The notes below the pieces were generated by a model, which saw only the letters and a list, made by a program, of their open reading frames with translations, ran no database searches and was not told the origin of the DNA. From contig JAHFGV010000006.1 in NCBI GenBank assembly GCA_023247255.1, forward strand, positions 14,231 through 78,230: a stretch of 64,000 bases of DNA, read 5' to 3'. Positions within the stretch are counted from its first letter, which is position 1. Each line of letters starts with the position of its first letter. This document shows, piece by piece, positions 1 to 64,000 of this stretch. Made by a program: the position numbers and the translations under genes. Origin of the DNA: Candidatus Omnitrophota bacterium. GTDB lineage: Bacteria; Omnitrophota; Gorgyraeia; Aquiviventales; Aquiviventaceae.

Positions 1-248
1 AGGACCTCAAAGAGACGCTGAAATCAGACGACGTCGAAAAGATCAAGCGGGCCACCGAGGTTTTGATGCAGGCCTCCCACAAGTTGGCTGAAGAGGTGTA
101 CAAGAAAACGCAAGGATCAAAGGGCGCTGGGCAAGGGGCGAATGAAACTCCCCAAGAAGCCGCCGAGGAATCGGCAGGCAAAGCCCATGGCAAAGATAAA
201 GACGATAACATTGTAGATGCTGAGTTCAAGGTGGAAGACAATAAGTAA
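1..248 (+). CDS. dnaK: Molecular chaperone DnaK, C-terminal fragment (gene starts upstream of window)
   Basis: Translation ends ...EEVYKKTQ...GKDKDDNIVDAEFKVEDNK*, the typical acidic/Gly-rich DnaK C-terminal tail; stop TAA at 246-248. Confidence 0.85.
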   Translation, partial: DLKETLKSDDVEKIKRATEVLMQASHKLAEEVYKKTQGSKGAGQGANETPQEAAEESAGKAHGKDKDDNIVDAEFKVEDNK

Positions 249-250
249 TG

Positions 251-372
251 CCTGTTTATTTTCTGCTTTCTCATGACACATAACACATGAAACATGACAC
301 AGTCCTCATTACTTCTCTTGGAACATGACACAACACTCGGTCGACGCGTTAGCTATTTTTGCAAAAGCCCAG
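251..372 (-). repeat. Truncated reverse-orientation copy of the ~235-bp MITE-like element (left arm only)
   Basis: Reverse complement reads CTGGGCTTTTGCAAAAATAGCTAACGCGTCGACCGAGTGTTGTGTCATG...GAAAGCAGAAAATAAACAGG, matching the 5' half of the copies at 8357, 9571, 25894 and 63502; begins 3 bp after the dnaK stop codon. Confidence 0.6.
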
Positions 373-401
373 ATAGAACGGATGGATAGTCCGCGTGTTG
401 G

Positions 402-734
402 ATGATTCGCATCATTAGAGAGCGGGTGACGGCTGAGCAGATGCGCAGGATGCTCGAAACGTTGCAGACGTACGTCAAGCTTGCCGTTGACGTTCGTCGG
501 AAAATCGTTGGTGGCGGTGGAGCAATGCACGCGGATTGCAAAGCAGTGCTGCTGGAAGACGGCAGCCAACAAGCCGACGTCTGGGGTGCTGATTGGTCAC
601 CCAAGACCCGAAAGGTTCGCTTTGAGTCCCTGATCAACATTCGCCCCAGGCAGAACAACCGAACCATGCACATTGAGGACAAGGCCCTGCGCGCGAAGAT
701 TGAGAAAATCGTTCGAGAGCGGTTTGAGTCGTGA
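402..734 (+). CDS. Hypothetical protein (110 aa)
   Basis: ORF with ATG start and ATGA overlap with the next ORF; no family recognised. Confidence 0.4.
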   Translation: MIRIIRERVTAEQMRRMLETLQTYVKLAVDVRRKIVGGGGAMHADCKAVLLEDGSQQADVWGADWSPKTRKVRFESLINIRPRQNNRTMHIEDKALRAKIEKIVRERFES

Positions 735-1075
735 TGGTTTCAGGTGCCATTCACCAGCGGTTCCTTCAAGATCCATTGCCGAAACGGCTGGGCAGTTTAG
801 CCGCTGACTTAGCGAGAATTGCGTCGTTTGCGGAAGACCCCGAGGATTATGAAGTCGTTGCGAGTTTGCTAGAAGAAGGGAAATGGTTCGCGGAATGGGC
901 TGCGGCGGAAGCGCCACTCGAAACTCAGGCGGTTCTTGCCGAAGTTCAACTCGCTCTGGCTGTGTGGCAGCGTCAGTGGCTCTCTAGACGTGCTGCGCCT
1001 ACCATGCGTGATGAAGCTGCGCGCCGATCCGAAGAATTACTGGCCTTATCCGGTTTGAGTTTGACTCGTAGTTAG
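731..1075 (+). CDS. Hypothetical alpha-helical protein (114 aa), translationally coupled to upstream ORF
   Basis: ORF overlapping the previous stop by 4 bp (ATGA); no family recognised. Confidence 0.35.
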   Translation: MMVSGAIHQRFLQDPLPKRLGSLAADLARIASFAEDPEDYEVVASLLEEGKWFAEWAAAEAPLETQAVLAEVQLALAVWQRQWLSRRAAPTMRDEAARRSEELLALSGLSLTRS

Positions 1076-1097
1076 ATAAAAAAAGTGGGGAGGTGCC

Positions 1098-1529
1098 ATG
1101 AATCTCAAGCGATGGGCGTTGGCGACAGGGGGTGTTTTTCTCGTAATTGCTGTGGCAGACTTTGTGATTCATGAAGCTTGGCTGGGTGGGTTTTACCGAG
1201 CGAATGCCCAGTGGTGGCGAAGCGGGGATGCCATGAAAGCGCACATGGGCTGGATGTTCATCAGTCAGTTTATCTTGGCGGTTCTGTTGAGCTTTGTCTA
1301 TGCAAAGGGCTACGAAGTGGGAAAAGGCAACATAGGCCAGGGACTACGTTTTGGAATTCTGATGGGTTTTTTGCTGTTTCTGCCCAAAATGCTCATGACG
1401 CACTTCATCTATCCCTATCCGGTCTCCCTTCTTGTGGGCTGGTTTATCGGCGGTCTGATCGAAACCACGCTAGCTGGGTTGATGATCGGAGCCATCTATA
1501 AACCCGTGCTTGCCAGAGCCAAGGTTTAA
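1098..1529 (+). CDS. Small integral membrane protein (4 predicted TM helices; DUF1761-like?)
   Basis: GGAGG RBS 8 bp upstream of the ATG; hydrophobic segments VFLVIAVADFVI, MFISQFILAVLLSFV, GILMGFLLFL, LLVGWFIGGLIETTLAGLMIG. Confidence 0.5.
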   Translation: MNLKRWALATGGVFLVIAVADFVIHEAWLGGFYRANAQWWRSGDAMKAHMGWMFISQFILAVLLSFVYAKGYEVGKGNIGQGLRFGILMGFLLFLPKMLMTHFIYPYPVSLLVGWFIGGLIETTLAGLMIGAIYKPVLARAKV

Positions 1530-1562
1530 AATTTCTAGGAAGATTACAGTCTGGAGGAATAG

Positions 1563-1805
1563 ATGGAAGCTAAACGTTTACAACCAGTTTCCACACTGAA
1601 ACGGCGGTATCCTAACGAATGGCTGCTGCTGAGAGATGTTGCAGCAGATGAGCTCACCCACCCCGTGAAGGGCAGACTTGTTGCTCACAGTAAAAATCGC
1701 GATCATATCTATGATCGACTCTCGCGGATGAGAGGAAAGCTTGGTGTCTTATATACAGGAGATATCCCCAGGAAGCTAGCTGTGTTATTTCTCGAGTTGG
1801 GCTAG
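1563..1805 (+). CDS. Hypothetical protein (80 aa), immediately upstream of retropepsin-like protease
   Basis: ORF with GGAGG RBS; stop lies 3 bp before the next ATG. Confidence 0.4.
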   Translation: MEAKRLQPVSTLKRRYPNEWLLLRDVAADELTHPVKGRLVAHSKNRDHIYDRLSRMRGKLGVLYTGDIPRKLAVLFLELG

Positions 1806-1808
1806 CGG

Positions 1809-2207
1809 ATGGGTCAACAGCGCTTTGATCCGCAGCTCAACCTTGTTGCGTTAGACGCCATTCTGGAAGGAAGAAGAGCCTATTCCGTATCGCTGCGTAT
1901 GGTGTTGGACACGGGAGCATCGTACACAGTCATTTCCTGGAGTGCGGCTGAGGCATTAGGATACCATCCGGCCAACAGTCCTAACCGCATCGAGTCCATG
2001 ACAGGGAGTGGCAGGGAAGCGGCGCCGTTGTTAATAGTAAAAGCGATTGAGGTGGTAGGGGTTCGACTTGAGCAGGTTCCTGTCCTCTGTCATGACCTCC
2101 CACAAGGAAGCTTGGTGGATGGACTCTTAGGGTTGAGTTTTCTGAAGCAGTGCCGATTGGCTGTTGATTTCCCAATGGGCGTATTGGAACTTGACCGATT
2201 GCGCTGA
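1809..2207 (+). CDS. Retropepsin-like (clan AA) aspartic protease
   Basis: Catalytic motif VLDTGAS (D-T/S-G-A) in the expected N-terminal position; protein is ~130 aa, typical of bacterial retropepsin-like single-domain proteases. Confidence 0.6.
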   Translation: MGQQRFDPQLNLVALDAILEGRRAYSVSLRMVLDTGASYTVISWSAAEALGYHPANSPNRIESMTGSGREAAPLLIVKAIEVVGVRLEQVPVLCHDLPQGSLVDGLLGLSFLKQCRLAVDFPMGVLELDRLR

Positions 2208-2276
2208 CGCCACTTTTTAAATTTCGCGAAGCGATGGCGTTAAAAACATTGCATTTCGGATTGTGAAGGAAGAGCT

Positions 2277-2507
2277 ATGAAGTTGAAGGAAGCTGCGCAA
2301 ATCTACGTGGATCTGGTCCGGTTGGAGAAATCTATCGCGCCGGATCAAGATCAAGCCAGGCAGGAGGTCAGTGTACTTCGGTCAAAATACCATGACCTGT
2401 TTACCCAAGCGCTTTGGGAAACTGGCATCAAGTCCACCGACCGCTTTGAAGCTACTTCCCGCGCGTTTGAATTAGTCGGCGAGAGCGTCAAGAGGATATC
2501 TGGTTGA
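2277..2507 (+). CDS. Hypothetical protein (76 aa)
   Basis: ORF with purine-rich sequence upstream; no family recognised. Confidence 0.3.
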   Translation: MKLKEAAQIYVDLVRLEKSIAPDQDQARQEVSVLRSKYHDLFTQALWETGIKSTDRFEATSRAFELVGESVKRISG

Positions 2508-3052
2508 GAGAGCTAAATCCTGCTTGTGAATTTAAAAAGCGCTTGAGTAAGATGTCTAGCGTGGTTTGGTTTTGGATTATTGTTGCTGGAGCGACAGCGT
2601 TTGCATTGGGCAACATCAAGTACCCGTTGGCGCGTGAAGCTGAGAAAAAGCGAGCTATGACCTCAATGGCTGTCTCTTTATTGCAGCCAGAATTGGAAGC
2701 CAATCTTGAGTTGGTTAAACGTACAAAACGATTACTTAGCGAGGACCCGCCACAGGTTGCTTTGCAAAGTTTCAATACAGCTGCTTGGGAGACGGTTTCG
2801 AGTAGCGAATTGCTCTTAGGCTTGGATTCCGAAAAATTAAGTCGTCTAATGCGAGCCTATCATCTTGTGAAACAAGCTAACCATCTACATGGCTGGATGG
2901 AAGAAAATACGCTCGGTATTTCGTCTGTTGTAAAGGGAGAAGCGCGAGGGAAAAACAAGGAAGCGCTAGTCAAAGGCTTGTCTGAAAACCTGGATAAACT
3001 TGAACCGCTACTATTAACTTCAATCCAAGATGTTCAAGGCGAAGGAGAATAA
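2504..3052 (+). CDS. Hypothetical membrane-anchored protein (start may be the internal Met at 2553, MSSVVWFWIIVAGATAFAL)
   Basis: One N-terminal hydrophobic helix followed by a charged helical region; ATGA overlap with the upstream ORF. Confidence 0.4.
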   Translation: MRELNPACEFKKRLSKMSSVVWFWIIVAGATAFALGNIKYPLAREAEKKRAMTSMAVSLLQPELEANLELVKRTKRLLSEDPPQVALQSFNTAAWETVSSSELLLGLDSEKLSRLMRAYHLVKQANHLHGWMEENTLGISSVVKGEARGKNKEALVKGLSENLDKLEPLLLTSIQDVQGEGE

Positions 3053-3312
3053 TTTGTTCGTTTACTTGAGTCTCGGATCTCAAGTCGGATGTCTGTGGAC
3101 TATCGACTGTAGACGGTGGACTAACAGATGCCAGTGACGAAGTCGACTACTACGAGATTCTGGGGTGGTGAAGGACACCTCGGTGGAGGATCACAGCGAC
3201 GGCTGAGCGGCTGCAGACAATTGCGGCAGTGAGCGGAAGGCATTCAAGCGGATAGGTGAAGGAGTGATGGCATCCACGCAGGAAGCCCAGATGGTCATTC
3301 AGCCCGCAGAAG

Positions 3313-3567
3313 GTGATTCTCTTCGGATCGCATGCTCGTGGGACCCCGCGTTCGGAGAGCGATATTGATCTCTTGATTATCAAAGAGACGTCGGAACGTT
3401 TTATTGACCGATGGACGCGAGTGCGCCGAATCCTTTCTGATCCGCAACGGGCCATTCCGTTCGAAACGCTTGTGCTAACGCCTCAGGAAGTGGCGAAGCG
3501 GTTGGCCATCGGCGATCAGTTCGTGGAAACAATTTTGCGCGAAGGAACCGTGCTTTATGCCTCATGA
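3313..3567 (+). CDS. MNT-type nucleotidyltransferase antitoxin (HepT/MNT pair), apparently N-terminally truncated; GTG start
   Basis: ILFGSHARG...SDIDLLII motif (GS-X9-DxD of minimal nucleotidyltransferases). The in-frame upstream region hits a stop after only ~15 codons and lacks the usual ~25-aa N-terminal helix. Confidence 0.55.
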   Translation: MILFGSHARGTPRSESDIDLLIIKETSERFIDRWTRVRRILSDPQRAIPFETLVLTPQEVAKRLAIGDQFVETILREGTVLYAS

Positions 3568-3946
3568 GGCGCCCCGTTATGCTGCGGAGTGGTTGCGGAT
3601 TGCCGAGAAAGACTTCGCGCGAGTCGAGCATCTACTGAGCGTGGATGATCCGGAGGCAGCGGGTTTCTATCTGCAATAGGCAGTAGAGAAGTTTCTGAAA
3701 GCTTTCCTCCTAGTTCAGGGATGGAAACTTGAACGGATTCACGATTTAGAGGTGCTCTTGAACGCAGCCGTAGCCTACGATCAATCGCTGGAACCCTTTC
3801 GCGAGGTGTGCCAGAAGATCACAGGGTTCTATTTCGTGGAGCGTTATCCCGATGTAGGGGGAGACGATTTAACCGAGAACGATGTCCGTCAAGCGTTCGA
3901 ACAAAGCAGAGGCCTGATCCAAAAATTGAGGGAAGTATGCCGGTGA
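3557..3946 (+). pseudogene. HEPN-domain (HepT-like) toxin gene inactivated by an in-frame TAG at 3677-3679
   Basis: Frame reads MPHEAPRYAAEWLRIAEKDFARVEHLL...GFYLQ*AVEKFLKAFLL..., i.e. HEPN consensus YxxQQAVEKxLKA with the second Q codon (CAG) changed to TAG. The 3' end overlaps the dnaJ start. Confidence 0.6.
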
Positions 3947-5076
3947 CGAAGCGGGATTATTACGAGATTCTCGGAGTTAGCAAAAACGCGACTGAGGATG
4001 AGGTTAAGCGCGCGTACCGAACGCTTGCGCTCAAACATCATCCGGATCGGGTGAGCGCGGATCAGAAGAAGAACGCAGAAGAGAAATTCAAAGAAATCTC
4101 CGAGGCCTACGCGGTTCTTTCGGATTCTAAGAAACGCTCGGTCTACGACCAATATGGCCATGCCGGTTTTGACCAGCGTTACTCCACCGAGGACATTTTC
4201 CGGGGTGCTGATTTTTCAAGCATCTTTCAGGATTTGGGATTTGGGGGATCAATTTTTGAAGAACTCTTTGGATTGGGCGATTTCTTCGGTGGAGGCGGCG
4301 GAGGTGGCCGTCGCGCCAGGCGTGGAGCGGATGTGCTGTTCGAATTGTCCCTGAGTTTTGAGGAAGCGGCTAAAGGAACGACCAAGACCGTCACGGTTCC
4401 TCGATCGGAATTGTGTCCGGAATGTCAGGGCCAGGGAGGGGATCGAGCCTCTTGCTCCAGTTGCCAGGGAACCGGACAGATCCGTCAGTCTGCAGGATTC
4501 ATGGTAATCGCACGGACCTGTCCTCGATGTGGAGGGCAAGGCAGTTCCATCAAGAAAAGTTGCTCCAAATGCCGGGGGGAGGGACATATCACCACGAAGC
4601 GACAGCTTCAAGTTAAGATTCCTGCAGGAGTGGAATCCGGCATGCGCCTGAGACTTGTGGGAGAAGGAGACGGCGGCGTCAGAGGACGGGGGGATTTGTA
4701 CGTACAGCTTAGAGTCGATCCCCATCCTCTTTTTCAGAGAGATGGCGCGCATCTGATTGTGACGTATCCGCTGAACATTGCCCAGGTAGCCTTAGGAACG
4801 GAAGTCGAAGTGCCCACGATCAACGGTCGGGTGTCCCTGAAGGTTCCTTCAGGCATCCAGAGCGGCACGGTGCTGCGCGTTCGGGGCAAGGGTCTTGCGG
4901 ATGTGCACGATGGGCGCACCGGTGATCTTTTGGTCCGCATAGTCGTGGAAACGCCTACGAATCTGAACGCAACTCAGAGACAATTTCTAGAGGGATTCCA
5001 GCAACTTTTTAGAGAGGATGCCCATCCGACTCGGCGTTCGTTTCTTGACAACCTCAAGGACCTGTTGAAAAAATAA
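3937..5076 (+). CDS. dnaJ: Molecular chaperone DnaJ
   Basis: [10 protein letters not shown]...HPDR J-domain with HPD motif, G/F-rich region, four CxxCxGxG zinc-finger repeats and a C-terminal domain. The track ORF 3808 start is trimmed to the Met preceding the J-domain. Confidence 0.9.
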
Positions 5077-5089
5077 TCCTTGAAATCGC

Positions 5090-5183
5090 CGATTGCATCG
5101 CGATATTGTCGATTGACGATCGTCGATCTTCGATTGAATAACGGTTTTCAATCGAAAATCCAAAATCGACAATCGAAAATTCC
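5090..5183. repeat. Palindromic heptamer-repeat element (AATCGAC-type), copy A
   Basis: CGATTGCATCGCGATATTGTCGATTGACGATCGTCGATCTTCGATTG ... CAATCGAAAATCCAAAATCGACAATCGAAAATTCC; the two halves are inverted complements. Near-identical copy at 58026-58121. Confidence 0.65.
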
Positions 5184-5274
5184 CAGGCAGTTTCATGATT
5201 CCTTGGGAGGAGAGAAGTTATCAGTGCCACAGACTCATCCTGTGGGGCTCCACCCGTAACAGCCGAGGGGGAAA

Positions 5275-5535
5275 ATGCCGACGTACGAGTACAAGTGTCA
5301 ACAGTGTGGCCGACATCATGAAATCTCTCAGCCCATCACCGCCCGGCCTGTTTCCAAGTGTCCCAAATGTTCCGGTAAAATGAAGCGGTTGATCGGCGGT
5401 GGTTCCGGATTTCTATTCCGTGGGAGTGGTTTTTATATCACTGATTATCGGAGCAAAAGCTATCACGACGCTAAGAAGAAAGACGAAACCCCCTCCAAGC
5501 CTTCTGAACCCTCCAAAACTGCCACCACCGCTTAA
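5275..5535 (+). CDS. FmdB-family zinc-ribbon regulatory protein
   Basis: MPTYEYKCQQCG...KCPKCSG: canonical FmdB CxxC-X~17-CxxC zinc ribbon with a low-complexity tail; GAGGGGG RBS. Confidence 0.7.
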   Translation: MPTYEYKCQQCGRHHEISQPITARPVSKCPKCSGKMKRLIGGGSGFLFRGSGFYITDYRSKSYHDAKKKDETPSKPSEPSKTATTA

Positions 5536-5899
5536 AGACAAAAGGAATCGCTGGTGGCTTGCTTCAGGGATATATGCCATCTTTATTTTCTTTCTATCGG
5601 TAGTACCGGTCGTTCAAGATCTGCCTCCGATTCAACATGTGGACAAATGGGCACACCTGTGCGAATATCTGGTGTTTGCTTGGCTTTTGGTACGAACCCT
5701 TTTCTTAGCTCGAGGAATCTTGCCGGGATCCTTGATTTTGGCTTGGCTGTTTGCCAGCAGTTATGGCTACTTGATGGAGTTGATCCAGTTGATGTTGCCA
5801 TGGAGAACCGCAGACGTGGCCGATGCGGGTGCCAATGCCTTGGGAGCTGCCTTAGGAGTATGGATCGGCCATAAGATGTTTAGAGCACCTAACTGTTAG
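5399..5899 (+). CDS. VanZ-like family membrane protein (start uncertain; the 5' portion overlaps the FmdB gene in another frame)
   Basis: Four hydrophobic helices and a ...DKWAHLCEYLVFAWLL... pattern resembling VanZ-like proteins. No ATG, GTG or TTG lies between 5531 and 5620 in frame, so the 5399 ATG is the only conventional start. Confidence 0.45.
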   Translation: MVPDFYSVGVVFISLIIGAKAITTLRRKTKPPPSLLNPPKLPPPLKDKRNRWWLASGIYAIFIFFLSVVPVVQDLPPIQHVDKWAHLCEYLVFAWLLVRTLFLARGILPGSLILAWLFASSYGYLMELIQLMLPWRTADVADAGANALGAALGVWIGHKMFRAPNC

Positions 5900-5934
5900 G
5901 TGCTCTAAGCCATCATCCAACTTTTTGACTGATC

Positions 5935-6612
5935 ATGTACATGGAGAAATCTTGCGAGATTTCAGCGACTAAGACACGCAGTGCTCGTGTCATCGAGGAG
6001 CTCGCCCACCATTTACCCTATACCTTAGTGGGATCCCTCGTTGCGATGGCAGTAGTGTGGTTCTTCGCAGCGCAACGCTTGCATCAAGGGATCGCTGAAC
6101 AGCTGTTTGAGGAATCCCGCACAGCCTTTCATTTGTTTCATCCCCTGCATGTGTGCCTGAGCGCTATTGCCACAACGGCCCTGTCCTGGCGCACCAGCCG
6201 TCGTCTGCTCCAAACAGTTCTGACCGGCGCTCTGGGAACGATCATTCCGTGTGGATTGAGCGATTATGTTTTTCCCTATCTGGGAGGTAGACTCCTGAAT
6301 CAACCCATGGAACTGCATGCGTGTGTGGTAGCCCATCCCCAGATGTTTTTCCCTTTCCTTATATTAGGCATCCTTGGAGGTCTCTGGGCTGAGGAACGGC
6401 TCACCGGGAGCCATTTTTTCTCACATGCGGCACACATTCTTGTCAGCAGCGTGGCTTCGTTACTCTATCTCATTTCGTTTGGATGTGTCGCATGGATGAC
6501 GGATGTGCGGTTTGTGTTTCCTGTTTTTCTGATCATCCTGCTGGCCGTGTGGATTCCTTGTTGCATCAGTGATATCGTGATCCCGACGGCCACAGCTAAG
6601 GATTTGGATTAG
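5935..6612 (+). CDS. Hypothetical polytopic membrane protein (225 aa)
   Basis: At least 6 hydrophobic helices; no family recognised. Confidence 0.45.
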   Translation: MYMEKSCEISATKTRSARVIEELAHHLPYTLVGSLVAMAVVWFFAAQRLHQGIAEQLFEESRTAFHLFHPLHVCLSAIATTALSWRTSRRLLQTVLTGALGTIIPCGLSDYVFPYLGGRLLNQPMELHACVVAHPQMFFPFLILGILGGLWAEERLTGSHFFSHAAHILVSSVASLLYLISFGCVAWMTDVRFVFPVFLIILLAVWIPCCISDIVIPTATAKDLD

Positions 6613-6644
6613 CTCATCCATGAGGATATTTCCCTGAGGATGAA

Positions 6645-8003
6645 ATGGCACTGATCCAGCCCTTTCGCGCCCTTCGCTATAATCCACAGGGTGTGCCTCA
6701 GTTGGGTGCGGTGCTTGCTCCTCCCTATGATGTCATTACGCCCGAGGAACAGCAACGGCTCTATCAGTGCTCTGACTACAACATCGTGCGGCTCATTCTG
6801 GGCAGCCAGTATCCGACTGACCGAGAAGGAGACGATCGTTACAGTCGCGCGAAAGCCGCATTTAACGCCTGGTGTACTCAGGGGGTGTTTTCTCGCGATC
6901 CGACCCTCGCTTTCTACGTCATTGAGCATCAATTCAGTGATTTCGAGACCGATTCGTCGCCCAAACAGAGCGCGCCAGACAAAGGTTTCCAGCAATCGCG
7001 TCTGGGATTCATCGCCCTTCTTGGGTTTGAAGACTCGATGGAGCGAACGGCTTACCGTCACGAGGCCACTTTGACTGCGCCCAAGGCCGATCGAAAGAAG
7101 TTGCTGGAGGCTATTCCAGCGAACCTGAGCCCCATCTTCTGTCTTTATCCGGATCCCGATGGAATCGTCCAGTCCCTGTTGCGGGAGCATGTTCGTAAAA
7201 CCGCTCCAACCGTTGAGGCCCCTTTCAAGCAGGATACCGTTCGATTATGGGTCGCAACCGATGCTTCTTGGATTCAAGAGATTCAGCGGCAACTCGCTGC
7301 GGCGACGGTGCTGATCGCCGATGGCCATCATCGATTTGAAGTTGCTTATGCCCGCAAACATCAGTATCCAGCGCTGATGAGCTATTTTGTTTCCCTCAAG
7401 GATCCTGCGCTTTGTATGCATGCCATCCATCGGGTCGTCCGGCGTGATTCCGAGACAGGGGAGGAACCTCTCAGCCAGCTTTGCACCTTGGAAGCCACGC
7501 AAAATCTTTCTTCAGTGATGATGCGGCTGGGGCACTCTCAGAAGCAACCCGTCCAGCCATCTGAGCCAGGTGCCTTCCATGGACAATTCGGCTTCTATAA
7601 TGGAAAGGTCTGGTACTATGTGAGCTTGAAGCCTCGATCGGTTGAGAGTTGGTTAGGCACTTGTTCCATTCCACAACCCATCGCATCCCTCGACGTATGT
7701 CTTCTGCAACAGTTTCTCCTTCCTAATCTTGTTAACCATGCATCCAAGGTAGGGCAATCGGGGAAGGTTTTAGATGAACAATCCCAGGCGAAGTGGAAGA
7801 TCATCGACTATACCGCATCGGCCAAGCAGGCGGTATGTGCTGTTGACAGAGGCCAAGGGACTGAAGCGTGGTTCTTACGCGCGATGTCTCTTGAGCAGAT
7901 TTACTCGCTGGCAGCTAGAGGGTTTATTCTCCCTCCCAAATCGACCTATTTCTATCCGAAGGTGCTTTCAGGCCTGACGATTAACCCCCTAGCAGGATGC
8001 TGA
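6645..8003 (+). CDS. DUF1015 family protein
   Basis: N-terminus MALIQPFRALRYNP and later ADGHHRFE are the hallmark motifs of DUF1015 (~450 aa). Confidence 0.7.
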   Translation: MALIQPFRALRYNPQGVPQLGAVLAPPYDVITPEEQQRLYQCSDYNIVRLILGSQYPTDREGDDRYSRAKAAFNAWCTQGVFSRDPTLAFYVIEHQFSDFETDSSPKQSAPDKGFQQSRLGFIALLGFEDSMERTAYRHEATLTAPKADRKKLLEAIPANLSPIFCLYPDPDGIVQSLLREHVRKTAPTVEAPFKQDTVRLWVATDASWIQEIQRQLAAATVLIADGHHRFEVAYARKHQYPALMSYFVSLKDPALCMHAIHRVVRRDSETGEEPLSQLCTLEATQNLSSVMMRLGHSQKQPVQPSEPGAFHGQFGFYNGKVWYYVSLKPRSVESWLGTCSIPQPIASLDVCLLQQFLLPNLVNHASKVGQSGKVLDEQSQAKWKIIDYTASAKQAVCAVDRGQGTEAWFLRAMSLEQIYSLAARGFILPPKSTYFYPKVLSGLTINPLAGC

Positions 8004-8356
8004 AAAACCCTTCGTGGTTCAGGGTTCGGGGCAAATACACCACCGTTCGTCGAACCGACTGGCGTTTTTGAGCAGCCTGCTAGAACCTTGGGTCCCCCGT
8101 TCCGATACGGATGCCAGCCGGAGCGGGCACAGCGTGGAGTGCTTGATGGTGCCATGCATGATGGTACCACGGACTTGCTGGTGGGGCTCCACCATGTTAG
8201 GATATTCGCTTTCTACCCCGCCATCGGGCCACGGCCGAAGACATCGGCCCAGTTCCATGGGGCTCCACAAAATCGCGTAAAGTTTTTACAGAAATGTGAG
8301 GCATTTTCTGATACATGGAGGAACCGCGGCTGTAAAGCCGTGGGACATCTCTTAAC

Positions 8357-8596
8357 TGGGCTTTTGCAAAAATAGCCAACGCGTTGACCCAGTGTTGTGT
8401 CCTATTCCAAGAGAAGCAATGAGGATTGTGTCATGTTTCATGAGTCATGTGTCATGAAAAAGCAGAAAATAAACAGGTATCTCAAGCATAGCCAAAGGGG
8501 CTCTTTTGCTTTCCATGACTCATGACACATAACACATGACTCATGACACAGACGTGAGCGCTACCGCTAATCTCGATGCATTTTTCAAAACCTCAG
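8357..8596 (+). mobile_element. MITE-like non-autonomous element, intact copy, + orientation; flanked by a perfect 6-bp TSD, TCTTAA
   Basis: Termini CTGGGCTTTTGCAAAAATAGCC ... GCATTTTTCAAAACCTCAG form ~16-bp imperfect terminal inverted repeats. TCTTAA occurs at 8351-8356 and 8597-8602. Internal ~55-bp imperfect hairpin (CATGAGTCATGTGTCATG...CATGACTCATGACACATG). Confidence 0.8.
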
Positions 8597-8641
8597 TCTT
8601 AACATTGGTTCTCCTGCGATATTGCAAAACAATCTGCTTGC

Positions 8642-8704
8642 CAAAATCGCGCCATTCACTCCCCTTGAAATCGATAATACCAAAGGGTTCTCTGGCGCGA
8701 TTTT
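8642..8704 (+). promoter_or_regulatory. Perfect 12-bp inverted repeat (CAAAATCGCGCC / GGCGCGATTTTG) in the accD 5' leader; possible leader stem-loop, attenuator or operator
   Basis: Arms at 8642-8653 and 8693-8704 are separated by 39 nt and followed by a U-rich tract and the accD RBS (AAAAGGGGTGG). Confidence 0.3.
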
Positions 8705-8722
8705 GTTAAAAGGGGTGGCGGG

Positions 8723-9568
8723 ATGAAACTGTTTAGTCGGCACCATACAGCCTTTGTGCGGCGATCCAAGAGGGATATTCCCGCAGGCCTGTGGACCAAA
8801 TGCGAATCCTGCGGCCAGTTGATCTACAACAAGGCGCTCGAAGAGCAGCTTCGGGTTTGCTTCAAGTGTGATTTCCATTTTCCATTGTCCGCCCACCAAC
8901 GACTGGCCCTTACCATCGATGCTGGAACCTTTGAGGAATGGGACGCAGAGCTTGCTCCCATCGATCCGCTGCAGTTTGATGTGCCAAAGCCATATCTAGG
9001 GAAGGTGGTTGAAGAGCAACGCGCGTGCGGGATGACGGATGCCTGCATTAGCGGTTGTGGAAAGCTTGAGGGCTACGCTGTCGTGATAGGCATTACCGAT
9101 TCCCGATTCATGATGGGCTCGATGGGCTCGGTGGTTGGAGAAAAACTGACCCGTGCCATTGAACGCGCCACCCATCGACGCTTGCCCCTGATTATCATCT
9201 CTGGATCCGGAGGAGGCGCTCGAATGCAGGAAGGGATGTTCAGCTTGATGCAGATGGCTAAAACCTCCAGCGCCTTGATGCGTTTTGACGAACAAGGAGG
9301 ATTATTCGTCTCGGTGCTGACTCATCCAACCATGGCTGGTGTTCTGGCCAGCTTTGCGACGTTGGGAGATATTATCCTCGCGGAGCCCAAGGCCCTGATC
9401 GGTTTTACCGGACCCCGTGTCATCGAATCGACGATTCGGCAAAAGCTGCCGGAAGGTTTTCAGCGTTCCGAATTCCTCCTCGAACACGGTCTCATTGACT
9501 TGATTGTGCATCGTCGGGATATGAAGCTTACCATCGCCCGTCTCATTCGCCATCTCATTCCCAGTTAA
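8723..9568 (+). CDS. accD: Acetyl-CoA carboxylase carboxyltransferase subunit beta
   Basis: N-terminal zinc ribbon (CESCGQLIY...CFKCDFHF) followed by the carboxyltransferase domain (GSMGSVVGEK...SGGARMQEG). The stop TAA sits inside the TSD of the downstream MITE. Confidence 0.85.
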   Translation: MKLFSRHHTAFVRRSKRDIPAGLWTKCESCGQLIYNKALEEQLRVCFKCDFHFPLSAHQRLALTIDAGTFEEWDAELAPIDPLQFDVPKPYLGKVVEEQRACGMTDACISGCGKLEGYAVVIGITDSRFMMGSMGSVVGEKLTRAIERATHRRLPLIIISGSGGGARMQEGMFSLMQMAKTSSALMRFDEQGGLFVSVLTHPTMAGVLASFATLGDIILAEPKALIGFTGPRVIESTIRQKLPEGFQRSEFLLEHGLIDLIVHRRDMKLTIARLIRHLIPS

Positions 9569-9570
9569 AA

Positions 9571-9811
9571 GTGGGCTTTTGCAAAAATAGCCAACGCGTT
9601 GACCGAGTGTTATGTCCTATTCCAAGAGAAGCAATGAGGATTGTGTCATGTTTCATGAGTCATGTGTCATGAAAAAGCAGAAAATAAACAGGTATCTCAA
9701 GCATAGCCAAAGGGGCTCTTTTGCTTTCCATGACTCATGACACATAACACATGACTCATGACACAGACGTGAGCGCTGCCACTAATCTCGATGCATTTTG
9801 CAAAACCTCAG
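9571..9811 (+). mobile_element. MITE-like element, intact copy, + orientation; TSD TTAAAA
   Basis: Same termini (GTGGGCTTTTGCAAAAATAGCC ... GCATTTTGCAAAACCTCAG). TTAAAA at 9565-9570 (includes the accD stop codon) and at 9812-9817. About 97% identical to the copy at 8357. Confidence 0.8.
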
Positions 9812-9839
9812 TTAAAATAAAAACAGGGGAGTTGGGCAC

Positions 9840-10943
9840 ATGGCCCAAGTAAGATTGTTGAATATCTCAAAAATGTATTCGGGAGGCAACGTCGCCGTTA
9901 AGGATGCCAGCCTCAATGTGGAAAGCCGCGAGTTTCTGGTTATCGTCGGCCCTTCCGGGTGTGGAAAATCCACGTTGCTTCGAATGATTGCGGGTCTGGA
10001 AGAGCTGAGCAGTGGCGAGATTTGGATCGGCGATAAACGAGTGAACTCGATTCCGCCCAAAGATCGCGATATCGCCATGGTGTTTCAGAACTATGCCTTG
10101 TATCCGCATATGACGGTGTTTGAAAACATGGCTTTTGGCCTACGTCTGCGAGGATACACCCGGCGTGAAATCGAGCAACGGGTTCGCGATGCCGCCTCTA
10201 TTCTGGGTATTGAATCCTATCTTCAACGCAAGCCGAAGGAACTCTCAGGTGGGGAACGTCAGCGTGTGGCCGTAGGCAGGGCGATTGTCCGAAAACCGAT
10301 GGTCTTTCTGTTTGACGAGCCCCTTTCGAATCTGGATGCCAAATTACGGGTGCAGATGCGCACGGAGATCCGCAAGCTGCATCTGAAGCTTCAGACCACG
10401 ATGATTTATGTGACTCACGACCAAACAGAGGCGATGACCATGGGGGATCGCATCGTGGTAATGAACAAAGCGTTGATTCAACAGGTGGCGGATCCACTCA
10501 CGATTTATGAGCATCCGGCGAATCTGTTCGTGGCCAGTTTCATCGGGGCGCCACCGATGAATTTTCTAAAGGGAACGATCAACCGAATGGGCGAGACCGT
10601 ATTGTTCAAGAACGAGTCCGTCCGCTTGCGGGTAGTGGAAGAAATGGCCAGCCGACTGATCCATTGTGAACACCAACCCGTGATTTTGGGTATTCGACCC
10701 GAGGATTTGTACGACAAGCTGTTTATCATGGATGCCCCACCAGACACCGTCTTGACGGCGACCGTCGAGGTTGTGGAACCTATGGGGGCGGAGGTGTATC
10801 TGCATTTGAAGATCGGTTCCCATGCGCTCGTTGCACGAGTTGGTCCTCACAACCGTCCGGAAGTCAATCAGGATATCGATGTGGTGTTTGATATGGGGAA
10901 AGTCCATTTCTTTGACGCAACGACTCAGGCGGCAATTGTCTGA
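9840..10943 (+). CDS. ABC transporter ATP-binding protein, MalK/UgpC (carbohydrate uptake) type; orphan, with no permease or SBP in the window
   Basis: Walker [13 protein letters not shown] signature LSGGERQR, Walker B VFLFDEP, and a C-terminal TOBE/MalK-like regulatory domain. Confidence 0.8.
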
Positions 10944-10969
10944 TCGGAAACACCCTATTTCCTTCACCT

Positions 10970-12397
10970 ATGGCTGAGAATTCCACACTCAAACCCATCA
11001 GCGCCATTCGCTGGCTGGTTGCTTTTGCCAGCGGCCTGGTATGCGCCAGCCTGCTGATGTCGAGTTCGCTCCAGAGCCTTGGAGAACTCAGCCATATCTT
11101 CTGCCTGGTGGCGATTGCCCTGGTGGCTTATTCCTGGGTGTTGTATTCCATGACCATGAGTATCGGTATCAGCGCGATCACGTTTCTGTGCGTGGTCTGG
11201 GTGTGGGCCCTTCAACGCTCGGTATTGCTTGGAATCGATCTTGTGGCACTGATGTTTTTGCTGGGCATCGGGTTTTGGCAGATGCGGCGTCGGTTCAGAC
11301 GGTTTCAACGAATGAGCCAGGTATTGGATGACTTGCGTGAAGAGACTACGGTTAAGGAACAGGCAGTCTCCCATGCCACCCAGCTGCGGGATGCCCTTCA
11401 AAAAAAGCTCTACCGCTACACGCAACTCCAAGCGATTGCCGAACGCTTGAGCTATTTGACGGAATTTAACGGTATCGCGCAGCTTGCGGTTGAAAGTGCC
11501 TTTTCCCTGATTGGCAAATCGGATGCCTGTTTGTTGCTTCTGCTGGATACGCATCACCAGGAACTTTCCCTGATCGCCTCAAAGAAACATGACGGGTCTA
11601 TGGCCATTCGAGCCAAGCATGGGGACCCGTTTGACCGCTATGTGCTGCGCACCCATCGTCCATTGATTGTAAGCGATGTGCGGCGAGATTTCCGGTTCAC
11701 CACTATGGGATTTTCCGACCGCTGTGTGAGTTCCGTGATCGCGTGTCCGATTTTGCTGAATCAAGGAGTGGCAGGGGTGCTTCGCCTGGATAGTGCGCAG
11801 CCGGCGGTCTATAGCCAGGATGATTTGCGATTTTTGGACGTCCTGCTGGGATTGGTGGAAACGGCAATGGCCAATGCGCAATTGTTTGAAAAAACTCAGC
11901 AGCTTGCCATTACCGATGGGCTAACCGGCTTGCTTTTAGCCCGGCCGCTATCGGAGCAGTTGGGACGCGAGTTGGTTCGAGCCGACCGCAACCATGAGCC
12001 GATTTCGGTATTGATGCTAGACATCGACCACTTTAAACAATACAACGACAAGTACGGCCATCCGGCCGGTGATGGGGTGTTGAAACGGGTGGCCGATATC
12101 TTGCGGCGTGTCGTTCCTCCAGATGCGGCCGTCGCTCGTTATGGAGGTGAGGAGTTTATTATTTTATTGCCGCGTATGATTCGTGAAGAGGCCCGTGTCG
12201 TTGCAGAATCCATTCGGTCTCAGGTTGCCGAACAAGCTCTCAGGCCAGAATCAGGGATGCGGATTAAGATCACCCTGTCGATTGGAATCGTTTGTTTTCC
12301 TGAAGATGCCCGGACAGAAGTGGAGTTGATCCGTATCGCTGATCAACGACTCTATCAAGCGAAACACGATGGGCGAAATCGGGTGTGCGCGTTATGA
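10970..12397 (+). CDS. Membrane-anchored GAF-GGDEF diguanylate cyclase
   Basis: N-terminal TM helices, a central GAF-like region and a C-terminal GGDEF domain with RYGGEEF active-site motif. Confidence 0.75.
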   Translation: MAENSTLKPISAIRWLVAFASGLVCASLLMSSSLQSLGELSHIFCLVAIALVAYSWVLYSMTMSIGISAITFLCVVWVWALQRSVLLGIDLVALMFLLGIGFWQMRRRFRRFQRMSQVLDDLREETTVKEQAVSHATQLRDALQKKLYRYTQLQAIAERLSYLTEFNGIAQLAVESAFSLIGKSDACLLLLLDTHHQELSLIASKKHDGSMAIRAKHGDPFDRYVLRTHRPLIVSDVRRDFRFTTMGFSDRCVSSVIACPILLNQGVAGVLRLDSAQPAVYSQDDLRFLDVLLGLVETAMANAQLFEKTQQLAITDGLTGLLLARPLSEQLGRELVRADRNHEPISVLMLDIDHFKQYNDKYGHPAGDGVLKRVADILRRVVPPDAAVARYGGEEFIILLPRMIREEARVVAESIRSQVAEQALRPESGMRIKITLSIGIVCFPEDARTEVELIRIADQRLYQAKHDGRNRVCAL

Positions 12398-13698
12398 TTC
12401 CGACAATGATTTGTTGGCTTCTGGCAATGGAATCTGGCTTATCCTGGGCGGCGCGATGGACAGTAATCCTGGATCTGGTCACGATACTGGTTTTCACCGT
12501 CACCGAGGGTAGGCTTCTGAACCAATGGAACGGTTGGGCGCAACTGGCCATTTTAGGGATCACCCCCTGGCTTTTGGCCATTCAGCGCATGCGGGATGAA
12601 CGGTTGCTCAAAACCCAGCAGGCCGAAGAAGCCAGAGAGTTGAACCATCTGTCTGATCGCTCGCGAAATCTTCTATCGATCCAGCATCAGACGCAGAAAA
12701 CCGAACGTCAGATCGCCGAAATCACCGATGCCTATCATGTGACTCGTGAGGCCTCTAAAACCTTGCGTCTGACGGAGCTTTTTTCCATCTTGCTCGATCT
12801 TGCCCCTCGGTTGCTCAATGTGAAGACCTTGAGGTTGATCGATCTGTCTACGGATCGCTGGCAGGTTCTACGAGCGCATCAACTTCCGGATGGTCAGATC
12901 GTGATGGTTGGTTCCAGCCCAGATGTCCCAGCGGATTATGCGACGCAAGTGCCCTCACAGACCGAGCGGGTGATTATTCAAGAAGCGGCTTCGATGGATC
13001 ACGGTTATCGAGACCCTATCGGATGGATACAGGAAGGAGATTCTCGTTTTAGCTGGACTCCCTTGTGGTGGAACCGACAGCTCAGCGGTGTGCTGGTTGT
13101 GGAGTCGCTCGCAGAATCGCAGAAAAAAGTGCTCTTGATGATCGCCAACCAACTGTCCCTGCAACTTTCTCGGATTCTTCTTTATCAGCAAGTGGAGTCT
13201 CTTGCAGTGACGGATGCTTTGACAGGTCTTTTTGTGCGTCGTTACTTCGTGGAACGCGCAAAGGAAGAACTCGCCCGTGCGCAACATCACGATTTGCCTG
13301 CCACTTTGGTGATGGTGGATTTGGATCATTTCAAGCAGAAGAACGACACATACGGCCATCTGGTCGGTGACATCGTTCTGACGGAAGTGGCGCAATTGTT
13401 GCAGCGGAATTTGCGGGAAGTGGATTTGATTGCCCGTTACGGAGGTGAAGAGTTCATTTTACTTTTGGTAGAGACGACGCTTGACCAGGCGGTGCCGGTT
13501 GCCGAGCGACTCAGACAAATTATCGAGCTGCATCCGATTCGCGCCTATGATGAGCTGTTGTCCCAGACCGTCAGTTTGGGTATCGCTGGGTTTCCTAGGG
13601 ATGGACAGACGCTTGAGGCGTTGATCGAAAAAGCCGATGAGGCCCTGTACGCCGCCAAGAAAGCGGGACGCAACCGGCTCATGGGCAGTCACCTTTAG
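12385..13698 (+). CDS. Membrane-anchored GAF-GGDEF diguanylate cyclase (tandem paralog)
   Basis: Same architecture; RYGGEEF motif; overlaps the upstream paralog by 13 bp. Confidence 0.75.
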   Translation: MRVMIPTMICWLLAMESGLSWAARWTVILDLVTILVFTVTEGRLLNQWNGWAQLAILGITPWLLAIQRMRDERLLKTQQAEEARELNHLSDRSRNLLSIQHQTQKTERQIAEITDAYHVTREASKTLRLTELFSILLDLAPRLLNVKTLRLIDLSTDRWQVLRAHQLPDGQIVMVGSSPDVPADYATQVPSQTERVIIQEAASMDHGYRDPIGWIQEGDSRFSWTPLWWNRQLSGVLVVESLAESQKKVLLMIANQLSLQLSRILLYQQVESLAVTDALTGLFVRRYFVERAKEELARAQHHDLPATLVMVDLDHFKQKNDTYGHLVGDIVLTEVAQLLQRNLREVDLIARYGGEEFILLLVETTLDQAVPVAERLRQIIELHPIRAYDELLSQTVSLGIAGFPRDGQTLEALIEKADEALYAAKKAGRNRLMGSHL

Positions 13699-13770
13699 CG
13701 GGGCATGGCTCATTCGTTTAAATCCGACGCTAGAGGACTTTTACCGGACACCTAACGTCCTGCGCCTGGT

Positions 13771-14847
13771 GTGAGGGAGTCGCTATCCATGCGAAAAAAC
13801 GTTGCCATCCGCCGTAGAACTCTTGCGAGGTCTGTTAATGGCAAATGGGTGGTGGGTATCGATGTCGGTGGAACGAATGTGAAAGTCGGACTCGTTAGCC
13901 CTCAAAGACGGGTAGTGCGTCTGTGTTTATTCGCGACTCAGACCTATCAGAAGCCCGATAGCTTCGTCGTTAAGATAAGTGAGGTCGTTCAATCGCTTCT
14001 GGAGCAGGCAGGCTTGGGAATTTCAAAATTGGAAGGTATCGGGATCGGACTTCCCGGGCCGGTAGATGTGGATCGAGGGATTGTGCACTCTTGCGTGAAC
14101 ATTCCCGCTTGGCAGGAGTTTCCCCTTCGTCGCATTCTCAAACGGCGCTTGAACTGCGAGGTTTTCGTTGATAACGATGTTAATGTGACTGCCCTGGGGG
14201 TTTGGATGTTCGGTTCAGGCCGTGGGTTTTGTCATCTTGTCTGTGTGACCATTGGTACTGGCGTGGGAGGGGGGCTGATCTTGCATGGATCGCTCTATCG
14301 AGGCAGCAATGGCTCGGCTGGTGAGATCGGTCATATGGCGGTCAATCCCCGTGGCCGAATCTGTGCGTGTGGAGCGCGAGGATGCCTGGAAACAGAGATA
14401 GGCAGCTTGGCCATCATGGATCGCGCGCGAAAAGCAGTCGATCGAAAGCCGGGGCCATTGAGGAATCTGGCGCGAAAAGCATACGGACGACTGACACCGG
14501 ATCTAGTTTGTCAGGCGGCTTCCCGTGGGGATGCGGCGGCCAAAGCAATATGGGACGAAGTGGGCTATTGGCTGGGCGTGGGGCTTGCGAATCTCGTCAA
14601 CCTTTTGAACCCGGATGGTATCGTGATCGGTGGTGGGATTGCCAATGCGTGGAAGTTCTTTTCTCCGGTGATGATGCGGACCTTGCGGACTCAAGCGATG
14701 ACTCTTTCAGCGCGGACCGTACGGGTGGTTCGGGATGAATTGGGATCGCAGGCCGGTATCTTGGGAGCAACGGTGCTTGTCCAACAACTTGGCAAAAGGG
14801 GGCTAGCAACCAATGAAGATTTTTTTGGACTCGGCAAACCTGGTTGA
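13771..14847 (+). CDS. ROK family sugar kinase/regulator
   Basis: GIDVGGTNVKVGLV ATP-binding N-terminus and the ROK zinc motif CACGARGCLE. The start may be an internal Met (13789). Confidence 0.7.
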   Translation: MRESLSMRKNVAIRRRTLARSVNGKWVVGIDVGGTNVKVGLVSPQRRVVRLCLFATQTYQKPDSFVVKISEVVQSLLEQAGLGISKLEGIGIGLPGPVDVDRGIVHSCVNIPAWQEFPLRRILKRRLNCEVFVDNDVNVTALGVWMFGSGRGFCHLVCVTIGTGVGGGLILHGSLYRGSNGSAGEIGHMAVNPRGRICACGARGCLETEIGSLAIMDRARKAVDRKPGPLRNLARKAYGRLTPDLVCQAASRGDAAAKAIWDEVGYWLGVGLANLVNLLNPDGIVIGGGIANAWKFFSPVMMRTLRTQAMTLSARTVRVVRDELGSQAGILGATVLVQQLGKRGLATNEDFFGLGKPG

Positions 14848-15511
14848 AATTAAAGAGGCCGTGAGTTGGGGGGCCATTGACGGGGTGACCACTAACCCAA
14901 GCCTTGTCTCCAAAGAACAGCAGGACTTCTTTGAGTTGCTCCGGACGATTTGCGAAATCGTGAACGGCCCGGTGAGTATGGAGACGATTTCAAAAGACGC
15001 CGCAGGGATGGCGCAGGAGGGCAGGCAGTTCAGCGCCCTTCATCCCAACATTATCGTCAAATGCCCACTGACGAAAGAAGGTTTGAAAGCGACACGGCAA
15101 TTGGCCAGTGAGCATATCCGCGTCAATGTTACTCTCTGTTTTTCACCCTCTCAAGCCTTGCTCGCTGCCAAGGCCGGTGCCTTCTATGTGTCTCCTTTCA
15201 TCGGTCGTCTCGATGATATCAGCAACGATGGAATGCAGTTAATCCGCCAGATCAAGACGATCTATGCCAACTACCGATTTCCAACCCAGATCTTGGTCGC
15301 AAGCGTCCGGCACCCGATCCATGTGGTGGAGGCGGCTCAGATCGGCGCGGACATCGCCACGATGCCGTTCGGTACGCTGGAAGCTTTGATCAGACACCCA
15401 CTGACTGATATAGGATTGGAACGATTCTTGAAGGACTGGGAACGACTGCCGCAATCCGCTCGGAATCTAATCAACCCGAACGTAGGATCTCTGGCAAAAG
15501 CAGTTCGCTGA
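14813..15511 (+). CDS. tal: Transaldolase / fructose-6-phosphate aldolase family (short form)
   Basis: MKIFLDSANLVEIKEA...GVTTNPSL and catalytic Lys context (IVKCP), typical of ~220-aa Tal/FSA enzymes. Confidence 0.8.
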   Translation: MKIFLDSANLVEIKEAVSWGAIDGVTTNPSLVSKEQQDFFELLRTICEIVNGPVSMETISKDAAGMAQEGRQFSALHPNIIVKCPLTKEGLKATRQLASEHIRVNVTLCFSPSQALLAAKAGAFYVSPFIGRLDDISNDGMQLIRQIKTIYANYRFPTQILVASVRHPIHVVEAAQIGADIATMPFGTLEALIRHPLTDIGLERFLKDWERLPQSARNLINPNVGSLAKAVR

Positions 15512-15540
15512 CGGCCATTTTTGTTTCTGGAGCTTAGGTA

Positions 15541-18500
15541 GTGAAACGATCGCTCTGTGGGTTACTGGTCTTGTGTGCGGCTTTCACCCTGGGTGTCTCT
15601 GCCTGGGCCTCTGACGCAGACGTTACCCATCATTGGCAGCGAGCCAAGCACCTGTTAAAGGAAGGCGACTATCAAGGGGCATTGGATTCCCTAGAGCAAA
15701 TCCTTTCGCTCAACCCCGATGATTTACTGGCCCAGGGATACCGGAGTCTTTGCGAACAACGTTTGAGAGATCCTCGGTCGATCAAACAACTTTCTCCATC
15801 GGAACTTTCGAAGCTGGAGAATAGACTTCGTCAGGAAGCACAGGCGCAGCGGAAGGCGAGCAGCCAGCAAAAAATTAGAGAACGAACATTCCGCATTGAA
15901 CAACGCCAGTGGGACCAGAAGCTTTCTGCCCAAAGGCGGCAAGCTCAACAGACCCAACAAACCCACGCCCCTCCCAAACAACAGAGCCTTCCTGTAACGG
16001 ATAAGCAGCAGAAAGAATCCCCACCTCTTGAGTCGACTCTGCTCCAAGAACAGGATAAATCGGTGTCTGAAGCGGCTTTGGAAGAAGCTGTTCCAGACGC
16101 AAATGAAACGCCTCCCTTAGAAACAAGCACCCCTGTAATCGAATCCCGCCAACAGAAACTTGAAGACGTTGCGGCAAGCCTGCCCCATCAGAGAGACACT
16201 GCCTCTGACCGTGGGCACCAGGATGTGCCTCCTGGATCGCGTGGACAGGATGTCGCCCCACCTACAGAACAAGAATTGGAATCACTGCCTTCACGGTCCG
16301 AAGAAGAATCTGTCGGCCTTAAGTCCGACGAGCAAAAGGAACAAGATGAGGAAAAAGTGGAGATTCACGCCGACCAAATGATCGTCTCCCCTGAGCGAAA
16401 ACGAGCCACTGCACAAGGCGATGTGGAATTAGAATACGGTTCCATAACCATGACCTGTGACCGGATGACCCTGTTCACCGATACCCATGATCTTTATGCG
16501 CAAGGAGACGTGTGGATCAAAGATGGCCAGAAGATCTTTCAGGGCCAGGCCATGCACACTAACACCGATACGAAAAAAGGCCGATTCCTTCAAGGACGCC
16601 TCGCCTCTTTGCCATGGTATGAATCCGGTCGGCTCATCGAGCAGATCAGCGAAGGGGTGTATCGGGTTCACTCCGGGGAGTTTACTTCCTGTGATCACGA
16701 GCCGCCTCACTTTAAGTTTACGGCGCGCCAGGCCACTGTCTTTGGCGATGACAGCATCGTCCGCGCGCGACATGCGAGTCTGCGGGTGGGTAACATGCCT
16801 GTTCTTTATTTACCCTGGCTGTCCGTTGCGGACCGACGATCCCCATTCTACATTATTCCAGGCAAACGAAAGCCCTGGGGAGAATATACCTTGATGGGAT
16901 ATCGTTATGAGTTACCCGAACAACCTGGCTCCCTTCGCCAGCAGGGTACGTTAAAAGTCGATTGGAGGCGCTATTTTGGATGGGGGGTGGGTTGGGACCA
17001 CCAGATCGAATCCGACACCCTGGGCAGCGGACTGCTCAAGACTTACTACAATGACGAGCCCAACCAGAGAGAACCCAAAAGCGCTCATCCTAAGGGTGCG
17101 GAAATCAATCGCTACCGCCTACTTTGGCGCCACCTTTGGAGGCCTCGCGAAGATACGGTGGTGTTGACAGACATTCAGGAATTCAGCGACGTGAATTTCC
17201 GGAAGGAGCTTTTATTCCAGGAGGAGTTCGTGAATGACGATCAACCGGAGAGTTTCATTTCTTCCGTTACTTCCATGAGCGCTTATACGTTCAGCGGCCT
17301 GTTGCGAAAACGGATGAACCGTTTTCAAACAGTGACTGAGGCGCTTCCTCAAATGACCGTGGATGTCCGTCCGCAGCGCTTGGGCAGAAGCCAGTTCTAC
17401 ACGGACAGCCATCTGGATTTCGCAAACTTCCAGACAGTACGCGCCCATTCGGATAACGATACGGATGTGGTGCGCGTGGACTGGCTGCAGCAATTGAGTT
17501 ACGCTCTGAATTGGTTCCGTCCCATAGAGATCACGCCCAGAGCAGGCATCCGCCAGACGTATTACACCAAGGATAAGCAGGGAGGCAGCGAAAGACCGGA
17601 TGGTATGCGGAATCTTATCAGCGGCCAGCTATCGTTTGGAACCGATGCAAGCCTCAAGCTTTTTCGGATCTTTCCGGTTGTTACCAACTGGTTGGGGCTG
17701 GATTTGTTCTGGCTGCGTCATGTGTTGACCCCGACGATCAGCTATCAGTATACGCACCAGCCCACCGTGCCCAATAGCTTGTTGGAATTTCCAACTGCCG
17801 GTTCCCCCGCAAATACTCTGACGTTTGGCATTGAAAACAAGTTACAAACCAGACGTTCCGATGCCGGCACTTCCCGCCACAACGTAGATCTGGCACGTTT
17901 TCTGGTGTCCCTACCCTATACCTTTCGCGGGAATGCGAACAAACAAGGAGGACGATTGGGTAATTGGGCTTTCGATTTAGAGATCACCCCTTGGCGGTGG
18001 ATGCGCCTCGAAGCCGACTGGAGCTATCGAACGATTTTTCCAAAAGGACAGTCTGATTCCCGAGTGCCCGGTTTCAATCTTGACTGGGTGGTAACCGGTG
18101 GGGCAGGCGATCGACAGCTTTCGGTAACGCAGCTTCCCAAACTTCAGGCCCCTGAGCCTGGGCAATTTGGAGTCGAGAGGCTTGAGCTCACCCAGATGAT
18201 GCCCAAAGGCCAATGGTACCTCGGGCTGGGACACCGTTATTCACATAACGATAAGACCGAGGCCGTGTTACAGTGGGACTGGCAGGCGACGGAGAAATGG
18301 CAGATCGGGACTTTCCACCGCTTGACATGGAAAGAAGCCATCGGGGGTTCCAAACGCTTTTATAACTTCCGTGAATATCAATACCGGCTGCGCCGGGATT
18401 TGCACGATTGGATTGCGGAATTGAGCTACCACGTCGATCGCGAGTTCGGTGAGGAACTCTTTTTTATAATGACCCTGAAGGCCTTTCCTCAAATGCCCCT

Positions 18501-18594
18501 GTCGCTGGGTGACTCCTATCATCAGCCTAAGATCGGTTCTCAAAACGATCCTTTTTCTCCCATGCGCAGCCAGCATCCCACCCCTGTTAATTAG
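15541..18594 (+). CDS. lptD: LPS-assembly outer-membrane protein LptD (OstA) with an unusually long N-terminal extension
   Basis: Signal peptide, then a TPR-like segment and a ~200-aa Q/E/P-rich low-complexity region, then the OstA N-domain (DQMIVSPERKRATAQGDVELEYGSITMTCDRM...) and a large C-terminal beta-barrel region; GTG start. Confidence 0.65.
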   Translation: MKRSLCGLLVLCAAFTLGVSAWASDADVTHHWQRAKHLLKEGDYQGALDSLEQILSLNPDDLLAQGYRSLCEQRLRDPRSIKQLSPSELSKLENRLRQEAQAQRKASSQQKIRERTFRIEQRQWDQKLSAQRRQAQQTQQTHAPPKQQSLPVTDKQQKESPPLESTLLQEQDKSVSEAALEEAVPDANETPPLETSTPVIESRQQKLEDVAASLPHQRDTASDRGHQDVPPGSRGQDVAPPTEQELESLPSRSEEESVGLKSDEQKEQDEEKVEIHADQMIVSPERKRATAQGDVELEYGSITMTCDRMTLFTDTHDLYAQGDVWIKDGQKIFQGQAMHTNTDTKKGRFLQGRLASLPWYESGRLIEQISEGVYRVHSGEFTSCDHEPPHFKFTARQATVFGDDSIVRARHASLRVGNMPVLYLPWLSVADRRSPFYIIPGKRKPWGEYTLMGYRYELPEQPGSLRQQGTLKVDWRRYFGWGVGWDHQIESDTLGSGLLKTYYNDEPNQREPKSAHPKGAEINRYRLLWRHLWRPREDTVVLTDIQEFSDVNFRKELLFQEEFVNDDQPESFISSVTSMSAYTFSGLLRKRMNRFQTVTEALPQMTVDVRPQRLGRSQFYTDSHLDFANFQTVRAHSDNDTDVVRVDWLQQLSYALNWFRPIEITPRAGIRQTYYTKDKQGGSERPDGMRNLISGQLSFGTDASLKLFRIFPVVTNWLGLDLFWLRHVLTPTISYQYTHQPTVPNSLLEFPTAGSPANTLTFGIENKLQTRRSDAGTSRHNVDLARFLVSLPYTFRGNANKQGGRLGNWAFDLEITPWRWMRLEADWSYRTIFPKGQSDSRVPGFNLDWVVTGGAGDRQLSVTQLPKLQAPEPGQFGVERLELTQMMPKGQWYLGLGHRYSHNDKTEAVLQWDWQATEKWQIGTFHRLTWKEAIGGSKRFYNFREYQYRLRRDLHDWIAELSYHVDREFGEELFFIMTLKAFPQMPLSLGDSYHQPKIGSQNDPFSPMRSQHPTPVN

Positions 18595-18678
18595 TCTGAA
18601 GCCTTGCTTTTGAGAGGGGGTAGGTTATAATACTGCGACATTCTCCCCCTTAACGTTCTGAAGCTCTAGCGAGGTCCC

Positions 18679-19977
18679 ATGGATATCAGCATCATTGGCT
18701 CTGGGCATGTCGGTCTTGTGAGCGGTGCTTGCTTCGCCGACTTAGGCAACCGGGTCGTTATGGTCGATAACGATTCCTCAAAGATCACCCGTTTGAAGCG
18801 AGGACAGGTCTGGTTTTATGAACCTGGCCTCAAGGAACTTGTGCGGCGTAGTCTTAAGGAACGTCGGCTGTCCTTTACCCATTCGATTGCGATGGCTGTA
18901 CGTCAATCCCAGGTAATCTTCATCTGTGTCGGGACCCCGCCGCTACCTAACGGAGAAGCGGACCTATCCAGCGTGGAGCATGTGTCCCGCGAGATCGCCC
19001 GCTCCATGAGCACTTACCGGTTGGTGGTGGAGAAAAGTACCGTGCCGGTTCAGACCGGGGAGTGGATCAAACGTACGCTGCAATCGTCGGTGCGCAAGAA
19101 CATTCCATTCGATGTGGCCTCAAATCCAGAGTTCCTTCGAGAAGGATCCGGGATTCAGGATTTTCTTCATCCGGATCGAATCGTCCTGGGTGTGGAGACT
19201 CAAAAAGCCAAGGAGTTGCTCCTGGCACTCTATGAACCTTTGAACGCGCCCATTATTGTTACTGATGTCAAAAGTGCCGAGCTGATCAAACACGCCTCCA
19301 ATTCCTTCCTGGCCTTGAAGATTTCGTTCATCAACGCGGTGGCCAGGATTTGCGAGCTTTCCGGTGCCGACGTCGTACAAGTGGCCGAGGGGATGGGAAT
19401 GGACAAGCGTATCGGCCGCTCGTTTCTCAATGCCGGGGTAGGCTACGGGGGTTCCTGTTTTCCGAAGGACGTAGCAGCCTTCATTCGTATCGCAGAGAAG
19501 CTGGGGTATGATTTTCAGTTGCTCAAAGCCGTCTCGCAGGTCAATACGGATCAACGGCACCATCTGGTCAAGCGGATTGCAAGCAGCCTCTGGAATTTGA
19601 AAGGAAAGACCATCGGTGTGCTGGGGCTTGCTTTTAAACCCGATACGGATGATCTGCGGGAGGCACCCTCCATTGAAGTGATTCGCCTGCTGCAGGAAGC
19701 GGGGGCTCGAGTCAAGGTTTTTGATCCCGAGGTGATGGCGCAGATGGATCGGTCTTTCCCAGGGGTGCTGGGTTGTCGGGATGTCTATGAAGTGGCTCGG
19801 GGTGCGGATTGTTTGGTTCTGCTGACCGAATGGAACGAATTCAAAGAATTGGATTTTAAGCGCGTCAAACGACTCATGCGTCAGCCTCTGGTCGTGGATG
19901 GGCGCAATCTTTATGAACCGCAACGATTGCGCAAACTCGGCTTCCATTATCTTGGGGTCGGAAGATCCGATAGCTAA
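18679..19977 (+). CDS. ugd: UDP-glucose 6-dehydrogenase
   Basis: MDISIIGSGHVGLVSGACFADLGNRV NAD fold, catalytic GGSCFPKD motif and the C-terminal UDP-binding domain. Confidence 0.8.
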   Translation: MDISIIGSGHVGLVSGACFADLGNRVVMVDNDSSKITRLKRGQVWFYEPGLKELVRRSLKERRLSFTHSIAMAVRQSQVIFICVGTPPLPNGEADLSSVEHVSREIARSMSTYRLVVEKSTVPVQTGEWIKRTLQSSVRKNIPFDVASNPEFLREGSGIQDFLHPDRIVLGVETQKAKELLLALYEPLNAPIIVTDVKSAELIKHASNSFLALKISFINAVARICELSGADVVQVAEGMGMDKRIGRSFLNAGVGYGGSCFPKDVAAFIRIAEKLGYDFQLLKAVSQVNTDQRHHLVKRIASSLWNLKGKTIGVLGLAFKPDTDDLREAPSIEVIRLLQEAGARVKVFDPEVMAQMDRSFPGVLGCRDVYEVARGADCLVLLTEWNEFKELDFKRVKRLMRQPLVVDGRNLYEPQRLRKLGFHYLGVGRSDS

Positions 19978-19996
19978 CCAGCGACCAGGGATCATA

Positions 19997-20458
19997 ATGA
20001 AGCTAATTCAGGGTGTCAAAACCAAGTCGTTGCAAGTGATTCCGGATGAGCGTGGCCGGCTCTTTGAGATCTTGCGACGGGATGAGCCTCTATTTTTAAA
20101 GTTCGGCCAGGTGTATTGCACCACGGTGGACTTCGCTGTCGTGAAGGCCTGGCATTATCACAAGCGGCAGGTGGATCACTTTGTCTGCGTGAGCGGGATG
20201 ATCAAGCTTGTGATCTATGACAGTCGCAAGGATTCGCCCACGCATGGCCGCATCAATGAATTTTTCATCGGCGTTCACAACCCGCTACTCGTTCAGATTC
20301 CTGCGCTAATCTATCATGGATTCAAGGGGCTCACCACACCTGAAGCGGTCGTGATCAACGTTCCCACCGAGCCTTATCAGCCCAAACAGCCGGATGAATA
20401 TCGGCTGGATCCGCATCAGAACGACATTCCCTATGATTGGAACCGCCGCGATGGGTGA
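19997..20458 (+). CDS. RmlC-like cupin (dTDP-4-dehydrorhamnose 3,5-epimerase family or sugar ketoisomerase)
   Basis: ~150-aa cupin with conserved His and Lys (AWHYHKRQVDHFVCVSGMIKLVIYD) as in RmlC/FdtA-like proteins; the start is trimmed to MKLIQG (the track ORF starts at 19898). Confidence 0.5.
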   Translation: MKLIQGVKTKSLQVIPDERGRLFEILRRDEPLFLKFGQVYCTTVDFAVVKAWHYHKRQVDHFVCVSGMIKLVIYDSRKDSPTHGRINEFFIGVHNPLLVQIPALIYHGFKGLTTPEAVVINVPTEPYQPKQPDEYRLDPHQNDIPYDWNRRDG

Positions 20459-20460
20459 AA

Positions 20461-20556
20461 CTTACATTTTGTGTCATGTTTCATGTGTTATGCAAAAGCG
20501 AGTAAAAGCGGATGGAAAGCTGTTTTGCTTTCCATAACACATAACACATAATACAA
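20461..20556 (+). repeat. Degenerate hairpin-core derivative of the MITE-like element
   Basis: GTGTCATGTTTCATGTGTTATG...GCTTTCCATAACACATAACACATAA resembles the internal hairpin of the 235-bp element but lacks the TIR ends. Confidence 0.45.
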
Positions 20557-20565
20557 TCAATCCAA

Positions 20566-21330
20566 ATGAAAGGAGTCATCCTAGCGGGGGGTCTGGGCAA
20601 GCGGCTGGGGGTGCTTACGCGCATCACAAACAAGCACCTGTTGCCCATCTATGATCGCCCCATGATTTACTATCCGCTTAAGACTCTGGTTGAGGCGGGA
20701 ATCTCCGAAATCCTGCTGGTAACCGGAGGCAACAATGCCGGGGATTTCTTGCGATTGTTAGGCAATGGCGAGGAGTTTGGCCTCAAACACCTCAACTACA
20801 CTTACCAGCGAGGGGAAGGCGGTATCGCAGAAGCCTTGAGCCTGACTGAGCATTTTGCGGCAGGGGATCAAATTACCGTGATGCTGGGGGATAACATCGT
20901 GGAGCAGAGCATCAAACGTTACGTGGATCACTTCGTCCAACAAGATAAAGGAGCTAAGATTTTGTTGAAAGCGGTCGAAGACCCCTGGCGTTTTGGCGTT
21001 GCCGAGTTGAACGGTCCTCATATCGTGGGGATTGAAGAAAAACCGAAGACGCCGAAATCGTCATACATCGTTACCGGCATTTACATGTATGATTCCCAGG
21101 TGTTCGATATTATTCGAACGCTGAAACCCTCAGGACGAGGCGAGATGGAGATAACGGATGTGAATAATGCCTACATTCGTCAGCGGCAGATGACTTACGA
21201 CACTCTGGAGGGTTGGTGGACCGATGCCGGGCTGCCAGAAACCCTCTATCGTGCCGCTACTTTAGTTAGAACACGTACCATGCAGCAGGGAGGAGTGTCT
21301 GTTCCAGAACCGCTCTGGTGTGAGCGCTGA
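20566..21330 (+). CDS. rmlA: Glucose-1-phosphate thymidylyltransferase (short-form sugar nucleotidyltransferase)
   Basis: MKGVILAGGLGKRLGVLTRITNKHLLPIYDRPMIYYPL: the nucleotidyltransferase G-x-G-x-R-L signature. Confidence 0.75.
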   Translation: MKGVILAGGLGKRLGVLTRITNKHLLPIYDRPMIYYPLKTLVEAGISEILLVTGGNNAGDFLRLLGNGEEFGLKHLNYTYQRGEGGIAEALSLTEHFAAGDQITVMLGDNIVEQSIKRYVDHFVQQDKGAKILLKAVEDPWRFGVAELNGPHIVGIEEKPKTPKSSYIVTGIYMYDSQVFDIIRTLKPSGRGEMEITDVNNAYIRQRQMTYDTLEGWWTDAGLPETLYRAATLVRTRTMQQGGVSVPEPLWCER

Positions 21331-21393
21331 GTGACGAATGGTCAAATTCCAACTGACGGTTGCGGTTGGCGTTTCCAGGCGGATGATCGGCGA

Positions 21394-21425
21394 TCAATCG
21401 ACAATTGACAATCGACAATCGAACA
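21394..21425. repeat. Short tandem heptamer array (AATCGAC/AATTGAC)x4
   Basis: CAATCGACAATTGACAATCGACAATCGAAC immediately upstream of the rmlB start. Confidence 0.5.
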
Positions 21426-21429
21426 TGCA

Positions 21430-22464
21430 ATGAAGCTTCTTGTGACGGGTGGTGCCGGATTCATTGGATCTCATTTCATCCGCTTTTGGCTGAGAAGGCA
21501 TCCATCGGATGAGGTCGTCAATGTTGACCAGCTCGGTTATGCCGGTTCCTTGGAGAGGCTCACCGATGTGGAGTCTCACTCGGGATACCGTTTTGTGCGT
21601 GGGGACATCTGCGATTCTGACGCTGTGCATACGCTGATGCAAGGAGTCGATGGTGTGATTCATTTCGCCGCCCAGACACATGTCGATCGCTCGATCACGG
21701 ATGCCAGTCCTTTCCTAAGAACTAATGTGGAGGGCACGGGGGTGTTGCTCCGCCAGGCGCACGCCCAAGCGGTGCGACGGTTCATTCATGTCAGTACCGA
21801 TGAGGTGTATGGTCCTGTGCTCGATGGAGCCGTTGACGAACGGGCCGCGCTATCGCCCCGTAGTCCTTATGCGGCGAGCAAAGCGGCAGGGGATATGCTC
21901 GCCCAGTCTTTCTTCCACACCTATGGGCTCGGAGTGATCGTCGTGCGTCCGACCAACATCTTTGGCCCCGGCCAACTACCGGAGAAATTGATTCCCCTGT
22001 GCTTGACGCATGCCTATGAAGGGCGCCCGATTCCTATCTATGGAGATGGCCTGCAACGGCGGGCGTGGCTGTTTGTCGATGATTTGTGTGATGCCCTCGA
22101 GCGAATAATGGAACAGGGTTCCGCCGGCTCCATCTACAATGTCGCCAGTCCCCAGGAGCGAACGAATCTGGAGACGGTCCGCCGAATTCTTCAGTTGGTT
22201 GACCGATCCACCGATTTGATTCAGTTCGTGATGGACCGCCCGGGTCATGATCGAAGATACGCCATGGATGATCGGGCCCTATGCTTGCTTGGGTGGCAGG
22301 CCAAGACGTCGTTTGAGGAAGGACTCTCAAGTACGGTGAAGTGGTATTGGCAACACGCCGAATGGTGGCGTCCAATTGTGCAGGCCCTCCGTGAGAATCC
22401 TTATCACTGGCTCAACAGGCCTTTTGGGTCAGGCTCTGTGCAAACGTCTGGCGCAGTCGTGTGA
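21430..22464 (+). CDS. rmlB: dTDP-glucose 4,6-dehydratase
   Basis: [16 protein letters not shown] Rossmann motif, catalytic YAASKA and the C-terminal ...WYWQHAEWW motif. The last ~30 codons overlap rmlD in another frame, so the exact end is uncertain. Confidence 0.85.
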   Translation: MKLLVTGGAGFIGSHFIRFWLRRHPSDEVVNVDQLGYAGSLERLTDVESHSGYRFVRGDICDSDAVHTLMQGVDGVIHFAAQTHVDRSITDASPFLRTNVEGTGVLLRQAHAQAVRRFIHVSTDEVYGPVLDGAVDERAALSPRSPYAASKAAGDMLAQSFFHTYGLGVIVVRPTNIFGPGQLPEKLIPLCLTHAYEGRPIPIYGDGLQRRAWLFVDDLCDALERIMEQGSAGSIYNVASPQERTNLETVRRILQLVDRSTDLIQFVMDRPGHDRRYAMDDRALCLLGWQAKTSFEEGLSSTVKWYWQHAEWWRPIVQALRENPYHWLNRPFGSGSVQTSGAVV

Positions 22465-23290
22465 CGTCACTGGACTTTCTCGCCGTGGCGTACTTTCAGA
22501 AAGGCCGGTGGGACGTCAGTTGCTTTGCGATTTGTCAGACGCCCGGCGCACAGTTTCTGTGATCCGAGAGTATTTACCTGACGTTGTCGTGCATGCGCAG
22601 GCCCTTTCGGATGTTGAACGCTGCGAACGGAATCCCCACCTGGCGCAGGCCATGAATGTGACGGCCTTGAGCCACGTAGTCCAGGCGTTAGAAGGCTTAC
22701 CGACTTTGCTGATTGCACTCAGCTCAGATTACGTATTCGATGGAAGCAAGCTTGCTCCGTATGAAGAGGCCGATGAGCCTCATCCGATCAGTGTGTATGG
22801 ACGAACCAAGTGGCAAGGTGAGCAGGTAACGCTGAGTCGTTCGCAATCCCTAATCGTGCGCACCAGCACCTTATTCGGTCTCGGCCGCGTGAATTTTTGT
22901 GACCATATCGTTACGCAGCTCGCAAATGGAAAGACCCTGGATGCTTTCGACGACCAGGTGACATCGCCGACCTACACCGAGGATCTGGCATCGGCGATCC
23001 AGGCGTTGATCGAGGTTTTGCCAACCTGCGAGCTTTCGGGCCTGTCATCACGGATCATCCATATCGCCAATGCCGGTGCTTGCCGTCGGCTGGATTTCGC
23101 GTACCAGATAGCCGATGAACTGGCATGTTCCCGAACACAGATCCGGGCAGTCTCCATGGTTCACAGCGGCCTCGTTGCCCAGCGGCCGCGTTACTCGGCT
23201 TTAGCCACAACGTATATCGCCCATTTAATTGGAAGGGGTCTCCGTCCATGGCAAGACGCGCTCAAGGAGTATCTCAGTCAACGTCATTAA
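22376..23290 (+). CDS. rmlD: dTDP-4-dehydrorhamnose reductase
   Basis: RILITGSTGLLGQAL..., ...LSSDYVFDG..., YGRTKWQGE: RmlD signatures. The start may be GTG at 22391. Confidence 0.75.
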   Translation: MCRPSVRILITGSTGLLGQALCKRLAQSCDVTGLSRRGVLSERPVGRQLLCDLSDARRTVSVIREYLPDVVVHAQALSDVERCERNPHLAQAMNVTALSHVVQALEGLPTLLIALSSDYVFDGSKLAPYEEADEPHPISVYGRTKWQGEQVTLSRSQSLIVRTSTLFGLGRVNFCDHIVTQLANGKTLDAFDDQVTSPTYTEDLASAIQALIEVLPTCELSGLSSRIIHIANAGACRRLDFAYQIADELACSRTQIRAVSMVHSGLVAQRPRYSALATTYIAHLIGRGLRPWQDALKEYLSQRH

Positions 23291-24594
23291 CCGAATTGAG
23301 CCAGCGCATCAAACAGCGAAAGGCTCACATTGGCCTCATCGGGTTAGGCTATGTCGGCCTGCCTTTGGCCGTTGAATTCGCCCGCGAGGGATTTCGTGTG
23401 ACCGGAATCGATCTGGATCAAAGCCGGGTGGAAGGGGTTCTTCACGCGCGGTCCTACATTCTGGATGTATCCAGTGAAGATCTCCGTCACCTGCGGCAAT
23501 CGGGCCGGTTGCAGGCAACTGCCTCCTTCGATGTGCTCCGAGGACAGGATGCCATCATCATCTGTGTGCCCACGCCGCTGCGCAAGACCCGTGAGCCGGA
23601 TATGTCTTATATCCTTTCCGCGACGGAACAAATTGCCCGACGGGTGCGCAAGGGACAGCTGATCGTTCTGGAGAGCACCACCTATCCGGGAACCACCGAG
23701 GAAGTCATTCTCCCCGCCCTTGAGGCGCAAGGGTTGAAGGTGGGCAGAGACTTCTGCCTGGCCTTTTCCCCGGAAAGGATCGATCCGGGCAACTCTGTTT
23801 ATACCACGCGCACGATTCCTAAGGTGATCGGAGGCATTACTCCCGCTTGCACGCGGCTGGCCCAAGAACTCTATGGCTCGGTGATTCACAAGACCGTTTG
23901 TGTCTCTTCAGCCAAGGTGGCGGAGATGGTCAAGCTGCTGGAGAATACCTTTCGGGCTGTGAACATCGGGTTGGTCAATGAGATTGCGTTGATCTGCAAT
24001 CGATTGGGCATCGACGCATGGGAAGTAATCGAAGCGGCAAAGACCAAGCCGTTCGGGTTCATGCCCTTTTATCCAGGGCCAGGCATCGGCGGACATTGCA
24101 TTCCATCAGATCCGATGTACCTCGCATGGAAAGTGCGGGTTCACGGGTTTGAAGCGCGATTCATTGAACTGGCGACTCAGATCAATGGCGCGATGCCGGA
24201 ATATGTCGTTGAGAAAGTGGTTTCCGTTCTGAATGATCGGAGAAAGCCGCTCAAGGGTTCCCAGGTGCTTCTTCTGGGCCTTGCGTATAAAAAGGATGTT
24301 AGCGACCTGCGGGATTCTCCGGCCTTTGACGTCGCCCGCCTGTTGGAGGAACGCGGAGCCTCAGTGGGCTATCACGATCCTTATGTCGAGTCGGTTCAAT
24401 TGAACGGAACCAAGCAGATCTCTCAACCATTGACAGAATCGGTGCTGCGACGATCCGACTGTGTGGTTTTGCTAACCAATCATTCGCAAGTGGATTACGG
24501 CTTTGTTTTAAAACACGCCCCTGTGATTGTGGATACGCGCAATCAGTATCGGCAACTGTCCCGATCCGCCACTGGGCGAGTCGTCAAGCTCTGA
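23248..24594 (+). CDS. UDP-N-acetyl-D-glucosamine/mannosamine 6-dehydrogenase (WbpA/TviB/WecC-like nucleotide-sugar dehydrogenase)
   Basis: IGLIGLGYVGLPLAVEFA NAD fold, catalytic Cys context GGHCIPSDP; the track ORF is trimmed to the Met after a GGAAGGGG RBS. Confidence 0.75.
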   Translation: MARRAQGVSQSTSLTELSQRIKQRKAHIGLIGLGYVGLPLAVEFAREGFRVTGIDLDQSRVEGVLHARSYILDVSSEDLRHLRQSGRLQATASFDVLRGQDAIIICVPTPLRKTREPDMSYILSATEQIARRVRKGQLIVLESTTYPGTTEEVILPALEAQGLKVGRDFCLAFSPERIDPGNSVYTTRTIPKVIGGITPACTRLAQELYGSVIHKTVCVSSAKVAEMVKLLENTFRAVNIGLVNEIALICNRLGIDAWEVIEAAKTKPFGFMPFYPGPGIGGHCIPSDPMYLAWKVRVHGFEARFIELATQINGAMPEYVVEKVVSVLNDRRKPLKGSQVLLLGLAYKKDVSDLRDSPAFDVARLLEERGASVGYHDPYVESVQLNGTKQISQPLTESVLRRSDCVVLLTNHSQVDYGFVLKHAPVIVDTRNQYRQLSRSATGRVVKL

Positions 24595-24640
24595 TGATGC
24601 AAAAAAATCGCTGCGCTTTTTCTGCCTGTTTTGCGGACAT

Positions 24641-24937
24641 ATGCTGGTGGACAGAACCGCCAGTGCCGGTGCGACTGATTTCACCAAGACCAGCCTTCTA
24701 CGGACTCGACGAGCCTCTCGCAGTGGCACCCCCACGGGGCTAGGGGTATCCAGTGGGAAGGGCACGAGTAAGGATTTTTTCTGTGACGGCTGTGACGCTT
24801 GTTTTGTGGCGCAACGCGATCCAGAAGGCTGTGTGATCGGCCTGCAGGTAATCCATTGTGGTACCCCAGGCTGTTGTCAGTCATTACCTAGAGCTGGAGG
24901 CTGTATGGAAAAACACTCTCGTGCTTTGTCGGGGTAG
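24641..24937 (+). CDS. Possible small Cys-rich protein (98 aa; C-terminal CDGCDAC...C...CC...C)
   Basis: Only ORF in a 345-bp gap; 10 Cys residues. Could be non-coding leader sequence instead. Confidence 0.2.
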   Translation: MLVDRTASAGATDFTKTSLLRTRRASRSGTPTGLGVSSGKGTSKDFFCDGCDACFVAQRDPEGCVIGLQVIHCGTPGCCQSLPRAGGCMEKHSRALSG

Positions 24938-24940
24938 ACG

Positions 24941-25870
24941 ATGACGCGCTATCTGGTTACGGGTGGAGCAGGATTCATAGGCTCACATATTGTGGATCGG
25001 CTGGTGGCTCAAAACCATCAGGTCCGCGTTTTGGATGATCTGTCTTGCGGACGACTCGAAAACTTAGACTCTGTCCGCGACCGAATCGAGTGGATGAAAG
25101 CGGATATCTGTGATCGTCAGGCTGTCGCTTGTGCGGTTGAGGGAAGCCAGCGCGTCATCCATGCAGCCGCCTGGAGAAGTGTTCCGAAATCGATGGCCGA
25201 TGCCTGGGGATATACACAGGTCAATGTCTTGGGAACGGTCAACCTGCTTGAGGCCGCCTCCAAGGCCAAGGTCGAACGCTTTGTCTGTGTTTCCTCAAGC
25301 TCCGTCTATGGCTTGAGTGACCAAATTCCCATGCGTGAAGAGCAGCCGGCACTACCCATTTCCCCTTACGCGGCATCCAAACTTGCCGATGAGTTGTTCT
25401 GTGGGCTGTTTGCCAGGAGCTTCAACCTACAGACAACAGCGGTGCGCTATTTCAATGTCTTCGGCCCTCGTCAGAGTCTGGACAACGACTACGCGGTTGT
25501 GATTCCTAAATTCATCAGTTGTCTGCTGAAAGGCCAATCCCCTCCGATTTACGGCGATGGCCGGCAATCCAGGGATTTTACCTACGTGGATAACGTCGCT
25601 GAAGGAACGATTCTAGCTTCTCAGGTTCCAGGAGTCAGTGGGGAGGTTTTCAATCTCGCTTTGGGTGAGGAGCATACGGTGTTGGAACTGCTGGAAGAAC
25701 TCAACAAGATAATGGGATTGAAAATCGCTCCCCTGTTTAAACCTGCCCGAGCCGGGGATGTTTTGCGAACATTAGCGGACTCCTCCAAGGCCAAACACCT
25801 GCTGGGATGGAAAGCCTGCGTGTCTTTTTCCGAAGGACTGCGTCGAACCGTCGATTGGTTTCGTCTTTAA
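24941..25870 (+). CDS. NAD-dependent UDP-HexNAc(A) C4-epimerase (WbpP/TviC-like SDR)
   Basis: [16 protein letters not shown], catalytic YAASK, ...VRYFNVFGPRQ...AVIPKF...YGDGRQSRDFTYVDNV, closely matching the WbpP/TviC subgroup. Confidence 0.7.
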   Translation: MTRYLVTGGAGFIGSHIVDRLVAQNHQVRVLDDLSCGRLENLDSVRDRIEWMKADICDRQAVACAVEGSQRVIHAAAWRSVPKSMADAWGYTQVNVLGTVNLLEAASKAKVERFVCVSSSSVYGLSDQIPMREEQPALPISPYAASKLADELFCGLFARSFNLQTTAVRYFNVFGPRQSLDNDYAVVIPKFISCLLKGQSPPIYGDGRQSRDFTYVDNVAEGTILASQVPGVSGEVFNLALGEEHTVLELLEELNKIMGLKIAPLFKPARAGDVLRTLADSSKAKHLLGWKACVSFSEGLRRTVDWFRL

Positions 25871-25893
25871 CAAACAGCACATAGCACTTAGTA

Positions 25894-26157
25894 CTGGGCT
25901 TTTGCAAAAATAGCCAACGCGTCGACCGAGTATTGTGTCCTATTCCAAGAGAAGCAATGAGGATTGTGTCATGTTCCTAAGATCCAGTACTCACGTCTGT
26001 GTCATGTTTCATGTATCATGAAAAAGCAGAAAATAAACAGGTACCTCAAGCACGGCCAAAGTACGCCTTTTGCTTTCCATGACTCATGACACATGAAACA
26101 TGAAACAGTCCTTCATGACACCTGACACATGACTCATGAAACAGACGTAAGTACTGG
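25894..26157 (+). mobile_element. MITE-like element, variant copy with internal ~27-bp insertion and truncated or rearranged 3' end
   Basis: 5' end CTGGGCTTTTGCAAAAATAGCCAACGCGTCGACC; internal TCCTAAGATCCAGTACTCACGTCTGT insertion shared with the copy at 63502; the 3' TIR is not recognisable. Confidence 0.7.
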
Positions 26158-26254
26158 AGCTTAGGATCATGATTTACTTTCTTCTTGGCACTGGTCGTTT
26201 TCCCTTATCTCTCCCCCCACACCCCGCGCCCCTTATTGGTACTGCTCACTAACA

Positions 26255-27373
26255 ATGTCTGTTCCATTCATTGACCTTAAAGCGCAATACAAGACTATCA
26301 AGCGGGAAGTGTCTGAGGCGATCCAGCGTGTCCTTGATAGTGGCCAGTTCATCCTTGGGCCGGAGGTGGAGTCCCTGGAGCAGGAGATCGCCGGCTATTG
26401 CCAGACAAAATTTGCGGTTGCCGTCGCTTCAGGGACGGATGCTTTGGAACTTTCCTTGCGCTCTTGTGGTGTGGGGCCAGGGGATGAGGTCATCACCCCG
26501 GCGTACGGTTTTATCGCAGCCGCAGAAGCCATCGTAACGGTTGGGGCAGTGCCTGTGTTCGTGGACATTGAGTCTGCTACGTATACCTTGGATGTTTCTG
26601 CGATCGAGTCTAAGATCAGCACACGGACGAAAGCCATTCTCCCCGTGCATCTCTACGGACATCCTTGTGCGATGGATCCTATCCTGGCGGTTGCCCAGAG
26701 GCATTCGTTGAGGATCATTGAGGATTGTGCCCAGGCGATTGGAGCCATGACCGGTGGCCGCAAGGTTGGAGGGATCGGTCACATCGGATGCTTAAGTTTC
26801 TATCCCACGAAAAATCTGGGCGGCTATGGCGATGGCGGAATGGTGGTGACCAATGATGCCGACATCGCCGATCAGATCCGTTTGCTTCGCGGTCATGGCA
26901 GCCGAGAGCGCTACCAGCACCGGATGATCGGTCGAAACAGCCGCTTGGATGAGCTTCAGGCAGCGATTCTTAGGGTGAAACTACGGCATCTTGACTCATG
27001 GAACGAAGCCCGCCGTAACCGAGCGCTTCGCTATACCCAACAGTTTTCCAAGAGGCCTATCCCTGGACTGATCCTACCTCAGGAGCTGAGCGGATGCCGT
27101 CATGTGTATCATTTGTATACCTTACGCACACCTCAACGAGAAGCCATCCAGCAGAGATTAGCTGGCTTGGGTGTGGAAACTCAGGTTGCCTATCCCCAAC
27201 CTTTAACCGCACAGCCCGCGCTTTCCCCTTGGATTCCCAAAAATTGTCACTGGCCTAGCTCTGAGGCAATCTGCCGGGAGGTTTTATCAGTCCCTATCTA
27301 TCCTGAACTGACTGCCGAACAAGTAGACTGGGTCGTGGAAACCTTCTTTCAAGCGCTGGATAAAGCTGGGTAA
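26255..27373 (+). CDS. DegT/DnrJ/EryC1/StrS-family PLP-dependent sugar aminotransferase
   Basis: MSVPFIDLKAQY...ILGPEVESLEQEIA... and the SFYPTKNLG PLP-Lys region. Confidence 0.8.
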   Translation: MSVPFIDLKAQYKTIKREVSEAIQRVLDSGQFILGPEVESLEQEIAGYCQTKFAVAVASGTDALELSLRSCGVGPGDEVITPAYGFIAAAEAIVTVGAVPVFVDIESATYTLDVSAIESKISTRTKAILPVHLYGHPCAMDPILAVAQRHSLRIIEDCAQAIGAMTGGRKVGGIGHIGCLSFYPTKNLGGYGDGGMVVTNDADIADQIRLLRGHGSRERYQHRMIGRNSRLDELQAAILRVKLRHLDSWNEARRNRALRYTQQFSKRPIPGLILPQELSGCRHVYHLYTLRTPQREAIQQRLAGLGVETQVAYPQPLTAQPALSPWIPKNCHWPSSEAICREVLSVPIYPELTAEQVDWVVETFFQALDKAG

Positions 27374-27403
27374 AACCGCCGCTTGACGGACTACTGGAAA
27401 AAT

Positions 27404-28348
27404 ATGCAGATTCTAATTACAGGGGGAGCTGGATTTATAGGATCGCACTTGTGCGATCGGTTTATTGCGGATAAGCACAAGGTGATCTGCGTGGACAATT
27501 TCATCACCGGTGTTGAAGCCAACATCGCTCATCTCATTGGACGTCCTGCCTTCCGTCTTATTCGCCACGACATTACAAAACCTCTCGAGATTTCCGATTC
27601 TCTCGACTATGTGCTGCACTTTGCTTCTCCCGCAAGTCCCATCGATTATCTGAAATACCCCATTCAAACGCTTAAGGTAGGATCCCTGGGAACCCTAAAC
27701 GCTTTAGGCATTGCCAAAGCGAAAAGAGCGAAGTTTCTCCTGGCCTCAACATCCGAAGTCTACGGTGATCCTCAAGTTCATCCTCAGCCAGAGACCTACT
27801 GGGGCCATGTGAATCCGGTTGGACCTCGAGGAGTTTACGATGAAGCCAAGCGGTGTTCTGAGGCTTTCACCATGGCCTATCATCGGGAACACGGGCTGGA
27901 TAGTCGCATCGTCAGAATCTTCAACACCTATGGTCCCCGGATGCGAATGAACGATGGTCGTGCCATTCCCGCATTCATCACGCAGGCGCTGGAGGCAAAG
28001 CCCTTGACCGTTTTTGGAGATGGTTCTCAGACCCGAAGTTTCTGTTATATCGATGATCTCATTGAGGGTATCGTCAGGCTAATGGCCGCCGATTTCAATG
28101 ATCCTGTCAATCTGGGCAATGCCGAGGAATGGACGATTGCCCAACTGGCCCAGGCCGTTTTAAAACTCATCCAGGGCTCGGCAGATGCCTTGAAATTCCA
28201 GCCTCTTCCGATCGACGACCCCAGACAACGCAGGCCTGATTTGGCTCAGGCAAAGAGCTTGCTGAAATGGGAGCCCAAGGTTAGCCTCAAGGAAGGGCTG
28301 ACGAGCACCGTCGGGTGGTTTCGGCAACAACTGCCGATTGCTCGATGA
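27404..28348 (+). CDS. uxs: UDP-glucuronate decarboxylase (UDP-xylose synthase)
   Basis: [60 protein letters not shown]: near-canonical UXS motifs. Confidence 0.8.
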
Positions 28349-28938
28349 TGGACGTTGCCTCTCAGGGTGGTTTGCCTTCACGCTTTTATGGCTTCAAAGT
28401 ATCCCTCCGCGTTTGTCTGCTGAATTTCAGTAGTGTCCCATTGTTTTTGAGATTTTATTGCTCTTCTCGTCGATAAAGTTCGCCGAAACGGTTGAATCGA
28501 CTTCAAGCAAAGATCATGTTTTTATGACAGAGCTCAACGAGAACGCCTTCGAAAATTGAAACGTTGGGACAGCAGTGGCTGAATTTAGGGTATTCCATAC
28601 GACCTACGTTCGGAAGATCTCTTCTCCGGAGAGAGTAAGTCTGAATCCTACCACAAGCTGGAAGTTCAGAGTTGTTAACGGAAGCCTTCAAGACGATTCG
28701 ATGCTCAGCCTCAATGGTATTAACATTCCAGCGATAAATAAACCTATTGCATAATTGGTTTTTCAAGCACCACGTCCGACAGAGTTTGAGCACAGAAAAC
28801 TTATTGCGCAACAGGTCTAATGTGTGATTGCAAGAGCTGACCCCTTCTTCTTGGAGTAGTCCAAATAACCTGTGCTTGTGCAAGTTGCAGACTACAAGCC
28901 TCAAGATCAAAGAGCATCTAGGGTGAAGTTAGCGGACA

Positions 28939-29916
28939 ATGTGTAGAAAAATTGGGAATATCTTTGTATTGGGTAGTGGATTTTCTGCCAGTTGCGGACT
29001 GCCGACACAGGCAGGGCTTTTTAAAGCGCTAATAAACCAAGCGGATCCCAAGGATGTTCCACGATTGCGGAACATGCTGAAGCTTTTCTTCCCGCATATC
29101 GATGAAACTGCCGACAGCTATCCCCCGTTTGAACAATTCCTGAGCCTGCTGACGGCATCGCTGGATCTCTCCTCTGATGAAGAGGGGTCCTTGGCTATGT
29201 TCCCACGCGAGCAACAGGAGAAAGTTCGACAATACTGTCTCCGCCAGCTCCGGATGGTACTGGTCGACAGGAGCGAATCATACCGTAAAAACGAATCAGC
29301 GATCCAAAAATTTGTAAGGTGCTTGAAGACAGGAGACACAATCATTACGTTCAATTGGGATGTTCTCATCGAACAAGCACTCCGTCACGCCAAGAAGAAC
29401 TTCGGATTCTTTTCTCATGCAGACATCACGCTACTGAAGCTTCATGGAAGCTTGGGCTGGTATCTCTTAAAGGACATTGACCGTGACAAACTTCTCGAGT
29501 TTGACAAATTTGACGAAACTTTGGGTGCCTTAAAGCCTGAACACCTCAACTCTCTTCTCGACGTGCCGTCATTGCCCTATATTGTCACTCCGGAACACCA
29601 AAAAAGACCATCAGAGAGACGGGCGATGAGGCCTATCTGGGAGCAGGCATATGATAGGCTGGGGCGAGCAGCGAGAGAGGAAGGTAGTAAGGTTGTGGTT
29701 GTTGGTTATTCCCTTCCTCCGGAAGATTTCGATGCAAGGTTGCTCATGCGAATGGGCATTGGCGCTTGCGGGGACGACAAGAAGATGCTCCACATCATTG
29801 ATCCGGACACTGAGGTTAAAGCTCGCTACTCCTCTTGTATTACTTCTAACATCAAGTTTTACCAGGGGCGCTTCACTGGAGATGAGCTGCCGAAGATATT
29901 AGCTGAAGACTCATAG
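28939..29916 (+). CDS. Solitary SIR2-like (SIR2_2/DUF4020-type) domain protein, 325 aa
   Basis: NIFVLGSGFSASCGLP (NAD-binding GxGxS), ITFNWDVLIE (TxNxD) and LKLHGSLGWY (HG motif) in the spacing characteristic of defence-associated SIR2_2 domains. In-frame stop 9 bp upstream of the ATG. Local GC is ~10% below its surroundings. Confidence 0.65.
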   Translation: MCRKIGNIFVLGSGFSASCGLPTQAGLFKALINQADPKDVPRLRNMLKLFFPHIDETADSYPPFEQFLSLLTASLDLSSDEEGSLAMFPREQQEKVRQYCLRQLRMVLVDRSESYRKNESAIQKFVRCLKTGDTIITFNWDVLIEQALRHAKKNFGFFSHADITLLKLHGSLGWYLLKDIDRDKLLEFDKFDETLGALKPEHLNSLLDVPSLPYIVTPEHQKRPSERRAMRPIWEQAYDRLGRAAREEGSKVVVVGYSLPPEDFDARLLMRMGIGACGDDKKMLHIIDPDTEVKARYSSCITSNIKFYQGRFTGDELPKILAEDS

Positions 29917-30122
29917 TGATCAAATCAACCGTTGGTCATAGATTGGGAAGAAATTCCGGTGACACAGACAGAAAAACTGAGGCGTTTCTGCGGAGGATGT
30001 ACCGGGGTTTTCAATTTGCTGCGCCTCGCTGCTGGAAAATCAGGGACGGGTCTATTTTCTGGGCGGGACTGGGGAGGACGTGACATGAGTCAGGATCATC
30101 GCAAGCGCTTCGGAGTCGATTC

Positions 30123-31010
30123 ATGAAGGTCGTGATTCTCTGTGGAGGATTGGGCACGCGCCTGCGGGAAGAAACCGAGTATCGACCCAAACCCATGGTG
30201 CCAATCGGGGGACGGCCGATCCTGTGGCACATCATGAACCGGTATGCGGCTTACGGGTTTCATGAGTTTGTCTTGTGCCTGGGATACAAGGCGCACATGA
30301 TCAAAGATTATTTTTTGCACTTCCGGACAGAAACGAGCGATTTCACGCTGCGTTTGGGCCAGGGCCACCAGGCGATTGAATACCACAGTCCCCAGCATGA
30401 ACGCGACTGGGTAATTACGTTTGCCGATACCGGAGAGCAGACGATGACCGGAGGCCGTGTCAAACGTATCGAGCAATATGTCGATGGGGATACGTTCATG
30501 CTGACCTACGGGGATGGGTTGGCGGATATCGATATAGCCGAGGGGATCCGTTTTCATAGGCAACACGGCCGGATGGGGACGGTGACCAGCGTGCATCCGG
30601 GAACCGGGCGATTTGGTGAGCTCGTCTTGGCTGGCTCCGAGGTCAGGGATTTTATCGAGAAGCCGGATCAGCACGAAGGATACGTCAGTGGAGGTTTTTT
30701 TATCTTCGAACGGGCGTTCTTCCGATACCTGCAGGAGGACGATCTGTGCGTCCTGGAGCGCGAACCACTCCAGCGTCTTGCGCGGGACGGTCAATTGATG
30801 GCTTATCGTCATCACGGCTACTGGCAGTGCATGGACACCTACCGTGACTATCAACAGCTCAATGAGATTTGGCATCAGGGACAAGCGCCTTGGGGTATAA
30901 TCAAACATGCTTCTGAGGCACCTGCAGGGACCAAGCGCAGTCACCGATCGGGCTCCCCAAACGTTGCACAACCCTTGCGGACATCCCCGGCTCGATCTGA
31001 ATCTCAATGA
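30123..31010 (+). CDS. rfbF: Glucose-1-phosphate cytidylyltransferase
   Basis: MKVVILCGGLGTRLREETEYRPKPMVPIGGRPILWHIM...: DdhA/RfbF signature throughout. Confidence 0.8.
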   Translation: MKVVILCGGLGTRLREETEYRPKPMVPIGGRPILWHIMNRYAAYGFHEFVLCLGYKAHMIKDYFLHFRTETSDFTLRLGQGHQAIEYHSPQHERDWVITFADTGEQTMTGGRVKRIEQYVDGDTFMLTYGDGLADIDIAEGIRFHRQHGRMGTVTSVHPGTGRFGELVLAGSEVRDFIEKPDQHEGYVSGGFFIFERAFFRYLQEDDLCVLEREPLQRLARDGQLMAYRHHGYWQCMDTYRDYQQLNEIWHQGQAPWGIIKHASEAPAGTKRSHRSGSPNVAQPLRTSPARSESQ

Positions 31011-32350
31011 GCACGATAGACGCTGAGTCCATCAAACAAGAGATCCTGGCGAAAGTCCGCGACTATTTCAAGCAGGCGCATGAGCGCAAGGTTTTTGTGC
31101 CCTTTCAGACAAAGATTCCTTATGCCGGACGTGTCTTCGATGCTGAAGAGATCGTGAACCTGGCTGATGCCGCATTAGAGTTCTGGTTGACCTTGGGACG
31201 ATTCGGACAGGAGCTCGAGCGAAAACTCAAGACATTCTTTGACGCCCGGGATGCCCTTTTGGTTAATTCAGGCTCTTCTGCGAACCTTTTGGCTCTAGGA
31301 ACCTTGTGCTCCCCCCACTTGGATCGTCACCTGAAGCCAGGCGATGAAGTCATCACACCCGCCGTGACGTTTCCAACGACGCTGGCTCCCATTGTTCAAC
31401 ACCAGCTTATCCCTGTTTTTGTGGATTCTGAGACAGGTACTTACAACGTCGATCCTCAACAGGTCGCTGATGCGATCTCCCCGTCAACGCGAGCGATTGT
31501 GGTGCCTCATACCCTCGGCAATCCCTGTGACTTGGACGCGTTGATAGCGCTTGCCAAACGTCACGAGCTGTGGCTGGTGGAAGATTGCTGCGACGCTTTG
31601 GGTTCCACTTTTGATGGACGGCACGTGGGCAGTTTCGGGGATCTGGCGACGTTGAGTTGTTATCCCGCTCATCAGATGACGATGGGGGAAGGGGGAGCCG
31701 TGATCGTCAACCGGCAGCGTTTTATCCGTCTTGCGCGATCCATCCGGGATTGGGGGCGGGACTGCTGGTGTGCGCCGGGAGTCAGCGACACCTGTGGCAA
31801 GCGCTTCGGCTGGCAACTGGGTGAGTTGCCTTTGGGCTATGATCACAAATATATCTACTCGCATCTGGGATACAACCTCCGGCCAACCGATCTGCAGGCA
31901 GCCGTAGGATGCGCCCAGTTTGAAAAGCTGGATCGCTTCATCGAACAGCGGCGTCGCAACTTCAGACGATTGCGCGAAGGTCTAGCTATTCTGGAAGAAT
32001 TCCTCATCTTTCCCAGCGTGCATCCCAAGGCTGATCCTGCCTGGTTTGGATTTCCGATCACCTTGCGCAACGGCACCCAGCGCTCGGCGCTTGTGCAGTG
32101 GCTTGAGGCTGCGAAGATCGAGACGCGGATGATCTTTGCGGGCAATATCCTGCGGCAGCCTGCGATGGCCGGTGTTCGTCATCGGGTGCACGGGCAACTG
32201 CGCGTGACGGATAAGGTCATGACCGATGGTTTGTTTCTGGGGGTGTATCCTGGCCTGAGCGATGCGATGATTGATTTCGTGGTCGAACGGGTTACGGGTT
32301 TTTTTCAGGCTTCACGCGTCGGTCGTTCAGCGATTGTATCTGCCACCTAA
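31007..32350 (+). CDS. rfbH: CDP-6-deoxy-D-xylo-4-hexulose-3-dehydrase (E1, PMP/[2Fe-2S] enzyme)
   Basis: DegT-like fold with the E1-specific ...[11 protein letters not shown]... and the C-terminal Cys cluster [11 protein letters not shown]...DTCGKRF; ATGA coupling to rfbF. Confidence 0.8.
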
Positions 32351-32369
32351 AAACGTGTGGACACAACCG

Positions 32370-33452
32370 ATGGCACAAACGTCACCAGCGAACGTTTCCT
32401 CACAACAGACGTTTTGGCAGGACCGAACGGTTTTCGTCACCGGAGCCTCCGGCCTGGTAGGTTCTTGGGTGTTGAAACGTCTCTTAGCGCTGGGCGCCGA
32501 TGTCGTCTGTCTCTTGCGCGATTGGGTGCCGCAGTCGGAGCTGGTGAGGGAGAAGTTGCTGGAACGAGTCAAGATCGTCCGCGGGGATGTTTGCGATCAA
32601 CAGATCCTGGAGCGGGTGCTGGGAGAGTATGAAGTGGAATCCGTCATTCACCTGGCTGCGCAGACGATTGTGGGAGTGGCCAACCGAAATCCGGCTGGGA
32701 CATTTGAAACCAACATCCGCGGCACATGGACGTTGCTGGAGGCTGCTCGAGTGAGTCCCACGGTGAAGCAGATCGTCATCGCCTCATCCGATAAAGCCTA
32801 TGGCGATCAGCCCAATCTGCCCTATAATGAACAAAGCCCACTGCAAGGAAGGCATCCCTACGACGTCAGTAAGTCCTGTGCGGATCTATTGGCCCACGCC
32901 TATGCGACGACGTATCAGTTGCCACTTTGCATCACCCGCTGCGGCAACTTCTATGGTGGGGGCGACTTGAACTGGAACCGTATCGTCCCTGGAACGATCC
33001 GATCCGTGCTGCGCGGCAAGCGTCCGGTCATCCGTTCGGATGGGCGGTATCTTCGCGACTACTTATATGTCGAGGATGCTGCAGATGCTTACACGTTGCT
33101 CGTTGAACGTCTGGCGCAATGCCCTGAGCTTCGTGGAGAGGCGTTTAACTTCTCGAACGAGCAGCCGATGACGGTTATCGAGTTGGTAGAAAAAATTTTG
33201 ACCTTGATGGGTTCCTCCCTTGAACCAGAGATTCGCAACGAAGCGACGCATGAGATTCGGGATCAATACCTCAGCGCCCGCAAGGCCCGTGAGGTGTTAG
33301 GCTGGCAGCCGCTGTACGGTTTTGAGGAAGGGCTCAAGAGAACCGTTCAATGGTATGAGGCGTTCTTCGAAATTCCTGAAATTCAAAGGCAACGTTCGGA
33401 AGGATTGGATCCTTGTGAAATGCCAATTCCTGGGCCAGGAGATTCGATATGA
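32370..33452 (+). CDS. rfbG: CDP-glucose 4,6-dehydratase
   Basis: [31 protein letters not shown]... matches the DdhB/RfbG N-terminus; catalytic YDVSK. Confidence 0.8.
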
Positions 33453-35242
33453 AACTGTCCGATTACGTCGTCGATTACCTTGTGGGTTTGGGCACGCGTG
33501 ATGTGTTTATGGTGATCGGCGGAGCCTGCGCGCATCTGGCACACTCCCTCCACGATCGTCAGGATATCCGCTACGTCTGTGTACAGCATGAACAAGCAGG
33601 GGCGATGGCTGTTGAGGCTTACTCTCGGCTGACCGGACGCTTGGGAGCGATGCTTGTGACAAGCGGGCCCGGGGCGACGAATCTAATCACGGGAATCTGT
33701 GGGGCCTGGTTTGACTCCATCGCCTGTTTATTTCTCACAGGACAGGTCAACACCCACGAGCAGCGAGGACCACGGCCAGTCAGACAGGTGGGATTTCAGG
33801 AGACGGATATTGTCAGCATCGTGAAGCCCATTACGAAATATGCCACGATGATCGATCATCCGGAACGCATCCGCTATGAACTCCAGAAGGCGACTTATAT
33901 AGCCCGCTGCGGACGTCCCGGGCCTGTTTTGCTCGATATTCCGCTTGATATCCAGCGAGCGGACATTGATCCCAATCGCCTGGAGGGTTTTGATGCTCCG
34001 GACTCAGAAGATGCCCTATCGATTCAAGAACTACAGGCAAACGTAACGCAATGCGTGGAATCACTTGAGTCCGCCCAGCGGCCCGTGCTTTTGGTCGGAG
34101 GAGGAATTCGTCTGGCAAATGCCCAGCAAGAGATTCGTCAGGTTGCCGACCGTCTGGGGATTCCAATCGTCGTCTCCTGGAGTGGGTTTGACCTCATTGC
34201 ATTCAACCATCCGCTCTCTATCGGACACTTGGGAGTCTACGGCTCACGCGCCGCAAATTTCACCGTTCAAAACAGCGATCTTTTACTGAGCGTTGGCTCA
34301 CGGTTGGATACGCGCCAGACTGGCGGTAAACCGAGCACCTTTGCCCGGCAGGCCAAAAAGATCATGGTCGATATCGATCCGGGCGAGCTTCACAAACGAC
34401 GCGGGCTGGATGCAGATCTGGCCATTGCCGTGGATGCGAAGCGCTTTCTGCAAGTGCTTCTGGAAAGCCTTCCCAAGAAACACCAGCGAGCCATCACCTC
34501 TTGGGTACAGCGCACCCAACAGTGGAAGCGCCAGTATCCCACGGTGCTGCCAGAGTATTTCCGTCAGGAGCGCAACGTCAATCCTTATGTCTTCATTAAA
34601 ACCTTGTCTGCGGTGCTAGACGCCGAGGCCGTGGTCATTACCGACTGCGGCGCTAACCTTACTTGGACGATCCAGGCCTTTGAAGTGAAAGAAAATCAGC
34701 GGGTGTTATCCACTTTCGGAAATTCTCCGATGGGCTATTCCTTCGCCGCTGCGATCGGTGCGGCCATCGGGCTGAATCGTACGATCATTTGTATCATCGG
34801 AGACGGCGGTTTTCAGATGAACATCCAAGAGCTCCAAACCGTTTTCCACTACAAGCTTCCGATCAAAACATTCATTCTCAACAACCATTCCTACGGTATC
34901 ATCAAGCAGTTCCAGGATATGTATTTCAACTCCGTGTATGTCGGCTCAGGCGAAGGCTATAGCTGTCCGGATTTCGTGAAGGTCGTCGAGGCGTATGGGA
35001 TTGCGACGGCGCGGATCTCAAGCCACAGCTCTCTCACCGAGCAGATTCACCAAGTCCTGCGCCAGCCGGGTCCTGTTGTGTGCGACGTGGTTTTGAATGA
35101 CGATGCCAAGCTGACTCCACGCCTGGAATTTGGCAAGTCGATTGAGGATCAGACCCCGTATCTTTCTCGCGAGGAATTTATGTCAAACATGATCGTTGCG
35201 CCAGTGCCGGAGTCAATCGAACAGGAGGTGAAACATGTCTGA
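33449..35242 (+). CDS. ThDP-dependent acetolactate-synthase-family enzyme (YerE-like candidate C-C ligase for branched sugars; no small subunit present)
   Basis: TPP_enzyme N, central and C-terminal domains ([11 protein letters not shown]..., GDGGFQMN...); ATGA-coupled to rfbG and 8-bp overlap with panB. Confidence 0.7.
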
Positions 35243-36104
35243 GGAACGCAAGAAAGTAACCCTGCACACCCTCTATCGCCTCAAAGCTGAAGACAAACGA
35301 GCGGTCTACATCACGGCTTATGACTATCCCTTCGCCCTTCTTGCGGATCGTGCCGGCGTGGATATGATTCTAGTCGGGGATTCCCTGGCCATGACCGTTC
35401 ATGGGTATTCGACGACGCTGCCGATCACGATGAACGAAATGATCAGCCACGCCAAGGCCGTGACCCGAGCCGCCAAATCGGCGTTTGTCTTTGGCGACAT
35501 GCCTTATATGTCGTATCAGCCGTCGGATCGAGACGCGATCATCAACGCGGGGCGGTTTATCCAAGAAGCGGGTTGCGATGGAGTCAAATTGGAAGGTGGC
35601 CGTCGCGTGCTCAGTCGAGTCAAAGCCATTGTCGAGGCCGGGATCGTTGTCCAGGGGCATCTGGGATTGACGCCGCAAAATCTTGGGCAATTGGGAGGCT
35701 ATCGGGTCCAGGGTAAAACGAAGGAATCTTATCAGGCACTCCTCGATGATGCCAAGTCCTTGGAAGCTGCCGGTGCTTCGTCTTTGCTTTTAGAGGCGAT
35801 GCCGGCCGTAACGGCTGCAAAAATCAGGGAGCAGCTTTCTATCCCTGTATATGGCATCGGTGCCGGCGATCAGGTGGATGGCCAACTGGTCATCATCCAT
35901 GACATCCTCGGACTGTTCGAGCAGTTCACGCCCAAGTTCGTTAAGCGCTACTGCGAGGCTGGAATCCTCATCAAAGCGGCCCTAGAGCAATACGCCGCTG
36001 AGGTTCGAGGGGGTACTTTTCCTGGCCCCCAGCAGTGCTATGAGATTGCTCCAGAGGAGCGACAGCGCATCCTTGGGGTTGGGACAACCGCAGTGCCATC
36101 TTGA
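35235..36104 (+). CDS. panB: 3-methyl-2-oxobutanoate hydroxymethyltransferase (ketopantoate hydroxymethyltransferase) homolog
   Basis: Canonical PanB motifs: YDYPFALLADRAGVDMILVGDSLAM, KLEGG, QGHLGLTPQ. Confidence 0.8.
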   Translation: MSEERKKVTLHTLYRLKAEDKRAVYITAYDYPFALLADRAGVDMILVGDSLAMTVHGYSTTLPITMNEMISHAKAVTRAAKSAFVFGDMPYMSYQPSDRDAIINAGRFIQEAGCDGVKLEGGRRVLSRVKAIVEAGIVVQGHLGLTPQNLGQLGGYRVQGKTKESYQALLDDAKSLEAAGASSLLLEAMPAVTAAKIREQLSIPVYGIGAGDQVDGQLVIIHDILGLFEQFTPKFVKRYCEAGILIKAALEQYAAEVRGGTFPGPQQCYEIAPEERQRILGVGTTAVPS

Positions 36105-36149
36105 AAACGCCAAGAAGGTCGTAAGCCAAGGTCATAAAAAATCAGAAGA

Positions 36150-37241
36150 ATGCCCACAGCAGCATCGCAGGTAACTGCTATTTCCTTAATCGAGCAGGAT
36201 AGCGAACGCGTAGTTTCTGAGGTTGGAGACTCCATCCACCGACTCTGCGGAAAAACGCTTCTCTTGACAGGGGCGAATGGATTTTTGGCAAGTTATTTGG
36301 TAGATACCGTTGCATGGATGAACCAGCATGTGTTCTCATCCCCCTGCCGGTTGATTGCTATGGTGCGTTCGCCTATCACGCCATCGGAACGTCTAGGTCA
36401 CTTGCTGGGTCGTGGCGATGTGCAATTCATCCAGCAGGATGTCTGCGCTCCTGTTCACCTGGATGGTCCTATTAACTTTGTTGTCCACGCGGCCTCCAAG
36501 GCTTCTCCAAAAGACTACCTCGCCCACCCTCTGGAGACGATGGATGCTAATGTCATTGGGACCCGGCTTTTGCTTGATCTTGTCAAGGCGCAACGGACTG
36601 GGCGTGTGCTCTTTTTGAGTAGCGGTGAAATCTATGGCAATGTTTCTGCTCAGTTCATTCCGATTCAGGAAGACTGTCCTTGGAGTATGCCTCCTACTGA
36701 CCCCCGAGCCTGTTATGCCGAGTCAAAACGATATGGGGAGGCTTTGTGTCTTGCCTATTGGCGGGAGTATCAAGTCCCAGTTAATATTGCACGAACATTT
36801 CATGTGTATGGGCCTGGGCTTCGCTTGGATGATGGAAGGGTGATGGCGGATTTCTTTAGGCACCGTCTCGAGAATACCCCCTTGCGTGTCTTAAGCGATG
36901 GCAGTGGGGTTCGAGCTTTTTGCTATGTGTCTGACGCTGTGACGGGGTTCTTGAAACTACTGCTCTCCGACTGCCATGGGGAAGTCGTAAATATCGGGAA
37001 TGATCAGGAACCCCTCTCGGTTCGTGAACTGGCCCTGTTGATCGCAACACTTGAAGATCCTCAGTTGCCTGTCAAGTTCCAGTCTGTTGCATTGCCCGAG
37101 CATTTGCGCGGAAGCCCTTCACAAGTCTGTCCGGACATCAGCAAAGCTCGACGCTTGCTGCACTTTGAACCGCGCGTCGGGCTACGGGAAGGGTTGTGCA
37201 AAACGCTTCAATGGCATCGGGCATGCCTGGGCAGACGATGA
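36150..37241 (+). CDS. NAD(P)-dependent sugar epimerase/reductase (extended SDR)
   Basis: LLLTGANGFLASYLV Rossmann motif, catalytic YAESK; ATGA-coupled to the downstream GT2. Confidence 0.6.
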   Translation: MPTAASQVTAISLIEQDSERVVSEVGDSIHRLCGKTLLLTGANGFLASYLVDTVAWMNQHVFSSPCRLIAMVRSPITPSERLGHLLGRGDVQFIQQDVCAPVHLDGPINFVVHAASKASPKDYLAHPLETMDANVIGTRLLLDLVKAQRTGRVLFLSSGEIYGNVSAQFIPIQEDCPWSMPPTDPRACYAESKRYGEALCLAYWREYQVPVNIARTFHVYGPGLRLDDGRVMADFFRHRLENTPLRVLSDGSGVRAFCYVSDAVTGFLKLLLSDCHGEVVNIGNDQEPLSVRELALLIATLEDPQLPVKFQSVALPEHLRGSPSQVCPDISKARRLLHFEPRVGLREGLCKTLQWHRACLGRR

Positions 37242-38293
37242 TCGAGGAAGACAACGCAATGCTATCCGAACGCACGAGTCGCCAGGCAATCACTTCTGTC
37301 AGTGCAAAAGCACCACCGCTTGTGTCGATCATCATTCCTGCGCGAAATGAAGCGGAGAATATCCCGCGGCTTGAAGCGGAATTATTAGCAACGGTCGATT
37401 CACTGCCCTACGCGTTTGAATTCCTCGTGATCGATAATGCCAGTGAAGATGGCACCGGAGCATTGCTCAAAGCCATCTGCGCTCGTGATCCTCGGTGGAA
37501 ATACATACGATTCAGCCGAGACTTCACGGTGGAAATGTCGCTGACGGCCGGATACCATCTCTGCTCTGGAGAAGCCATCATCGTCCTCCATTCCGACCTT
37601 CAGGATCCTCCAGAGACCATTCCGCGGTTTCTTGAGAAATGGCACGAGGGCTACGATGTCGTCTATGGGGTGCGAACCGTTAGACCTGGGGAGCCAACGT
37701 GGCGCAATGTGGCGGTTCATTGGGCTTACCGCTGCATTGCCTGGGCCTCAGACGTCCCAATTCCACTAGATGCTGGGGATTTTCGTCTCATCTCGAAACG
37801 AGTCAGGGATGCCCTGGAGCAGTGCGGGGAATACAACCGCTATATGCGGGGCTTGGTCGCTTGGCTCGGATTTCGGCAGGTGGGCATTCCCTATGAACGG
37901 AGGCCGAGGAAAGCGGGTAGGAGCAATGCCCCCTTCTGGCATTTGGTGTCGTTCACCTTCAATGCAATCACGAGTTTCTCTCTAAAACCGCTTCGGATGT
38001 TTACTTTTATGGGTCTGTTGCTACTACTGCTGTCGGTGGGTGCGCTTCCTATCTATGTCGTTCTCTACCTCATCGGCTCCCCGCCGCCGGGCATTACGAC
38101 CATTATCGTTTTATTATTTATCGGCATCGGCTTAAACAGCTTAGGCATTGGCATCTTGGGCGAGTATCTGGGCCGAACCTATGCCGAGGTGAAAAGAAGA
38201 CCCCTGTACCTCATTCAAGAAACGGTTAATGTGGATGCCCCTGCGATGTCACAGGAACTGGCTCTTTCAGGAAAGAGAGAGGATCTTAAATGA
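37238..38293 (+). CDS. GT2 polyprenyl-phosphate glycosyltransferase (GtrB/ArnC/DPM1-like) with C-terminal TM helices
   Basis: VSIIIPARNEAENI...VIDNASEDGT...LHSDLQDP (DxD) plus two C-terminal TM helices. The start could be 37259. Confidence 0.7.
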   Translation: MIEEDNAMLSERTSRQAITSVSAKAPPLVSIIIPARNEAENIPRLEAELLATVDSLPYAFEFLVIDNASEDGTGALLKAICARDPRWKYIRFSRDFTVEMSLTAGYHLCSGEAIIVLHSDLQDPPETIPRFLEKWHEGYDVVYGVRTVRPGEPTWRNVAVHWAYRCIAWASDVPIPLDAGDFRLISKRVRDALEQCGEYNRYMRGLVAWLGFRQVGIPYERRPRKAGRSNAPFWHLVSFTFNAITSFSLKPLRMFTFMGLLLLLLSVGALPIYVVLYLIGSPPPGITTIIVLLFIGIGLNSLGIGILGEYLGRTYAEVKRRPLYLIQETVNVDAPAMSQELALSGKREDLK

Positions 38294-38553
38294 TAACGGC
38301 TAAGCAACAGCAAGTCTTGGGATACATCACGCATTACGTCATGGAGCATCAGCGTGCGCCGCTGATCCGTGAGATTCAAGAAGGGTGTCAGATCAGGTCC
38401 TATAAATCCGCGATTGACCGTTTAAGCGCCCTGGAACGCAAGGGGATCATCAAGCGTCTTTCCAACAAGCATCGCGGCATCCGCTTGCTTCAACAACCCA
38501 CCGCAGGCTCCCCAGCCGTGGAAGCAGTCCCAGCCCTTCAGGAGGTTCGCTAA
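38290..38553 (+). CDS. Stand-alone LexA-type winged-helix DNA-binding domain protein (no S24 peptidase domain)
   Basis: MITAKQQQVLGYITHYVMEHQRAPLIREIQEGCQIRSYKSAIDRLSALERKGIIKR matches the LexA N-terminal DNA-binding domain pattern; only 87 aa. Confidence 0.5.
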   Translation: MITAKQQQVLGYITHYVMEHQRAPLIREIQEGCQIRSYKSAIDRLSALERKGIIKRLSNKHRGIRLLQQPTAGSPAVEAVPALQEVR

Positions 38554-39632
38554 TGTTCAAAGATGGAGAGATCAGGGAGCCGAATAACTTAAGCTTTTTG
38601 AATGGGAAGACCCTTTTGGTTACCGGAGCAACCGGCTCATTTGGTCAACAGTTTACAGAGGCGGTGTTACGCGATAGCCATGTGAAGGCTCTGCGGATTT
38701 ACTCACGCGATGAGCTGAAACAGCACCATATGAGCCAGCTGTTTTCGGATGAGCGGTTGCGATTTTTTATTGGGGACGTGCGCGATAAGGAACGTTTGCG
38801 ACGAGCCATGCACGGTGTGGATATGGTCGTCCATGCCGCAGCGCTTAAGCAGGTTCCTGCCTGTGAATACAATCCTTTCGAGGCCGTGAAGACTAATATC
38901 CTCGGGGCAGTTAACATCATTGATACGGCCATTGACTGTAACGTGCAGCGAGTGATTGCCCTAAGTAGCGATAAGGCTGTGAATCCGATCAACCTCTATG
39001 GAGCGACTAAATTATGCGCGGAGAAGCTGTTTGTACAAAGCAACGCCTATTCTGGGCTGGATGGGACCCGTTTCAGTTCGGTTCGGTATGGCAACGTCGT
39101 GGGCAGCCGGGGCAGTGTTATCCCCTTGTTCCTTCAACAACGCACCCAGAGACTGGTTACCGTAACCGATAGGCGGATGACGCGTTTTTGGATCACCTTG
39201 GAACAGGGGGTGAACTTTGTCTTGCGGACCCTGGAGTTGATGCACGGCGGGGAAATCTTCGTGCCGAAGATTCCGAGCATGAACATCATGGACCTAGTCG
39301 ATGCGATTGCGCCCGATTGCGAGGTTCAATTTACCCAGATTCGTCCTGGTGAAAAACTCCATGAAATACTCATCTCCTCGGATGAGGCGCGACACACCCT
39401 GGAATTCCCAGACATGTTTGTCATTCAGCCCATGCATCCTTGGTGGAAATGTGATAACTGGAAAGAGGGCAAAGCCCTTCCGGACGGATTCGTTTACAGC
39501 AGCAACGCCAATCCACAGCAACTCAGTGTGGAGATTCTTCGGAACATGGTCGCTAGTCTCGGTGAGATGGAAGAATTCGCATCAACCGCAACGGGAGGCG
39601 CACCTGTCATGAAAGACACCAATGGCGACTGA
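38553..39632 (+). CDS. pseB: UDP-N-acetylglucosamine 4,6-dehydratase (inverting), PseB/FlaA1
   Basis: LLVTGATGSFG, ...SSDKAVNPINLYGATKLCAEK...: polysaccharide-biosynthesis CapD/PseB signatures; TAATG coupling. Confidence 0.8.
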   Translation: MFKDGEIREPNNLSFLNGKTLLVTGATGSFGQQFTEAVLRDSHVKALRIYSRDELKQHHMSQLFSDERLRFFIGDVRDKERLRRAMHGVDMVVHAAALKQVPACEYNPFEAVKTNILGAVNIIDTAIDCNVQRVIALSSDKAVNPINLYGATKLCAEKLFVQSNAYSGLDGTRFSSVRYGNVVGSRGSVIPLFLQQRTQRLVTVTDRRMTRFWITLEQGVNFVLRTLELMHGGEIFVPKIPSMNIMDLVDAIAPDCEVQFTQIRPGEKLHEILISSDEARHTLEFPDMFVIQPMHPWWKCDNWKEGKALPDGFVYSSNANPQQLSVEILRNMVASLGEMEEFASTATGGAPVMKDTNGD

Positions 39633-40851
39633 GGTTATCAGCTCCAAACCTGTTTTTAGCCATCCAGCGCTTGCGCTTTATGGAGGAACACCGATCAGGA
39701 CTCGGTTTTTGCCCTATGGGCATCAATCGATCGATGAGAGCGCTATCCAGGCGGTCGTCCAGGTGCTTCGTTCTGATTGGATCACCACAGGCCCAAAGAT
39801 TGCGGAATTCGAAGAGGCTATTGCGGCCGTTGTTGGAGCGCGGCAAGCCGTTGTGTTTAGCTCTGGAACTGCCGCTTTGCACGCCGCAGCTTTCGCGGCA
39901 GATCTTGAGCCTGGGCAGGAGGCGATCACAACGCCGCTTACGTTTTGCGCAACAGCCAATTGTATGCTCTATCAGGGAGCAAGACCTATTTTCGCTGACG
40001 TCTGTCCTGATACGCTTCTGATTGATCCCTGTGAGGTGGCTCAACGCATCACGCCTCGCACGAAAGCAATCCTTCCCGTCGACTACGCAGGGCATCCCGC
40101 GGCGTTAGGGGAATTCATGGAGCTAGCCAACCGTCATGGGCTTGTGATCATCGAAGACGCGACTCATGCCCTGGGAGCCACACATAAAGGGCGCAGGGTT
40201 GGAAGCATCGCGCACATGACGGTATTTAGCTTCCATCCAGTGAAGCACATCACGACAGGAGAAGGGGGCGCTGTCACCACAGACAATGTCCAGCTTGCCC
40301 ATCGGCTACGGAAGTTTCGGAATCATGGAATCGACTACGACCCACAGCTTCGTCAACACCACGGAACCTGGTATTACGAAATGGTGGAGCTTGGATATAA
40401 TTACCGATTGACGGATATCGGCTGTGCGCTTGGGCTTTCACAGTTGCGATCCCTTGAGGCGAATCTTGCCAGACGACGCGCTCTAGCGGACCGGTATACA
40501 GCGGCCTTAGCCGATCTTCCTGGCTTGACTCCCCCGGTGGTTCATACAGACGTTGAACCCGCATGGCATCTGTATCCTGTTCGGCTTGAATTAGCGAAAC
40601 TGCGCGTGGGGCGGGAAGAAATCTTTCGGGCTTTGCGCGCGGAGAATATCGGCGTCAACGTGCATTACATCCCCGTGCATCTTCATCCCTACTATCGCGC
40701 TCGATTCGGATATCGTGGGGGGGAATACCCCGTGGCTGAAATGGCCTACGAGCAATTGATCAGCCTGCCGATGTTTCCTGGCATGAGCGACTCAGATATC
40801 GAGGACGTCATCGAAGCACTGAGAAAGGTCATGAGCTACTATGCCCGGTGA
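39622..40851 (+). CDS. pseC: UDP-4-amino-4,6-dideoxy-N-acetyl-beta-L-altrosamine transaminase, PseC-like (DegT family)
   Basis: LPYGHQSIDESAIQAVVQVLRSDWITTGPKIAEFEEA... is the PseC-type N-terminus; PLP-Lys region FSFHPVKHIT. Confidence 0.75.
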   Translation: MATEVISSKPVFSHPALALYGGTPIRTRFLPYGHQSIDESAIQAVVQVLRSDWITTGPKIAEFEEAIAAVVGARQAVVFSSGTAALHAAAFAADLEPGQEAITTPLTFCATANCMLYQGARPIFADVCPDTLLIDPCEVAQRITPRTKAILPVDYAGHPAALGEFMELANRHGLVIIEDATHALGATHKGRRVGSIAHMTVFSFHPVKHITTGEGGAVTTDNVQLAHRLRKFRNHGIDYDPQLRQHHGTWYYEMVELGYNYRLTDIGCALGLSQLRSLEANLARRRALADRYTAALADLPGLTPPVVHTDVEPAWHLYPVRLELAKLRVGREEIFRALRAENIGVNVHYIPVHLHPYYRARFGYRGGEYPVAEMAYEQLISLPMFPGMSDSDIEDVIEALRKVMSYYAR

Positions 40852-40957
40852 TTCCTAAGGACATTGCCTTGCGCTTGTGGCTCGTTTGTTCACGAGCATC
40901 CACATTGTGCCTGGCATGACCGTGTGGTATTTTGAAACATACGAGAGGGGATGAAAC

Positions 40958-41950
40958 ATGTCTGTCGAGATCATCGCGGAAGTTGCGCAAGGCTACGCAG
41001 GCGATCCAACGCTCGCACGGCTGCTTGCACGCTCAGCTGTACTTGCCGGAGCCGATGCCGTGAAATTTCAACTCGTCTATGCCGATGAGTTGGCCACGCC
41101 TAATTACCCCTATTACGCCCGATTCCAAAAACTCCAGATGCCCCAGGACGCCTGGCACTGTGTCGTGCAAGAAGTTCGGGCAGGGAAACGGCGGCTCTAT
41201 CTCGACGTCTTTGGCGAGCGCAGTCTTGGCGAAGCCAAAGCCATGGGTGCTGACGGAGTGAAGATTCACAGCACCGATTTCTTCAACGACGACTTGGTGC
41301 GCGAGGCGCTGGCGTGCATGAGCCGCGTTTTTGTATCGCTCGGGGGTATTAGCGCGGATGAATTAGAGGAATTCCTGCACAGGCACCATCTGAGACCGAG
41401 TGATTCCCTCTGTCTGCTCTACGGATTCCAGGGATTTCCAACACCGATTGACTCCAACCATCTGCAGCGACTAGGTACCTTACGAGTGCGATTCCCAGGG
41501 TATCCGTTCGGGTTCATGGATCACACAGACGGTAGCGATGAGGAAACCATGACCGTTTCCTTGGTAGCGTTGGCGTATGGCGTGCAGTGTATCGAAAAGC
41601 ACATCACACTGGATCGCACCCTGCAACTAGAAGATTACATCTCGGCGCTTGACGGGGAGCACTTTCGTCACTTCGTGCAGCGTGTGCGCCAGCTGGAGAG
41701 CGCTTTGGGAACGGAGTCGCTAGAGCTGAGCGCACCTGAGTGGGAATACCGACGCAAAGCCGTGAAGACCATCGTTGCAAAACAGCATCTTAAGCAGGGC
41801 GATGTGGTGACACTCAATCAACTGTGCTTCAAGCGGGCAGCAGAGAAGAGTTCCGAAACATCGATCTACCGGCTCGATGAGGCAGTAGGCCGGACGCTAG
41901 TGGCCGACGTCGCCCCAAACCAATCACTGACCCGGGAAATGGTTCGATGA
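40958..41950 (+). CDS. NeuB-family aldolase-type synthase paralog 1 (divergent)
   Basis: IAEVAQGYAGD...AGADAVKFQL, GFMDHTDG, IEKHITLDR parallel the NeuB motifs IAEIGxNHNG...GxxAVKFQ, GFSDHS and IEKHFTLD. Confidence 0.6.
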   Translation: MSVEIIAEVAQGYAGDPTLARLLARSAVLAGADAVKFQLVYADELATPNYPYYARFQKLQMPQDAWHCVVQEVRAGKRRLYLDVFGERSLGEAKAMGADGVKIHSTDFFNDDLVREALACMSRVFVSLGGISADELEEFLHRHHLRPSDSLCLLYGFQGFPTPIDSNHLQRLGTLRVRFPGYPFGFMDHTDGSDEETMTVSLVALAYGVQCIEKHITLDRTLQLEDYISALDGEHFRHFVQRVRQLESALGTESLELSAPEWEYRRKAVKTIVAKQHLKQGDVVTLNQLCFKRAAEKSSETSIYRLDEAVGRTLVADVAPNQSLTREMVR

Positions 41951-42831
41951 GACGACTCGTCGCGACTCTCGCCTGCCGAGTGCAGGGCAGTCGGCTTTAC
42001 GGCAAGCCGCTGCAGCATTTGGATGTAGAGAACAGGGTGACGATTTTAGAGCACCTGATTAGTCTTATCCAGACGCTGCCATGCATCGAGGCTGTAGTCT
42101 TGGGCATCGCTCGAGGAGTAGAGAATGAACCGTTTCGGGACATCGCACGACGCCGGGGCATTGCCTTCATCATGGGAGATCAGCGGGACGTTTTGCAGCG
42201 GTTGATTCAGTGTGGGCGCAAGGCCCGTGGCACCGATGTGTTTCGGGTCACGACGGAGTCGCCGTTTTTCTACTACGAAGTCGTTGCGGACGCCTGGCGA
42301 CGACACATCGAAGCAGGCAATGACGTGACTACCTTCGACGGGGTACCCGCGGGCTCGTTTTTCGAAATCTATAGTCTCGAAGCCTTGGAGCGATCACACC
42401 GACTGGGGGATAAGAGGCATCGGTCTGAATATTGCAGCCTCTATGTCCGTGAACATCTCAAGGACTTTCAAGTTGAGGTGTTACCGATTCCTCCAGAGCT
42501 TGAACGCCTGGATCTGCGCTTCACGGTCGACTACCCGGAGGATCTGGTAGTCTGCCGTCAGGTGTACGAACATTTCAAAGCCCAGGCGCCACGCCTGCCT
42601 CTTCGCGACATTATTCGGTATGTAGATAGCCAGCCTCAGTTGAAAGCCCTAGTAGTACCCTATGTCGTCTCAAAACGACTCTGGTTTCTTCCCAGCCGTG
42701 AGCCAACTTGCTCTGCCGCCACCTGGTCTGCCGGTCAGAACCAGGCATCTAGCAATCTTAGCAGGCTGCGGAAAAACGCCACGCTTGCTCAAGGCTCGAG
42801 GCTTTTGGCTAGAGATCCAACGAATCGTTGA
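41947..42831 (+). CDS. Cytidylyltransferase of the PseF/SpsF/NeuA-like family (CMP-nonulosonate synthetase candidate)
   Basis: N-terminal RLYGKPL...nucleotide-binding region and C-terminal RFTVDYPEDL motif typical of CTP_transf_3 enzymes. Confidence 0.6.
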   Translation: MRRLVATLACRVQGSRLYGKPLQHLDVENRVTILEHLISLIQTLPCIEAVVLGIARGVENEPFRDIARRRGIAFIMGDQRDVLQRLIQCGRKARGTDVFRVTTESPFFYYEVVADAWRRHIEAGNDVTTFDGVPAGSFFEIYSLEALERSHRLGDKRHRSEYCSLYVREHLKDFQVEVLPIPPELERLDLRFTVDYPEDLVVCRQVYEHFKAQAPRLPLRDIIRYVDSQPQLKALVVPYVVSKRLWFLPSREPTCSAATWSAGQNQASSNLSRLRKNATLAQGSRLLARDPTNR

Positions 42832-42860
42832 TTGTCAATCGTCGATTGTCGATTTGTTGG
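42822..42860. repeat. Short heptamer array (reverse orientation: AAATCGAC AATCGAC GATTGAC AATCAAC)
   Basis: CGAATCGTTGATTGTCAATCGTCGATTGTCGATTTG lies between the cytidylyltransferase and pseI. Confidence 0.5.
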
Positions 42861-42932
42861 TAGTAAAATGTGGAGTGCCACTGCGAGACGCTCGTCGGCT
42901 TCGTAGAGGACTGACTCAACAAGGTAAACCAG

Positions 42933-43988
42933 ATGGTTTCGCATATCCAAATCGGAGAACGTCGGGTGGGTCAAGGTGAGTCCGCCTACATCATTGCCGA
43001 AGCGGGGGCCAACCACGACCGCGACCTGAAGATTGCGCACCGGTTAATCGACGTCGCAGCCGAGGCAGGGGTGGACGCAGTGAAATTTCAGACCTACCGC
43101 GCTGAAACGTTGTACTCGCGTTTCACCCCTCGTCTAAAAGAGATGGATGAATTTAACCGTTCCCCTGCTGGAGAAACGCCATTTGAACTCATTAAACGCA
43201 TCGAGCTGCCGTGGGAGTGGCAGGCAGAGTTGCATGATCACGCGGTGGATCGGGGTATCGATTTCCTGTCCACGCCCTTTGATCTTGAAGCGGTGGATGA
43301 GCTTGCGAAGTTTGGCGTGAAAGCGTTCAAGATCGCGTCGTATGAAATCGTCTACTACGCCCTATTGAGGGCAGCGGCTAAGTATCAACGTCCCCTGATT
43401 GTCTCGACTGGAAACAGTAGCTTGGCCGATGTGGAGCTAGCGGTGATGACGATCCGTGAGACCGGGAATCACCAACTCATTTTGCTGCATTGTATCAGCC
43501 AATATCCGGCCCGGTTTGAGGACCTGAACCTGCGTGCTATGCAAACGCTCGCCCACGCATTTGCTATGCCTGTGGGGTTCTCCGATCATACCCTTGACAA
43601 CACAGCAGCTGTGCTTGCAGTTGGGCTTGGGGCGTGCTGTTTTGAAAAACACTTCACCCTCGATCGCCGTCGTAGAGGACCCGATCACCCAAGTGCGCTT
43701 GAACCGGACGAGCTGGGTAAATACGTCCAAGCGATTCGAAATGCGGAGAAGGCCTTGGGTTCTTCAGTGAAACAAGTGCAGCCCTCAGAGGAGGAAAACC
43801 ACAGACTGGGTCGGCGAAGTCTTCATGCCTTAGTGGATATCTCGGAAGGAACCCGCATTACGGCAAAGATGTTGACGGTTAAACGCCCTGCCTTGGGCAT
43901 TCCTCCAAGCCAAGAGCCTCTCGTGATAGGGCGAGTCGCCAAACGAGATATTCGCGCCGATGAGTGGATCACATGGGAAATGATCTGA
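42933..43988 (+). CDS. pseI: Pseudaminic acid synthase PseI / NeuB family (paralog 2, canonical)
   Basis: IIAEAGANHDRDL...GVDAVKFQTY, STPFD, GFSDHT, FEKHFTLD, C-terminal SAF domain. Confidence 0.8.
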   Translation: MVSHIQIGERRVGQGESAYIIAEAGANHDRDLKIAHRLIDVAAEAGVDAVKFQTYRAETLYSRFTPRLKEMDEFNRSPAGETPFELIKRIELPWEWQAELHDHAVDRGIDFLSTPFDLEAVDELAKFGVKAFKIASYEIVYYALLRAAAKYQRPLIVSTGNSSLADVELAVMTIRETGNHQLILLHCISQYPARFEDLNLRAMQTLAHAFAMPVGFSDHTLDNTAAVLAVGLGACCFEKHFTLDRRRRGPDHPSALEPDELGKYVQAIRNAEKALGSSVKQVQPSEEENHRLGRRSLHALVDISEGTRITAKMLTVKRPALGIPPSQEPLVIGRVAKRDIRADEWITWEMI

Positions 43989-43994
43989 TGGGTC

Positions 43995-44918
43995 TTGCGT
44001 TGGAAAAACTGGAACTTCCTTCAAGAAAACAAGCGTAAGATGGCGTTGAGCGTGGTCATCACCGGGGCCTCTGGTTTTTTGGGTCAGGCCTTACTCGATA
44101 CAGTCACCACGAAGTGGCCCACGGCCAAGGTCTACCCACTCCATTCGCCCCGAGCCGGGGGCATCGATCTGGCGCACCCAGATGCGCCGGATCAATTGGC
44201 GGCCACGATCCATTTGTCAGACCCCGGCGAGACCATCTTGATCCATGCTGCAGCGAAAATCGCCTGGGATAGCCCGGATGGCTTACTGGACAATGCCGCG
44301 ATGGCGATTCATGTCGCCGCGTGGGCGCAAACTGCAAGGATTGGTTTTTGTGTGCTGGTGAGCACGGTGAGCGTGTATGCGCCCCTTACAGCAACTGATG
44401 TCCAGACGCCGTGCAAGCCCACGACGATGTATGGCCTTGGAAAATGGGCCGCGGAGGAAGTCTGGCGTCTGCGGGTGCCGGAAAAGCGCAGCGCCATTGT
44501 CCGGTTGGCTGGGCTCTGGGGATGGCAGCGTATGTCCACGTTATTTTGGAACCGCCTCCTTTTGGCGGCGGGGCAGGGGTCTGCGGCTGCCGAGCGGTCT
44601 GTGGTCTATCGAAGCCGAAGTGTCCGAAACTACATCTCTGTCCATGAAGCCAGCGACTGCCTCCTCCAAGTTGGGACAAACCGCATGAGTGGACTATTCC
44701 TTGGCGCCGGGCGGGATCCTGTCACCACCGGCTCCTTTGTCCAGGCACTCCAAGCACTGTCCGACTCCAGGCTCTGTGTGGATTGGGCGGACGATGGAGG
44801 AACGGATGAGCGCCTCTATCATCCAAGCCCCGAGCTGCTCCCGTGTCTTGCGCCCTTTCCGGAAGTGCTCTCGCGTGTGTGGTCCAAGCAGCCGGATTGG
44901 GTCTTGCAACGCTCATGA
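43995..44918 (+). CDS. NAD-dependent epimerase/dehydratase family protein (atypical SDR)
   Basis: VVITGASGFLGQALL, YGLGKWAAE; the start may be the Met at 44040. Confidence 0.5.
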   Translation: MRWKNWNFLQENKRKMALSVVITGASGFLGQALLDTVTTKWPTAKVYPLHSPRAGGIDLAHPDAPDQLAATIHLSDPGETILIHAAAKIAWDSPDGLLDNAAMAIHVAAWAQTARIGFCVLVSTVSVYAPLTATDVQTPCKPTTMYGLGKWAAEEVWRLRVPEKRSAIVRLAGLWGWQRMSTLFWNRLLLAAGQGSAAAERSVVYRSRSVRNYISVHEASDCLLQVGTNRMSGLFLGAGRDPVTTGSFVQALQALSDSRLCVDWADDGGTDERLYHPSPELLPCLAPFPEVLSRVWSKQPDWVLQRS

Positions 44919-45607
44919 AAATCGGACTCATGTCAGACATCCATGGGAACAGTCCTGCGCTGGAAGCAGTGCTTCCAGTGCTGTTCGCTGAGACGGATCA
45001 GGTGTTCTTCTTGGGCGATTTATGTGGATATTACCCATTCGTGGAGGAGTGCATCGCCCTCTGGGATCACGAGCGGGTTGTCGGCGTTCGCGGCAACCAT
45101 GATCAGATACTCCTGGACTGCCTTCAACATCACACCCCTCCTCCGACAACTTACCAAACCCGATATGGATCGGCGTTGGCACGAACCCTTCAACAGATCT
45201 CTCCCTCCTCAGTGGCACTTCTCCAGGGACTTCCGATTTCTCGAACGCTCACGATCAATGGCAAGGTCCTTGCGCTCTACCATGGAACACCTTGGGACCC
45301 ATTGGAAGGTCGCTTGTACCCAAACGATGACCACCTCGATCGCCTGGTGGATCTGCCTGCGGATATCATCCTGTTAGGTCATACCCACTACCCTTTCACC
45401 AGACGGTATCAGGACAAACTGATTGTGAATCCAGGTTCAGTGGGACAACCTCGGGATCGAAGCGGCGCCAGTGTGGCGATTCTGGATCTAGCAACAGAAG
45501 TGGTGGAACACCGTCGTGTGTTATTCAGTCCTCAGCGACTCATTGATGATGCGCGGCAGCATGATCCTGGAGTGCCGTACTTGGTCGAGGTGTTGACCCG
45601 GCGATGA
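44915..45607 (+). CDS. Metallophosphoesterase (calcineurin-like, YfcE/MPP family)
   Basis: MKIGLMSDIHGN...GDLCGY...RGNHD...GHTH: the MPP metal-binding motifs; ATGA coupling. Confidence 0.7.
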   Translation: MKIGLMSDIHGNSPALEAVLPVLFAETDQVFFLGDLCGYYPFVEECIALWDHERVVGVRGNHDQILLDCLQHHTPPPTTYQTRYGSALARTLQQISPSSVALLQGLPISRTLTINGKVLALYHGTPWDPLEGRLYPNDDHLDRLVDLPADIILLGHTHYPFTRRYQDKLIVNPGSVGQPRDRSGASVAILDLATEVVEHRRVLFSPQRLIDDARQHDPGVPYLVEVLTRR

Positions 45608-46644
45608 CAGAAGCCATTCAGGTGCTTGTCACAGGCGTTGGAGGCGATTTAGGTCAGGCGTTGGTGAAGGCCTTGCGGCTCAGCACGAGGCCGATCGTGT
45701 GTCATGGGAGCGATGCGGATGAGGCAGGCGTTGGGGCTGTATTTGTGGAGAGTTTTCAGATACTCCCACGGGCAGAAGATCCGAGTTATGTCAACGTGTT
45801 AGACCGGGTTTGTGGTGCCTTGGGTGTTGACGTGGTGATTCCTGGGAGTGAGCAAGAGATCGCTGTCTTGAGTCAACTGGGTCAGCCACCCCGGCTGCCG
45901 TCCGGCATTCGAGTCATCTGCCAGCAGTGGAGCTGGATCGAACGCTACGGTGACAAACTCACGTGTATGCAAACACTCACTGGGCATGTTGAGCTGTCGC
46001 CATTTGCGGACGGCGCTGATCGTCAGGCAGTGGCCGATGTCATTCAGCAAGTCGGATTCCCGGTGGTGGTGAAGTCTCGCCGCTCCAGAGGATCGCGAAG
46101 CCTACGCGTGGTCCACGATCAGCCAGAGCTGGACCGAGCGCTCAAGGCCACATCGCTTCCACTTCTCCAGGCTTTCCTCGATGACTCAGGTGGAGAATTT
46201 TCAGTGGGGGTTTTTGCGTGCGAGCCATTTTCGTCAGCCATTGCCTTCAAGCGCCAGTTGGGTCCCAGCGGGTGTTCTTGGTTTGCCCAGACCTCAACGG
46301 ATGCATCGGTCCTGGACTACGCCATGGCAATTGCTCGACTCTCCCACCTCAAAGGGAGCGCGAACATTCAGGTCCGAAAAACGTCACAGGGGGTTCGACT
46401 GCTTGAAGTCAACCCGCGCTTTTCCAGTCTCGTTGCGGCGAGAGCCGCTTGCGGATTTCGGGATGTGGAGTGGGCAATCGAGTTGGCCTTGGGGCGGAGT
46501 CTTGAGCAACCCGATGGGGAATTTCGGCATCTTCGCTTCCGTCGTTTCTTTCATGAACTGGTGGATGTCGGGGAGGGTTTCAAGGCGGTTGCCCAATGGT
46601 CCCCGAGGGAAATGCCGATGGCGTGTTGGAGGGTTAAGCGGTGA
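45604..46644 (+). CDS. ATP-grasp domain protein (carboxylate-amine ligase-like)
   Basis: PylC/CarB-like pre-ATP-grasp plus ATP-grasp pattern (...FPVVVKSRRSRGSRSL..., ...LEVNPRFS...). Confidence 0.55.
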   Translation: MTEAIQVLVTGVGGDLGQALVKALRLSTRPIVCHGSDADEAGVGAVFVESFQILPRAEDPSYVNVLDRVCGALGVDVVIPGSEQEIAVLSQLGQPPRLPSGIRVICQQWSWIERYGDKLTCMQTLTGHVELSPFADGADRQAVADVIQQVGFPVVVKSRRSRGSRSLRVVHDQPELDRALKATSLPLLQAFLDDSGGEFSVGVFACEPFSSAIAFKRQLGPSGCSWFAQTSTDASVLDYAMAIARLSHLKGSANIQVRKTSQGVRLLEVNPRFSSLVAARAACGFRDVEWAIELALGRSLEQPDGEFRHLRFRRFFHELVDVGEGFKAVAQWSPREMPMACWRVKR

Positions 46645-47693
46645 GGGCGTCTTTAGTCCTTCGGGCGGATGGCGGTCCACGTATTGGAGCGGGCCATGTG
46701 ATGCGCTGTTTGGCTCTGGCGCAGGCGTGGCAAGATACTGGCGGGCAGGCGGTATTTGTCATGGCCGAGCCCACCCCCACGCTGGAGGCACGAGTGCAAG
46801 CCGAAGGTATGCAGGTTATCAGGATTTCCGCAACACCTGGGAGCCATGATGATGCTTGCCAAACGGTTCGGCTGGCGCGACACCTCGATGCCTCCTGGGT
46901 TGTAGTGGACAGCTACCAGTGGGACACTGTGTCCCAGCGAATCGTAAAGGATGCGGGTCTGAGACTTTTGGTCATGGATGATATGGGTCAGGTGGGACGT
47001 TATGAGGCGGACTTGATCCTCAACCAGAACTTGCATGCCCACGAAGGACTTTATGCGAACCGACCCTCTACCTGTGAGCTCTTGTTGGGAGGGGAGTATG
47101 TCTTGTTACGAAGAGAATTTCTCCAATGGCAGGAATGGAGGCGGGAGATTCCTAGCGTTGGGCGCAATCTGCTGATCATGTTGGGTGGCAGTGATCCAGA
47201 AAATCTGACGCTTCGCTTGATCGAGGCGTTTCACACTATGGAGATCGAAAAGATTCAGGTAGTAGTAGTCATCGGAGGCATGAATCCGTACTATTCTCAA
47301 TTACAGGAAGTTATTAGGAGTTGTCGGGTTCCGATCCGGTTGGAACGTGAGGTGACACGGATGGCGGAGTTGATGGCGTGGGCCGACGTAGCCATTTCCT
47401 CAGGAGGCACGACCGTTTGGGAATGTGCCTTTATGGGGCTGCCCACTATTGTCGGTGTCATCGCAGAGGTTGAGGATTATCTAGTGAGTGGGCTCCGGAG
47501 GCATGGACTCTTTCTGCATCTAGGCTGGTTTAGAGAAACACCGGTGGAACAGCTTATGAACCTGCTGACGGTATTGACGAATGACCAACTGCAGCGTCAA
47601 CATATGAGCGAGCTCGGCCGACGACTTATCAACGGTCAGGGGTGCCAGAGAGTACTCGGAAGGATAAGGAATGGGAAGTCCGCTGACTGGTAA
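46641..47693 (+). CDS. pseG: UDP-2,4-diacetamido-2,4,6-trideoxy-beta-L-altropyranose hydrolase PseG-like (MurG-like GT-B fold)
   Basis: LVLRADGGPRIGAGHVMRCLALAQAW... N-terminus typical of PseG; C-terminal ...ISSGGTTVWECAFMGLPT. Confidence 0.7.
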   Translation: MRASLVLRADGGPRIGAGHVMRCLALAQAWQDTGGQAVFVMAEPTPTLEARVQAEGMQVIRISATPGSHDDACQTVRLARHLDASWVVVDSYQWDTVSQRIVKDAGLRLLVMDDMGQVGRYEADLILNQNLHAHEGLYANRPSTCELLLGGEYVLLRREFLQWQEWRREIPSVGRNLLIMLGGSDPENLTLRLIEAFHTMEIEKIQVVVVIGGMNPYYSQLQEVIRSCRVPIRLEREVTRMAELMAWADVAISSGGTTVWECAFMGLPTIVGVIAEVEDYLVSGLRRHGLFLHLGWFRETPVEQLMNLLTVLTNDQLQRQHMSELGRRLINGQGCQRVLGRIRNGKSADW

Positions 47694-48627
47694 GCGTATT
47701 CTTGTAACGGGCTCATCGGGGGTTATTGGACGTGAGCTTCTGACTCTGCTGGCCAACACCGACGCCGAGATTCTTTCGGTGGATCGCTCTCCCCTTCCGA
47801 CAGTGCTGGGTGAGCGCGTGCAGCATCTACAGCGTGATATCGTAGCCGATCCGTTGGAGGCCCTTGGTCGCTTTCGTCCCCACTGCTTCTTTCATCTGGC
47901 AGCGGCGTTTGAGCGCTCCAAGGAATCTCCCGCATTCTGGAATACGAATTGGCAGGACAACGTCGTGCTCAGCCATCGGCTTCTTGAAGCGGTGAAGGCC
48001 TGTGACGAGTTGGCGGTGTTGGTCTTTGCCTCGAGTTACTTGGTTTACTCGCCGGCGCAGTATTTGTTTCCCGATGCCAGGCCGCATGCTGTGCGGTTGC
48101 CTGAACAGGGCACGGTGACACCACGCAATCTCTGTGGCGCGGCGAAGTACTATACGGAGCAGGAAATCGACTTTGTCAAAGCGTATTTCCGCCCTTCGCT
48201 TCGGACGGTCCATGCCCGAATATTTCGCGTCTACGGATGCGGGTCGAGAGATGTGATTTCCCGATGGGTGCGCGCCGGACTCGATGGCCAGCCAATCGAG
48301 ATGTACAACTCCCAGAATCGCTTTGATTTTATCTTCGCCCGTGACGTAGCTGAAGGGCTCATGAAGTTGGCTGAATGCCCCCAAGCGAAAGGCGCCGTCA
48401 ACATTGGGACCGGCTCCTCACGGAGCATCCATGAGATGGCGGCCCTCCTAAGTGAACAGCTACCTGTCATTCGATCGCTGATCCGAGACACTGGACAACG
48501 GGAAGACATCGAAGCCAGTTGCGCAGACACGACGAACCTTGCGGCGCTCACCGGCTGGACGCCCCCCACGACGTTAGAAAAGGGACTCGGAGCACTGGTA
48601 GAGTTTGAGCGACAGCCAAGGCTCTAA
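47671..48627 (+). CDS. NAD-dependent epimerase/dehydratase (SDR)
   Basis: KRILVTGSSGVIGREL, ...YCGAAKYYTE... Confidence 0.55.
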   Translation: MGSPLTGKRILVTGSSGVIGRELLTLLANTDAEILSVDRSPLPTVLGERVQHLQRDIVADPLEALGRFRPHCFFHLAAAFERSKESPAFWNTNWQDNVVLSHRLLEAVKACDELAVLVFASSYLVYSPAQYLFPDARPHAVRLPEQGTVTPRNLCGAAKYYTEQEIDFVKAYFRPSLRTVHARIFRVYGCGSRDVISRWVRAGLDGQPIEMYNSQNRFDFIFARDVAEGLMKLAECPQAKGAVNIGTGSSRSIHEMAALLSEQLPVIRSLIRDTGQREDIEASCADTTNLAALTGWTPPTTLEKGLGALVEFERQPRL

Positions 48628-48645
48628 CCGCTTGACGTGCATTCC

Positions 48646-49620
48646 ATGAACATCCTAATTACCAGCGCCTCCAGGAAAGTCAGCTTGATTAAGAGCTTTC
48701 AGGAGGCGCTTAGAGAAGAAGGGAACGGGCAAGTCATCGCAGTCGATGTCAGTGCACTTGCTCCAGCCCTCTACTTTGCCGATACGCATTACCTCGTGCC
48801 ACACTCCAATGAACCTGAGTTTCTTAAGGTATTGGTCTGTCTCTGCCAGCAGCATGAGGTTCGGTTGGTGGTTCCGACTCGGGATGAGGAACTCGCGGTG
48901 TTTGCACGACATCGCGAGCGGTTCGCAGAAGTCGGGACCACGGTGCTGGTTCCCAGCGAGAAGACGGTAAACATCTGCCAAGACAAACACGCCTTCGTAA
49001 GGTTCTGTCACCAGCATGGGTTTGCCACTCCCGTGAGCTATGACCTGACCAATCTACCTGCCCAGCTTTCTTTCCCTCTATTTGTGCGACCACGGACTGG
49101 AAAGGGAGGACGACAGGCAGTGCCGGTTGATTCACAACAGCAGCTTGAGCTACTCTGCAGGCAAATCAACGCTCCACTTGTGCAGGAGTTTCTGTCTTGC
49201 GCCGAATACACCGTAGATGTGTTTGCCGATTTCTCAGGAAGGGTGATCTCTTCGGTACCACGGGAACGCCTTACTGTCGTTGGAGGAGAGGCTGTCGTGA
49301 GCCGAACTTCCAAAAATCCCCTGCTGATTGACGAAGCGACCCGTCTGGCTACCGCGCTGGAGTTGATCGGTCACAACACGATTCAATGTTTCCTAGACAA
49401 TGACAAAGTGAAATTCATCGAGGTTAATCCGCGGTTTGGGGGAGCGGCGCATCTGGGATTCGCGGCCGGGGCACCGACCCCACAATTTTTGGTCAAGCTG
49501 CTTAAAGGTGAAGCGCTTACACCCAATCTCGGCACCTTTCGGGATAATTACGTCATGCTGCGCTACGGTGAGGATTTCTTCCTAGAAGGTGAGGCGGTCA
49601 TCGAGCAGAACTTCCAATGA
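48646..49620 (+). CDS. ATP-grasp domain protein (second paralog)
   Basis: MNILITSASRKVSLIKSF..., ...FPLFVRPRTGKGGRQ..., ...IEVNPRFGG... Confidence 0.55.
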   Translation: MNILITSASRKVSLIKSFQEALREEGNGQVIAVDVSALAPALYFADTHYLVPHSNEPEFLKVLVCLCQQHEVRLVVPTRDEELAVFARHRERFAEVGTTVLVPSEKTVNICQDKHAFVRFCHQHGFATPVSYDLTNLPAQLSFPLFVRPRTGKGGRQAVPVDSQQQLELLCRQINAPLVQEFLSCAEYTVDVFADFSGRVISSVPRERLTVVGGEAVVSRTSKNPLLIDEATRLATALELIGHNTIQCFLDNDKVKFIEVNPRFGGAAHLGFAAGAPTPQFLVKLLKGEALTPNLGTFRDNYVMLRYGEDFFLEGEAVIEQNFQ

Positions 49621-50312
49621 AGGCGGTGCTCTTCGACCTTGACGACACCCTCTATCCAGAACGTGAGTTCGTCACAAGCGGCTTTAGGGTTGTGGCGCGC
49701 TACCTGAGTGCACGGCATCCACTGAATAATGAAGAGGATCTGGTTCGCCAGATGTTCGCGATCTTGCAGCGCGAGGGTAGAGGGCATGTGTTCGATCGGC
49801 TACTCGATCATATAGGGCTAAATGGATCCGTGTCGGTCATGACCTTAGTCTATCTCTATCGCTCCCAGCAACCGTTACTCCACCTCTACGACGATGTTCT
49901 ACCAACACTGAAACAGCTTCGAGGTTTTGGCATGCGCTTAGGTTTGCTGACGGATGGGCAGGCCTGTGTCCAGCGTAATAAAATCGCTGCGCTGGATTTG
50001 GCTGATCCGTTTGATGTGATTATCTGTACAGATGAATTAGGCCGGGATTGTTGGAAACCCGCGCCCGTTTCTTACCAGGTCGCCTTACAGCTCTTAGATG
50101 TGTCCCCGGGGCAGGCCATCTATGTCGGTGATGATGCTTCTAAAGATTTCGTGGCTCCGTATGCTTTAGGCATGATGACGGCACAAATCATCCGGTCCGA
50201 CAGACCGCAACGCCAGGAGTCACCGGCTTCTGCCGATGGGGCTCATTGGGTCATCACGCGGTTGGAACAGTTGACATCAATCCTTGGGGTACCAGCCAAT
50301 GTCTTCGGGTGA
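49617..50312 (+). CDS. HAD-superfamily hydrolase (phosphatase, subfamily IA)
   Basis: MKAVLFDLDDTLY (DxD nucleophile motif I) ... LLTDG ... GDDASKD. Confidence 0.7.
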   Translation: MKAVLFDLDDTLYPEREFVTSGFRVVARYLSARHPLNNEEDLVRQMFAILQREGRGHVFDRLLDHIGLNGSVSVMTLVYLYRSQQPLLHLYDDVLPTLKQLRGFGMRLGLLTDGQACVQRNKIAALDLADPFDVIICTDELGRDCWKPAPVSYQVALQLLDVSPGQAIYVGDDASKDFVAPYALGMMTAQIIRSDRPQRQESPASADGAHWVITRLEQLTSILGVPANVFG

Positions 50313-51375
50313 GCCGTTTATCGAGATTCGTGGGCGGCGGATCGGGCCGGGATTTCCCACCTATATCATCGCTGAAATATCTGCCAATCACCGGCAGCGA
50401 TTTGACGATGCGGCAGCTCTTGTCAGGACAGCCAAAGATGCTGGGGCGGATGCTGTCAAAGTGCAGACCTATACGCCGCAGACGATGACCATTGAGGGGG
50501 ATTCTGATTTGTTTCGGCACGGTGCTGGATCTTTGTGGGCTGGCAAAACACTCTATGAGCTTTACCAACAAGCCTATATGCCTTGGGACTGGCAGCCGCG
50601 TTTGAAGGAGTTAGCCAGGGAACTTGAGATAGAATGGTTTTCTACGGCCTACGATACAAGCGCAGTCGAGTTCCTCGAGGCTATGGAAGTGCCAGTTCAC
50701 AAGGTGGCTTCTTTTGAGTTGGTGGACATCCCATTGATCAGTATGATGGCGCGGACTGGAAAGCCGCTGATTCTATCGACGGGAATGGCCAGTTCTGAAG
50801 AGATTACAGACGCGGTGCACGCAGCGCATCAAGCCGGTGCCACACAGGTGGCGTTGTTGAAGTGCACCAGCGCCTATCCAGCTCCTCCAGAATCGATGAA
50901 CCTCCGTGCGATTCCGCATTTGGCAAGGGCATTTCAGGTGCCCGTGGGACTCTCCGACCATACGCTGGGCGTTGCTGTGCCCATTGCAGCAGTTGCATTA
51001 GGAGCCTGCCTCATTGAGAAACATCTGACCTTGTCGCGAGCATTGCCGAGCGCGGATTGTGCTTTTTCGCTGGAGCCTAATGAATTTGAGGCGATGGTAG
51101 AAGCCATTCGGACGGCGGAACGCGCGATGGGACGAAGCGACATTGGGACCACGGAGCAGGAGAGCAGCAGTCGCGCTTTTCGGCGCTCATTATTTGTGGT
51201 GAAAGCCGTGCAAGCTGGCGAGGCGTTCACGGCGCAGACGATTCGTTCCATTCGTCCTGGCCATGGCCTGCCCCCAAAGTTCCTCAGTCAGGTGCTTGGG
51301 CGGCGAGCGGCACATGCTATCGCTGCCGGAACGCCGCTTGCCTGGGATCTCATCGAGACTGATGGAACATCCTAA
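50299..51375 (+). CDS. NeuB-family nonulosonic acid synthase paralog 3 with SAF domain
   Basis: YIIAEISANHRQRF...GADAVKVQTY, LSDHT, IEKHLTL, C-terminal SAF. Trimmed to the Met after the GTG-type track start. Confidence 0.7.
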   Translation: MSSGEPFIEIRGRRIGPGFPTYIIAEISANHRQRFDDAAALVRTAKDAGADAVKVQTYTPQTMTIEGDSDLFRHGAGSLWAGKTLYELYQQAYMPWDWQPRLKELARELEIEWFSTAYDTSAVEFLEAMEVPVHKVASFELVDIPLISMMARTGKPLILSTGMASSEEITDAVHAAHQAGATQVALLKCTSAYPAPPESMNLRAIPHLARAFQVPVGLSDHTLGVAVPIAAVALGACLIEKHLTLSRALPSADCAFSLEPNEFEAMVEAIRTAERAMGRSDIGTTEQESSSRAFRRSLFVVKAVQAGEAFTAQTIRSIRPGHGLPPKFLSQVLGRRAAHAIAAGTPLAWDLIETDGTS

Positions 51376-51544
51376 GCAGGCTGCTGAAAAAGGCGCATCT
51401 GCTGCGTTGCCAGCCTCGCGGCTTCGTCAGCGTACTTTTCAGTACGCCTCCTCAGCCGAATCGAGCTGCGCCTTGCATCTCGCACCTTTTTGAGCAGCCT
51501 GGGTATCACGCGAGTTTTTCCGCAGCCTGCTAGTGCTTCGACCA

Positions 51545-51576
51545 GATTGACTTGATGGGTTACCATCAAGTCAATC
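51545..51576. promoter_or_regulatory. Perfect 14+4+14 palindrome GATTGACTTGATGG-GTTA-CCATCAAGTCAATC upstream of the ACP-fabG-ligase-luxE-luxC operon; candidate operator
   Basis: Exact inverted repeat read directly; contains a TTGACT -35-like hexamer; ~70 bp upstream of the first possible start codon. Confidence 0.4.
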
Positions 51577-51648
51577 CTGCTCAGCACAGTGGTGAGATAT
51601 CCAACAAAACAAAATGGTCGAACCACTAGAGCCAAGGCGAAACCGAGT

Positions 51649-51894
51649 ATGAGTCAGACGAAGTTGGCTCGCTGTTTCGCAGAAGCGCTTGGAATTCAGG
51701 AACAGGCCGTAACAGACGAGTTGGCATATCAGACCATCAAAGAATGGGATTCCGTGCGGCACATGGCGCTTGTGGCAATCATCGAGCAGACGTTCAACGT
51801 CATGCTCGACACCAACGACATCATCGCCATGAGCAGCGTGGGAAAGGCCAAAGCGATCTTGGCGAAGTATGGCATCGACTGTGATGCTGCTTAA
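51649..51894 (+). CDS. Acyl carrier protein
   Basis: ~80-aa helical protein with the phosphopantetheine-attachment context ...KEWDSVRHMALVAIIEQTF... (DS motif). Confidence 0.7.
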   Translation: MSQTKLARCFAEALGIQEQAVTDELAYQTIKEWDSVRHMALVAIIEQTFNVMLDTNDIIAMSSVGKAKAILAKYGIDCDAA

Positions 51895-52621
51895 AGAGAA
51901 GGTCGCCATCGTCACCGGAGCAAGTCGAGGCATTGGCAAGGCGATCGCCACAACGTTTGCCAAACAGGGAGCCCAGTTGGTCATCACGGGCCGCAGTAGC
52001 GCCATTCATGAGGTAGCCTCTGAGCTGTCAACGCATGGAGAGCGAGTCGTGGCCATGCAGGGTGATCTTAGAGAGCCTGCCCACCGGCGTGAGGTCGTGA
52101 TGGCCTGTCGTAAGACGCATGGCCGTCTCGACATCCTGGTCAATAACGCGGGAGTGCTGATTCATGGTCCGCTTGGGATGACTCTGCTTGAGTCCATGCG
52201 AGACGCCTTCGAGACGAACGTAACTGCGGCGATGGCGCTGACCCAATATGCAATACGCCTGATGAGTCCTGCTCGTGATCCCTGCGTCATTAACCTTGCT
52301 TCCTTTGCCGGCACGCGTGGCCAAGAGGGCCTTGCGATCTACGCAGCCAGCAAGGCTGCGGTCGTTGGATTTACCCTCTCGACGGCGAAAGAACTAGCCT
52401 CCCAGAGAATCCGCGTCAATGCAATCGCCCCGGGCTTTATCGAGACCGACATGACCCAGGCGCTGCCCGAAGCGATCTATCGCACCATGACTGAACGGAT
52501 ACGGCTCGGACGGATCGGCGTGCCCCAGGATGTGGCGAATTGTGCCTTGTTTCTGGCATCGGATCTTGCTTCCTATATCACAGGCCAAGTGATCGGTGTA
52601 GATGGGGGCCTGCTAGCATGA
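51884..52621 (+). CDS. fabG: 3-oxoacyl-[ACP] reductase-type SDR
   Basis: KVAIVTGASRGIGKAIA, NNAG, YAASKAA, PGFIETDMT. Confidence 0.75.
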   Translation: MLLKEKVAIVTGASRGIGKAIATTFAKQGAQLVITGRSSAIHEVASELSTHGERVVAMQGDLREPAHRREVVMACRKTHGRLDILVNNAGVLIHGPLGMTLLESMRDAFETNVTAAMALTQYAIRLMSPARDPCVINLASFAGTRGQEGLAIYAASKAAVVGFTLSTAKELASQRIRVNAIAPGFIETDMTQALPEAIYRTMTERIRLGRIGVPQDVANCALFLASDLASYITGQVIGVDGGLLA

Positions 52622-54039
52622 TCGATTTTATTCGTCAGCATCGTTCGAAGCATCCAGCCGTCATCGACACAGATCGAAACCAAGTGCTATCGTATGAAAC
52701 GCTCTATGACCAAATGGAGCAGATTGCTCTGGCCATCCGCCACCTGACAAGGGATCGAACGCTGGTGTTTCTCCACTCCTCAGCGACGAGTGACTTCCTC
52801 ATCCTGTACCTCGCGTGTCTTTTTAATCGCGATCCGGTATGCTTGCTTGAGTCCGGCTTGCTGGAAGCGACGGAGAAACTGCTCGCCGCGTATCATCCGA
52901 ATCTTGTGCTGAGCCCACCCGGAATGTCAATTCCAGAGGGATACAGCGATGCTGGCAGAATCCCGGGCACCTGCTACAACTGCGCTGTGCCGAAATCAAA
53001 CCCTGCCCCCCAGAAACTTCATCAGGATCTGGCTCTGTTGCTGCCGACGTCCGGGACGACCGGCAATCCTAAATTGGTGCGACTGACCCAAAAGAACCTT
53101 CAGGCCAACGCCCAATCCATCGCACAGTATCTGGACCTATCACCCGATGAGCGCTCCATCCAGGGACTGCCTATGCACTACGCCTATGGCCTGTCGTTGG
53201 TCAACTCGCATCTGGTGGCGGGAGGGACCATCGTCTTGACTCGCTGGTCCTTCCTGCAAGCCGAGTTCTGGCGCACCTTTGACGCCCAGCGGTGCACGTC
53301 GTTTGCGGGTGTGCCGTATATGTACGAAACCCTTGATCGTCTTGCGTTCGATCCCGCCTGTCATCCATCGCTGCGGACCATGACCCAAGCGGGTGGGGCG
53401 TTGCGTCCGGATATCGTTCGCCGCCTTGGGCGCGCGGTGGCGAAGGCTGGCTGTCGGTTGTTCATCATGTACGGCCAGACGGAAGCAACCGCTCGGATCA
53501 GCTACGTACCCCCACAGCTCCTCCAGGAGAAAATCGGCTCCATCGGAATCCCTATTCCTGGAGGAAGAATGGAACTTGCTGAACTTGAGGCAACTGAAGG
53601 GTTAAAAGAGCTTGTCTATTTCGGCCCCAACGTGATGATGGGCTATGCGACGTCGGCGGCATCCCTAGCGCAGGCAGACGAGTTACACGGGAAACTCTTT
53701 AGCGGTGATCTGGCACGGGTGGATAACGATGGTTTTTTTTATATCACCGGACGCCTGAAACGATTCGCAAAGCTCTTCGGCCGGCGGATCAGTCTGGAGG
53801 ACATTGAGGCAAACTTAGAGTCCTCATTCACCGTGCGTGCCGCGGCGATCGAGGCTGATGAGCATCTGAGCGTCTACATTGAGGGAGGGGATTCCTCGGA
53901 TGCTGATAGGATCAGGCAATACCTCGCATCGTGGTTGCAGATGAGTCCGATTGCTGTGACGGTCAAGCCGATCGAGAGGATTCCAATGACTTGCTCAGGA
54001 AAGAAAGCCTATCCGGCGTTACTGGTGGAGGCGGCTTAA
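52618..54039 (+). CDS. AMP-dependent synthetase/ligase (acyl-CoA/acyl-ACP ligase)
   Basis: AMP-binding signature LLPTSGTTGNPKLV, ...YGQTEA..., C-terminal Lys region; ATGA-coupled to fabG. Confidence 0.7.
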   Translation: MIDFIRQHRSKHPAVIDTDRNQVLSYETLYDQMEQIALAIRHLTRDRTLVFLHSSATSDFLILYLACLFNRDPVCLLESGLLEATEKLLAAYHPNLVLSPPGMSIPEGYSDAGRIPGTCYNCAVPKSNPAPQKLHQDLALLLPTSGTTGNPKLVRLTQKNLQANAQSIAQYLDLSPDERSIQGLPMHYAYGLSLVNSHLVAGGTIVLTRWSFLQAEFWRTFDAQRCTSFAGVPYMYETLDRLAFDPACHPSLRTMTQAGGALRPDIVRRLGRAVAKAGCRLFIMYGQTEATARISYVPPQLLQEKIGSIGIPIPGGRMELAELEATEGLKELVYFGPNVMMGYATSAASLAQADELHGKLFSGDLARVDNDGFFYITGRLKRFAKLFGRRISLEDIEANLESSFTVRAAAIEADEHLSVYIEGGDSSDADRIRQYLASWLQMSPIAVTVKPIERIPMTCSGKKAYPALLVEAA

Positions 54040-55166
54040 TGAGCGCAATCGAGCTTGAGCTTCCGGTCATAAGTGATTTTTTTGACCTTCCACCCTATGG
54101 GCTGCCACAATCGCAGAAGGCCCAGATGCTCGTGATTCGTCTGCGGCAACTGTGTTGGCATCATTATGAGCGCTGCGTCATCTACCGACGACTCATCGAG
54201 CGGGTGTTTGGGGGCGAGGACGCGCTGAACTTCGAGCGATTGGAAGAAGTCCCCTTCATCCCCGTCCCATTGTTCAAGACGCATGCGTTGCGCAGCGTTC
54301 CAGCGGAGGCCGTTGTGAGAACCCTCGCCTCAAGCGGCACGAGCGGTCAGGTTCTCAGCCGCGTCGAGCTCGATCGTGAGACCAGTCAGCGCCAGACTCA
54401 AGTGCTGGTAAAAATCCTCCAACATTTCCTCGGGCCTCGTCGCTCCCCCATGGTCATCTTTGATCGGAAAGTGGCACTCGATCAGCCAGGTCCCTATCCG
54501 GCAAGGGTCGCGGCTCTATTGGGGATGATGCCCTTTGGGCGCGATCCGTTCTTCGCCTTAAAGGAAGACTTGTCGCTGGATATTGAGGGTTTGAGCGCCT
54601 ATCTTGCACGGGCGAGTGGAGCGGGCGGGGAGCGCGTGGTCGTCTTTGGGCTTACTGCGATTCTCTGGCAAGCGCTGGTTTTAACTATGGAGCGAGAGGG
54701 AAAGAAGCTACATATCCCTCAGGGTGTGCTCATCCACGCGGGAGGGTGGAAGAAACTTCAGGATGCCGCTGTGGGAGCCGAGGAGTTCCGGCAGAGGGTC
54801 CAAGCCGTCACAGGAATCTCGCGCATCCTCAACTTCTACGGGATGGTAGAGCAGGTGGGAAGCATCTTCTTTGAAAATCCGCGGCATTACTTGCAGGCCC
54901 CTGTCTATGCTGAGGTTATCATCCGTGATCCCATAACGCTGCGGCCTTTACCCGTCGGCGGCGTGGGACTGGTTCAGGTGCTCAGCGCGATTCCCACGAG
55001 TTATCCCGGCCACTCTCTCCTTACTGAGGATATGGGGGTCCTTCGCGGAGTGGATGATCCAACGACAGGGATGAATGGACGGTACTTTGAAATCCTGGGA
55101 CGCGTTCCGCAAGCTGAGGTGCGTGGATGCAGCGATACCTACCCGACTCAACACTCAACGACGTAG
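54039..55166 (+). CDS. luxE: LuxE-family acyl-protein synthetase
   Basis: ~375 aa with SSGTSGQVLSRVELD and overall LuxE-like organisation; start overlaps the ligase stop (TAATG). Confidence 0.6.
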   Translation: MSAIELELPVISDFFDLPPYGLPQSQKAQMLVIRLRQLCWHHYERCVIYRRLIERVFGGEDALNFERLEEVPFIPVPLFKTHALRSVPAEAVVRTLASSGTSGQVLSRVELDRETSQRQTQVLVKILQHFLGPRRSPMVIFDRKVALDQPGPYPARVAALLGMMPFGRDPFFALKEDLSLDIEGLSAYLARASGAGGERVVVFGLTAILWQALVLTMEREGKKLHIPQGVLIHAGGWKKLQDAAVGAEEFRQRVQAVTGISRILNFYGMVEQVGSIFFENPRHYLQAPVYAEVIIRDPITLRPLPVGGVGLVQVLSAIPTSYPGHSLLTEDMGVLRGVDDPTTGMNGRYFEILGRVPQAEVRGCSDTYPTQHSTT

Positions 55167-55297
55167 AGCTTGGCAGTCAGGGCCCTCGCGCTGAAGAAAT
55201 CCTCAATCGTCAGCAGAGCCCCACCCCCGATGCTTCGCTTTGTCCCTTGAAATCGCCGACAGGCGATTTCAGGGATCCAATCCCCGACAAACTCCAC

Positions 55298-56557
55298 ATG
55301 TCAGGGAACGAAGCAAAGCCTGGGGGTGCTATGGCGGGGCTGCGCATCCTGGCTCCCCGAAAATCTGAGAGTCCTCTCGCGGATTGGCTGGCTTCGTGCC
55401 GGTTTTCAAACACCCATCCCTTTGCGGCTTCACGCATCCAGTTGCTTGGGGCATTCTCACAACGCATCCTCAAAGATCCGATTCTTCGCGATGAGCCCTC
55501 AAGCGTAGCCCTGGCCTACTACTTACGCCCAGCGAACATTACGAAAATCGCAACGCATGCTCAAGCACGCGCCAAGCTTGATCCTTCCGTTCTCTGGGTG
55601 CCTTGCGGTGGGGTGTTCCATGTGGCTCCGGCTAATGTGGAGACTTTTTTCATCTACCCTTGGGCTTTGTCCTATCTTTGCGGGAACAACAATCTCGTTC
55701 GCCTCTCCCTGGAGGAGCAACCGGTAACGATGCGGCTGCTTGAGTGCCTAAACACTCTGATGGAAACCGAGGAGGAACTCTCTCATACAAACCGGTTTGT
55801 GACCTACCCGCACGATCCTGAGATTACCAGGCTGTTCTCCGACTGGTGCGCCCATCGCATCATCTGGGGAGGGGATGAGGTCATTAGAGTCCTGCGCTCG
55901 ATTCCACTGAGCCCTCATGCGACCGAGCGTGTCTTTGGCTCGAAATTCTCCTACGCCGTCATTTCGGCAATGTCCTTTCAGGAAGCTGATGAAGCGACGC
56001 GGCAGCAGGTCATCTCCCGGTTTTTCAACGACATGTTCTGGTTCAACCAGATGGCCTGTTCCTCTCCCCACGTGGTATTCTGGGTTGGCACGAAGGCCGA
56101 TGGGGCGCGTGCAGTGGCAGCGTTCAATCCATTGCTGGGTGCTGAGGTTTTGCGTCGGGGATATGCCCTGCCACCACAGCTTAGCGTCCGGCGGCTCTCG
56201 CAGGCCTTTGAACTTGCCATCCAGGATGACGTTCGGGTTGATCTTAAGCATCCGGGATTCGCGAGTATCGATGTGCCACAGCTGTCTGTGTTGCGCAAAG
56301 AGCCTTATGGAGGAGGACTGTTGCACCATGTCCAGATCGATCGTTTGGATCGACTCCTTGAAGTCGCAGCGCCCAAGGACCAGACCATCGTCCATTTCGG
56401 CTTTCATCCTGATGAACTGCAAAGTCTGGCGTTTCGCATCGGCTCTCGAGGGGTGGATCGTCTTGTGCCTATCGGTGAGGCACTGACATTTGAGGTGGTA
56501 TGGGATGGACAGGATATGATCAGCGATGGTTTACGGAAGGTCGTGATTCGATGCTAA
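55298..56557 (+). CDS. luxC: LuxC-family acyl-CoA (acyl-protein) reductase, putative
   Basis: ~420 aa following luxE, the canonical LuxC partner position; start uncertain (55298 or 55331). Confidence 0.5.
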   Translation: MSGNEAKPGGAMAGLRILAPRKSESPLADWLASCRFSNTHPFAASRIQLLGAFSQRILKDPILRDEPSSVALAYYLRPANITKIATHAQARAKLDPSVLWVPCGGVFHVAPANVETFFIYPWALSYLCGNNNLVRLSLEEQPVTMRLLECLNTLMETEEELSHTNRFVTYPHDPEITRLFSDWCAHRIIWGGDEVIRVLRSIPLSPHATERVFGSKFSYAVISAMSFQEADEATRQQVISRFFNDMFWFNQMACSSPHVVFWVGTKADGARAVAAFNPLLGAEVLRRGYALPPQLSVRRLSQAFELAIQDDVRVDLKHPGFASIDVPQLSVLRKEPYGGGLLHHVQIDRLDRLLEVAAPKDQTIVHFGFHPDELQSLAFRIGSRGVDRLVPIGEALTFEVVWDGQDMISDGLRKVVIRC

Positions 56558-57987
56558 CTGAAACTGCCAAGCCGCGTGTCCTGATTGGACTGCCAAGCGA
56601 CATCTTCCTTAGAAATTTTGTGGAGACGAAGGCGTTTACGAGTCTGAGTGAACGCTTTGAGGTCTTCTGGTTTACCACCGAGGCGGTTCGCCATGCGCTG
56701 CCAGAACTTCCCGGCTTTACCCGCGTGGAATCCTGCAAGATAGATCCACGACGGGATATGATCCGCTACCATCTGCGTTGGTTGGCGGTTTTTGCTGGAC
56801 GTTCACGCAGTAGGCTTATGCGGTTGAAGGCCTTGAGCGTGGGATCCAGGCGCGAGCGGTGGCCGTATACGCTTCTGAGTGCGCCGGGTGTCTGGCCGAT
56901 TACGGATGCGCTCGTTGAGGCATGGCTAGGTCAGAACCAGTCGCTTGCGGCGATCTTCGATGCGGTCAAGCCGGACGTGGCGGTCTTCCCCTCGCAGGGC
57001 AATGATTCCTTCGCCATCGACATCATGAAAGTAGCAAAGTCGCGGAGGGTTCATACGGTAATGCTCAACTACAATTGGGACAATATGGGATCCAAAGGCG
57101 CCATGAGGATCAAGCCCGATCGGCTCTGTGTCTGGGGAGAAGATATGGCAGCCTTGGCGCGGCAGGTCCATCACCTGCGGCCAGAGCAGATTCGGATCAT
57201 CGGAGCCGCCCAGTTCCAGCAATATTTTGATCCCGAGCAGATGGCTGCCGCATCACGCGCCGCGGCGCAATCCCCTCAGGAGCCACCGCGGCTTTTATTT
57301 GCGGGAGCATCTCGAGGTCATCCTGAGGCTCGGTTTCTTAAGACCCTCGATGAAGCCATCGAGACCCATCGCTTGCCAGCGCTTCAGATCATCTATCGGC
57401 CGCATCCCTGGCGTGCGCCTCGTCCGCATGAAAACCCCTTTCACGCCTATGGCTACCGTCATATCACGATGGATCGGCAAGTCGCTGGTCAGTTTATGGT
57501 CGATGATATGAACGCACCCACCAAGCGCGTCGATTACACGTTTGCGCCCTCGATTGCGTACAACGCCGAATTGCTCCACTCAATCCGTGGGGTCATAACG
57601 CCTCTGTCGACTCTCTCCTTGGAAGCAGCCTTGGTCGGCGTACCGGTGCTGGCGATTCACTTTCCCGAGGAACGTTGGCTGAAGGATGCGCTGGATAACT
57701 TTGAACACTTACAGCGGATGTGCCGTCAGGTACCCGGCGTCGTAATCTGTCGCGAGGAACCTCGCTTCCTCGAGGCTGTCCGGCAACTCTTGGAACTGGG
57801 AGGTGATCCGACGCTTCCGGCTCGGATGCGAGAAGCCATCAAGCCGATTCTCTATGCCGATGGCGCCACGACCTATGCGGATCGGCTCGCCAGCGTTATT
57901 GAGGAAGTCTTGGGAAAGCGAGAGAATCTATCCAAGATGCAAGAGCCTGTGGAGTCCTGTATTCCCGTTGAAGGCTGGGTGAGGTAA
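56551..57987 (+). CDS. Unknown ~480-aa soluble protein, possibly a GT-B-fold transferase (candidate nonulosonate or glycerophospho-transferase)
   Basis: Two Rossmann-like alpha/beta halves; no confident family match from sequence reading; 7-bp overlap with luxC. Confidence 0.35.
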   Translation: MLTETAKPRVLIGLPSDIFLRNFVETKAFTSLSERFEVFWFTTEAVRHALPELPGFTRVESCKIDPRRDMIRYHLRWLAVFAGRSRSRLMRLKALSVGSRRERWPYTLLSAPGVWPITDALVEAWLGQNQSLAAIFDAVKPDVAVFPSQGNDSFAIDIMKVAKSRRVHTVMLNYNWDNMGSKGAMRIKPDRLCVWGEDMAALARQVHHLRPEQIRIIGAAQFQQYFDPEQMAAASRAAAQSPQEPPRLLFAGASRGHPEARFLKTLDEAIETHRLPALQIIYRPHPWRAPRPHENPFHAYGYRHITMDRQVAGQFMVDDMNAPTKRVDYTFAPSIAYNAELLHSIRGVITPLSTLSLEAALVGVPVLAIHFPEERWLKDALDNFEHLQRMCRQVPGVVICREEPRFLEAVRQLLELGGDPTLPARMREAIKPILYADGATTYADRLASVIEEVLGKRENLSKMQEPVESCIPVEGWVR

Positions 57988-58025
57988 GTCGAAGATGGAA
58001 CCAGATAACCCCGCCATTTCGCCCC

Positions 58026-58142
58026 TAACCCTCGACGATTGCATCACGATATTGTCGATTAACGATTGTCGATTTTCGATTGAACAGCGGGCTTCCAATC
58101 GAAAATCCAAAATCGACAATCGAAAATTCCAACGTGTGGGAG
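58026..58142. repeat. Palindromic heptamer-repeat element, copy B (near-identical to 5090-5183) with 3' extension AACGTGTGGGAGTGCCGGTGC
   Basis: CGATTGCATCACGATATTGTCGATTAACGATTGTCGATTTTCGATTG...CAATCGAAAATCCAAAATCGACAATCGAAAATTCC. Confidence 0.65.
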
Positions 58143-58228
58143 TGCCGGTGCTTCAGCGAGCGGGTGGGCGGGATGTCGTTTCCTGAAATCGCAAAACGAT
58201 TTCTGATTGATGAGATGAAAGTGCTCTT

Positions 58229-58283
58229 CAATCGAAAATCCAAAATCGACAATCGAAAATTCCAACGTGTGGGAGTGCGGTGC
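58229..58283. repeat. Direct repeat of the right arm of copy B (55 bp, including AACGTGTGGGAGTGCGGTGC)
   Basis: CAATCGAAAATCCAAAATCGACAATCGAAAATTCCAACGTGTGGGAGTGCGGTGC duplicates 58087-58142. Confidence 0.65.
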
Positions 58284-58297
58284 CACAGGCTCATCCC

Positions 58298-59359
58298 ATG
58301 AAGCTCCACAGACCCCATCAGCCCATTACGATAGGGACTCAAACAATCGGCCAAGGCTTGCCCTGTTTCATCGTCGGTGAAGTCGCTCAGAGCCATGATG
58401 GCAGCCTCGGCCAGGCCCATGCGTTCATCGATGCGATTGCAAGCGCCGGCGCTTGCGCAGTGAAGTTCCAGACGCACGTCGCTGCGGCAGAGAGCACCGT
58501 GCAGGAGCCATGGCGAGTACCTGGCAGCGGGCAGGATGCGAGTCGCTATGCCTATTGGAAGCGGATGGAGTTTAGCGAACCTCAGTGGGTAGAGTTGAAA
58601 TGTCATGCGCAGGAACGCGGCCTGGTATTTTTGAGCTCACCCTTTTCCTTGGAGGCAGTGGATCTGTTGGAACGCGTCGGGATGCCGGCATGGAAGGTCG
58701 GCTCCGGTGAGATCAGCAATAGGGTTTTGTGCAGACGTCTCGCATCTTCTGGTCTTGCGGTGTTTCTTTCAACAGGCATGAGCCCTTGGCATGAAGTGGA
58801 TGAGGCCGTGGCGTATTTCCGCGCACGGAACATTCCTTTAGTGGTGTTGCAGTGTAGCTCTGTGTATCCTTGTCCACCGGAGAAAATCGGCCTGAATGTA
58901 TTAGCGCAATTGCGAGACAGATACGGATGTCTTGTGGGGCTTTCGGATCACTCGGGAACCATCTATTCAGGATTGGCAGCCGCAGCGGTGGGTATTGAAG
59001 TGCTCGAGGTGCACGTGACATTAAGCCGGGAAATGTTCGGGCCGGATGTTCAGGCTTCCATCACGACTGCCGAATTGCGTCAACTGGTGGATGGGGTACG
59101 CGTGATTGAAGCCATCCGGTCACACCCCGTCGATAAAGATCAGATGGCCAAAGAACTTAAGCCGCTGCGGGATATTTTTATGAAGAGTATCGTGGCCAAG
59201 ACAGAACTTCCGGCAGGGACTATTTTGCAGGAAGAACACCTCATCCTTAAAAAACCCGGCACAGGAATTCCTGCGAGTCGCTTGGGGGAGGTAGTGGGCA
59301 AGCGACTGGTTCGCTGCCTCCGCTCGGATGAGAGGGTGCTTGAGGCTGACCTGCAATGA
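58298..59359 (+). CDS. NeuB-family synthase paralog 4 (divergent, SHDG variant of the NHNG motif)
   Basis: CFIVGEVAQSHDGSL...GACAVKFQTH, SSPFS, GLSDHS, C-terminal SAF-like domain. Confidence 0.65.
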   Translation: MKLHRPHQPITIGTQTIGQGLPCFIVGEVAQSHDGSLGQAHAFIDAIASAGACAVKFQTHVAAAESTVQEPWRVPGSGQDASRYAYWKRMEFSEPQWVELKCHAQERGLVFLSSPFSLEAVDLLERVGMPAWKVGSGEISNRVLCRRLASSGLAVFLSTGMSPWHEVDEAVAYFRARNIPLVVLQCSSVYPCPPEKIGLNVLAQLRDRYGCLVGLSDHSGTIYSGLAAAAVGIEVLEVHVTLSREMFGPDVQASITTAELRQLVDGVRVIEAIRSHPVDKDQMAKELKPLRDIFMKSIVAKTELPAGTILQEEHLILKKPGTGIPASRLGEVVGKRLVRCLRSDERVLEADLQ

Positions 59360-61230
59360 TCGAAGATCGGACAAATATCGATTTGCGGAATTTATGGATA
59401 AACGATAAACAACGACGGCTCCTGAAACTAATCGCCTGGTTGATGGCTGTTGCCGTTGTCACAGTCATTGCTGCCTATTGGCAAGTGAGGCCATGGGTTA
59501 TCCAAGCAAAGACACCTACGGCAGAGGTAAGTTTTTCTGCGAATCGTCGGCAGGTGCATGTAGGTTCATGCATGCGTCTTCGCTGGAATGTAACTCCAGC
59601 CCAGCCGGTGTGGCTGAATGGACAGTCGCAAAATGCCGTTGGAGAGCAATCGCTCTGTCCCCAACGGGAGGGAACTTTTGAAGTTAGCCTAAAGGTGTCT
59701 TCCTCAACCGGAGCAGGCAAGAGCTATGTGCTTCCGATTCAGTCCGTTCAACTTGAGCAGGATCGATGGGGAGGGGCAGTACGCATGCTCTTGGCGTTTA
59801 CGCTGCTTGGACTCATAGTGATCTTGGGTGAGTTATTGATCACCCTGCTCGCCCGAGGGCAGAAAAGCCCAGAGGTTCCTGGTGATTTTTCGAAGGATGC
59901 AGCAAGCCCTCTCAAAACCTACAGTTTTGCATGTGGGCTCATCCTCATTGCTGGTCTTGCGTGTTTGATTTTACAACCGCTTGCCCGACTCCTTCCCTTC
60001 GATCCGGATAACGTACTCACCCTGTCCATGGCGCAAGAACCTCCAGGCCACTGGTGGACTGGGCAGACTTTGTCCTATTTACCTGTCTATCGCCCGATCC
60101 CTTTCACCTTGACATGGCTGCAATATCAATTCATGGGGTTGGAACCCATCGGCTATTTCGTAGTCAACGCCTTGATTCTGATTTCCTGCGGGGTTGCGCT
60201 TTTTGGCTTGCTTTACCCTATCATTGGCAGGTTCATTTGCGCCCTGGCAGCGGCATTTCTGTTTTTGACCGATCCACGAACCATGCCGAGCGTGTATTGG
60301 ATCGGTGAACGTCAATCCAGCCTGGCAGGATTATTGGGTCTGCTGGCCTTAGGGTGGCTTTGGACTCGAACCCATCGGCCCAACAAAAAATCGACAGGAT
60401 TCTTCGGACAGTTTCTTGTGCCGGGATTGCTGCTGATGGGTTCGATCCTGAGTAAAGAATATGGACTTGCGTTTCTCTTAGCCGTCAGTGTGCACGCATG
60501 GCTGCGACGCTACACCTTCTGGAAAAGGTATGTCGGGGTTTGCTTTTTGATAGGTGCCCTTTATGTATTCATACGCGTTGGAACATCGACCATGAGCTTC
60601 AAGGTATACAGCGAAGATATGGGATTTTTATTTTGGACCCGACAGGTTACATACAGCAGTCTGCCATTCTTTGAACGGTTAGCGCAGTATAGCTACAATA
60701 TCGTGGCTACCTTCGTGGGAACTATCGTTCCGGTTTTTTTCAGCGGTTTTGGCGTGCTGAAAGCCCCAAGCCTGCAGGGTTCGATCCAGTTGCTTTTGTT
60801 ATCACCGGTGCTGCTTTGTTGTTGGATTGCCCTTCGGACCAATCCCCGTTTGGCCCTGGCGTTTTTTAGTTTGGTGATCGGCAATGCCCTTCTGAGCTTT
60901 CTCCTCTATCGTGGTCGCAACCATCTGATCGGTCTGATGGGGTTTTATGCCACGGCGGCCGTTGGTATGAGCTGGCTGTTGTCAAGGATTCGCTGGCGAG
61001 CGCGTGCGGGAATTGCATGGGGTATGGTCTTGTTTTTGACTGGATGGCAGGCTATGAAATATCGAACGGCCCTTGCGCAAACCTATGTAGCACCCATGAA
61101 TGAAGTGGATCCGTGCCTGGCCTTACGTACGAAAGAAGTCTCCATGAACACCGTGGAAGAAATCAAGCGACGCTTTGGGCTACCCAATCCTGCGTGCCAG
61201 GGATTCCCTCGTGGTCATGAAACGACGTAA
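59356..61230 (+). CDS. Large polytopic membrane protein, probable GT-C-fold glycosyltransferase (ArnT/PMT-like)
   Basis: One N-terminal TM helix, a ~110-aa periplasmic-looking segment, then at least 11 TM helices; ATGA-coupled to upstream neuB. Confidence 0.4.
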   Translation: MIEDRTNIDLRNLWINDKQRRLLKLIAWLMAVAVVTVIAAYWQVRPWVIQAKTPTAEVSFSANRRQVHVGSCMRLRWNVTPAQPVWLNGQSQNAVGEQSLCPQREGTFEVSLKVSSSTGAGKSYVLPIQSVQLEQDRWGGAVRMLLAFTLLGLIVILGELLITLLARGQKSPEVPGDFSKDAASPLKTYSFACGLILIAGLACLILQPLARLLPFDPDNVLTLSMAQEPPGHWWTGQTLSYLPVYRPIPFTLTWLQYQFMGLEPIGYFVVNALILISCGVALFGLLYPIIGRFICALAAAFLFLTDPRTMPSVYWIGERQSSLAGLLGLLALGWLWTRTHRPNKKSTGFFGQFLVPGLLLMGSILSKEYGLAFLLAVSVHAWLRRYTFWKRYVGVCFLIGALYVFIRVGTSTMSFKVYSEDMGFLFWTRQVTYSSLPFFERLAQYSYNIVATFVGTIVPVFFSGFGVLKAPSLQGSIQLLLLSPVLLCCWIALRTNPRLALAFFSLVIGNALLSFLLYRGRNHLIGLMGFYATAAVGMSWLLSRIRWRARAGIAWGMVLFLTGWQAMKYRTALAQTYVAPMNEVDPCLALRTKEVSMNTVEEIKRRFGLPNPACQGFPRGHETT

Positions 61231-62374
61231 AATCTGTGTAGTCGTGACGGCCCGTCCCAGCTACGCCCGGATCAAATCCGCGCTGCGTCATATCCAAGCG
61301 CATCCCGATCTCGAGCTACAACTGGTGGTCGCGGCCTCAGCGTTGCTGGATCGTTATGGCAGCGCCGTCGCCTACATTGAGCAGGATGGATTCGACATCG
61401 CAGCCCGGGTCTACATGGTGCTTGAAGGGGGCAATCTCACCACGATGGCCAAGACGACCGGGCTTGGCATCATCGAGTTGGCCACGGCCTTCGATAACCT
61501 CAAGCCGGACGTCGTGGTGACGATCGCGGATCGCTACGAAACGCTTGCCACGGCGCTGGCGGCCGCTTACGCCAACATCCCTGTGGTTCACGTTCAGGGA
61601 GGAGAGGTGAGCGGGTCCATCGATGAAAAGGTCCGGCACGCCGTGACCAAGCTATCGGACATTCATTTTGTGGCCAATCAGCAGGCAGCCGATCGGGTCA
61701 TACGCATGGGGGAGCATTCCGATCGCGTGTTTGTCACAGGCTGCCCCTCGATTGATCTCGCAGCCGAGGTGCTTCAAAACGCCGAGCTCGATTTTGATCC
61801 TTGTGAGCGATTCGGTGGAGTGGGACCGCGCGTGGATACGCGGGAAGATTATCTGATCGTCATGCAGCATCCGGTGACCACCGAGTACGAGGATGCCCAG
61901 CATCATGTTCAGGAAACCCTTCACGCTGTGCTTGAGCTGGGGATTCCCACCCTGTGGTTCTGGCCCAACGGTGATGCTGGGTCCGATGGGACGTCAAAAG
62001 GGATTCGCATCTTTCGCGAAGAGCATCATGAGATCCCCATCCACTTTTTTCGGCATATGGGACCTGAGGAATTTCTACGCGTGGCCTACCATAGCCGATG
62101 CCTGGTAGGCAACTCAAGCGTGGGGATTCGGGAATGTTCTTTCCTCGGTATTCCCACCGTGAATATCGGATCCCGACAGACCGGGCGCGACCGGGCAGGA
62201 AACGTCATCGACGTGGATTATAACCGGGGGGCGATTGTCGAGGCTGTGCGCAAGCATCTGGCCAATGGCCGATACCATTCGGATTCTCTCTACGGAGACG
62301 GCTCCTCCGGAGGCCGCATCGCCCAACGCTTGGTGAGTGTTCCCTTAACCATTGAGAAACGTCTGACCTATTGA
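61217..62374 (+). CDS. neuC: UDP-N-acetylglucosamine 2-epimerase (hydrolysing), NeuC/LegG-like
   Basis: KICVVVTARPSYARIKS...PDVVVTIADRYETLA...PVVHVQGGE: NeuC-type signatures. Confidence 0.75.
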   Translation: MKRRKICVVVTARPSYARIKSALRHIQAHPDLELQLVVAASALLDRYGSAVAYIEQDGFDIAARVYMVLEGGNLTTMAKTTGLGIIELATAFDNLKPDVVVTIADRYETLATALAAAYANIPVVHVQGGEVSGSIDEKVRHAVTKLSDIHFVANQQAADRVIRMGEHSDRVFVTGCPSIDLAAEVLQNAELDFDPCERFGGVGPRVDTREDYLIVMQHPVTTEYEDAQHHVQETLHAVLELGIPTLWFWPNGDAGSDGTSKGIRIFREEHHEIPIHFFRHMGPEEFLRVAYHSRCLVGNSSVGIRECSFLGIPTVNIGSRQTGRDRAGNVIDVDYNRGAIVEAVRKHLANGRYHSDSLYGDGSSGGRIAQRLVSVPLTIEKRLTY

Positions 62375-63501
62375 TGCCACCAGTGATGCCACCAGACACC
62401 GCCACCTACGCGATTGGAGACGTCGATTCCTTCGGTTTGAGCTTGGAGGAAGTCTGCTCCTTTTACCAGAAACACTGGAAGCGCCCCATTGCCTTGGCAT
62501 TGCCACAGTTTTATCAGTGGCAGTTTCGGCAAAGCCCGGATAATCAGGGCAAGGACCGATGCGTCGTGATCGTGGATGAGGATAAGCGTCTGTGTGGCGT
62601 GATGGGACTCAATGAAAGAAGGTTTTTCTTGGATGGGCGCGGACTTCGAGGCGCTGAGCTGACAACTTGGATTATTTCTGAATCCTGTCGCGGGACCGGC
62701 CAGAGCCTTGCGATGCTGGAGTATCTTCAAGATCACTACGAGGTACTCATCGGCATGGGAGTGACTCAAGAGGCCCTTCCTGCCTACCTGCGGTGTGGGT
62801 TTAAGCAGATTAGGCACATTCCTCGATACGTCCGGTTGTTTCATCAGGCAGAGAACATCCGTTCGATCATTCGCGTGGAGCCCTTTGGGCTATCCCTGAT
62901 GCGACGCAACACTGCTCAGGCAAACGTTTCTTACCTTGTACGTTCCATTCCCATCGCTGAGCTGGCTATCCATGAGCCGATTCTCCGTCAGCACTTCCAT
63001 ACTTTCAGCCGCGAGGCCGCCTACCTGAAATGGCGTTATACCGACCATCCCGTGTACCGTTATGAAGCTTTCCAGATCGAATCCGGAGGGCATGCCATGG
63101 CGGTTGTTTTGCGCGTGGATGAGAAAGAGACTTTGAAGATTCTCCACGTAGTCGATGCATTTGGAGATCTTCAGGCGCTTGCCGCTGTCGTCCATTTCTT
63201 GGAAGACTACGCGCGTCAGCACTTAGTGGATCTGGCCGATGTGTATGCCCTCTCGGATACCCTGGGGCATGTTTTTTGGACGATGGGCTGGTACTCCGTG
63301 CTTAATGATGAATGGATACAGGTGCCGCATCTGTTTCATCCAATTGAGCTGAAGAGCCCACCCACAACCTCACTCATCGCTTGGGCCAAGCAGGAAATGG
63401 ATCAGTTGTTGGATCAAACACGGCTCCATATCACCAAAGGAGATTGTGATCTGGATCGGCCCACCCTCCAGTACCTGCAAGAGCAGGATATCAGCCTATA
63501 A
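62371..63501 (+). CDS. FemAB/BioF2-like (GNAT-fold) acyl/aminoacyl-transferase family protein
   Basis: ~370 aa with GNAT-like core (...CVVIVDEDKRLCGVMGL...TWIISESCRGTGQSLAMLEY...). Size and position next to a polysaccharide deacetylase match the FemAB-related family of exosortase-type EPS loci. ATGA-coupled to neuC. Confidence 0.45.
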   Translation: MMPPVMPPDTATYAIGDVDSFGLSLEEVCSFYQKHWKRPIALALPQFYQWQFRQSPDNQGKDRCVVIVDEDKRLCGVMGLNERRFFLDGRGLRGAELTTWIISESCRGTGQSLAMLEYLQDHYEVLIGMGVTQEALPAYLRCGFKQIRHIPRYVRLFHQAENIRSIIRVEPFGLSLMRRNTAQANVSYLVRSIPIAELAIHEPILRQHFHTFSREAAYLKWRYTDHPVYRYEAFQIESGGHAMAVVLRVDEKETLKILHVVDAFGDLQALAAVVHFLEDYARQHLVDLADVYALSDTLGHVFWTMGWYSVLNDEWIQVPHLFHPIELKSPPTTSLIAWAKQEMDQLLDQTRLHITKGDCDLDRPTLQYLQEQDISL

Positions 63502-63717
63502 CTGGGCTTTTGCAAAAATAGCCAACGCGTTGACCGAGTGTTGTGTCATGTTTCTAAGATCCAGTACTTACGTCTGTTTCATGAGTCATGTGTTATGTGT
63601 CATGAAAAAGCAGAAAATAAAAAAGTGCTCCTTTTGCCTTCCATGACTCATGACACATGAAACATGACACAGACGTGAGCACTGCCACTAATCTCGATGC
63701 ATTTTGCAAAACCTCAG
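63502..63717 (+). mobile_element. MITE-like element, copy with intact TIRs; TSD CTATAA
   Basis: CTGGGCTTTTGCAAAAATAGCC ... GCATTTTGCAAAACCTCAG; CTATAA at 63496-63501 (contains the upstream gene's TAA stop) and at 63718-63723. Confidence 0.8.
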
Positions 63718-63738
63718 CTATAAGTGATCAGTAGAACT

Positions 63739-64000
63739 ATGATGGTTCTCACGACGGTGATGTATCATTACGTTCGGGATCTGCCAGGCAGTCGGTTTCC
63801 CCGGATCAAAGGGATGCTCACGGATGCGTTTCGTCGGCAGGTGGCTTTTTTGAAAGATCAGTACGAGATGGTTGACTTGGAATCGGCCCTTGCGTTTATC
63901 CGAGGGGACTATCAACCGACGCGGAATTTATGCCTTCTCACGTTTGATGACGGTCTTAAGGATCATCTGACCGCCGTGTTGCCGATCTTGACTGAACAGC
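63739..64000 (+). CDS. Polysaccharide deacetylase (NodB-homology) family protein, N-terminal part (continues beyond window)
   Basis: MYHYVRD...LTFDDGLKDH: the NodB motif 1 (TFDDG) region. Confidence 0.6.
   Translation, partial: MMVLTTVMYHYVRDLPGSRFPRIKGMLTDAFRRQVAFLKDQYEMVDLESALAFIRGDYQPTRNLCLLTFDDGLKDHLTAVLPILTEQ

Follow-up and report, generated by a model that had tools for sequence, protein, structure and literature searches.

A solitary SIR2_2-like gene in a glycan cluster of Candidatus Omnitrophota as a candidate one-gene phage-defence effector

SIR2 domains of the SIRim clade are enriched in defence islands (10.1101/2024.09.18.613514). In Thoeris ThsA, DSR1/DSR2 and SIR2-APAZ/pAgo (SPARSA), a domain of this catalytic class is fused to a sensor or ligand-binding region (SLOG/Macro, large C-terminal repeats, APAZ), has an adjacent partner (ThsB, pAgo), or both, and the expected chemistry is hydrolysis of NAD+ leading to abortive infection. 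The SIR2 subunit of SIR2-HerA (Nezha / GAO_19), a protein of about 340-400 aa, requires HerA. KomC (HAM-SIR2, Kongming) consists essentially of a SIRim domain alone, as does human FAM118B/SIRanc, and acts with KomA, KomB and a nucleotide signal.

Two described systems consist of one gene. AbiH of Lactococcus lactis (PF14253) is a single-gene SIR2-like abortive-infection system of about 350 aa, SIR2-like throughout and with no partner or separate sensor domain; it is carried on mobile elements, and an NAD-depleting pathway has been proposed for it (PMC13064643). Stand-alone sole-Sir2, a small single-protein system of about 440 aa whose Sir2 domain is C-terminal and whose distinct N-terminal substructure is the proposed sensor, is an NADase in vitro that converts NAD+ to ADPR, and a close homologue protects E. 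coli against T2 and T4 (bioRxiv 10.1101/2024.12.27.630466). One lone Sir2 protein can therefore form a complete defence system, and the premise of the original prediction for the locus described below, that SIR2 defence effectors always have a sensor domain or a partner, does not hold in view of these two precedents.

Here we describe a SIR2 gene in a 64-kb stretch of Omnitrophota DNA (the window), where 1,774 bp at positions 28349-30122 separate a uxs-like gene from an rfbF-like gene within a glycan cluster. This islet is probably a horizontally acquired single-gene insertion, and the gene it carries, which is intact, belongs to a large family of stand-alone SIR2 (SIRim/SIR2_2) proteins that has yet to be characterised.

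Sequence motifs and predicted fold of the SIR2 protein

The gene (28939..29916, plus strand) is complete, with stops on both sides of the 325-aa ORF, and its fold and profile matches identify the product as a stand-alone SIR2 protein of the SIRim/SIR2_2 type and a predicted NAD+ glycohydrolase. The three motifs that had been read from the sequence (GSGFS, TxNWD and LHGS-type) were recovered at residues 12-16, 137-141 and 167-171. GSGFS (28972..28986, plus strand), the glycine-rich NAD-binding loop, is aligned to GAGVS in KomC, and each of G12, G14 and S16 is retained by 90% or more of the 38 aligned family members. TFNWD (29347..29361, plus strand) contains the predicted catalytic Asn139 and aligns with TTNYD of KomC and PsSIR2. 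KLHGS (29437..29451, plus strand) contains the predicted catalytic His169, which aligns with His146 of KomC, the residue altered in the deposited KomC(H146N) NADase mutant. A further segment, GYSLP at residues 256-260 (29704..29718, plus strand), corresponds to a conserved strand-loop of the SIR2_2-type Rossmann fold and aligns with IGYSL..D of KomC. Across the 38 family sequences, T137, F138, N139 and D141, K167, H169, G170 and S171, and G256, Y257, S258, P260 and D263 are invariant.

The AF2 model of the protein (pLDDT 89.9, pTM 0.90) gave its best Foldseek match to the SIR2 subunit of SIR2-HerA (E=3e-12, TM 0.64-0.66). This match spans nearly the whole chain, at a sequence identity of just 13-17%; the two proteins are similar in size and have the GxGxS, TxNxD and HG motifs in common. 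KomC, DSR2 and ThsA followed at 1e-5 to 1e-6, DSR1 and SPARSA were likewise among the fold matches, and the sirtuins SIRT3/5 were weaker (4e-5 to 1e-3). In a profile search against the PDB, KomC was the best match (3e-6), followed by PsSIR2 (1e-5) and FAM118B (2e-3), and PADLOC SIR2 models matched the protein at up to E=7e-9. The model thus predicts a defence-type SIR2 fold in which the NAD loop and the Asn/His pair of SIR2 NADases are intact.

The Pfam check proposed for this protein gave a divided answer: SIR2_2 (PF13289) was matched at E=3.5e-4, but its 21.1 bits lie below the gathering score of 24.5. At E<0.01, 35 of the 38 family members match SIR2_2 (best 3e-9), and the sub-threshold score reflects divergence, not another fold. 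The equivalog NF042942 (SIR2_antiphage, NCBIfam) scored 14.2 bits against a cut-off of 500. AbiH likeness is present in the family and weak, with 8/38 members matching (best 1.2e-5), whereas the protein itself, aligned only to positions 1-172 of the 260-position profile, scored 15.3 bits where the cut-off is 30.9. In Pfam terms, SIR2_2 describes the family better than AbiH does.

A single SIR2 domain, starting at residue 8, accounts for all 325 aa, and no SLOG, Macro or APAZ domain was found in the protein. By its published description, sole-Sir2 differs in this respect, and so do ThsA, with its extra domain, and DSR1/DSR2, which at about 1,000 aa carry a large C-terminal sensor region. Neither APAZ nor a short pAgo as in SPARSA was found at this locus, nor were partners like those of KomC.

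Furthermore, the protein was confirmed to be of the defence type rather than a Sir2/CobB sirtuin. Its cysteines occur solely at positions 2, 19, 100, 128, 277 and 300, with no Zn-binding Cys tetrad or CxxC among them; Pfam SIR2 (PF02146) gave no match even at E<=1; and the defence NADases are closer in fold.

An insertion between uxs and rfbF

On the left, the islet is bounded by the uxs-like NAD-dependent epimerase/dehydratase gene (27383..28348, plus strand; Pfam Epimerase E=6e-52) and on the right by the rfbF-like nucleotidyltransferase gene (30123..31010, plus strand; Pfam NTP_transferase E=2e-18). In the four nearest syntenic relatives (L092-L095), the gene directly 5' of rfbF encodes a protein with 65-74% identity to the uxs-like product, RfbF is 66-71% identical, and the order epimerase-DegT-uxs-rfbF-rfbH is kept. 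There, uxs and rfbF lie 0-175 bp apart with no SIR2 gene in between, and nucleotide homology to these relatives picks up again at 30108-30123. The islet as a whole is absent from all four, in agreement with the proposed insertion.

Base composition gave a similar picture. The GC content of 28349-30122 is 47.6%, compared with a window mean of 53.7% (sd 2.1), and only 2 of 1,245 sliding 1,774-bp windows across the 64 kb are lower; the low-GC islet of ~1.8 kb described originally is thus real. Of 27 genes sampled (54.4 +/- 1.7), the SIR2 gene is the poorest in GC at 48.6%; its GC3 of 53.4 is only 1.8 sd below theirs (58.9 +/- 3.1). Two details of the original description need correcting: the surrounding glycan cluster has a GC content of about 53-56%, not ~58%, and it is not otherwise free of gaps.

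The local surroundings of the islet are not a defence island. No other defence gene was found among the 47 window ORFs scanned, and the 64-kb window contains no tRNA, integrase or other mobile gene. Convincing terminal repeats bounding the islet were likewise absent from the window. An inverted repeat (28487-28500 / 29920-29933, 12/14 bases) brackets the SIR2 gene; an equally good or better one arose in 10/200 shuffles and it does not recur at homologue loci, and we take it as chance.

Genes for NAD-dependent sugar-nucleotide enzymes surround the SIR2 gene and run in the same direction, which would fit a product that takes part in glycan synthesis or, as a housekeeping sirtuin deacetylase, controls that pathway. 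The gene is, however, missing from the four closest syntenic clusters, family members elsewhere do not lie in glycan clusters, and the sirtuin variant is countered by the lacking Cys tetrad and PF02146 match and by the distance in fold. We regard either role as most improbable.

Non-coding DNA on both sides of the SIR2 gene

The inserted gene is preceded by a 590-bp leader (28349..28938; 44.4% GC), in which the source gene caller placed no gene. The original prediction saw no credible ORF here and proposed that a partner might have decayed into this stretch. The first statement stands in that nothing is called as a gene, and needs qualifying in that a 135-aa ORF exists on the minus strand (28503-28910); a search of this ORF against 5.8 billion proteins returned no homologue. 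The second finds no support. Six-frame translation of 28349-28938 gave no match to PADLOC or Pfam even at E<=10, so that no TIR protein is encoded there; an Rfam scan (E-value mode) found no RNA family; tandem and dispersed repeat searches were negative; and RNA fold z-scores were +0.83 and +0.48 for the two strands. Comparison by blastn and tblastx with the DNA around all fetched homologue loci revealed no similarity. No promoter-like or terminator-like site was found in the stretch either. The non-coding gaps in the window span 34%-53% GC (44.5% for 25871-26254); the GC content of the leader is thus ordinary for intergenic DNA here and by itself uninformative on foreign origin. The leader is plain non-coding DNA rather than a decayed partner gene.

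Downstream, a 206-bp spacer (29917..30122) precedes rfbF. It contains a 64-aa ORF (29932-30126) that had been put forward as the only other candidate partner. The source gene caller placed no gene here, the ORF matched nothing in Pfam, PADLOC, NCBIfam or PHROGs, and no similar protein occurs among the neighbours of homologues, so this candidate is dropped. The spacer cannot be aligned with the uxs-rfbF spacers of the four relatives.

These data bear directly on the reading of the SIR2 gene as the remnant of a two-gene system, its partner having decayed in the 590 bp or surviving as the 64-aa ORF. The unusual length of the upstream gap and the opposite-strand ORF within it would favour such a remnant. 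Against it stand the blank six-frame scan, the lack of a homologue for the 135-aa ORF or a counterpart for the 64-aa ORF, the lack of similarity to homologue surroundings and a gap GC like that of other intergenic gaps. Moreover, close homologues are usually preceded by long gaps of 100-640 bp, and solitude is the rule in the family. We therefore consider a remnant very unlikely. At three homologue loci (L085, L089 and L090), upstream genes of 127-136 aa were considered as a conserved small partner; their resemblance to the 135-aa ORF is in size only, and they show no similarity to one another or to the window.

A family of solitary SIR2 genes and its possible role in defence

The family search returned 388 word-indexed hits, and clusters at 50% identity numbered 706 at E<=1e-30, 9,384 at 1e-10 and 16,197 at 1e-3. 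Almost all of the best 150 family clusters are 300-400 aa long and match end to end. Full-length single-domain members were found at 53 of 78 genome loci and in many phyla. Phage genomes gave no match and plasmids two weak matches only; IMG/VR contained 10 distant matches and PHROG one weak match of unassigned function.

No neighbour is conserved beside the family. The largest shared neighbour cluster, a tyrosine integrase, occurs at 6/78 loci, and each Pfam family accounts for at most 4 of the 146 neighbours. Individual homologue loci contain HicAB and an integrase; ParE and an HTH protein; HicA; DUF2283 and HepT/MNT; BilA-D and RmuC upstream with DarT/Macro downstream; or an integrase and HEPN proteins. 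Restriction-modification, pAgo and mad genes also occur among the neighbours (pAgo at 1/39 scanned loci), and many family loci have housekeeping neighbours exclusively. HerA was considered among the large upstream neighbours, and those inspected are HflX, terminase, IMPDH, peptidase, kinase and integrase. The solitude of the gene noted originally was thus borne out, and with a single-domain family and no conserved neighbour among 78 loci it is normal for the family, not a degraded state.

This distribution also bears on whether the protein is an orphan effector that a HerA-like ATPase, a TIR/ThsB-type signal producer or a pAgo encoded outside the window activates in trans. Such a partner would accord with the closest solved folds, the SIR2 subunits of two-gene SIR2-HerA, with the best PADLOC models, which are named 'SIR2', with the Aga_SIR2 models that also match family members, and with the one pAgo neighbour. 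ThsA PADLOC models weakly match 1-2/38 family members. On the other hand, no herA gene is present in the window (47 ORFs scanned) or conserved at the 78 family loci, no other partner is conserved beside the family, and the 325 aa hold no SLOG, Macro or APAZ domain for binding a ligand or partner. Defence partners normally lie side by side, which lets them transfer together. This family travels as a single gene behind integrases. Activation in trans is in our view unlikely.

Type II toxin-antitoxin genes often adjoin close homologues, which raises the alternative of selfish or toxin-like cargo with no defence role, or of a silenced gene, that came by recombination in a transfer-prone glycan locus. 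The protein would then be the toxin of a toxin-antitoxin-like module, an NAD-dependent ADP-ribosyltransferase or a regulator. The window without another defence gene and the lack of a promoter-like site upstream are consistent with this, and the SIR2-fold ADP-ribosyltransferase SirTM (8rsn) is among the weaker fold matches. However, the adjoining toxin-antitoxin pairs are self-complete and vary by locus, so that no cognate antitoxin is conserved; the active-site motifs are strictly conserved over many phyla, which indicates a function under selection; and defence NADases are far better fold matches than SirTM. Cargo of this kind is accordingly an improbable reading, on a par with a partner in trans.

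Most likely, the SIR2 gene is a one-gene phage-defence effector and not the remnant of a two-gene system; its role in defence we infer from the fold, the intact active site, the described relatives and the integrases, toxin-antitoxin modules and known defence systems that adjoin family members. The protein would be kept inactive until phage infection. By analogy with DSR2, ThsA, KomC and SIR2-HerA, activation would probably involve direct binding of a phage component to the helical insertion (residues about 24-130), formation of an oligomer or filament, or both. Several of the matched KomC/KomBC PDB entries carry 'helical structure' in their titles, which by analogy suggests activation by polymerisation. 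The activated protein would then hydrolyse NAD+ and, by abortive infection, bring phage replication to a halt, a course that has been proposed for AbiH and shown in part for sole-Sir2.

A broader and more tentative possibility is that the family as a whole, with its 700 or more 50%-identity clusters from both bacteria and archaea, constitutes widespread, unrecognised one-gene immunity, in which a bare SIR2 domain would be sensor and effector at once, a phage component binding the family-specific helical insertion (residues about 24-130) and thereby triggering polymerisation and NAD+ depletion. One-gene immunity of this kind would be SIR2 defence in its minimal form, and an accessible model of SIRim switching, including that of the stand-alone human SIRim proteins FAM118A/B.

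If the favoured reading is right, the protein adds one more lineage of NAD+-depleting SIR2 immunity that is unusually minimal in having a single domain of about 325 aa and no partner. Such a protein would lend itself to studies of how a SIR2 NADase stays off and how a phage switches it on, a question shared with AbiH. Although numerous in metagenomes, the family has no system definition among the PADLOC 2.0 models or in NCBIfam, and censuses of defence systems probably miss it. The lesson for genome annotation is that a SIR2_2-like gene found on its own is no reason to assume a defective Thoeris, HerA or pAgo system.

The present instance, a single foreign gene in a glycan operon, is otherwise ordinary. 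Like every gene of the glycan cluster, the SIR2 gene lies on the plus strand, and the uxs-rfbF interval, leaving aside the SIR2 coding sequence itself, contains no terminator-like site; read-through transcription of the gene is therefore possible, and the insertion may not be polar on rfbF. As a weaker addition to the one-gene reading, insertion in a surface-glycan (phage-receptor) operon might tie SIR2 expression to that of the operon via read-through.

Identity of the SIR2 protein

The SIR2-type gene in the islet between uxs and rfbF (28349-30122) is real and intact; it stands alone and was inserted horizontally. Its 325-aa product is a SIR2 domain of the defence type ('SIRim') whose predicted active site is intact. 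The Pfam SIR2_2 match was sub-threshold (21.1 bits vs a cut-off of 24.5), AbiH matched more weakly still and the NCBIfam SIR2_antiphage equivalog was unmatched (14 vs 500 bits needed); PADLOC 'SIR2' models reached E-values down to 7e-9. A search of 5.8 billion proteins returned 388 relatives, nearly all of 300-370 aa and aligned end to end, the closest being 56% identical and the next about 36-38%. Across a 38-sequence family alignment, P62, E65, T137, F138, N139, D141, E145, K167, H169, G170, S171, W174, P218, K222, W234, G256, Y257, S258, P260 and D263 were invariant, and G12, G14 and S16 nearly so. The three motifs originally predicted (GSGFS, TFNWD and (K)LHGS) were confirmed, falling on these columns, and a further conserved motif, GYSLP..D, was found beyond them.

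This alignment served as the input for AlphaFold2, which gave a confident single-domain model (pLDDT 89.9, pTM 0.90). In the PDB, Foldseek ranked the SIR2 subunits of SIR2-HerA from E. coli and Ps first (E=3e-12 to 1e-9, TM 0.6-0.66), followed by KomC, DSR2 and ThsA; human sirtuins appeared only from E=4e-5 downward, at an rmsd of 9-15 Å. A profile search of PDB sequences retrieved KomC (3e-6), PsSIR2 (1e-5) and FAM118B (2e-3), and aligned H169 with KomC His146, the residue changed in the deposited entry 'KomC(H146N), a SIR2-domain NADase'. The protein has a SIR2 fold with a conserved NAD loop and Asn/His dyad. The original prediction had itself named its counter-case, a Zn-tetrad sirtuin of the housekeeping kind; the cysteines (2, 19, 100, 128, 277, 300) include no CxxC pair and the protein has no PF02146 match, and it is therefore not such a sirtuin.

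Composition and insertion of the islet

On its left the islet adjoins a gene for a UXS-type epimerase/dehydratase (27383-28348, +; Pfam Epimerase match at E=6e-52), and on its right an rfbF-like gene for a nucleotidyltransferase (30123-31010, +). Its sole long ORF is the complete, ATG-initiated SIR2 gene (28939-29916, +). No genes were placed by the source assembly's gene caller in the 590-bp leader (28349-28938) or the 206-bp spacer (29917-30122). The predicted compositional dip was recovered: at 47.6% GC vs a window mean of 53.7% (sd 2.1), the islet was reported as the lowest-GC 1,774-bp stretch, with 2 of 1,245 sliding windows lower. The flanking cluster measured about 53-56% GC instead of the ~58% originally given. 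At 48.6% GC, the SIR2 gene was the lowest among 27 genes sampled (54.4 ± 1.7), its GC3 lying just 1.8 sd under that of its neighbours. The leader has 44.4% GC and other intergenic gaps in the window span 34%-53% (44.5% at 25871-26254); this value is a mark of non-coding DNA, not necessarily of foreign DNA. Since the islet recurs base for base in an ENA assembly and two Logan runs, it is no assembly artefact. The ENA contig carrying it, k141_6271840, is 83,578 bp long and stops at about position 9613 of the window; the window therefore derives from an assembly of this population that extends further.

Using RfbF as a query over JGI metagenomes, we obtained 80 loci, at none of which tblastn matched the SIR2 protein or a 135-aa ORF of the leader. 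In all four of the closest loci (L092-L095; RfbF 66-71% and UXS 65-74% identical to those of the window), uxs lies immediately 5' of rfbF with a gap of 0-175 bp, and L092 also shares the order epimerase-DegT-uxs-rfbF-rfbH. Nucleotide homology to these loci ends within uxs (about 28137-28300) and restarts at 30108-30123. The short SIR2-free gap and this break in homology identify the islet as an insertion into a conserved junction, and the SIR2 gene as horizontally acquired. The expectation that relatives with adjacent uxs and rfbF would lack the islet thus held, in relatives that are not close strains.

The 175-bp spacers of L092 and L093 contain a strong GC-rich hairpin (CCTGCCTGCC...GGCAGGCAGG; at about 3030-3065 in L092 and 1285-1320 in L093). 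It could serve as a terminator or attenuator, and sits at the junction where the window has its insertion; the window has no equivalent. A second large non-coding gap within the cluster (25871-26254, 384 bp) separates epimerase and DegT genes that are only about 50 bp apart in L092. We also noted an inverted repeat (28487-28500 / 29920-29933; AACGGTTGAATCGA / TCAAATCAACCGTT; 12/14 bases complementary) that encloses 438 bp of leader together with the SIR2 gene, its right arm beginning 4 nt past the stop codon. The repeat could represent cassette ends. Pairs of equal or better quality arose in 10 of 200 shuffles, and among 8 homologue loci such a pair occurred in just one more, with an unrelated sequence; the repeat is probably due to chance.

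Among the readings originally proposed was a missing partner, or one decayed into the leader. Six-frame scans of this stretch gave no PADLOC match at E<=10 and, in Pfam, a single chance-level PAN_4 match (E=0.07). Its only sizeable ORF (135 aa, minus strand, TTG start) has no homologue at all, and close homologues of the SIR2 gene are likewise preceded by gaps of 100-640 bp. We conclude that the leader is neither a partner nor the remains of one, and the reading of a missing or degraded partner is unsupported. The 64-aa ORF (29932-30126), put forward as another candidate, was discarded as well: it was unmatched in four HMM libraries, uncalled as a gene and without a counterpart elsewhere. The leader further showed no Rfam match at E<=1, no sigma-70-like promoter or terminator-like site, no tandem repeat, and no RNA structure above shuffled controls (z = +0.83 and +0.48). 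As all genes of the window lie on the plus strand, and the only two terminator-like sites from uxs to rfbF fall within the SIR2 coding sequence, a number expected by chance, read-through transcription across the islet appears plausible from the sequence.

A single-gene family in mobile and defence contexts

A HMMER search with the family profile over 1.84 billion 50%-identity representatives returned 706 matches at E<=1e-30, 9,384 at 1e-10 and 16,197 at 1e-3, the latter two counts extending into the wider SIR2_2 superfamily. Almost all of the best 150 matches were 300-400 aa long and covered the whole profile. Among 185,579 species genomes, 367 stretches carried a relative. Full-length single-domain members were present in 53 of 80 fetched loci, which include archaeal MAG loci, and occur in phyla including Acidobacteriota, Omnitrophota, Planctomycetota, Chloroflexota, Bacillota, Bacteroidota and Pseudomonadota (Pandoraea, Shewanella). 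One 38% identical homologue (P0006; L085 6001-6912, upstream gap 638 bp) has a called product of 303 aa lacking the N-terminal GSGFS loop; either its start was called wrongly or this copy has lost its 5' end and is inactive.

We compared four genes per side across 78 loci, all against all. The 533 neighbour proteins formed 500 clusters, the largest of which, a tyrosine integrase usually directly upstream, occurred in just 6 loci, followed by hflX (3 loci) and a few locus-specific sets. Among the 146 immediate neighbours of SIR2, each Pfam family was represented at most 4 times. Scattered PADLOC neighbours comprised type I and III restriction-modification, one pAgo, mad2/mad3, QatD and PDC candidates. 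According to source-supplied Pfam labels, closer homologues sit with an integrase, HTH and HicAB; ParE and an HTH protein; HicA; DUF2283 and HepT/MNT; a Phd antitoxin; or an integrase and two HEPN proteins. Most telling was L183 (120-7995), in which the 319-aa member P0060 lies between a complete upstream BilA-BilD ubiquitin-like module with RmuC and a downstream DarT/Macro (DarTG-like) pair, with UvrD/PD-(D/E)xK and large helicase genes on either side of the whole set. Of all the contexts, this dense defence island gives a defence role of the family its best support.

The neighbours of closer homologues resemble neither one another nor anything in the window. With no conserved neighbour, the family moves one gene at a time; its members are often the cargo of integrases or lie in toxin-antitoxin/defence islets. 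The predicted solitude of the SIR2 gene is therefore real, and is the normal state of its family.

Relation to known systems and proposed mode of action

Structurally, the protein is nearest to the SIR2 of SIR2-HerA; by predicted mode of action, it is nearest to AbiH and sole-Sir2, both one-gene SIR2 systems. Each named family has at least one defining feature that the protein does not share: it falls under the Pfam cut-off for AbiH, differs from sole-Sir2 in domain order and size, and lacks the HerA of Nezha, the SLOG/Macro domain and ThsB of Thoeris, the large C-terminal region of DSR, the APAZ and pAgo of SPARSA, and the Zn site and PF02146 match of classical sirtuins. PADLOC 2.0 models matched family members only remotely (best 2e-17), and the family thus forms an unnamed clade within the SIRim superfamily. 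Of the readings originally proposed, a minimal system is the best supported; it is not unprecedented, given AbiH and sole-Sir2. Function is the main uncertainty, NADase activity and phage defence being putative.

We propose that the protein is an NAD+ glycohydrolase held inactive until infection. Direct recognition of a phage component, self-assembly, or both would trigger NAD+ depletion and, in turn, abortive infection. This proposal draws on the behaviour of structural relatives, SIRim defence enrichment and two single-gene precedents. DSR2 complexes have been deposited with phage tail-tube protein and with phage-encoded DSAD1 (entry titles); tail tube protein switches on the DSR2 NADase, and DSAD1 acts against DSR2 (PMC13064643, PMC10973363). 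Helical assemblies are deposited for ThsA and KomBC (entry titles), and SIR2-HerA forms large complexes (entry titles; PMC10973363). SIRim-clade genes are reported to show a 12-fold enrichment of surrounding defence systems (bioRxiv 10.1101/2024.09.18.613514). AbiH is a SIR2-like protein that confers abortive infection in Lactococcus (PMC13064643), while 'sole-Sir2' converts NAD+ into ADPR in vitro and one of its close homologues guards E. coli against T2 and T4 (bioRxiv 10.1101/2024.12.27.630466). A helical insertion specific to the family (about residues 24-130 in the AlphaFold2 model, with helices at 24-33, 40-50, 64-77 and 90-115) would be the obvious, though speculative, candidate surface for sensing or assembly.

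The window holds no other defence gene able to act locally and no other mobility gene, tRNA or convincing terminal repeats; this glycan operon context lends no independent support to a defence function. A nucleotide-sugar cluster dominates the window, with 9 epimerase/dehydratases, 4 NeuB and 3 DegT genes among others. Just 5' of it lies a 1,017-aa ORF (15541-18594, +) for which no Pfam family is recorded. Within the cluster, a protein of 87 aa that carries a LexA_DNA_bind winged-helix domain (about 38290-38553, +; 19352-19615 in locus L001) is encoded between glycosyltransferase and epimerase genes and could act as a local regulator. The cluster itself (about 18679-51375) is unusually large and uniformly plus-strand, and also includes 2 UDP-glucose dehydrogenases, a LuxE acyl-protein synthetase, 2 ATP-grasp proteins, and a TPP enzyme followed by a ketopantoate hydroxymethyltransferase homologue; this content points to several pathways for nonulosonic acids or heavily modified sugars.

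Follow-up and report, generated by a model that had tools for sequence, protein, structure and literature searches.

The locus lies in a 64,000-nucleotide stretch of a Candidatus Omnitrophota contig (this whole stretch is hereafter called the window) and consists of a block of seven genes on the + strand at positions 30123-38293. All seven genes that an earlier note had reported there were found, on that strand and at the coordinates it gave. They are listed below with the small open reading frame (ORF) that follows them.

30123..31010, + strand, glucose-1-phosphate cytidylyltransferase (DdhA/RfbF type; TIGR02623 equivalog, 330 bits against a cut-off of 300.25; Pfam NTP_transferase)
31007..32350, + strand, E1-type CDP-4-keto-6-deoxyglucose 3-dehydrase (DdhC/RfbH/AscC; NF011936, 644 bits against a cut-off of 423)
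32370..33452 (alternative TTG start at 32271), + strand, NDP-hexose 4,6-dehydratase, SDR (DdhB-like; TIGR02622, 210 bits, cut-off 278)
33449..35242, + strand, YerE-like ThDP-dependent carboligase with three domains (TPP_enzyme_N, M and C)
35235..36104, + strand, PanB-type 2-oxo-acid hydroxymethyltransferase (PF02548, 348 bits)
36150..37241, + strand, extended SDR (Pfam Epimerase and GDP_Man_Dehyd)
37259..38293 (alternative GTG start at 37196), + strand, GT2 polyprenyl-phosphate glycosyltransferase (ArnC/GtrB/PgfS type; PF00535)
38290..38553, + strand, 87-aa ORF containing only a LexA-type N-terminal winged-helix DNA-binding domain (PF01726, 53.8 bits)

The overlaps of 4-8 bp previously described in this block are present between ddhA and E1 (4 bp), the dehydratase and ThDP genes (4 bp), and the ThDP and PanB genes (8 bp), whereas gaps separate E1 from the dehydratase (19 bp with the starts chosen by gene callers), PanB from the SDR (45 bp) and the SDR from the GT2 (17 bp). 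For the dehydratase, the gene callers on the source contig take the 360-aa form. The 87-aa ORF overlaps the stop of the GT2 gene by 4 bp and may encode a regulator tied to the cassette; a counterpart with 57% identity adjoins the cassette of locus L005, which is syntenic as a whole seven-gene unit (69-79% identity). PseB, PseC, four NeuB paralogues, ATP-grasp ligases and an AMP-binding/LuxE/LuxC module are encoded around the cassette.

The product of glucose-1-phosphate cytidylyltransferase is CDP-D-glucose, and the orthologue of this enzyme in L005 is 69% identical. The E1-type protein aligns with E1 of Y. pseudotuberculosis (3bcx/3bb8) with a score of 470 bits; His220 replaces the usual Lys, and cysteines 193, 251, 253 and 261, numbered after the Fe-S motif of the E1 literature, are retained. 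These residues support its assignment as a true Fe-S/His220 E1, which would depend on PMP and a [2Fe-2S] cluster. The earlier view that no E3 accompanies this E1 in the window also stood: the scanned non-shadow ORFs (at least 150 aa) of the window contained no E3/DdhD-like gene, nor did the ~7 kb past its right end. E1 has an E3 reductase as its partner in the ddhDABC clusters of Yersinia and Salmonella (PMC5399914). With this usual partner missing, the 3,6-dideoxy acceptor is assumed to be formed. As for the dehydratase, its place in the 4,6-dehydratase family stood, but the CDP type did not emerge cleanly: the label 'ddhB' is plausible rather than a clean call, because the score against TIGR02622 (CDP-glucose 4,6-dehydratase; 210 bits) is under the cut-off and the dTDP-glucose dehydratase model scores about equally (196 bits). 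The matches in the PDB are similarly close, with 161 bits for 6bi4 (dTDP type) and 152 bits for 1wvg (CDP type).

The ThDP enzyme, which had been read as YerE-like, scores 402 bits against JanthE (8rph) and 386 bits against PpYerE (5ahk) but at most 291 bits against any AHAS, a difference of ~100 bits, and it stays under the cut-off of the AHAS equivalog (458.7 against 538.35). These scores support a YerE-type sugar-branching enzyme rather than an IlvB/AHAS, and the predicted reaction is the ligation of a decarboxylated 2-oxo acid to the keto group at C4 of a CDP-sugar. JanthE of Janthinobacterium sp. HH01 (PDB 8rph; PMC12188165), the best-scoring solved relative, has a broad donor range and illustrates that longer and branched 2-oxo acids can serve as donors for YerE-like enzymes, although its ThDP motif is CDG whereas that of the cassette enzyme is the canonical GDG.

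The PanB protein (289 aa, with no added domain for a nucleotide) exceeds the cut-offs of both TIGR00222 (310 against 207.55) and NF001452 (347.6 against 272) and matches E. coli PanB (1m3u) with 225 bits. The Mg2+/2-oxo-acid carboxylate residues D45, S46, D84, K112, E114, H136 and E181 do not vary among the 74 members of its clade, and the pocket residues L42, M49, I202, L212 and I214 are the same as in housekeeping PanBs; in E. coli KPHMT, the substrate pocket comprises I202, I212 and V214 (PMC7610986). The cassette enzyme shares the fold, the length and the Mg2+/carboxylate, catalytic and pocket residues of housekeeping PanBs (E. coli, 1m3u; M. tuberculosis, 1oy0), but it differs from them in belonging to a separate clade, lying in a glycan operon, being coupled to a YerE-like gene and having no panC, panD or panE nearby. 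In a neighbour-joining (NJ) tree, the clade of 74 PanBs holds the cassette copy and all 60 ThDP-linked copies, whereas the remaining 86 of the 160 homologues fall outside it, none of them ThDP-linked and all in non-glycan contexts. The cassette PanB is a paralogue from a glycan/secondary-metabolism clade and is predicted to make a 4-hydroxy-2-oxo-acid donor. Near the active site, a large marine subclade has the substitutions Q142H, G135S and D166Q, and its chemistry may not be that of the cassette enzyme.

At 60 of the 160 unique PanB homologues, a YerE-like gene lies within ~1 kb on the same strand in a deoxysugar cluster, and because the pairing recurs at this many unique homologous loci and in one PanB clade, it is not due to chance. 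Its other hosts include a Chloroflexi MAG, Gammaproteobacteria MAGs and many low-GC marine contigs. No description of this pair, recurrent in many uncultured bacteria, was found in the literature searched. PanB relatives with 67-68% identity also occur without a YerE-like gene nearby; the relative in L009 has an NRPS-like context that lacks sugar genes, and in one case the relative is fused with a methyltransferase. In the CDP-sugar cluster of L096, the neighbour of PanB is a split transketolase, a ThDP enzyme that belongs to a different superfamily. Class I/II aminotransferases, which are likewise enzymes of free 2-oxo acids, take the slot of PanB after a 57% identical ThDP gene in L091 and L177, although they could equally aminate the side-chain ketone instead of supplying a donor. 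Several related loci contain DegT aminotransferases and GNAT acyltransferases downstream of the pair. At the level of sequence, the family identity of each enzyme, the active-site residues and the recurrent ThDP-PanB linkage are well established.

An SDR gene follows PanB also in L005, L093 and L014. Because the nearest solved relatives of the SDR are UDP-glucuronate decarboxylases (179 bits), any specific role is tentative; it is closer to UDP-xylose synthases than to any characterised side-chain reductase, and we regard it as a candidate for a YerF/ErwF-like enzyme that reduces the side-chain ketone. The GT2 scores under the cut-offs of NF047588 (PgfS; 223 bits) and NF007986 (ArnC; 149 bits), has two C-terminal hydrophobic (transmembrane) helices at ~aa 244-302, and has a counterpart in L005, an orthologue with 70% identity in the corresponding position.

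The clusters for erwiniose (ErwE/ErwF/ErwI-J), caryophyllose (MMAR_2331-2333) and gastriose (MyGE/MygF/MygI) resemble the cassette in combining genes for CDP-4-keto-3,6-dideoxyglucose with a YerE-like carboligase, a reductase and then a glycosyltransferase, and in having an adjacent enzyme able to build a 4-hydroxy-2-oxo acid (PMC9306805). In the erwiniose system, the aldolase adjoining the YerE-like ErwE makes 4-hydroxy-2-oxopentanoate, and ErwE refuses pyruvate but accepts 4-hydroxy-2-oxobutanoate, as part of the 'unifying scheme' of Steitz et al. 2022 for longer acyl-branched sugars (PMC9306805). The donor maker in these clusters is an aldehyde-using pyruvate aldolase (HpcH/BphI type), whose place in the cassette is taken by a folate-dependent hydroxymethyltransferase of the PanB type; the aldolase and E3 are missing from the cassette. 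The yersiniose A pathway of Yersinia pseudotuberculosis (ddhDABC, yerE and yerF) likewise follows a CDP-hexose route that includes E1, and has a ThDP carboligase of the flavoenzyme type acting at C4 and then a reductase. However, YerE takes pyruvate as such, with no gene for donor tailoring, the sugar is transferred by a conventional O-unit glycosyltransferase rather than a polyprenyl-phosphate GT2, and ddhD, absent from the cassette, is always present in yersiniose clusters (PMC5399914).

By analogy with these systems, the best reading is that PanB fills the place of the aldolase in the erwiniose/caryophyllose scheme, acting on a free 2-oxo acid and not on the sugar, with ketopantoate as its probable product. 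We give roughly an even chance to the cassette being a dedicated pathway for a C4-acyl-branched CDP-3,6-dideoxyhexose of the yersiniose/erwiniose/caryophyllose kind, in which a PanB-made donor is joined by the YerE-like enzyme. We infer the order of the steps, the donor, the acceptor, the role of the SDR and the final product as follows. CDP-glucose would be made by the cytidylyltransferase and converted by the 4,6-dehydratase to CDP-4-keto-6-deoxyglucose, from which E1, supplied with electrons by a reductase whose gene lies elsewhere or by a general ferredoxin/flavodoxin system, would remove the C3 hydroxyl to give CDP-4-keto-3,6-dideoxyglucose. In parallel, PanB would convert a free 2-oxo acid and 5,10-methylene-tetrahydrofolate to a 4-hydroxy-2-oxo acid; given the unchanged pocket, 2-oxoisovalerate (which would yield ketopantoate) or 2-oxobutyrate is the likeliest substrate. 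The YerE-like enzyme would decarboxylate this acid and join the resulting acyl-anion equivalent to the sugar at its C4 carbonyl, generating a tertiary alcohol that bears a 3-hydroxyacyl branch. The SDR would then reduce the side-chain ketone to a 1,3-dihydroxyalkyl branch (1,3-dihydroxy-2,2-dimethylpropyl if ketopantoate is the donor), and the GT2 would load the sugar onto polyprenyl phosphate, on which it would be exported and then joined to a surface glycan. The beta-carbon of ketopantoate is quaternary, and no report of a YerE-like enzyme taking such a donor was found in the literature searched; we know of no sugar with the proposed 3-hydroxyacyl-derived branch.

The observations are better explained by a single coupled branching step, in which PanB tailors the donor, than by two independent branches. 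The earlier note had favoured the latter, proposing PanB as a second, independent branching enzyme that hydroxymethylates the nucleotide sugar with methylene-THF. The reaction would then take place either at C3 or C5 beside the 4-keto group or on the methyl of a 4-C-acetyl group installed by the YerE-like enzyme. Such chemistry is conceivable, as an alpha-hydroxy ketone or a 4-keto sugar could chelate Mg2+ and enolise; PanB travels with the ThDP enzyme and keto-sugar genes, and the ThDP enzyme is about as near to the pyruvate-using PpYerE as to JanthE. The proposal nevertheless appears unlikely and lost ground on several points: D45, S46, D84 and K112 are invariant throughout the clade and the small hydrophobic pocket is unchanged, the protein is of ordinary PanB length and above the equivalog cut-off, close relatives occur away from YerE-like genes and the one in L009 away from any sugar genes, an aminotransferase occupies its slot in related cassettes, and for the analogous aldolase the side chain was built before ligation in the published test (PMC9306805).

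Less probable still is a joint route of PanB and the ThDP enzyme to a free branched hydroxy acid, e.g. with the ThDP enzyme adding an acyl unit to ketopantoate at its keto group, in the manner of AHAS on 2-oxo acids. The acid would serve for N- or O-acyl decoration of an amino sugar or a nonulosonic acid belonging to the surrounding island. The genes around the cassette and the DegT and GNAT genes after the pair in related loci are in line with this, and YerE-type enzymes accept keto-esters as acceptors (PMC12247030), but translational coupling ties the pair to a complete CDP-4-keto-3,6-dideoxyhexose set with its own GT2, as in yersiniose/erwiniose clusters, the block is kept as a unit in L005, and it contains no acid-activating enzyme. 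That these are the housekeeping ilvB and panB of the genome, lying by chance in a polysaccharide locus, as the note had also considered, is very improbable despite the equivalog-level PanB scores and fully canonical active site, given the AHAS scores, the absence of ilvN, ilvC, ilvD, panC, panD and panE from the window, the clade shared with every ThDP-linked copy and separate from the 86 other PanBs, the 8-bp overlap and the synteny in L005.

The linkage at 60 of 160 loci, the single clade and the lack of ilv/pan genes in the window instead support the ThDP and PanB genes as dedicated paralogues in a CDP-3,6-dideoxyhexose operon, and the region 30123-38293 is a dedicated surface-sugar operon, not a set of vitamin or amino-acid housekeeping genes. 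If PanB is indeed the donor maker, its use would add a C1 unit and permit a gem-dimethyl (quaternary) carbon.

The cassette lies inside a very large glycan island. Profile searches identified eight closely packed genes at 30123-38553, of which the first seven (30123-38293) make up the cassette.

Genes of the cassette and the adjoining ORF, with their profile or structure matches
30123-31010, +, glucose-1-phosphate cytidylyltransferase (TIGR02623, 330 bits; cut-off 300)
31007-32350, +, RfbH/E1-type 3-dehydrase (NF011936, 644 bits; cut-off 423)
32370-33452, +, SDR 4,6-dehydratase (TIGR02622, 210 bits; cut-off 278)
33449-35242, +, three-domain ThDP enzyme, 597 aa (TIGR00118, 458.7 bits; cut-off 538.35)
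35235-36104, +, PanB (TIGR00222, 310 bits, cut-off 207.55; NF001452, 347.6 bits, cut-off 272)
36150-37241, +, extended SDR (UDP-xylose synthases nearest in the PDB, 179 bits)
37259-38293, +, GT2 related to ArnC/PgfS (ArnC, 149 bits, and PgfS, 223 bits, each below its cut-off)
38290-38553, +, LexA-type DNA-binding domain, 87 aa (PF01726, 53.8 bits)

Overlaps of 4 or 8 bp are present at four junctions. The gene set and order described in the earlier note were borne out, but two junctions are short gaps with the starts of the gene caller, and its 'ddhB' call stands by context only: the dehydratase does not reach the equivalog cut-off for CDP-glucose 4,6-dehydratase (210 versus 278 bits) and is about equally close to CDP-type and dTDP-type enzymes among both profile models and PDB relatives. 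It is a 4,6-dehydratase-type SDR with a presumed CDP specificity. The SDR encoded directly after PanB has UDP-xylose synthases as its nearest solved relatives. In the GT2 (long form), PF00535 spans aa 44-174 and two C-terminal hydrophobic segments, apparently membrane helices, lie at aa 244-302, an architecture that fits a putative polyprenyl-phosphate GT2 of the ArnC/GtrB/DPM1 type. The LexA-type ORF lacks a protease domain and overlaps the GT2 stop codon by 4 bp; a 57% identical LexA-like ORF adjoins the syntenic cassette in metagenome contig L005 (1725-1976), and the 87-aa ORF may be a cassette-specific regulator. Promoter and terminator scans of 28300-38700 found 5 promoter-like sites (6.7 expected) and 11 terminator-like sites (10.1 expected) and are uninformative on the limits of the operon.

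The ThDP enzyme contains TPP_enzyme_N, M, and C, and alignment revealed an ordinary GDG motif, the corresponding motif of JanthE being CDG. Among solved structures, it matched 8rph at 402 bits and 5ahk, the Pseudomonas protegens YerE homologue (PpYerE), at 386 bits, versus at most 291 bits for any AHAS, and it missed the equivalog cut-off for the AHAS large subunit (TIGR00118). The 8rph entry is JanthE (PMC12188165). The gene is flanked by those for the cytidylyltransferase (ddhA), E1, and the 4,6-dehydratase, and profile scans of the window found no ilvN, ilvC, or ilvD. By sequence and context, the enzyme is YerE-like rather than IlvB/AHAS-like, as the earlier note had suggested, and is predicted to catalyse carboligation of a 2-oxo-acid donor onto a keto-sugar acceptor. 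The cassette is similar to the YerE/ErwE acyl-branched sugar pathways, its ThDP enzyme agreeing with the family in both respects. A second ThDP enzyme (522 aa) is encoded together with a 2-hydroxyacid dehydrogenase, followed by an ORF of the bAvd/23S-rRNA-IVP family, at 15373-18309 of locus L175 (ENA contig k141_6271840), ~1.4-4.3 kb past the right end of the window; the glycan island therefore contains two different ThDP enzymes.

The 3-dehydrase scored 470 bits to the Yersinia E1. In the alignment, His220 is retained where aminotransferases have lysine, as are the cysteines at positions 193, 251, 253, and 261, which we take to be the [2Fe-2S] motif C-X57-C-X-C-X7-C of the E1 literature; the non-ligand C257 is replaced by Val. 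Judged by these residues, the protein is a genuine E1. E1-type enzymes require an electron donor, but no gene of the Fer2/FAD_binding_6/NAD_binding_1 type (E3) was found in the window, in agreement with the earlier note, in ~7 kb beyond its right end, or in the 16.9 kb of the syntenic locus L005. This absence need not be fatal, because SpnQ, the E1 homologue of the spinosyn pathway, reportedly functions with general ferredoxin or flavodoxin reductases. It does distinguish the cassette from the pathways of the YerE/ErwE family, and in Yersinia and Salmonella ddhD (E3) is always present with ddhABC (PMC5399914).

PanB scored 225 bits to E. coli PanB (1m3u) and lies above both curated equivalog cut-offs (TIGR00222 and NF001452). 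The Mg2+-binding, carboxylate-binding, and catalytic residues D45, S46, D84, K112, E114, H136, and E181 (E. coli numbering) are all present. In the E. coli enzyme (KPHMT), substrate size is set by positions I202, I212, and V214 (PMC7610986); the pocket of the window protein (L42, M49, I202, L212, and I214) is the same as that of most ordinary PanBs. The relatives of this protein were collected as 160 unique homologues with at least 50% identity, using exact-sequence look-ups, GTDB genomes, and JGI metagenomes. In 60 of the 160, a homologue of the window ThDP enzyme (30-73% identical) is encoded on the same strand, upstream or downstream, no more than ~1 kb away. All 60 fall into a single clade of 74 in a neighbour-joining tree, to which the window PanB belongs, and only three well-flanked members of that clade lack the ThDP link. 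None of the remaining 86, most of them contributed by Bipolaricaulota, Anaerolineae, Thermotogae, and comparable genomes, is ThDP-linked. The seven residues are kept in 74/74 clade members and are invariant in the ThDP-linked clade and the other group alike. No panC was found beside PanBs of the latter group in the four GTDB loci sampled, where the neighbours are unrelated, non-glycan genes; the 'housekeeping' label for the 86 is based on context and taxon-wide presence, not on pan-operon linkage. The window contains no panC, panD, or panE. As far as sequence comparison can tell, the window PanB is canonical by its active site, not by its relatives.

Several other features were observed among the PanB homologues. 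A subclade of 61 PanBs (marine loci L097-L170, e.g. L105 and L144, together with L021 and L018) carries the substitutions Q142H, G135S, D166Q, and A175C near the active site (E. coli numbering). A Syntrophobacter MAG has three paralogues in a stretch of 8 kb (L089:1655-8771) and a Clostridiaceae MAG has two (L047:959-8825), all outside the ThDP-linked clade. P0031 is a 502-aa fusion of a PanB 70% identical to that of the window with a SAM-dependent methyltransferase, and a methyltransferase is also encoded near PanB in loci L009 and L007, which hints at a combination of methylation and hydroxymethylation of 2-oxo acids.

The ThDP-PanB pair is widespread. The entire cassette, including the LexA-like ORF, is syntenic in L005 with 57-79% protein identity. 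Combined with different sugar scaffolds, the pair alone was found in a Chloroflexi MAG (L007/L011) and in two Gammaproteobacteria MAGs (L012 and L014), and also in several other contigs (L092-L094) and in ~50 marine contigs (29-32% G+C in the three computed). One marine ThDP partner is likewise nearest to JanthE and YerE (306 and 273 bits, respectively, versus 242 bits for AHAS). Two marine contigs that were scanned contain SDR and DegT genes, with RmlC-like, B12-radical-SAM, and GT2 genes in one case each, and the sources of the 61-member subclade include a Pelagibacter MAG and a single-cell genome of Prochlorococcus. At least ten further PanB matches are on contigs equal in length to those of top ThDP matches, an indirect proxy which suggests that the two genes are on one contig. 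B12-radical-SAM genes adjoin the pair in L007 and L105, and one also lies near a PanB-less YerE-like gene in L091.

Both partners were also found in other settings, which are relevant to the role of PanB. At L096:6926-11415, a clade PanB (65% identical) is encoded in a CDP-sugar cluster, and the genes after it specify a DegT aminotransferase, a GNAT protein, and a split transketolase. The last is a ThDP enzyme from outside the superfamily of the YerE-like one; no YerE-like enzyme is encoded there, so that PanB has ThDP partners of two unrelated kinds. Conversely, at L091:9001-11984 and L177:6001-8979, a ThDP gene (57% identical product) is followed by a class I/II aminotransferase gene in the slot of PanB. 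Clade PanBs 67-68% identical to that of the window occur with no YerE-like gene nearby, and the context of PanB in L009 is NRPS-like, with zero sugar genes.

The genes upstream of the cassette encode UDP-glucose dehydrogenases, RmlA-, RmlB-, and RmlD-like proteins, a DegT aminotransferase, and epimerases. Downstream, four NeuB paralogues (40958, 42933, 50284, and 58280) are distributed over 38553-51375 and 58280-59359 together with PseB, PseC, two ATP-grasp ligases, a metallophosphatase, an HAD phosphatase, and a weak CMP-transferase-like gene, and a UDP-GlcNAc 2-epimerase gene is also present. These genes form an unusually rich nonulosonic-acid island, which suggests that several different nonulosonic acids or derivatives are made. 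Genes for a FabG-like SDR, an AMP-binding enzyme, a LuxE acyl-protein synthetase, and a LuxC acyl-CoA reductase follow in succession at 51869-56557; this module, which resembles the one behind the N-acyl (tetronate) group of perosamine in Vibrio cholerae O1, probably makes an acyl decoration. The 624-aa protein encoded at 59356-61230, which lacks a Pfam match and is predicted to span the membrane about ten times, is a candidate GT-C transferase or polymerase that could use the lipid-linked branched sugar. Between two sugar modules, a 325-aa ORF (28939-29916) with only a weak SIR2_2 match lies in the lowest-GC patch of the window (28001-30000; 0.48) and may be an inserted defence-type gene. A 1017-aa protein (15541-18594) has only weak LptC, LptA, and LptD matches, which suggest a diderm envelope, and two adjoining GGDEF diguanylate cyclases are encoded upstream of the island at 10970-13698. 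The DNA derives from a metagenome assembly, and every named close relative of its DnaJ belongs to a Candidatus Omnitrophica MAG (70-72% identity).

PanB forms a C-C bond at C3 of a 2-oxo acid to yield a 4-hydroxy-2-oxo acid, with methylene-THF as the C1 source; pyruvate is a poor substrate in classical enzymology. In the erwiniose, caryophyllose, and gastriose pathways, an aldolase encoded beside the YerE-like gene makes a 4-hydroxy-2-oxo acid, and this acid, not pyruvate, is the donor that the ThDP enzyme transfers onto CDP-4-keto-3,6-dideoxyglucose before a reductase completes the branch; for ErwE, 4-hydroxy-2-oxobutanoate is an accepted donor and pyruvate is not (PMC9306805). Whereas those clusters have a class II or pyruvate aldolase gene by the ThDP gene, the cassette has a PanB paralogue there instead. 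It contains no aldolase gene, the sole aldolase-family match being an unrelated transaldolase at 14813-15511. Because the PanB reaction is of the same kind as that of those aldolases, and E. coli KPHMT itself serves as an aldolase in biocatalysis (PMC7610986), PanB is proposed to supply the 4-hydroxy-2-oxo-acid donor in place of the aldolase. Given its unchanged pocket, 2-oxoisovalerate (yielding ketopantoate) or 2-oxobutyrate would be the favoured substrate. The ThDP enzyme would then join the decarboxylated unit to C4 of the sugar, the SDR, as a candidate for a YerF/ErwF-like role, would reduce the side-chain ketone, and the GT2 would place the sugar on polyprenyl phosphate so that it can be passed out of the cytoplasm. 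A 1,3-dihydroxy-2,2-dimethylpropyl group or its monomethyl analogue is predicted as the branch; the literature searched contained no sugar with either. Nor did the open-access literature searched contain any link between PanB/ketopantoate hydroxymethyltransferase and nucleotide or branched sugars, O-antigen, or gene clusters. We tentatively suggest, while regarding it as rather doubtful, that the PanB/YerE-like pair marks out a class of surface sugars, widespread but so far unstudied, in which a folate C1 unit and a branched-chain 2-oxo acid yield a neopentyl-type side chain on a deoxyhexose.

It is also possible that the pair makes a free acid that is used as an acyl decoration, and the nonulosonic-acid genes that surround the cassette fit such a role; against this, its two genes are coupled in translation to a full CDP-deoxyhexose set with its own GT2, and the block is conserved as a unit. 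The proposal in the earlier note that PanB hydroxymethylates the sugar itself, as a second branching enzyme, is conceivable but agrees poorly with the invariant carboxylate-binding residues, the small unchanged pocket, the lack of any nucleotide-binding addition on the protein, and the existence of clade members in contexts without sugar genes. Its alternative, that housekeeping ilvB and panB are embedded here, is all but ruled out for the ThDP enzyme and improbable for PanB in view of the family scores, the absence of ilv and pan partner genes from the window, and the ThDP-linked clade structure.

Annotation pipelines name the pair acetolactate synthase and 3-methyl-2-oxobutanoate hydroxymethyltransferase, a systematic mis-annotation, and the organism is therefore credited with valine and pantothenate steps that it may not perform. 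This bears on metabolic reconstructions of uncultured lineages, which may include Patescibacteria: source annotations assign a PanB homologue with 71% identity, as well as YerE-like homologues, to this group, and the L091 ThDP protein to a Patescibacteria MAG. Hypervariable glycan islands on marine plankton-type contigs commonly contain the pair; the surface diversity encoded by such islands is generally attributed to phage and grazer pressure. If the donor-supply reading is true, the rule that the adjoining enzyme builds the donor of a YerE-like carboligase would widen from aldolases to a folate-dependent C1 transferase and would predict new sugar structures from sequence alone. YerE-like enzymes are wanted for the synthesis of chiral tertiary alcohols, and their donor range would be broadened by a natural pair in which one enzyme makes hindered 4-hydroxy-2-oxo acids and the other uses them. 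The pair gives a sharp, testable prediction. If the suggested class of surface sugars exists, donors with a quaternary beta-carbon would be accepted by YerE-like enzymes, and PanB would have a second physiological role beyond coenzyme A synthesis.

Follow-up and report, generated by a model that had tools for sequence, protein, structure and literature searches.

Nonulosonic acids shape the recognition of bacterial surfaces by phages, immune systems and neighbouring cells, and the enzymes of their synthesis are wanted for glycoconjugate production. In C. jejuni, several NeuB paralogs serve different nonulosonates: PseI and LegI are encoded in the flagellin glycosylation locus, where ACP, HAD and acyl-modifying genes are interspersed, and NeuB1 is encoded elsewhere. 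Another close parallel is the Pse operon of B. thuringiensis and the B. cereus group, which, in the work of Li et al. from 2015, reportedly consists of Pen, Pal, Pam, Pcp, Phy, Pdi and Ppa. This operon is also treated in two further papers (PMC5109656; PMC7439481), the former citing Linton 2000 for the C. jejuni NeuB paralogs. The legionaminic acid pathway of B. subtilis pairs SpsE, a synthase of the NeuB family, with SpsF, a putative cytidylyltransferase (PMC7439481).

In the window, that is, the whole stretch of 64,000 nucleotides analysed here, lies the core of a surface-glycan island that belongs to an uncultured bacterium, exceeds 50 kb and has its genes in one orientation; the cluster genes described below all lie on the + strand. 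Like the Bacillus Pse operon, it follows the order aminotransferase, SAF or NeuB-like protein plus SpsF-like cytidylyltransferase, PseG and, further on, PseI, and the TagF-like gene adjoining that operon is matched here by the TagF-like p495. It differs in carrying PseB in place of Pen and Pal, in having no PseH, and in its two further synthases and many tailoring genes. With the C. jejuni locus it shares several NeuB paralogs and interspersed ACP, HAD and acyl-modifying genes, but it is without Maf or flagellin genes, and none of its ORFs reaches the LegB or LegC cut-off. Its pairing of a NeuB-family protein with an SpsF-type putative cytidylyltransferase recalls SpsE/SpsF; the partner here, however, is N1, a protein only 23% identical to SpsE. 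Neither the N1-type paralog nor an SpsF-type transferase is known from C. jejuni. From the genes and their neighbourhoods we conclude, with moderate confidence, that the four NeuB paralogs of the window (N1 to N4) would not mark four independent pathways: N1 would form a unit with the adjacent p294, N2 and N3 would be Pse-type, and N4 would belong to a Neu/Leg-type module.

Four ORFs, starting at 40958, 42933, 50299 and 58298, match the NeuB family PF03102 far above its gathering score of 22.1 bits, as the sequence-only reading had proposed: N1 (40958-41950; 115.9 bits, E 2.7e-33), N2 (42933-43988; 295.2 bits), N3 (50299-51375, alternative start 50284; 298 bits) and N4 (58298-59359, alternative start 58280; 209.4 bits). 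The SAF domain is clear in N2, N3 and N4 and weak in N1. Taking N. meningitidis NeuB (NmNeuB) as the residue reference, E25, K53, Q55, K129, S132, S154, H215, E234, H236 and D247 are kept in all four proteins. Within the catalytic and metal-binding set (E25, E134, E234, H215, H236, K53, Q55, K129 and D247; PMC8208679, PMC11339185), the sole change is E134D in N1, E134 being kept in N2-N4, and this substitution is present in 29% of environmental NeuBs (PMC8208679). The set is invariant across 120 relatives of N1 and invariant or nearly so in 120 relatives of N4 (E25 in 118). The PEP-phosphate ligands S132, S154, S213 and N184 and the SAF-domain R314 are canonical in N2 and N3; N1 retains R314 and carries S213M and N184Q, both nearly invariant across its clade, and N4 carries R314K, as do 120/120 of its relatives. 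Pairwise identity among the paralogs is 24-39%, and a neighbour-joining (NJ) tree of 177 sequences places them in four separate clades, with bootstraps of 100 for those of N1, N2 and N4 and 92 for N3 with C. jejuni PseI (CjPseI; PDB 8H2C). With the catalytic core kept and the clades deep, therefore, neither of the two doubts raised beforehand, loss of catalytic residues in paralogs 1 and 4 and recent duplication of a single PseI, is borne out, and the four paralogs look ancient, intact and catalytically competent. The wider proposal of several different nonulosonates holds for two classes, which are well supported, and lacks such support for four different products.

N1 belongs to a divergent NeuB-like clade of 86 sequences (bootstrap 100) with no characterised member among those in the NJ tree. 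It scores 96.5 on the PseI equivalog TIGR03586 (cut-off 340.25), differs from NmNeuB at G29, Y30, D110, G182, Q184, M213 and K288, and has its beta2-alpha2 loop deleted. Its gene overlaps by 4 bp that of p294 (41947-42831), a divergent cytidylyltransferase of the SpsF/Pcp type and candidate CMP-Pse synthetase. By itself p294 is borderline against CTP_transf_3 (22.7 bits, cut-off 22.6). At the family level, 14 of 15 members match PF02348 (best E 1.2e-16), the profile matches PDB 6OEW, 'Cytidylyltransferase', at E 1.5e-15, and the motif ACRxxGSRLYGKPLQ is conserved; by this homology the family is clearly assigned to the cytidylyltransferases. The gene at 41947 had been called PseF-like, a label of which the cytidylyltransferase part holds; p294 gives no match to PseF (TIGR03584) and is of the SpsF/Pcp type instead. 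From its operon position, p294 would be the counterpart of Pcp, reportedly the CMP-Pse synthetase of B. thuringiensis (Li et al. 2015).

The N1-type NeuB-like/SpsF-like unit, as defined here, was compared with 80 GTDB loci carrying an N1-type gene and with three fusions. An SpsF-like cytidylyltransferase ORF is present in 73 of the 80 loci, adjacent to the N1-type gene. Full flanks are available for 35, of which 33 hold the cytidylyltransferase ORF, 33 a second, conventional NeuB and 33 a class-III aminotransferase, a gene typical of N1-type clusters and absent from the window; in 2/35 the N1-type gene is the sole NeuB. The two-synthase architecture is kept across phyla (56/80 loci), with a second synthase that is N3-like or N2-like. 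Furthermore, single-ORF fusions of an N1-like protein with a cytidylyltransferase occur in three genomes, those of B. cereus BC38B, Priestia megaterium and a Methanosarcinales archaeon. The BC38B fusion (NeuB 152 bits, CTP_transf_3 79 bits) sits inside an otherwise minimal Pse operon, in the slot that a SAF plus CTP_transf_3 protein occupies in the ordinary B. cereus-group operon; in BC38B a complete N1-like domain is joined to the cytidylyltransferase in one protein, whereas the window has separate, overlapping genes. The window pair fits the N1-type unit in its signature residues, in the overlapping divergent CTP_transf_3 gene and in having PseB and PseC directly upstream. Adjacency and fusions thus show the pairing of N1 with a cytidylyltransferase, and from it we infer the mechanism: N1 and p294 would be the split form of a NeuB-like/SpsF-Pcp-type cytidylyltransferase unit in which p294 forms the CMP-sugar and N1 is coupled to it, in all likelihood either as a further Pse-type synthase or as a subunit that captures substrate and feeds the transferase. 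On this reading, N1 goes with the CMP-activating step and does not mark a sugar of its own. It could also be an ordinary stand-alone synthase, because the catalytic residues of its TIM barrel are kept in its 120 relatives and it is the sole NeuB in those two fully flanked loci.

Around this pair lies a canonical set of Pse genes, in agreement with the earlier reading: PseB, an inverting UDP-GlcNAc 4,6-dehydratase (38553-39632; TIGR03589, 488.2 bits, cut-off 407.75; Pfam Polysacc_synt_2), the aminotransferase PseC (39709-40851; TIGR03588, 470.1 bits, cut-off 423.5) and the UDP-sugar hydrolase PseG (46641-47693; TIGR03590, 218.4 bits, cut-off 153.55) all exceed their NCBIfam equivalog cut-offs. 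The PseC start at 39709 is that of the gene caller, the longest ORF beginning at 39622. The canonical PseI had been placed at 42933. The protein encoded there, N2, scores 314.1 bits on TIGR03586, below the cut-off, as does N4 (192.2); N3 scores 459.3 and joins CjPseI in the tree. By profile and placement the true pseudaminic acid synthase PseI is thus N3 at 50299, not N2. On these assignments, which for PseB, PseC, PseG and N3 rest on equivalog HMMs, the first three enzymes would yield a 2,4-diamino-2,4,6-trideoxy-L-altrose-type hexose and N3 would condense it with PEP. The suspected absence of the N-acetyltransferase PseH was borne out, with no PseH or GNAT match at NCBIfam or Pfam cut-offs in any ORF or alternative frame from 38.5 to 63.5 kb; N-acylation of the 4-amino group may therefore fall to the two ATP-grasp ligases and/or to the set of ACP, FabG, AMP-ligase, LuxE and LuxC.

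N2, a Pse-like/SpsE-like synthase, misses both equivalogs (TIGR03569, 366.6 bits, cut-off 399.65; TIGR03586, as above). It lies in a tight clade (bootstrap 100) whose link to B. subtilis SpsE has a bootstrap of 18, and its best match among solved structures is SpsE (1VLI; E 7.5e-62, about 41% identity). The Pse-like clusters L094 and L095 have one synthase each, with which N2 shares 72-76% identity. The N2 gene is followed by SDR1, an RmlD-like reductase or epimerase (44040-44918; Pfam Epimerase, RmlD_sub_bind), a YfcE-like metallophosphoesterase found again in 8 N1-type loci (44915-45607; Metallophos_2, 92.8 bits), and ATP-grasp ligase 1 (45604-46644; ATPgrasp_Ter, NF009402). All three are syntenic in L095, the order of which is PseB, PseC, AKR, CTP_transf_3, Aminotran_3, N2 (72%), MT, SDR1 (53%), Metallophos (59%), ATP-grasp 1 (62%), PseG and GNAT. 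Because the N2-to-PseG genes share synteny with clusters that have an N2-type protein as sole synthase, N2 would be a second Pse-like synthase. It probably acts on a differently configured or acylated hexose, its function and that of N3 not being separable from sequence.

Between PseG and N4, a further series of tailoring genes is encoded. SDR2, of the NAD-dependent epimerase/dehydratase family (47671-48627; Pfam Epimerase, 96.4 bits), precedes ATP-grasp ligase 2, which has a PylC-like N-terminal domain (48646-49620, alternative start 48637; PylC-like_N, 94.3 bits) and scores 299.6 bits on NF009405, below its cut-off; the two ATP-grasp ligases noted earlier (45604 and 48637/48646) are thus both present. 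Downstream of N3 follow an acyl carrier protein with a WDSV motif (51649-51894; PF00550, 21.9 bits, cut-off 20.8), a FabG-like ketoreductase (51884-52621; adh_short_C2, 215.9 bits), an AMP-forming acyl ligase (52618-54039; AMP-binding, 154.4 bits), a LuxE-like acyl-protein synthetase (54039-55166; PF04443, 163.3 bits) and a LuxC-like acyl-CoA reductase (55127-56557; PF05893, 78.7 bits). The next gene encodes p495 (56500-57987), a GT-B protein that resembles TagF and in which an RPHP motif is invariant. Searched alone, p495 has no Pfam match; 12/40 members of its family match Glyphos_transf, its profile matches TarL (8VA1; E 4.4e-5) and aligns, at an hhalign probability of 97.5%, with the TagF-like gene that lies ahead of the Pse operon in Bacillus, and a homologue (25%) lies within a NeuB-NeuC-CMP-transferase operon in L041. 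It would be the candidate CMP-sugar-dependent transferase of the island.

The N4 module resembles the NeuC-NeuB-NeuA systems of N. meningitidis and E. coli K1 in grouping a hydrolysing 2-epimerase, a synthase and a CMP-transferase. The epimerase, of the NeuC/LegG type (61217-62374, alternative start 61175), exceeds the cut-off of TIGR03568 (385.3 against 235.9 bits), a model that covers NeuC and LegG without separating them, and upholds the proposal of a NeuC-linked, Neu/Leg-type route distinct from Pse. Unlike in those systems, the synthase falls below the NeuB/NnaB equivalog for Neu5Ac synthases (TIGR03569, cut-off 399.65), which none of the four paralogs attains, N2 (366.6) and N4 (298.8) coming closest. 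N4 also has K314 and no equivalent of Asn74, there being no Asn in its beta2-alpha2 loop; Asn74 contacts the C6-OH of ManNAc (PMC11339185). Its clade (bootstrap 100) has only a weak sister link to NmNeuB. The N4 product may be Neu5Ac, Leg or another acid. The window further departs from NeuC-NeuB-NeuA by inserting a membrane protein between synthase and epimerase and by adding deacetylase, GFO and methyltransferase genes. The membrane protein, p624 (59356-61230), shows about 10 hydrophobic segments in a hydropathy scan, has no Pfam or PDB match and is absent from other N4-type modules. The following ORF, p375 (62374-63501), had been described as FemAB-like, a designation that found no confirmation: it gives no FemAB (PF02388) match and only sub-threshold GNAT matches (Acetyltransf_1, 20.0 bits, cut-off 20.7; E up to 0.1), and its AF2 model is unusable (pLDDT 37.5). 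A polysaccharide-deacetylase gene starts at 63739 and is cut by the window end at 64000. In the contig continuation (L008, L009) lie a 2-hydroxyacid dehydrogenase, a TPP enzyme, a GFO oxidoreductase, a CTP_transf_3 protein and a methyltransferase. The canonical CTP_transf_3 gene (L008:19413-20165), located about 4.8 kb beyond the end of the window, scores 104.4 bits against the PseF HMM TIGR03584 (cut-off 205.7); the single CMP-transferase counted previously arose because the window edge cuts the N4 module. This continuation matches the gene content of N4-relative modules, which comprise NeuB, NeuC, CTP_transf_3, either a methyltransferase or a deacetylase and, optionally, GFO, and which lack LegB, LegC and LegH. 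N4 and the epimerase, with the deacetylase, GFO, CTP_transf_3 and methyltransferase, would thus form a separate Neu/Leg-type module. The likely output of the island is at least two CMP-nonulosonate classes, a Pse-type and a Neu/Leg-type one, of which the former may come in two or three variants.

Were each paralog to head its own route, four acids would be expected: Pse, a KDN/Neu5Ac-9-P-type acid made via the HAD gene, Leg/Neu and one more. The four deep clades with intact catalytic residues and the wealth of tailoring genes (two SDRs, two ATP-grasp ligases, HAD, metallophosphoesterase and the acyl-ACP set) agree with this model, which we nevertheless judge quite improbable. The HAD-family hydrolase (49617-50312; HAD_2, 72.2 bits) falls short of its subfamily cut-off (TIGR02253, 120.6 against 169.75 bits) and has a homologue in 0/80 related loci, and the synthase beside it is a bona fide PseI, so the 9-phosphate arrangement once read from this neighbourhood is unsupported. 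In addition, hexose supply amounts to one PseB/PseC/PseG set and one NeuC, the LegB and LegC cut-offs are missed by every ORF of the window, and N1 tracks a cytidylyltransferase, to which it is fused in the minimal Pse operon of BC38B, and not a separate precursor pathway. It is likewise unlikely that the island is a redundant mosaic of two or three horizontally acquired Pse clusters in which N1-N3 make the same Pse and N4 adds its own product. Sub-operon breaks coincide exactly with the borders ahead of N1, ahead of N2 and behind N3, the N2-to-PseG block equals an L095-type cluster, and the interchange of N3-like and N2-like second synthases in related loci suggests one role; yet N1-N3 are all intact, their low identities and the distinct pocket residues conserved in each speak for specificities that differ, and pure redundancy would not maintain a two-synthase architecture across phyla. 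That the joining of clusters is a chimera of different strains, as a metagenome contig might allow, is hardly credible, since the order of the genes recurs in metagenome assemblies and runs independent of one another, with 5/20,993, 3/14,645 and 0/12,337 base differences between the window and three contig segments of two assemblies, GC content is even (0.52-0.57) across the region, and the junction genes overlap by 4 bp.

For N4, a legionaminic route is conceivable, if on balance doubtful, with N4 and the NeuC-type enzyme acting as LegI and LegG on a UDP- or GDP-diNAcBac-type precursor, which dehydratase, aminotransferase and acetyltransferase genes in other parts of the island or genome would supply, and not towards Neu5Ac. 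Consistent with it are the span of TIGR03568 over NeuC and LegG, the GFO oxidoreductase accompanying N4-type modules, and spare dehydratase/epimerase-family SDR and DegT genes at 24941-28348. The lack of the ManNAc-contacting Asn74 and the K for R314 point the same way (PMC11339185). Against it, all SDR and DegT ORFs in the window score far below the LegB (TIGR04180) and LegC (TIGR04181) cut-offs, those at 30123-33452 being of RfbF, RfbH and CDP-glucose-dehydratase types, and the N4-type modules of L092 and L093 have no nearby dehydratase, aminotransferase or acetyltransferase. For N1, a stronger version of the pairing is improbable: N1-type proteins, far from being ordinary stand-alone synthases, would be dedicated partners, as subunit or fused domain, of SpsF/Pcp-type cytidylyltransferases in a synthase-activase unit, and the island would make three or more distinct CMP-ulosonates. 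With its remodelled pocket (loop deletion, S213M, N184Q, F288K/R), the unit could produce or capture something different from Pse5Ac7Ac. A novel ulosonic acid is one possibility, comparable to the higher-carbon CMP-ulosonate that a preprint reports, without assigning it, from Magnetospirillum (10.64898/2026.04.20.719630).

On the preferred reading, in which the paralogs do not stand for four pathways, a count of NeuB paralogs gives too high a figure for the sugars produced. Pse-type and Neu/Leg-type modules are combined here with unusual acyl-building genes (ACP, LuxE, LuxC, AMP-ligase and ATP-grasp), which makes the island a plausible origin of novel N-acyl nonulosonates. The N1-type clade, for which we found no characterisation in the literature, occurs in at least 80 GTDB species of many phyla, including archaea, and travels with a CMP-activating enzyme. 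The clade is open to experiment in cultured carriers such as B. cereus BC38B, Kiloniella laminariae and Priestia megaterium.

The cluster runs along the + strand from 38.5 to 63.5 kb as a nearly gap-free series of about 24 genes. Four NeuB-family synthase genes within it, here N1 to N4, were confirmed by Pfam matches (PF03102) far over the gathering score: N1 at 40958-41950 (115.9 bits), N2 at 42933-43988 (295.2 bits), N3 at 50299-51375 (298 bits) and N4 at 58298-59359 (209.4 bits), all on the + strand. Contigs of separate metagenome assemblies match the window almost exactly (5 mismatches in 20,993 positions, 3 in 14,645 and 0 in 12,337), GC content is even across the cluster and many adjacent genes share 4-bp overlaps, so the arrangement is real and not an assembly artefact. 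Aligned with N. meningitidis NeuB (1XUU), C. jejuni PseI (8H2C) and B. subtilis SpsE (1VLI), all four paralogs keep E25, K53, Q55, K129, S132, S154, H215, E234, H236 and D247, which PMC8208679 and PMC11339185 name as catalytic or substrate-binding. Substitutions were found in N1 (N29G, H30Y, T110D, E134D, C182G, N184Q, Y186F, S213M and F288K) and in N4 (R314K). Pairwise identity between the paralogs is 24-39%. In a 177-sequence neighbour-joining tree (100 bootstraps), N1 belongs to a clade of 86 members, none of them characterised (bootstrap 100), N2 to a tight clade (100) with a weak link to SpsE (18), and N4 to a clade of its own (100) with a weak sister link to NmNeuB (29), while N3 groups with C. 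jejuni PseI (92). Two findings had been named that would refute the paralog claim, namely that N1 and N4 lack catalytic residues or that the genes are recent duplicates. Both fail, the former being ruled out by the conserved catalytic core and the latter by the identity values and the deep, separate clades. The observation made in the sequence-only reading therefore stands; its interpretation, that the paralogs imply several different nonulosonic or ulosonic acids, is supported in part, for the epimerase-linked route of N4 and not for the phosphatase route proposed at N3.

Among the canonical pse genes, PseB (488 vs a cut-off of 408), PseC (470 vs 423) and PseG (218 vs 154) pass their NCBIfam equivalog thresholds. 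The pseI label had been given to the gene at 42933, and that at 50299 regarded as an extra paralog beside a HAD phosphatase. These labels are swapped, since N3 passes the PseI equivalog cut-off (459 vs 340) whereas N2 misses both PseI (314) and NeuB_NnaB (366.6 vs 399.65). The HAD gene adjoining N3 (49617-50312) scores under its subfamily cut-off and has homologues in 0 of 80 related loci, leaving the suggested KDN/Neu5Ac-9-P route without support. As had been suspected, no PseH was found in any frame of the cluster region. Close relatives of N2 (up to 83% identical) are the only synthase of Pse-like clusters. One such locus, L095, reads PseB (71%), PseC (61%), AKR, CTP_transf_3, Aminotran_3, N2 (72%), methyltransferase, SDR1 (53%), Metallophos (59%), ATP-grasp 1 (62%), PseG and GNAT; together with the N2-only clusters, this order identifies the block from N2 through SDR1, the metallophosphoesterase and ATP-grasp 1 to PseG as an L095-type Pse-like unit.

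Over 800 sequences are related to N1 at E <1e-10 and share with it a sharply conserved signature (G29, Y/F30, D110, G182, Q184, M213, K/R288). Its beta2-alpha2 loop is deleted; in NmNeuB this loop holds an Asn that contacts the ManNAc C6-OH (PMC11339185). A survey of one genome per GTDB species yielded 80 N1-type loci, spread over many bacterial phyla and archaea, which were annotated with the proteins of the window. The recurrent module comprises PseB, PseC, an optional GFO oxidoreductase, N1, a 250-aa homologue of p294 (the cytidylyltransferase gene adjoining N1, 41947-42831), a class-III aminotransferase, PseG and a second NeuB. A p294-like gene is present in 73 of the 80 loci and in 33 of the 35 that are fully flanked; the class-III aminotransferase and a second synthase, PseI-like or N2-like, each likewise occur in 33/35. 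Within the p294 family, a divergent group of cytidylyltransferases, 14 of 15 members match CTP_transf_3, the family profile matches PDB 6OEW (E 1.5e-15) and a KdsB-like ACRxxGSRLYGKPLQ motif is kept.

Furthermore, an N1-type NeuB-like domain and an SpsF-like cytidylyltransferase form a single ORF of 585-606 aa in three genomes: B. cereus BC38B (plasmid NZ_CP109873.2, L096:8992-10749, 585 aa, NeuB 152 and CTP_transf_3 79 bits), Priestia megaterium (586 aa) and a Methanosarcinales archaeon (606 aa). The other two of these three ORFs lie at L029:3635-5392 and L032:9968-11785. The best 60 matches of the N-terminal domain of the Bacillus fusion all fall in the N1 clade, and a plasmid search returned this fusion and adjacent pairs only, with no free-standing N1-type gene. 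The BC38B record lists just the C-terminal 334 aa, as an 'NTP transferase domain-containing protein'. The ordinary B. cereus-group Pse operon differs in carrying a 331-aa SAF + CTP_transf_3 protein in the N1/p294 slot, which we take to be Pcp. In the B. thuringiensis Pse operon, Pcp was reportedly demonstrated to be a CMP-Pse synthetase by Li and co-workers in 2015. From gene pairing and fusion, we conclude that N1 and p294 probably form one unit, functionally coupled around CMP activation, and that N1 on its own does not signal a fourth sugar. With its intact TIM barrel, N1 may act as a second synthase channelling product to the transferase, or as a substrate-capture subunit. A new sugar is nevertheless conceivable, because a recent preprint describes unassigned higher-carbon CMP-ulosonates (10.64898/2026.04.20.719630).

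The class-III aminotransferase typical of fully flanked N1-type loci is absent from the window, and a literature search found no report of such an enzyme in Pse clusters. In L094, the N2-type gene adjoins a CTP_transf_3::Aminotran_3 fusion, a 689-aa ORF at 5577-7646 about 2.4 kb upstream of the synthase. This fusion and the co-occurrence of the two families suggest amination at the level of the CMP-sugar.

C. jejuni and Leptospira are known precedents for multiple NeuB paralogs within a single organism or locus (PMC5109656). Across the 80 N1-type loci, 19 hold one NeuB ORF, 56 two, 2 three and 1 four; as 3/80 GTDB loci pack three or four NeuB genes into 21 kb, the count in the window is rare but not unique. 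The second synthase of these loci is N3-like or N2-like, one or the other, and the presence of both is an unusual feature of the window. Another set of four NeuB-family ORFs in 21 kb is carried by a Bacteroidia MAG (L085, 422-18586): a PseI, an N2-like ORF and two N1-like ORFs that each have a p255-like gene behind them. No description was found in the literature of an N1 clade paired with or fused to an SpsF/Pcp-type cytidylyltransferase, nor of a conserved two-synthase Pse cluster; the abstract and residue-conservation section of a large NulO-synthase phylogeny (PMC8208679) do not single out the N1 clade.

Downstream of N4 come a membrane protein with 10 segments, a hydrolysing 2-epimerase of the NeuC type and a 375-aa protein, p375. 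The epimerase (TIGR03568 385 vs a cut-off of 236) and the module context uphold the proposed Leg/Neu-type route. Past the window end, the contig continues with a polysaccharide deacetylase, a 2-hydroxyacid dehydrogenase, a TPP enzyme and a GFO oxidoreductase, and further on with a canonical CTP_transf_3, a methyltransferase and an ABC transporter. N4 has a very large number of relatives, in modules that combine NeuB, in some cases a GFO, NeuC, either a methyltransferase or a deacetylase, and CTP_transf_3; LegB, LegC and LegH are missing from these modules. Judged by gene content, the N4 region makes up a Neu/Leg-type module distinct from the rest, including a predicted CMP-transferase of its own, and the earlier count of a single such enzyme is thus a window-edge effect. 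N4 scores under the NeuB_NnaB cut-off, 120/120 relatives have K for R314 and an Asn74 equivalent is missing; these features set it apart from textbook Neu5Ac synthases. All ORFs of the window fall short of the LegB and LegC cut-offs, and the N4 product may be of either Neu or Leg type. The membrane protein (59356-61230, 624 aa, about 10 hydrophobic segments) overlaps the N4 and NeuC-type genes on either side; it has no Pfam or PDB match, and both the other N4-type modules and all 80 N1-type loci lack it. A small bAvd / 23S-rRNA-IVP gene lies amid polysaccharide genes some 3.3 kb beyond the end of the window (L008:17953-18309), and another in a similar setting at an unrelated locus (L011:2371-2736).

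An operon of overlapping genes encodes an ACP (PF00550), a FabG-like reductase, an AMP-ligase, LuxE and LuxC, with p495, a TagF-like gene (56500-57987), as its last member. The p495 family is large (2,809 representatives at E <=0.001), with an invariant RPHP motif and distant TagF/TarL similarity. A homologue lies within a NeuB-NeuC-CMP-transferase operon (L041), and p495 is homologous to the TagF-like gene preceding the Bacillus Pse operon (hhalign probability 97.5%). We infer that p495 would be a transferase that takes a CMP-linked sugar as substrate. The B. cereus-group genes, annotated 'CDP-glycerol glycerophosphotransferase family protein' (L097:335-1738, L096:3234-4625), share a (K/R)PHPW motif with p495, and their product may be a nonulosonate transferase, not a teichoic-acid enzyme. 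Candidates to supply the missing N-acylation are the acyl-ACP set and both ATP-grasp ligases. The FemAB-like label of p375, whose true start is 62374 and not 62371, could not be confirmed. Single-sequence AlphaFold2 models were unusable (pLDDT 35.9 for p495, 37.5 for p375).

Sugar metabolism fills the window from 18.6 kb on, and the island also holds rmlABCD, two NDP-sugar dehydrogenases and, directly upstream of pseB, a yersiniose-like CDP-3,6-dideoxyhexose set (30123-37241). In this set, RfbF and RfbH exceed their cut-offs (TIGR02623 and NF011936), and the remainder consists of a CDP-glucose-dehydratase-like protein, an acetolactate-synthase-like TPP enzyme, a PanB-like hydroxymethyltransferase and an SDR, followed by a GT2. 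An assignment of the DegT, dehydratase and NTP-transferase genes found at 30-33 kb to LegC, LegB and PtmE was considered and rejected: they are RfbH, a CDP-glucose dehydratase type and RfbF. A 1017-aa ORF directly upstream of the first sugar genes (15541-18594) has no NCBIfam match and no Pfam match on record. The same holds for Pfam with a 325-aa ORF in mid-island (28939-29916), whose N-terminus (GSGFS...GLP) is SIR2-like by eye only. Finally, pseB begins exactly at the end of an 87-aa ORF (38290-38553), which has an HTH of the LexA_DNA_bind type by precomputed Pfam and may be a local regulator.
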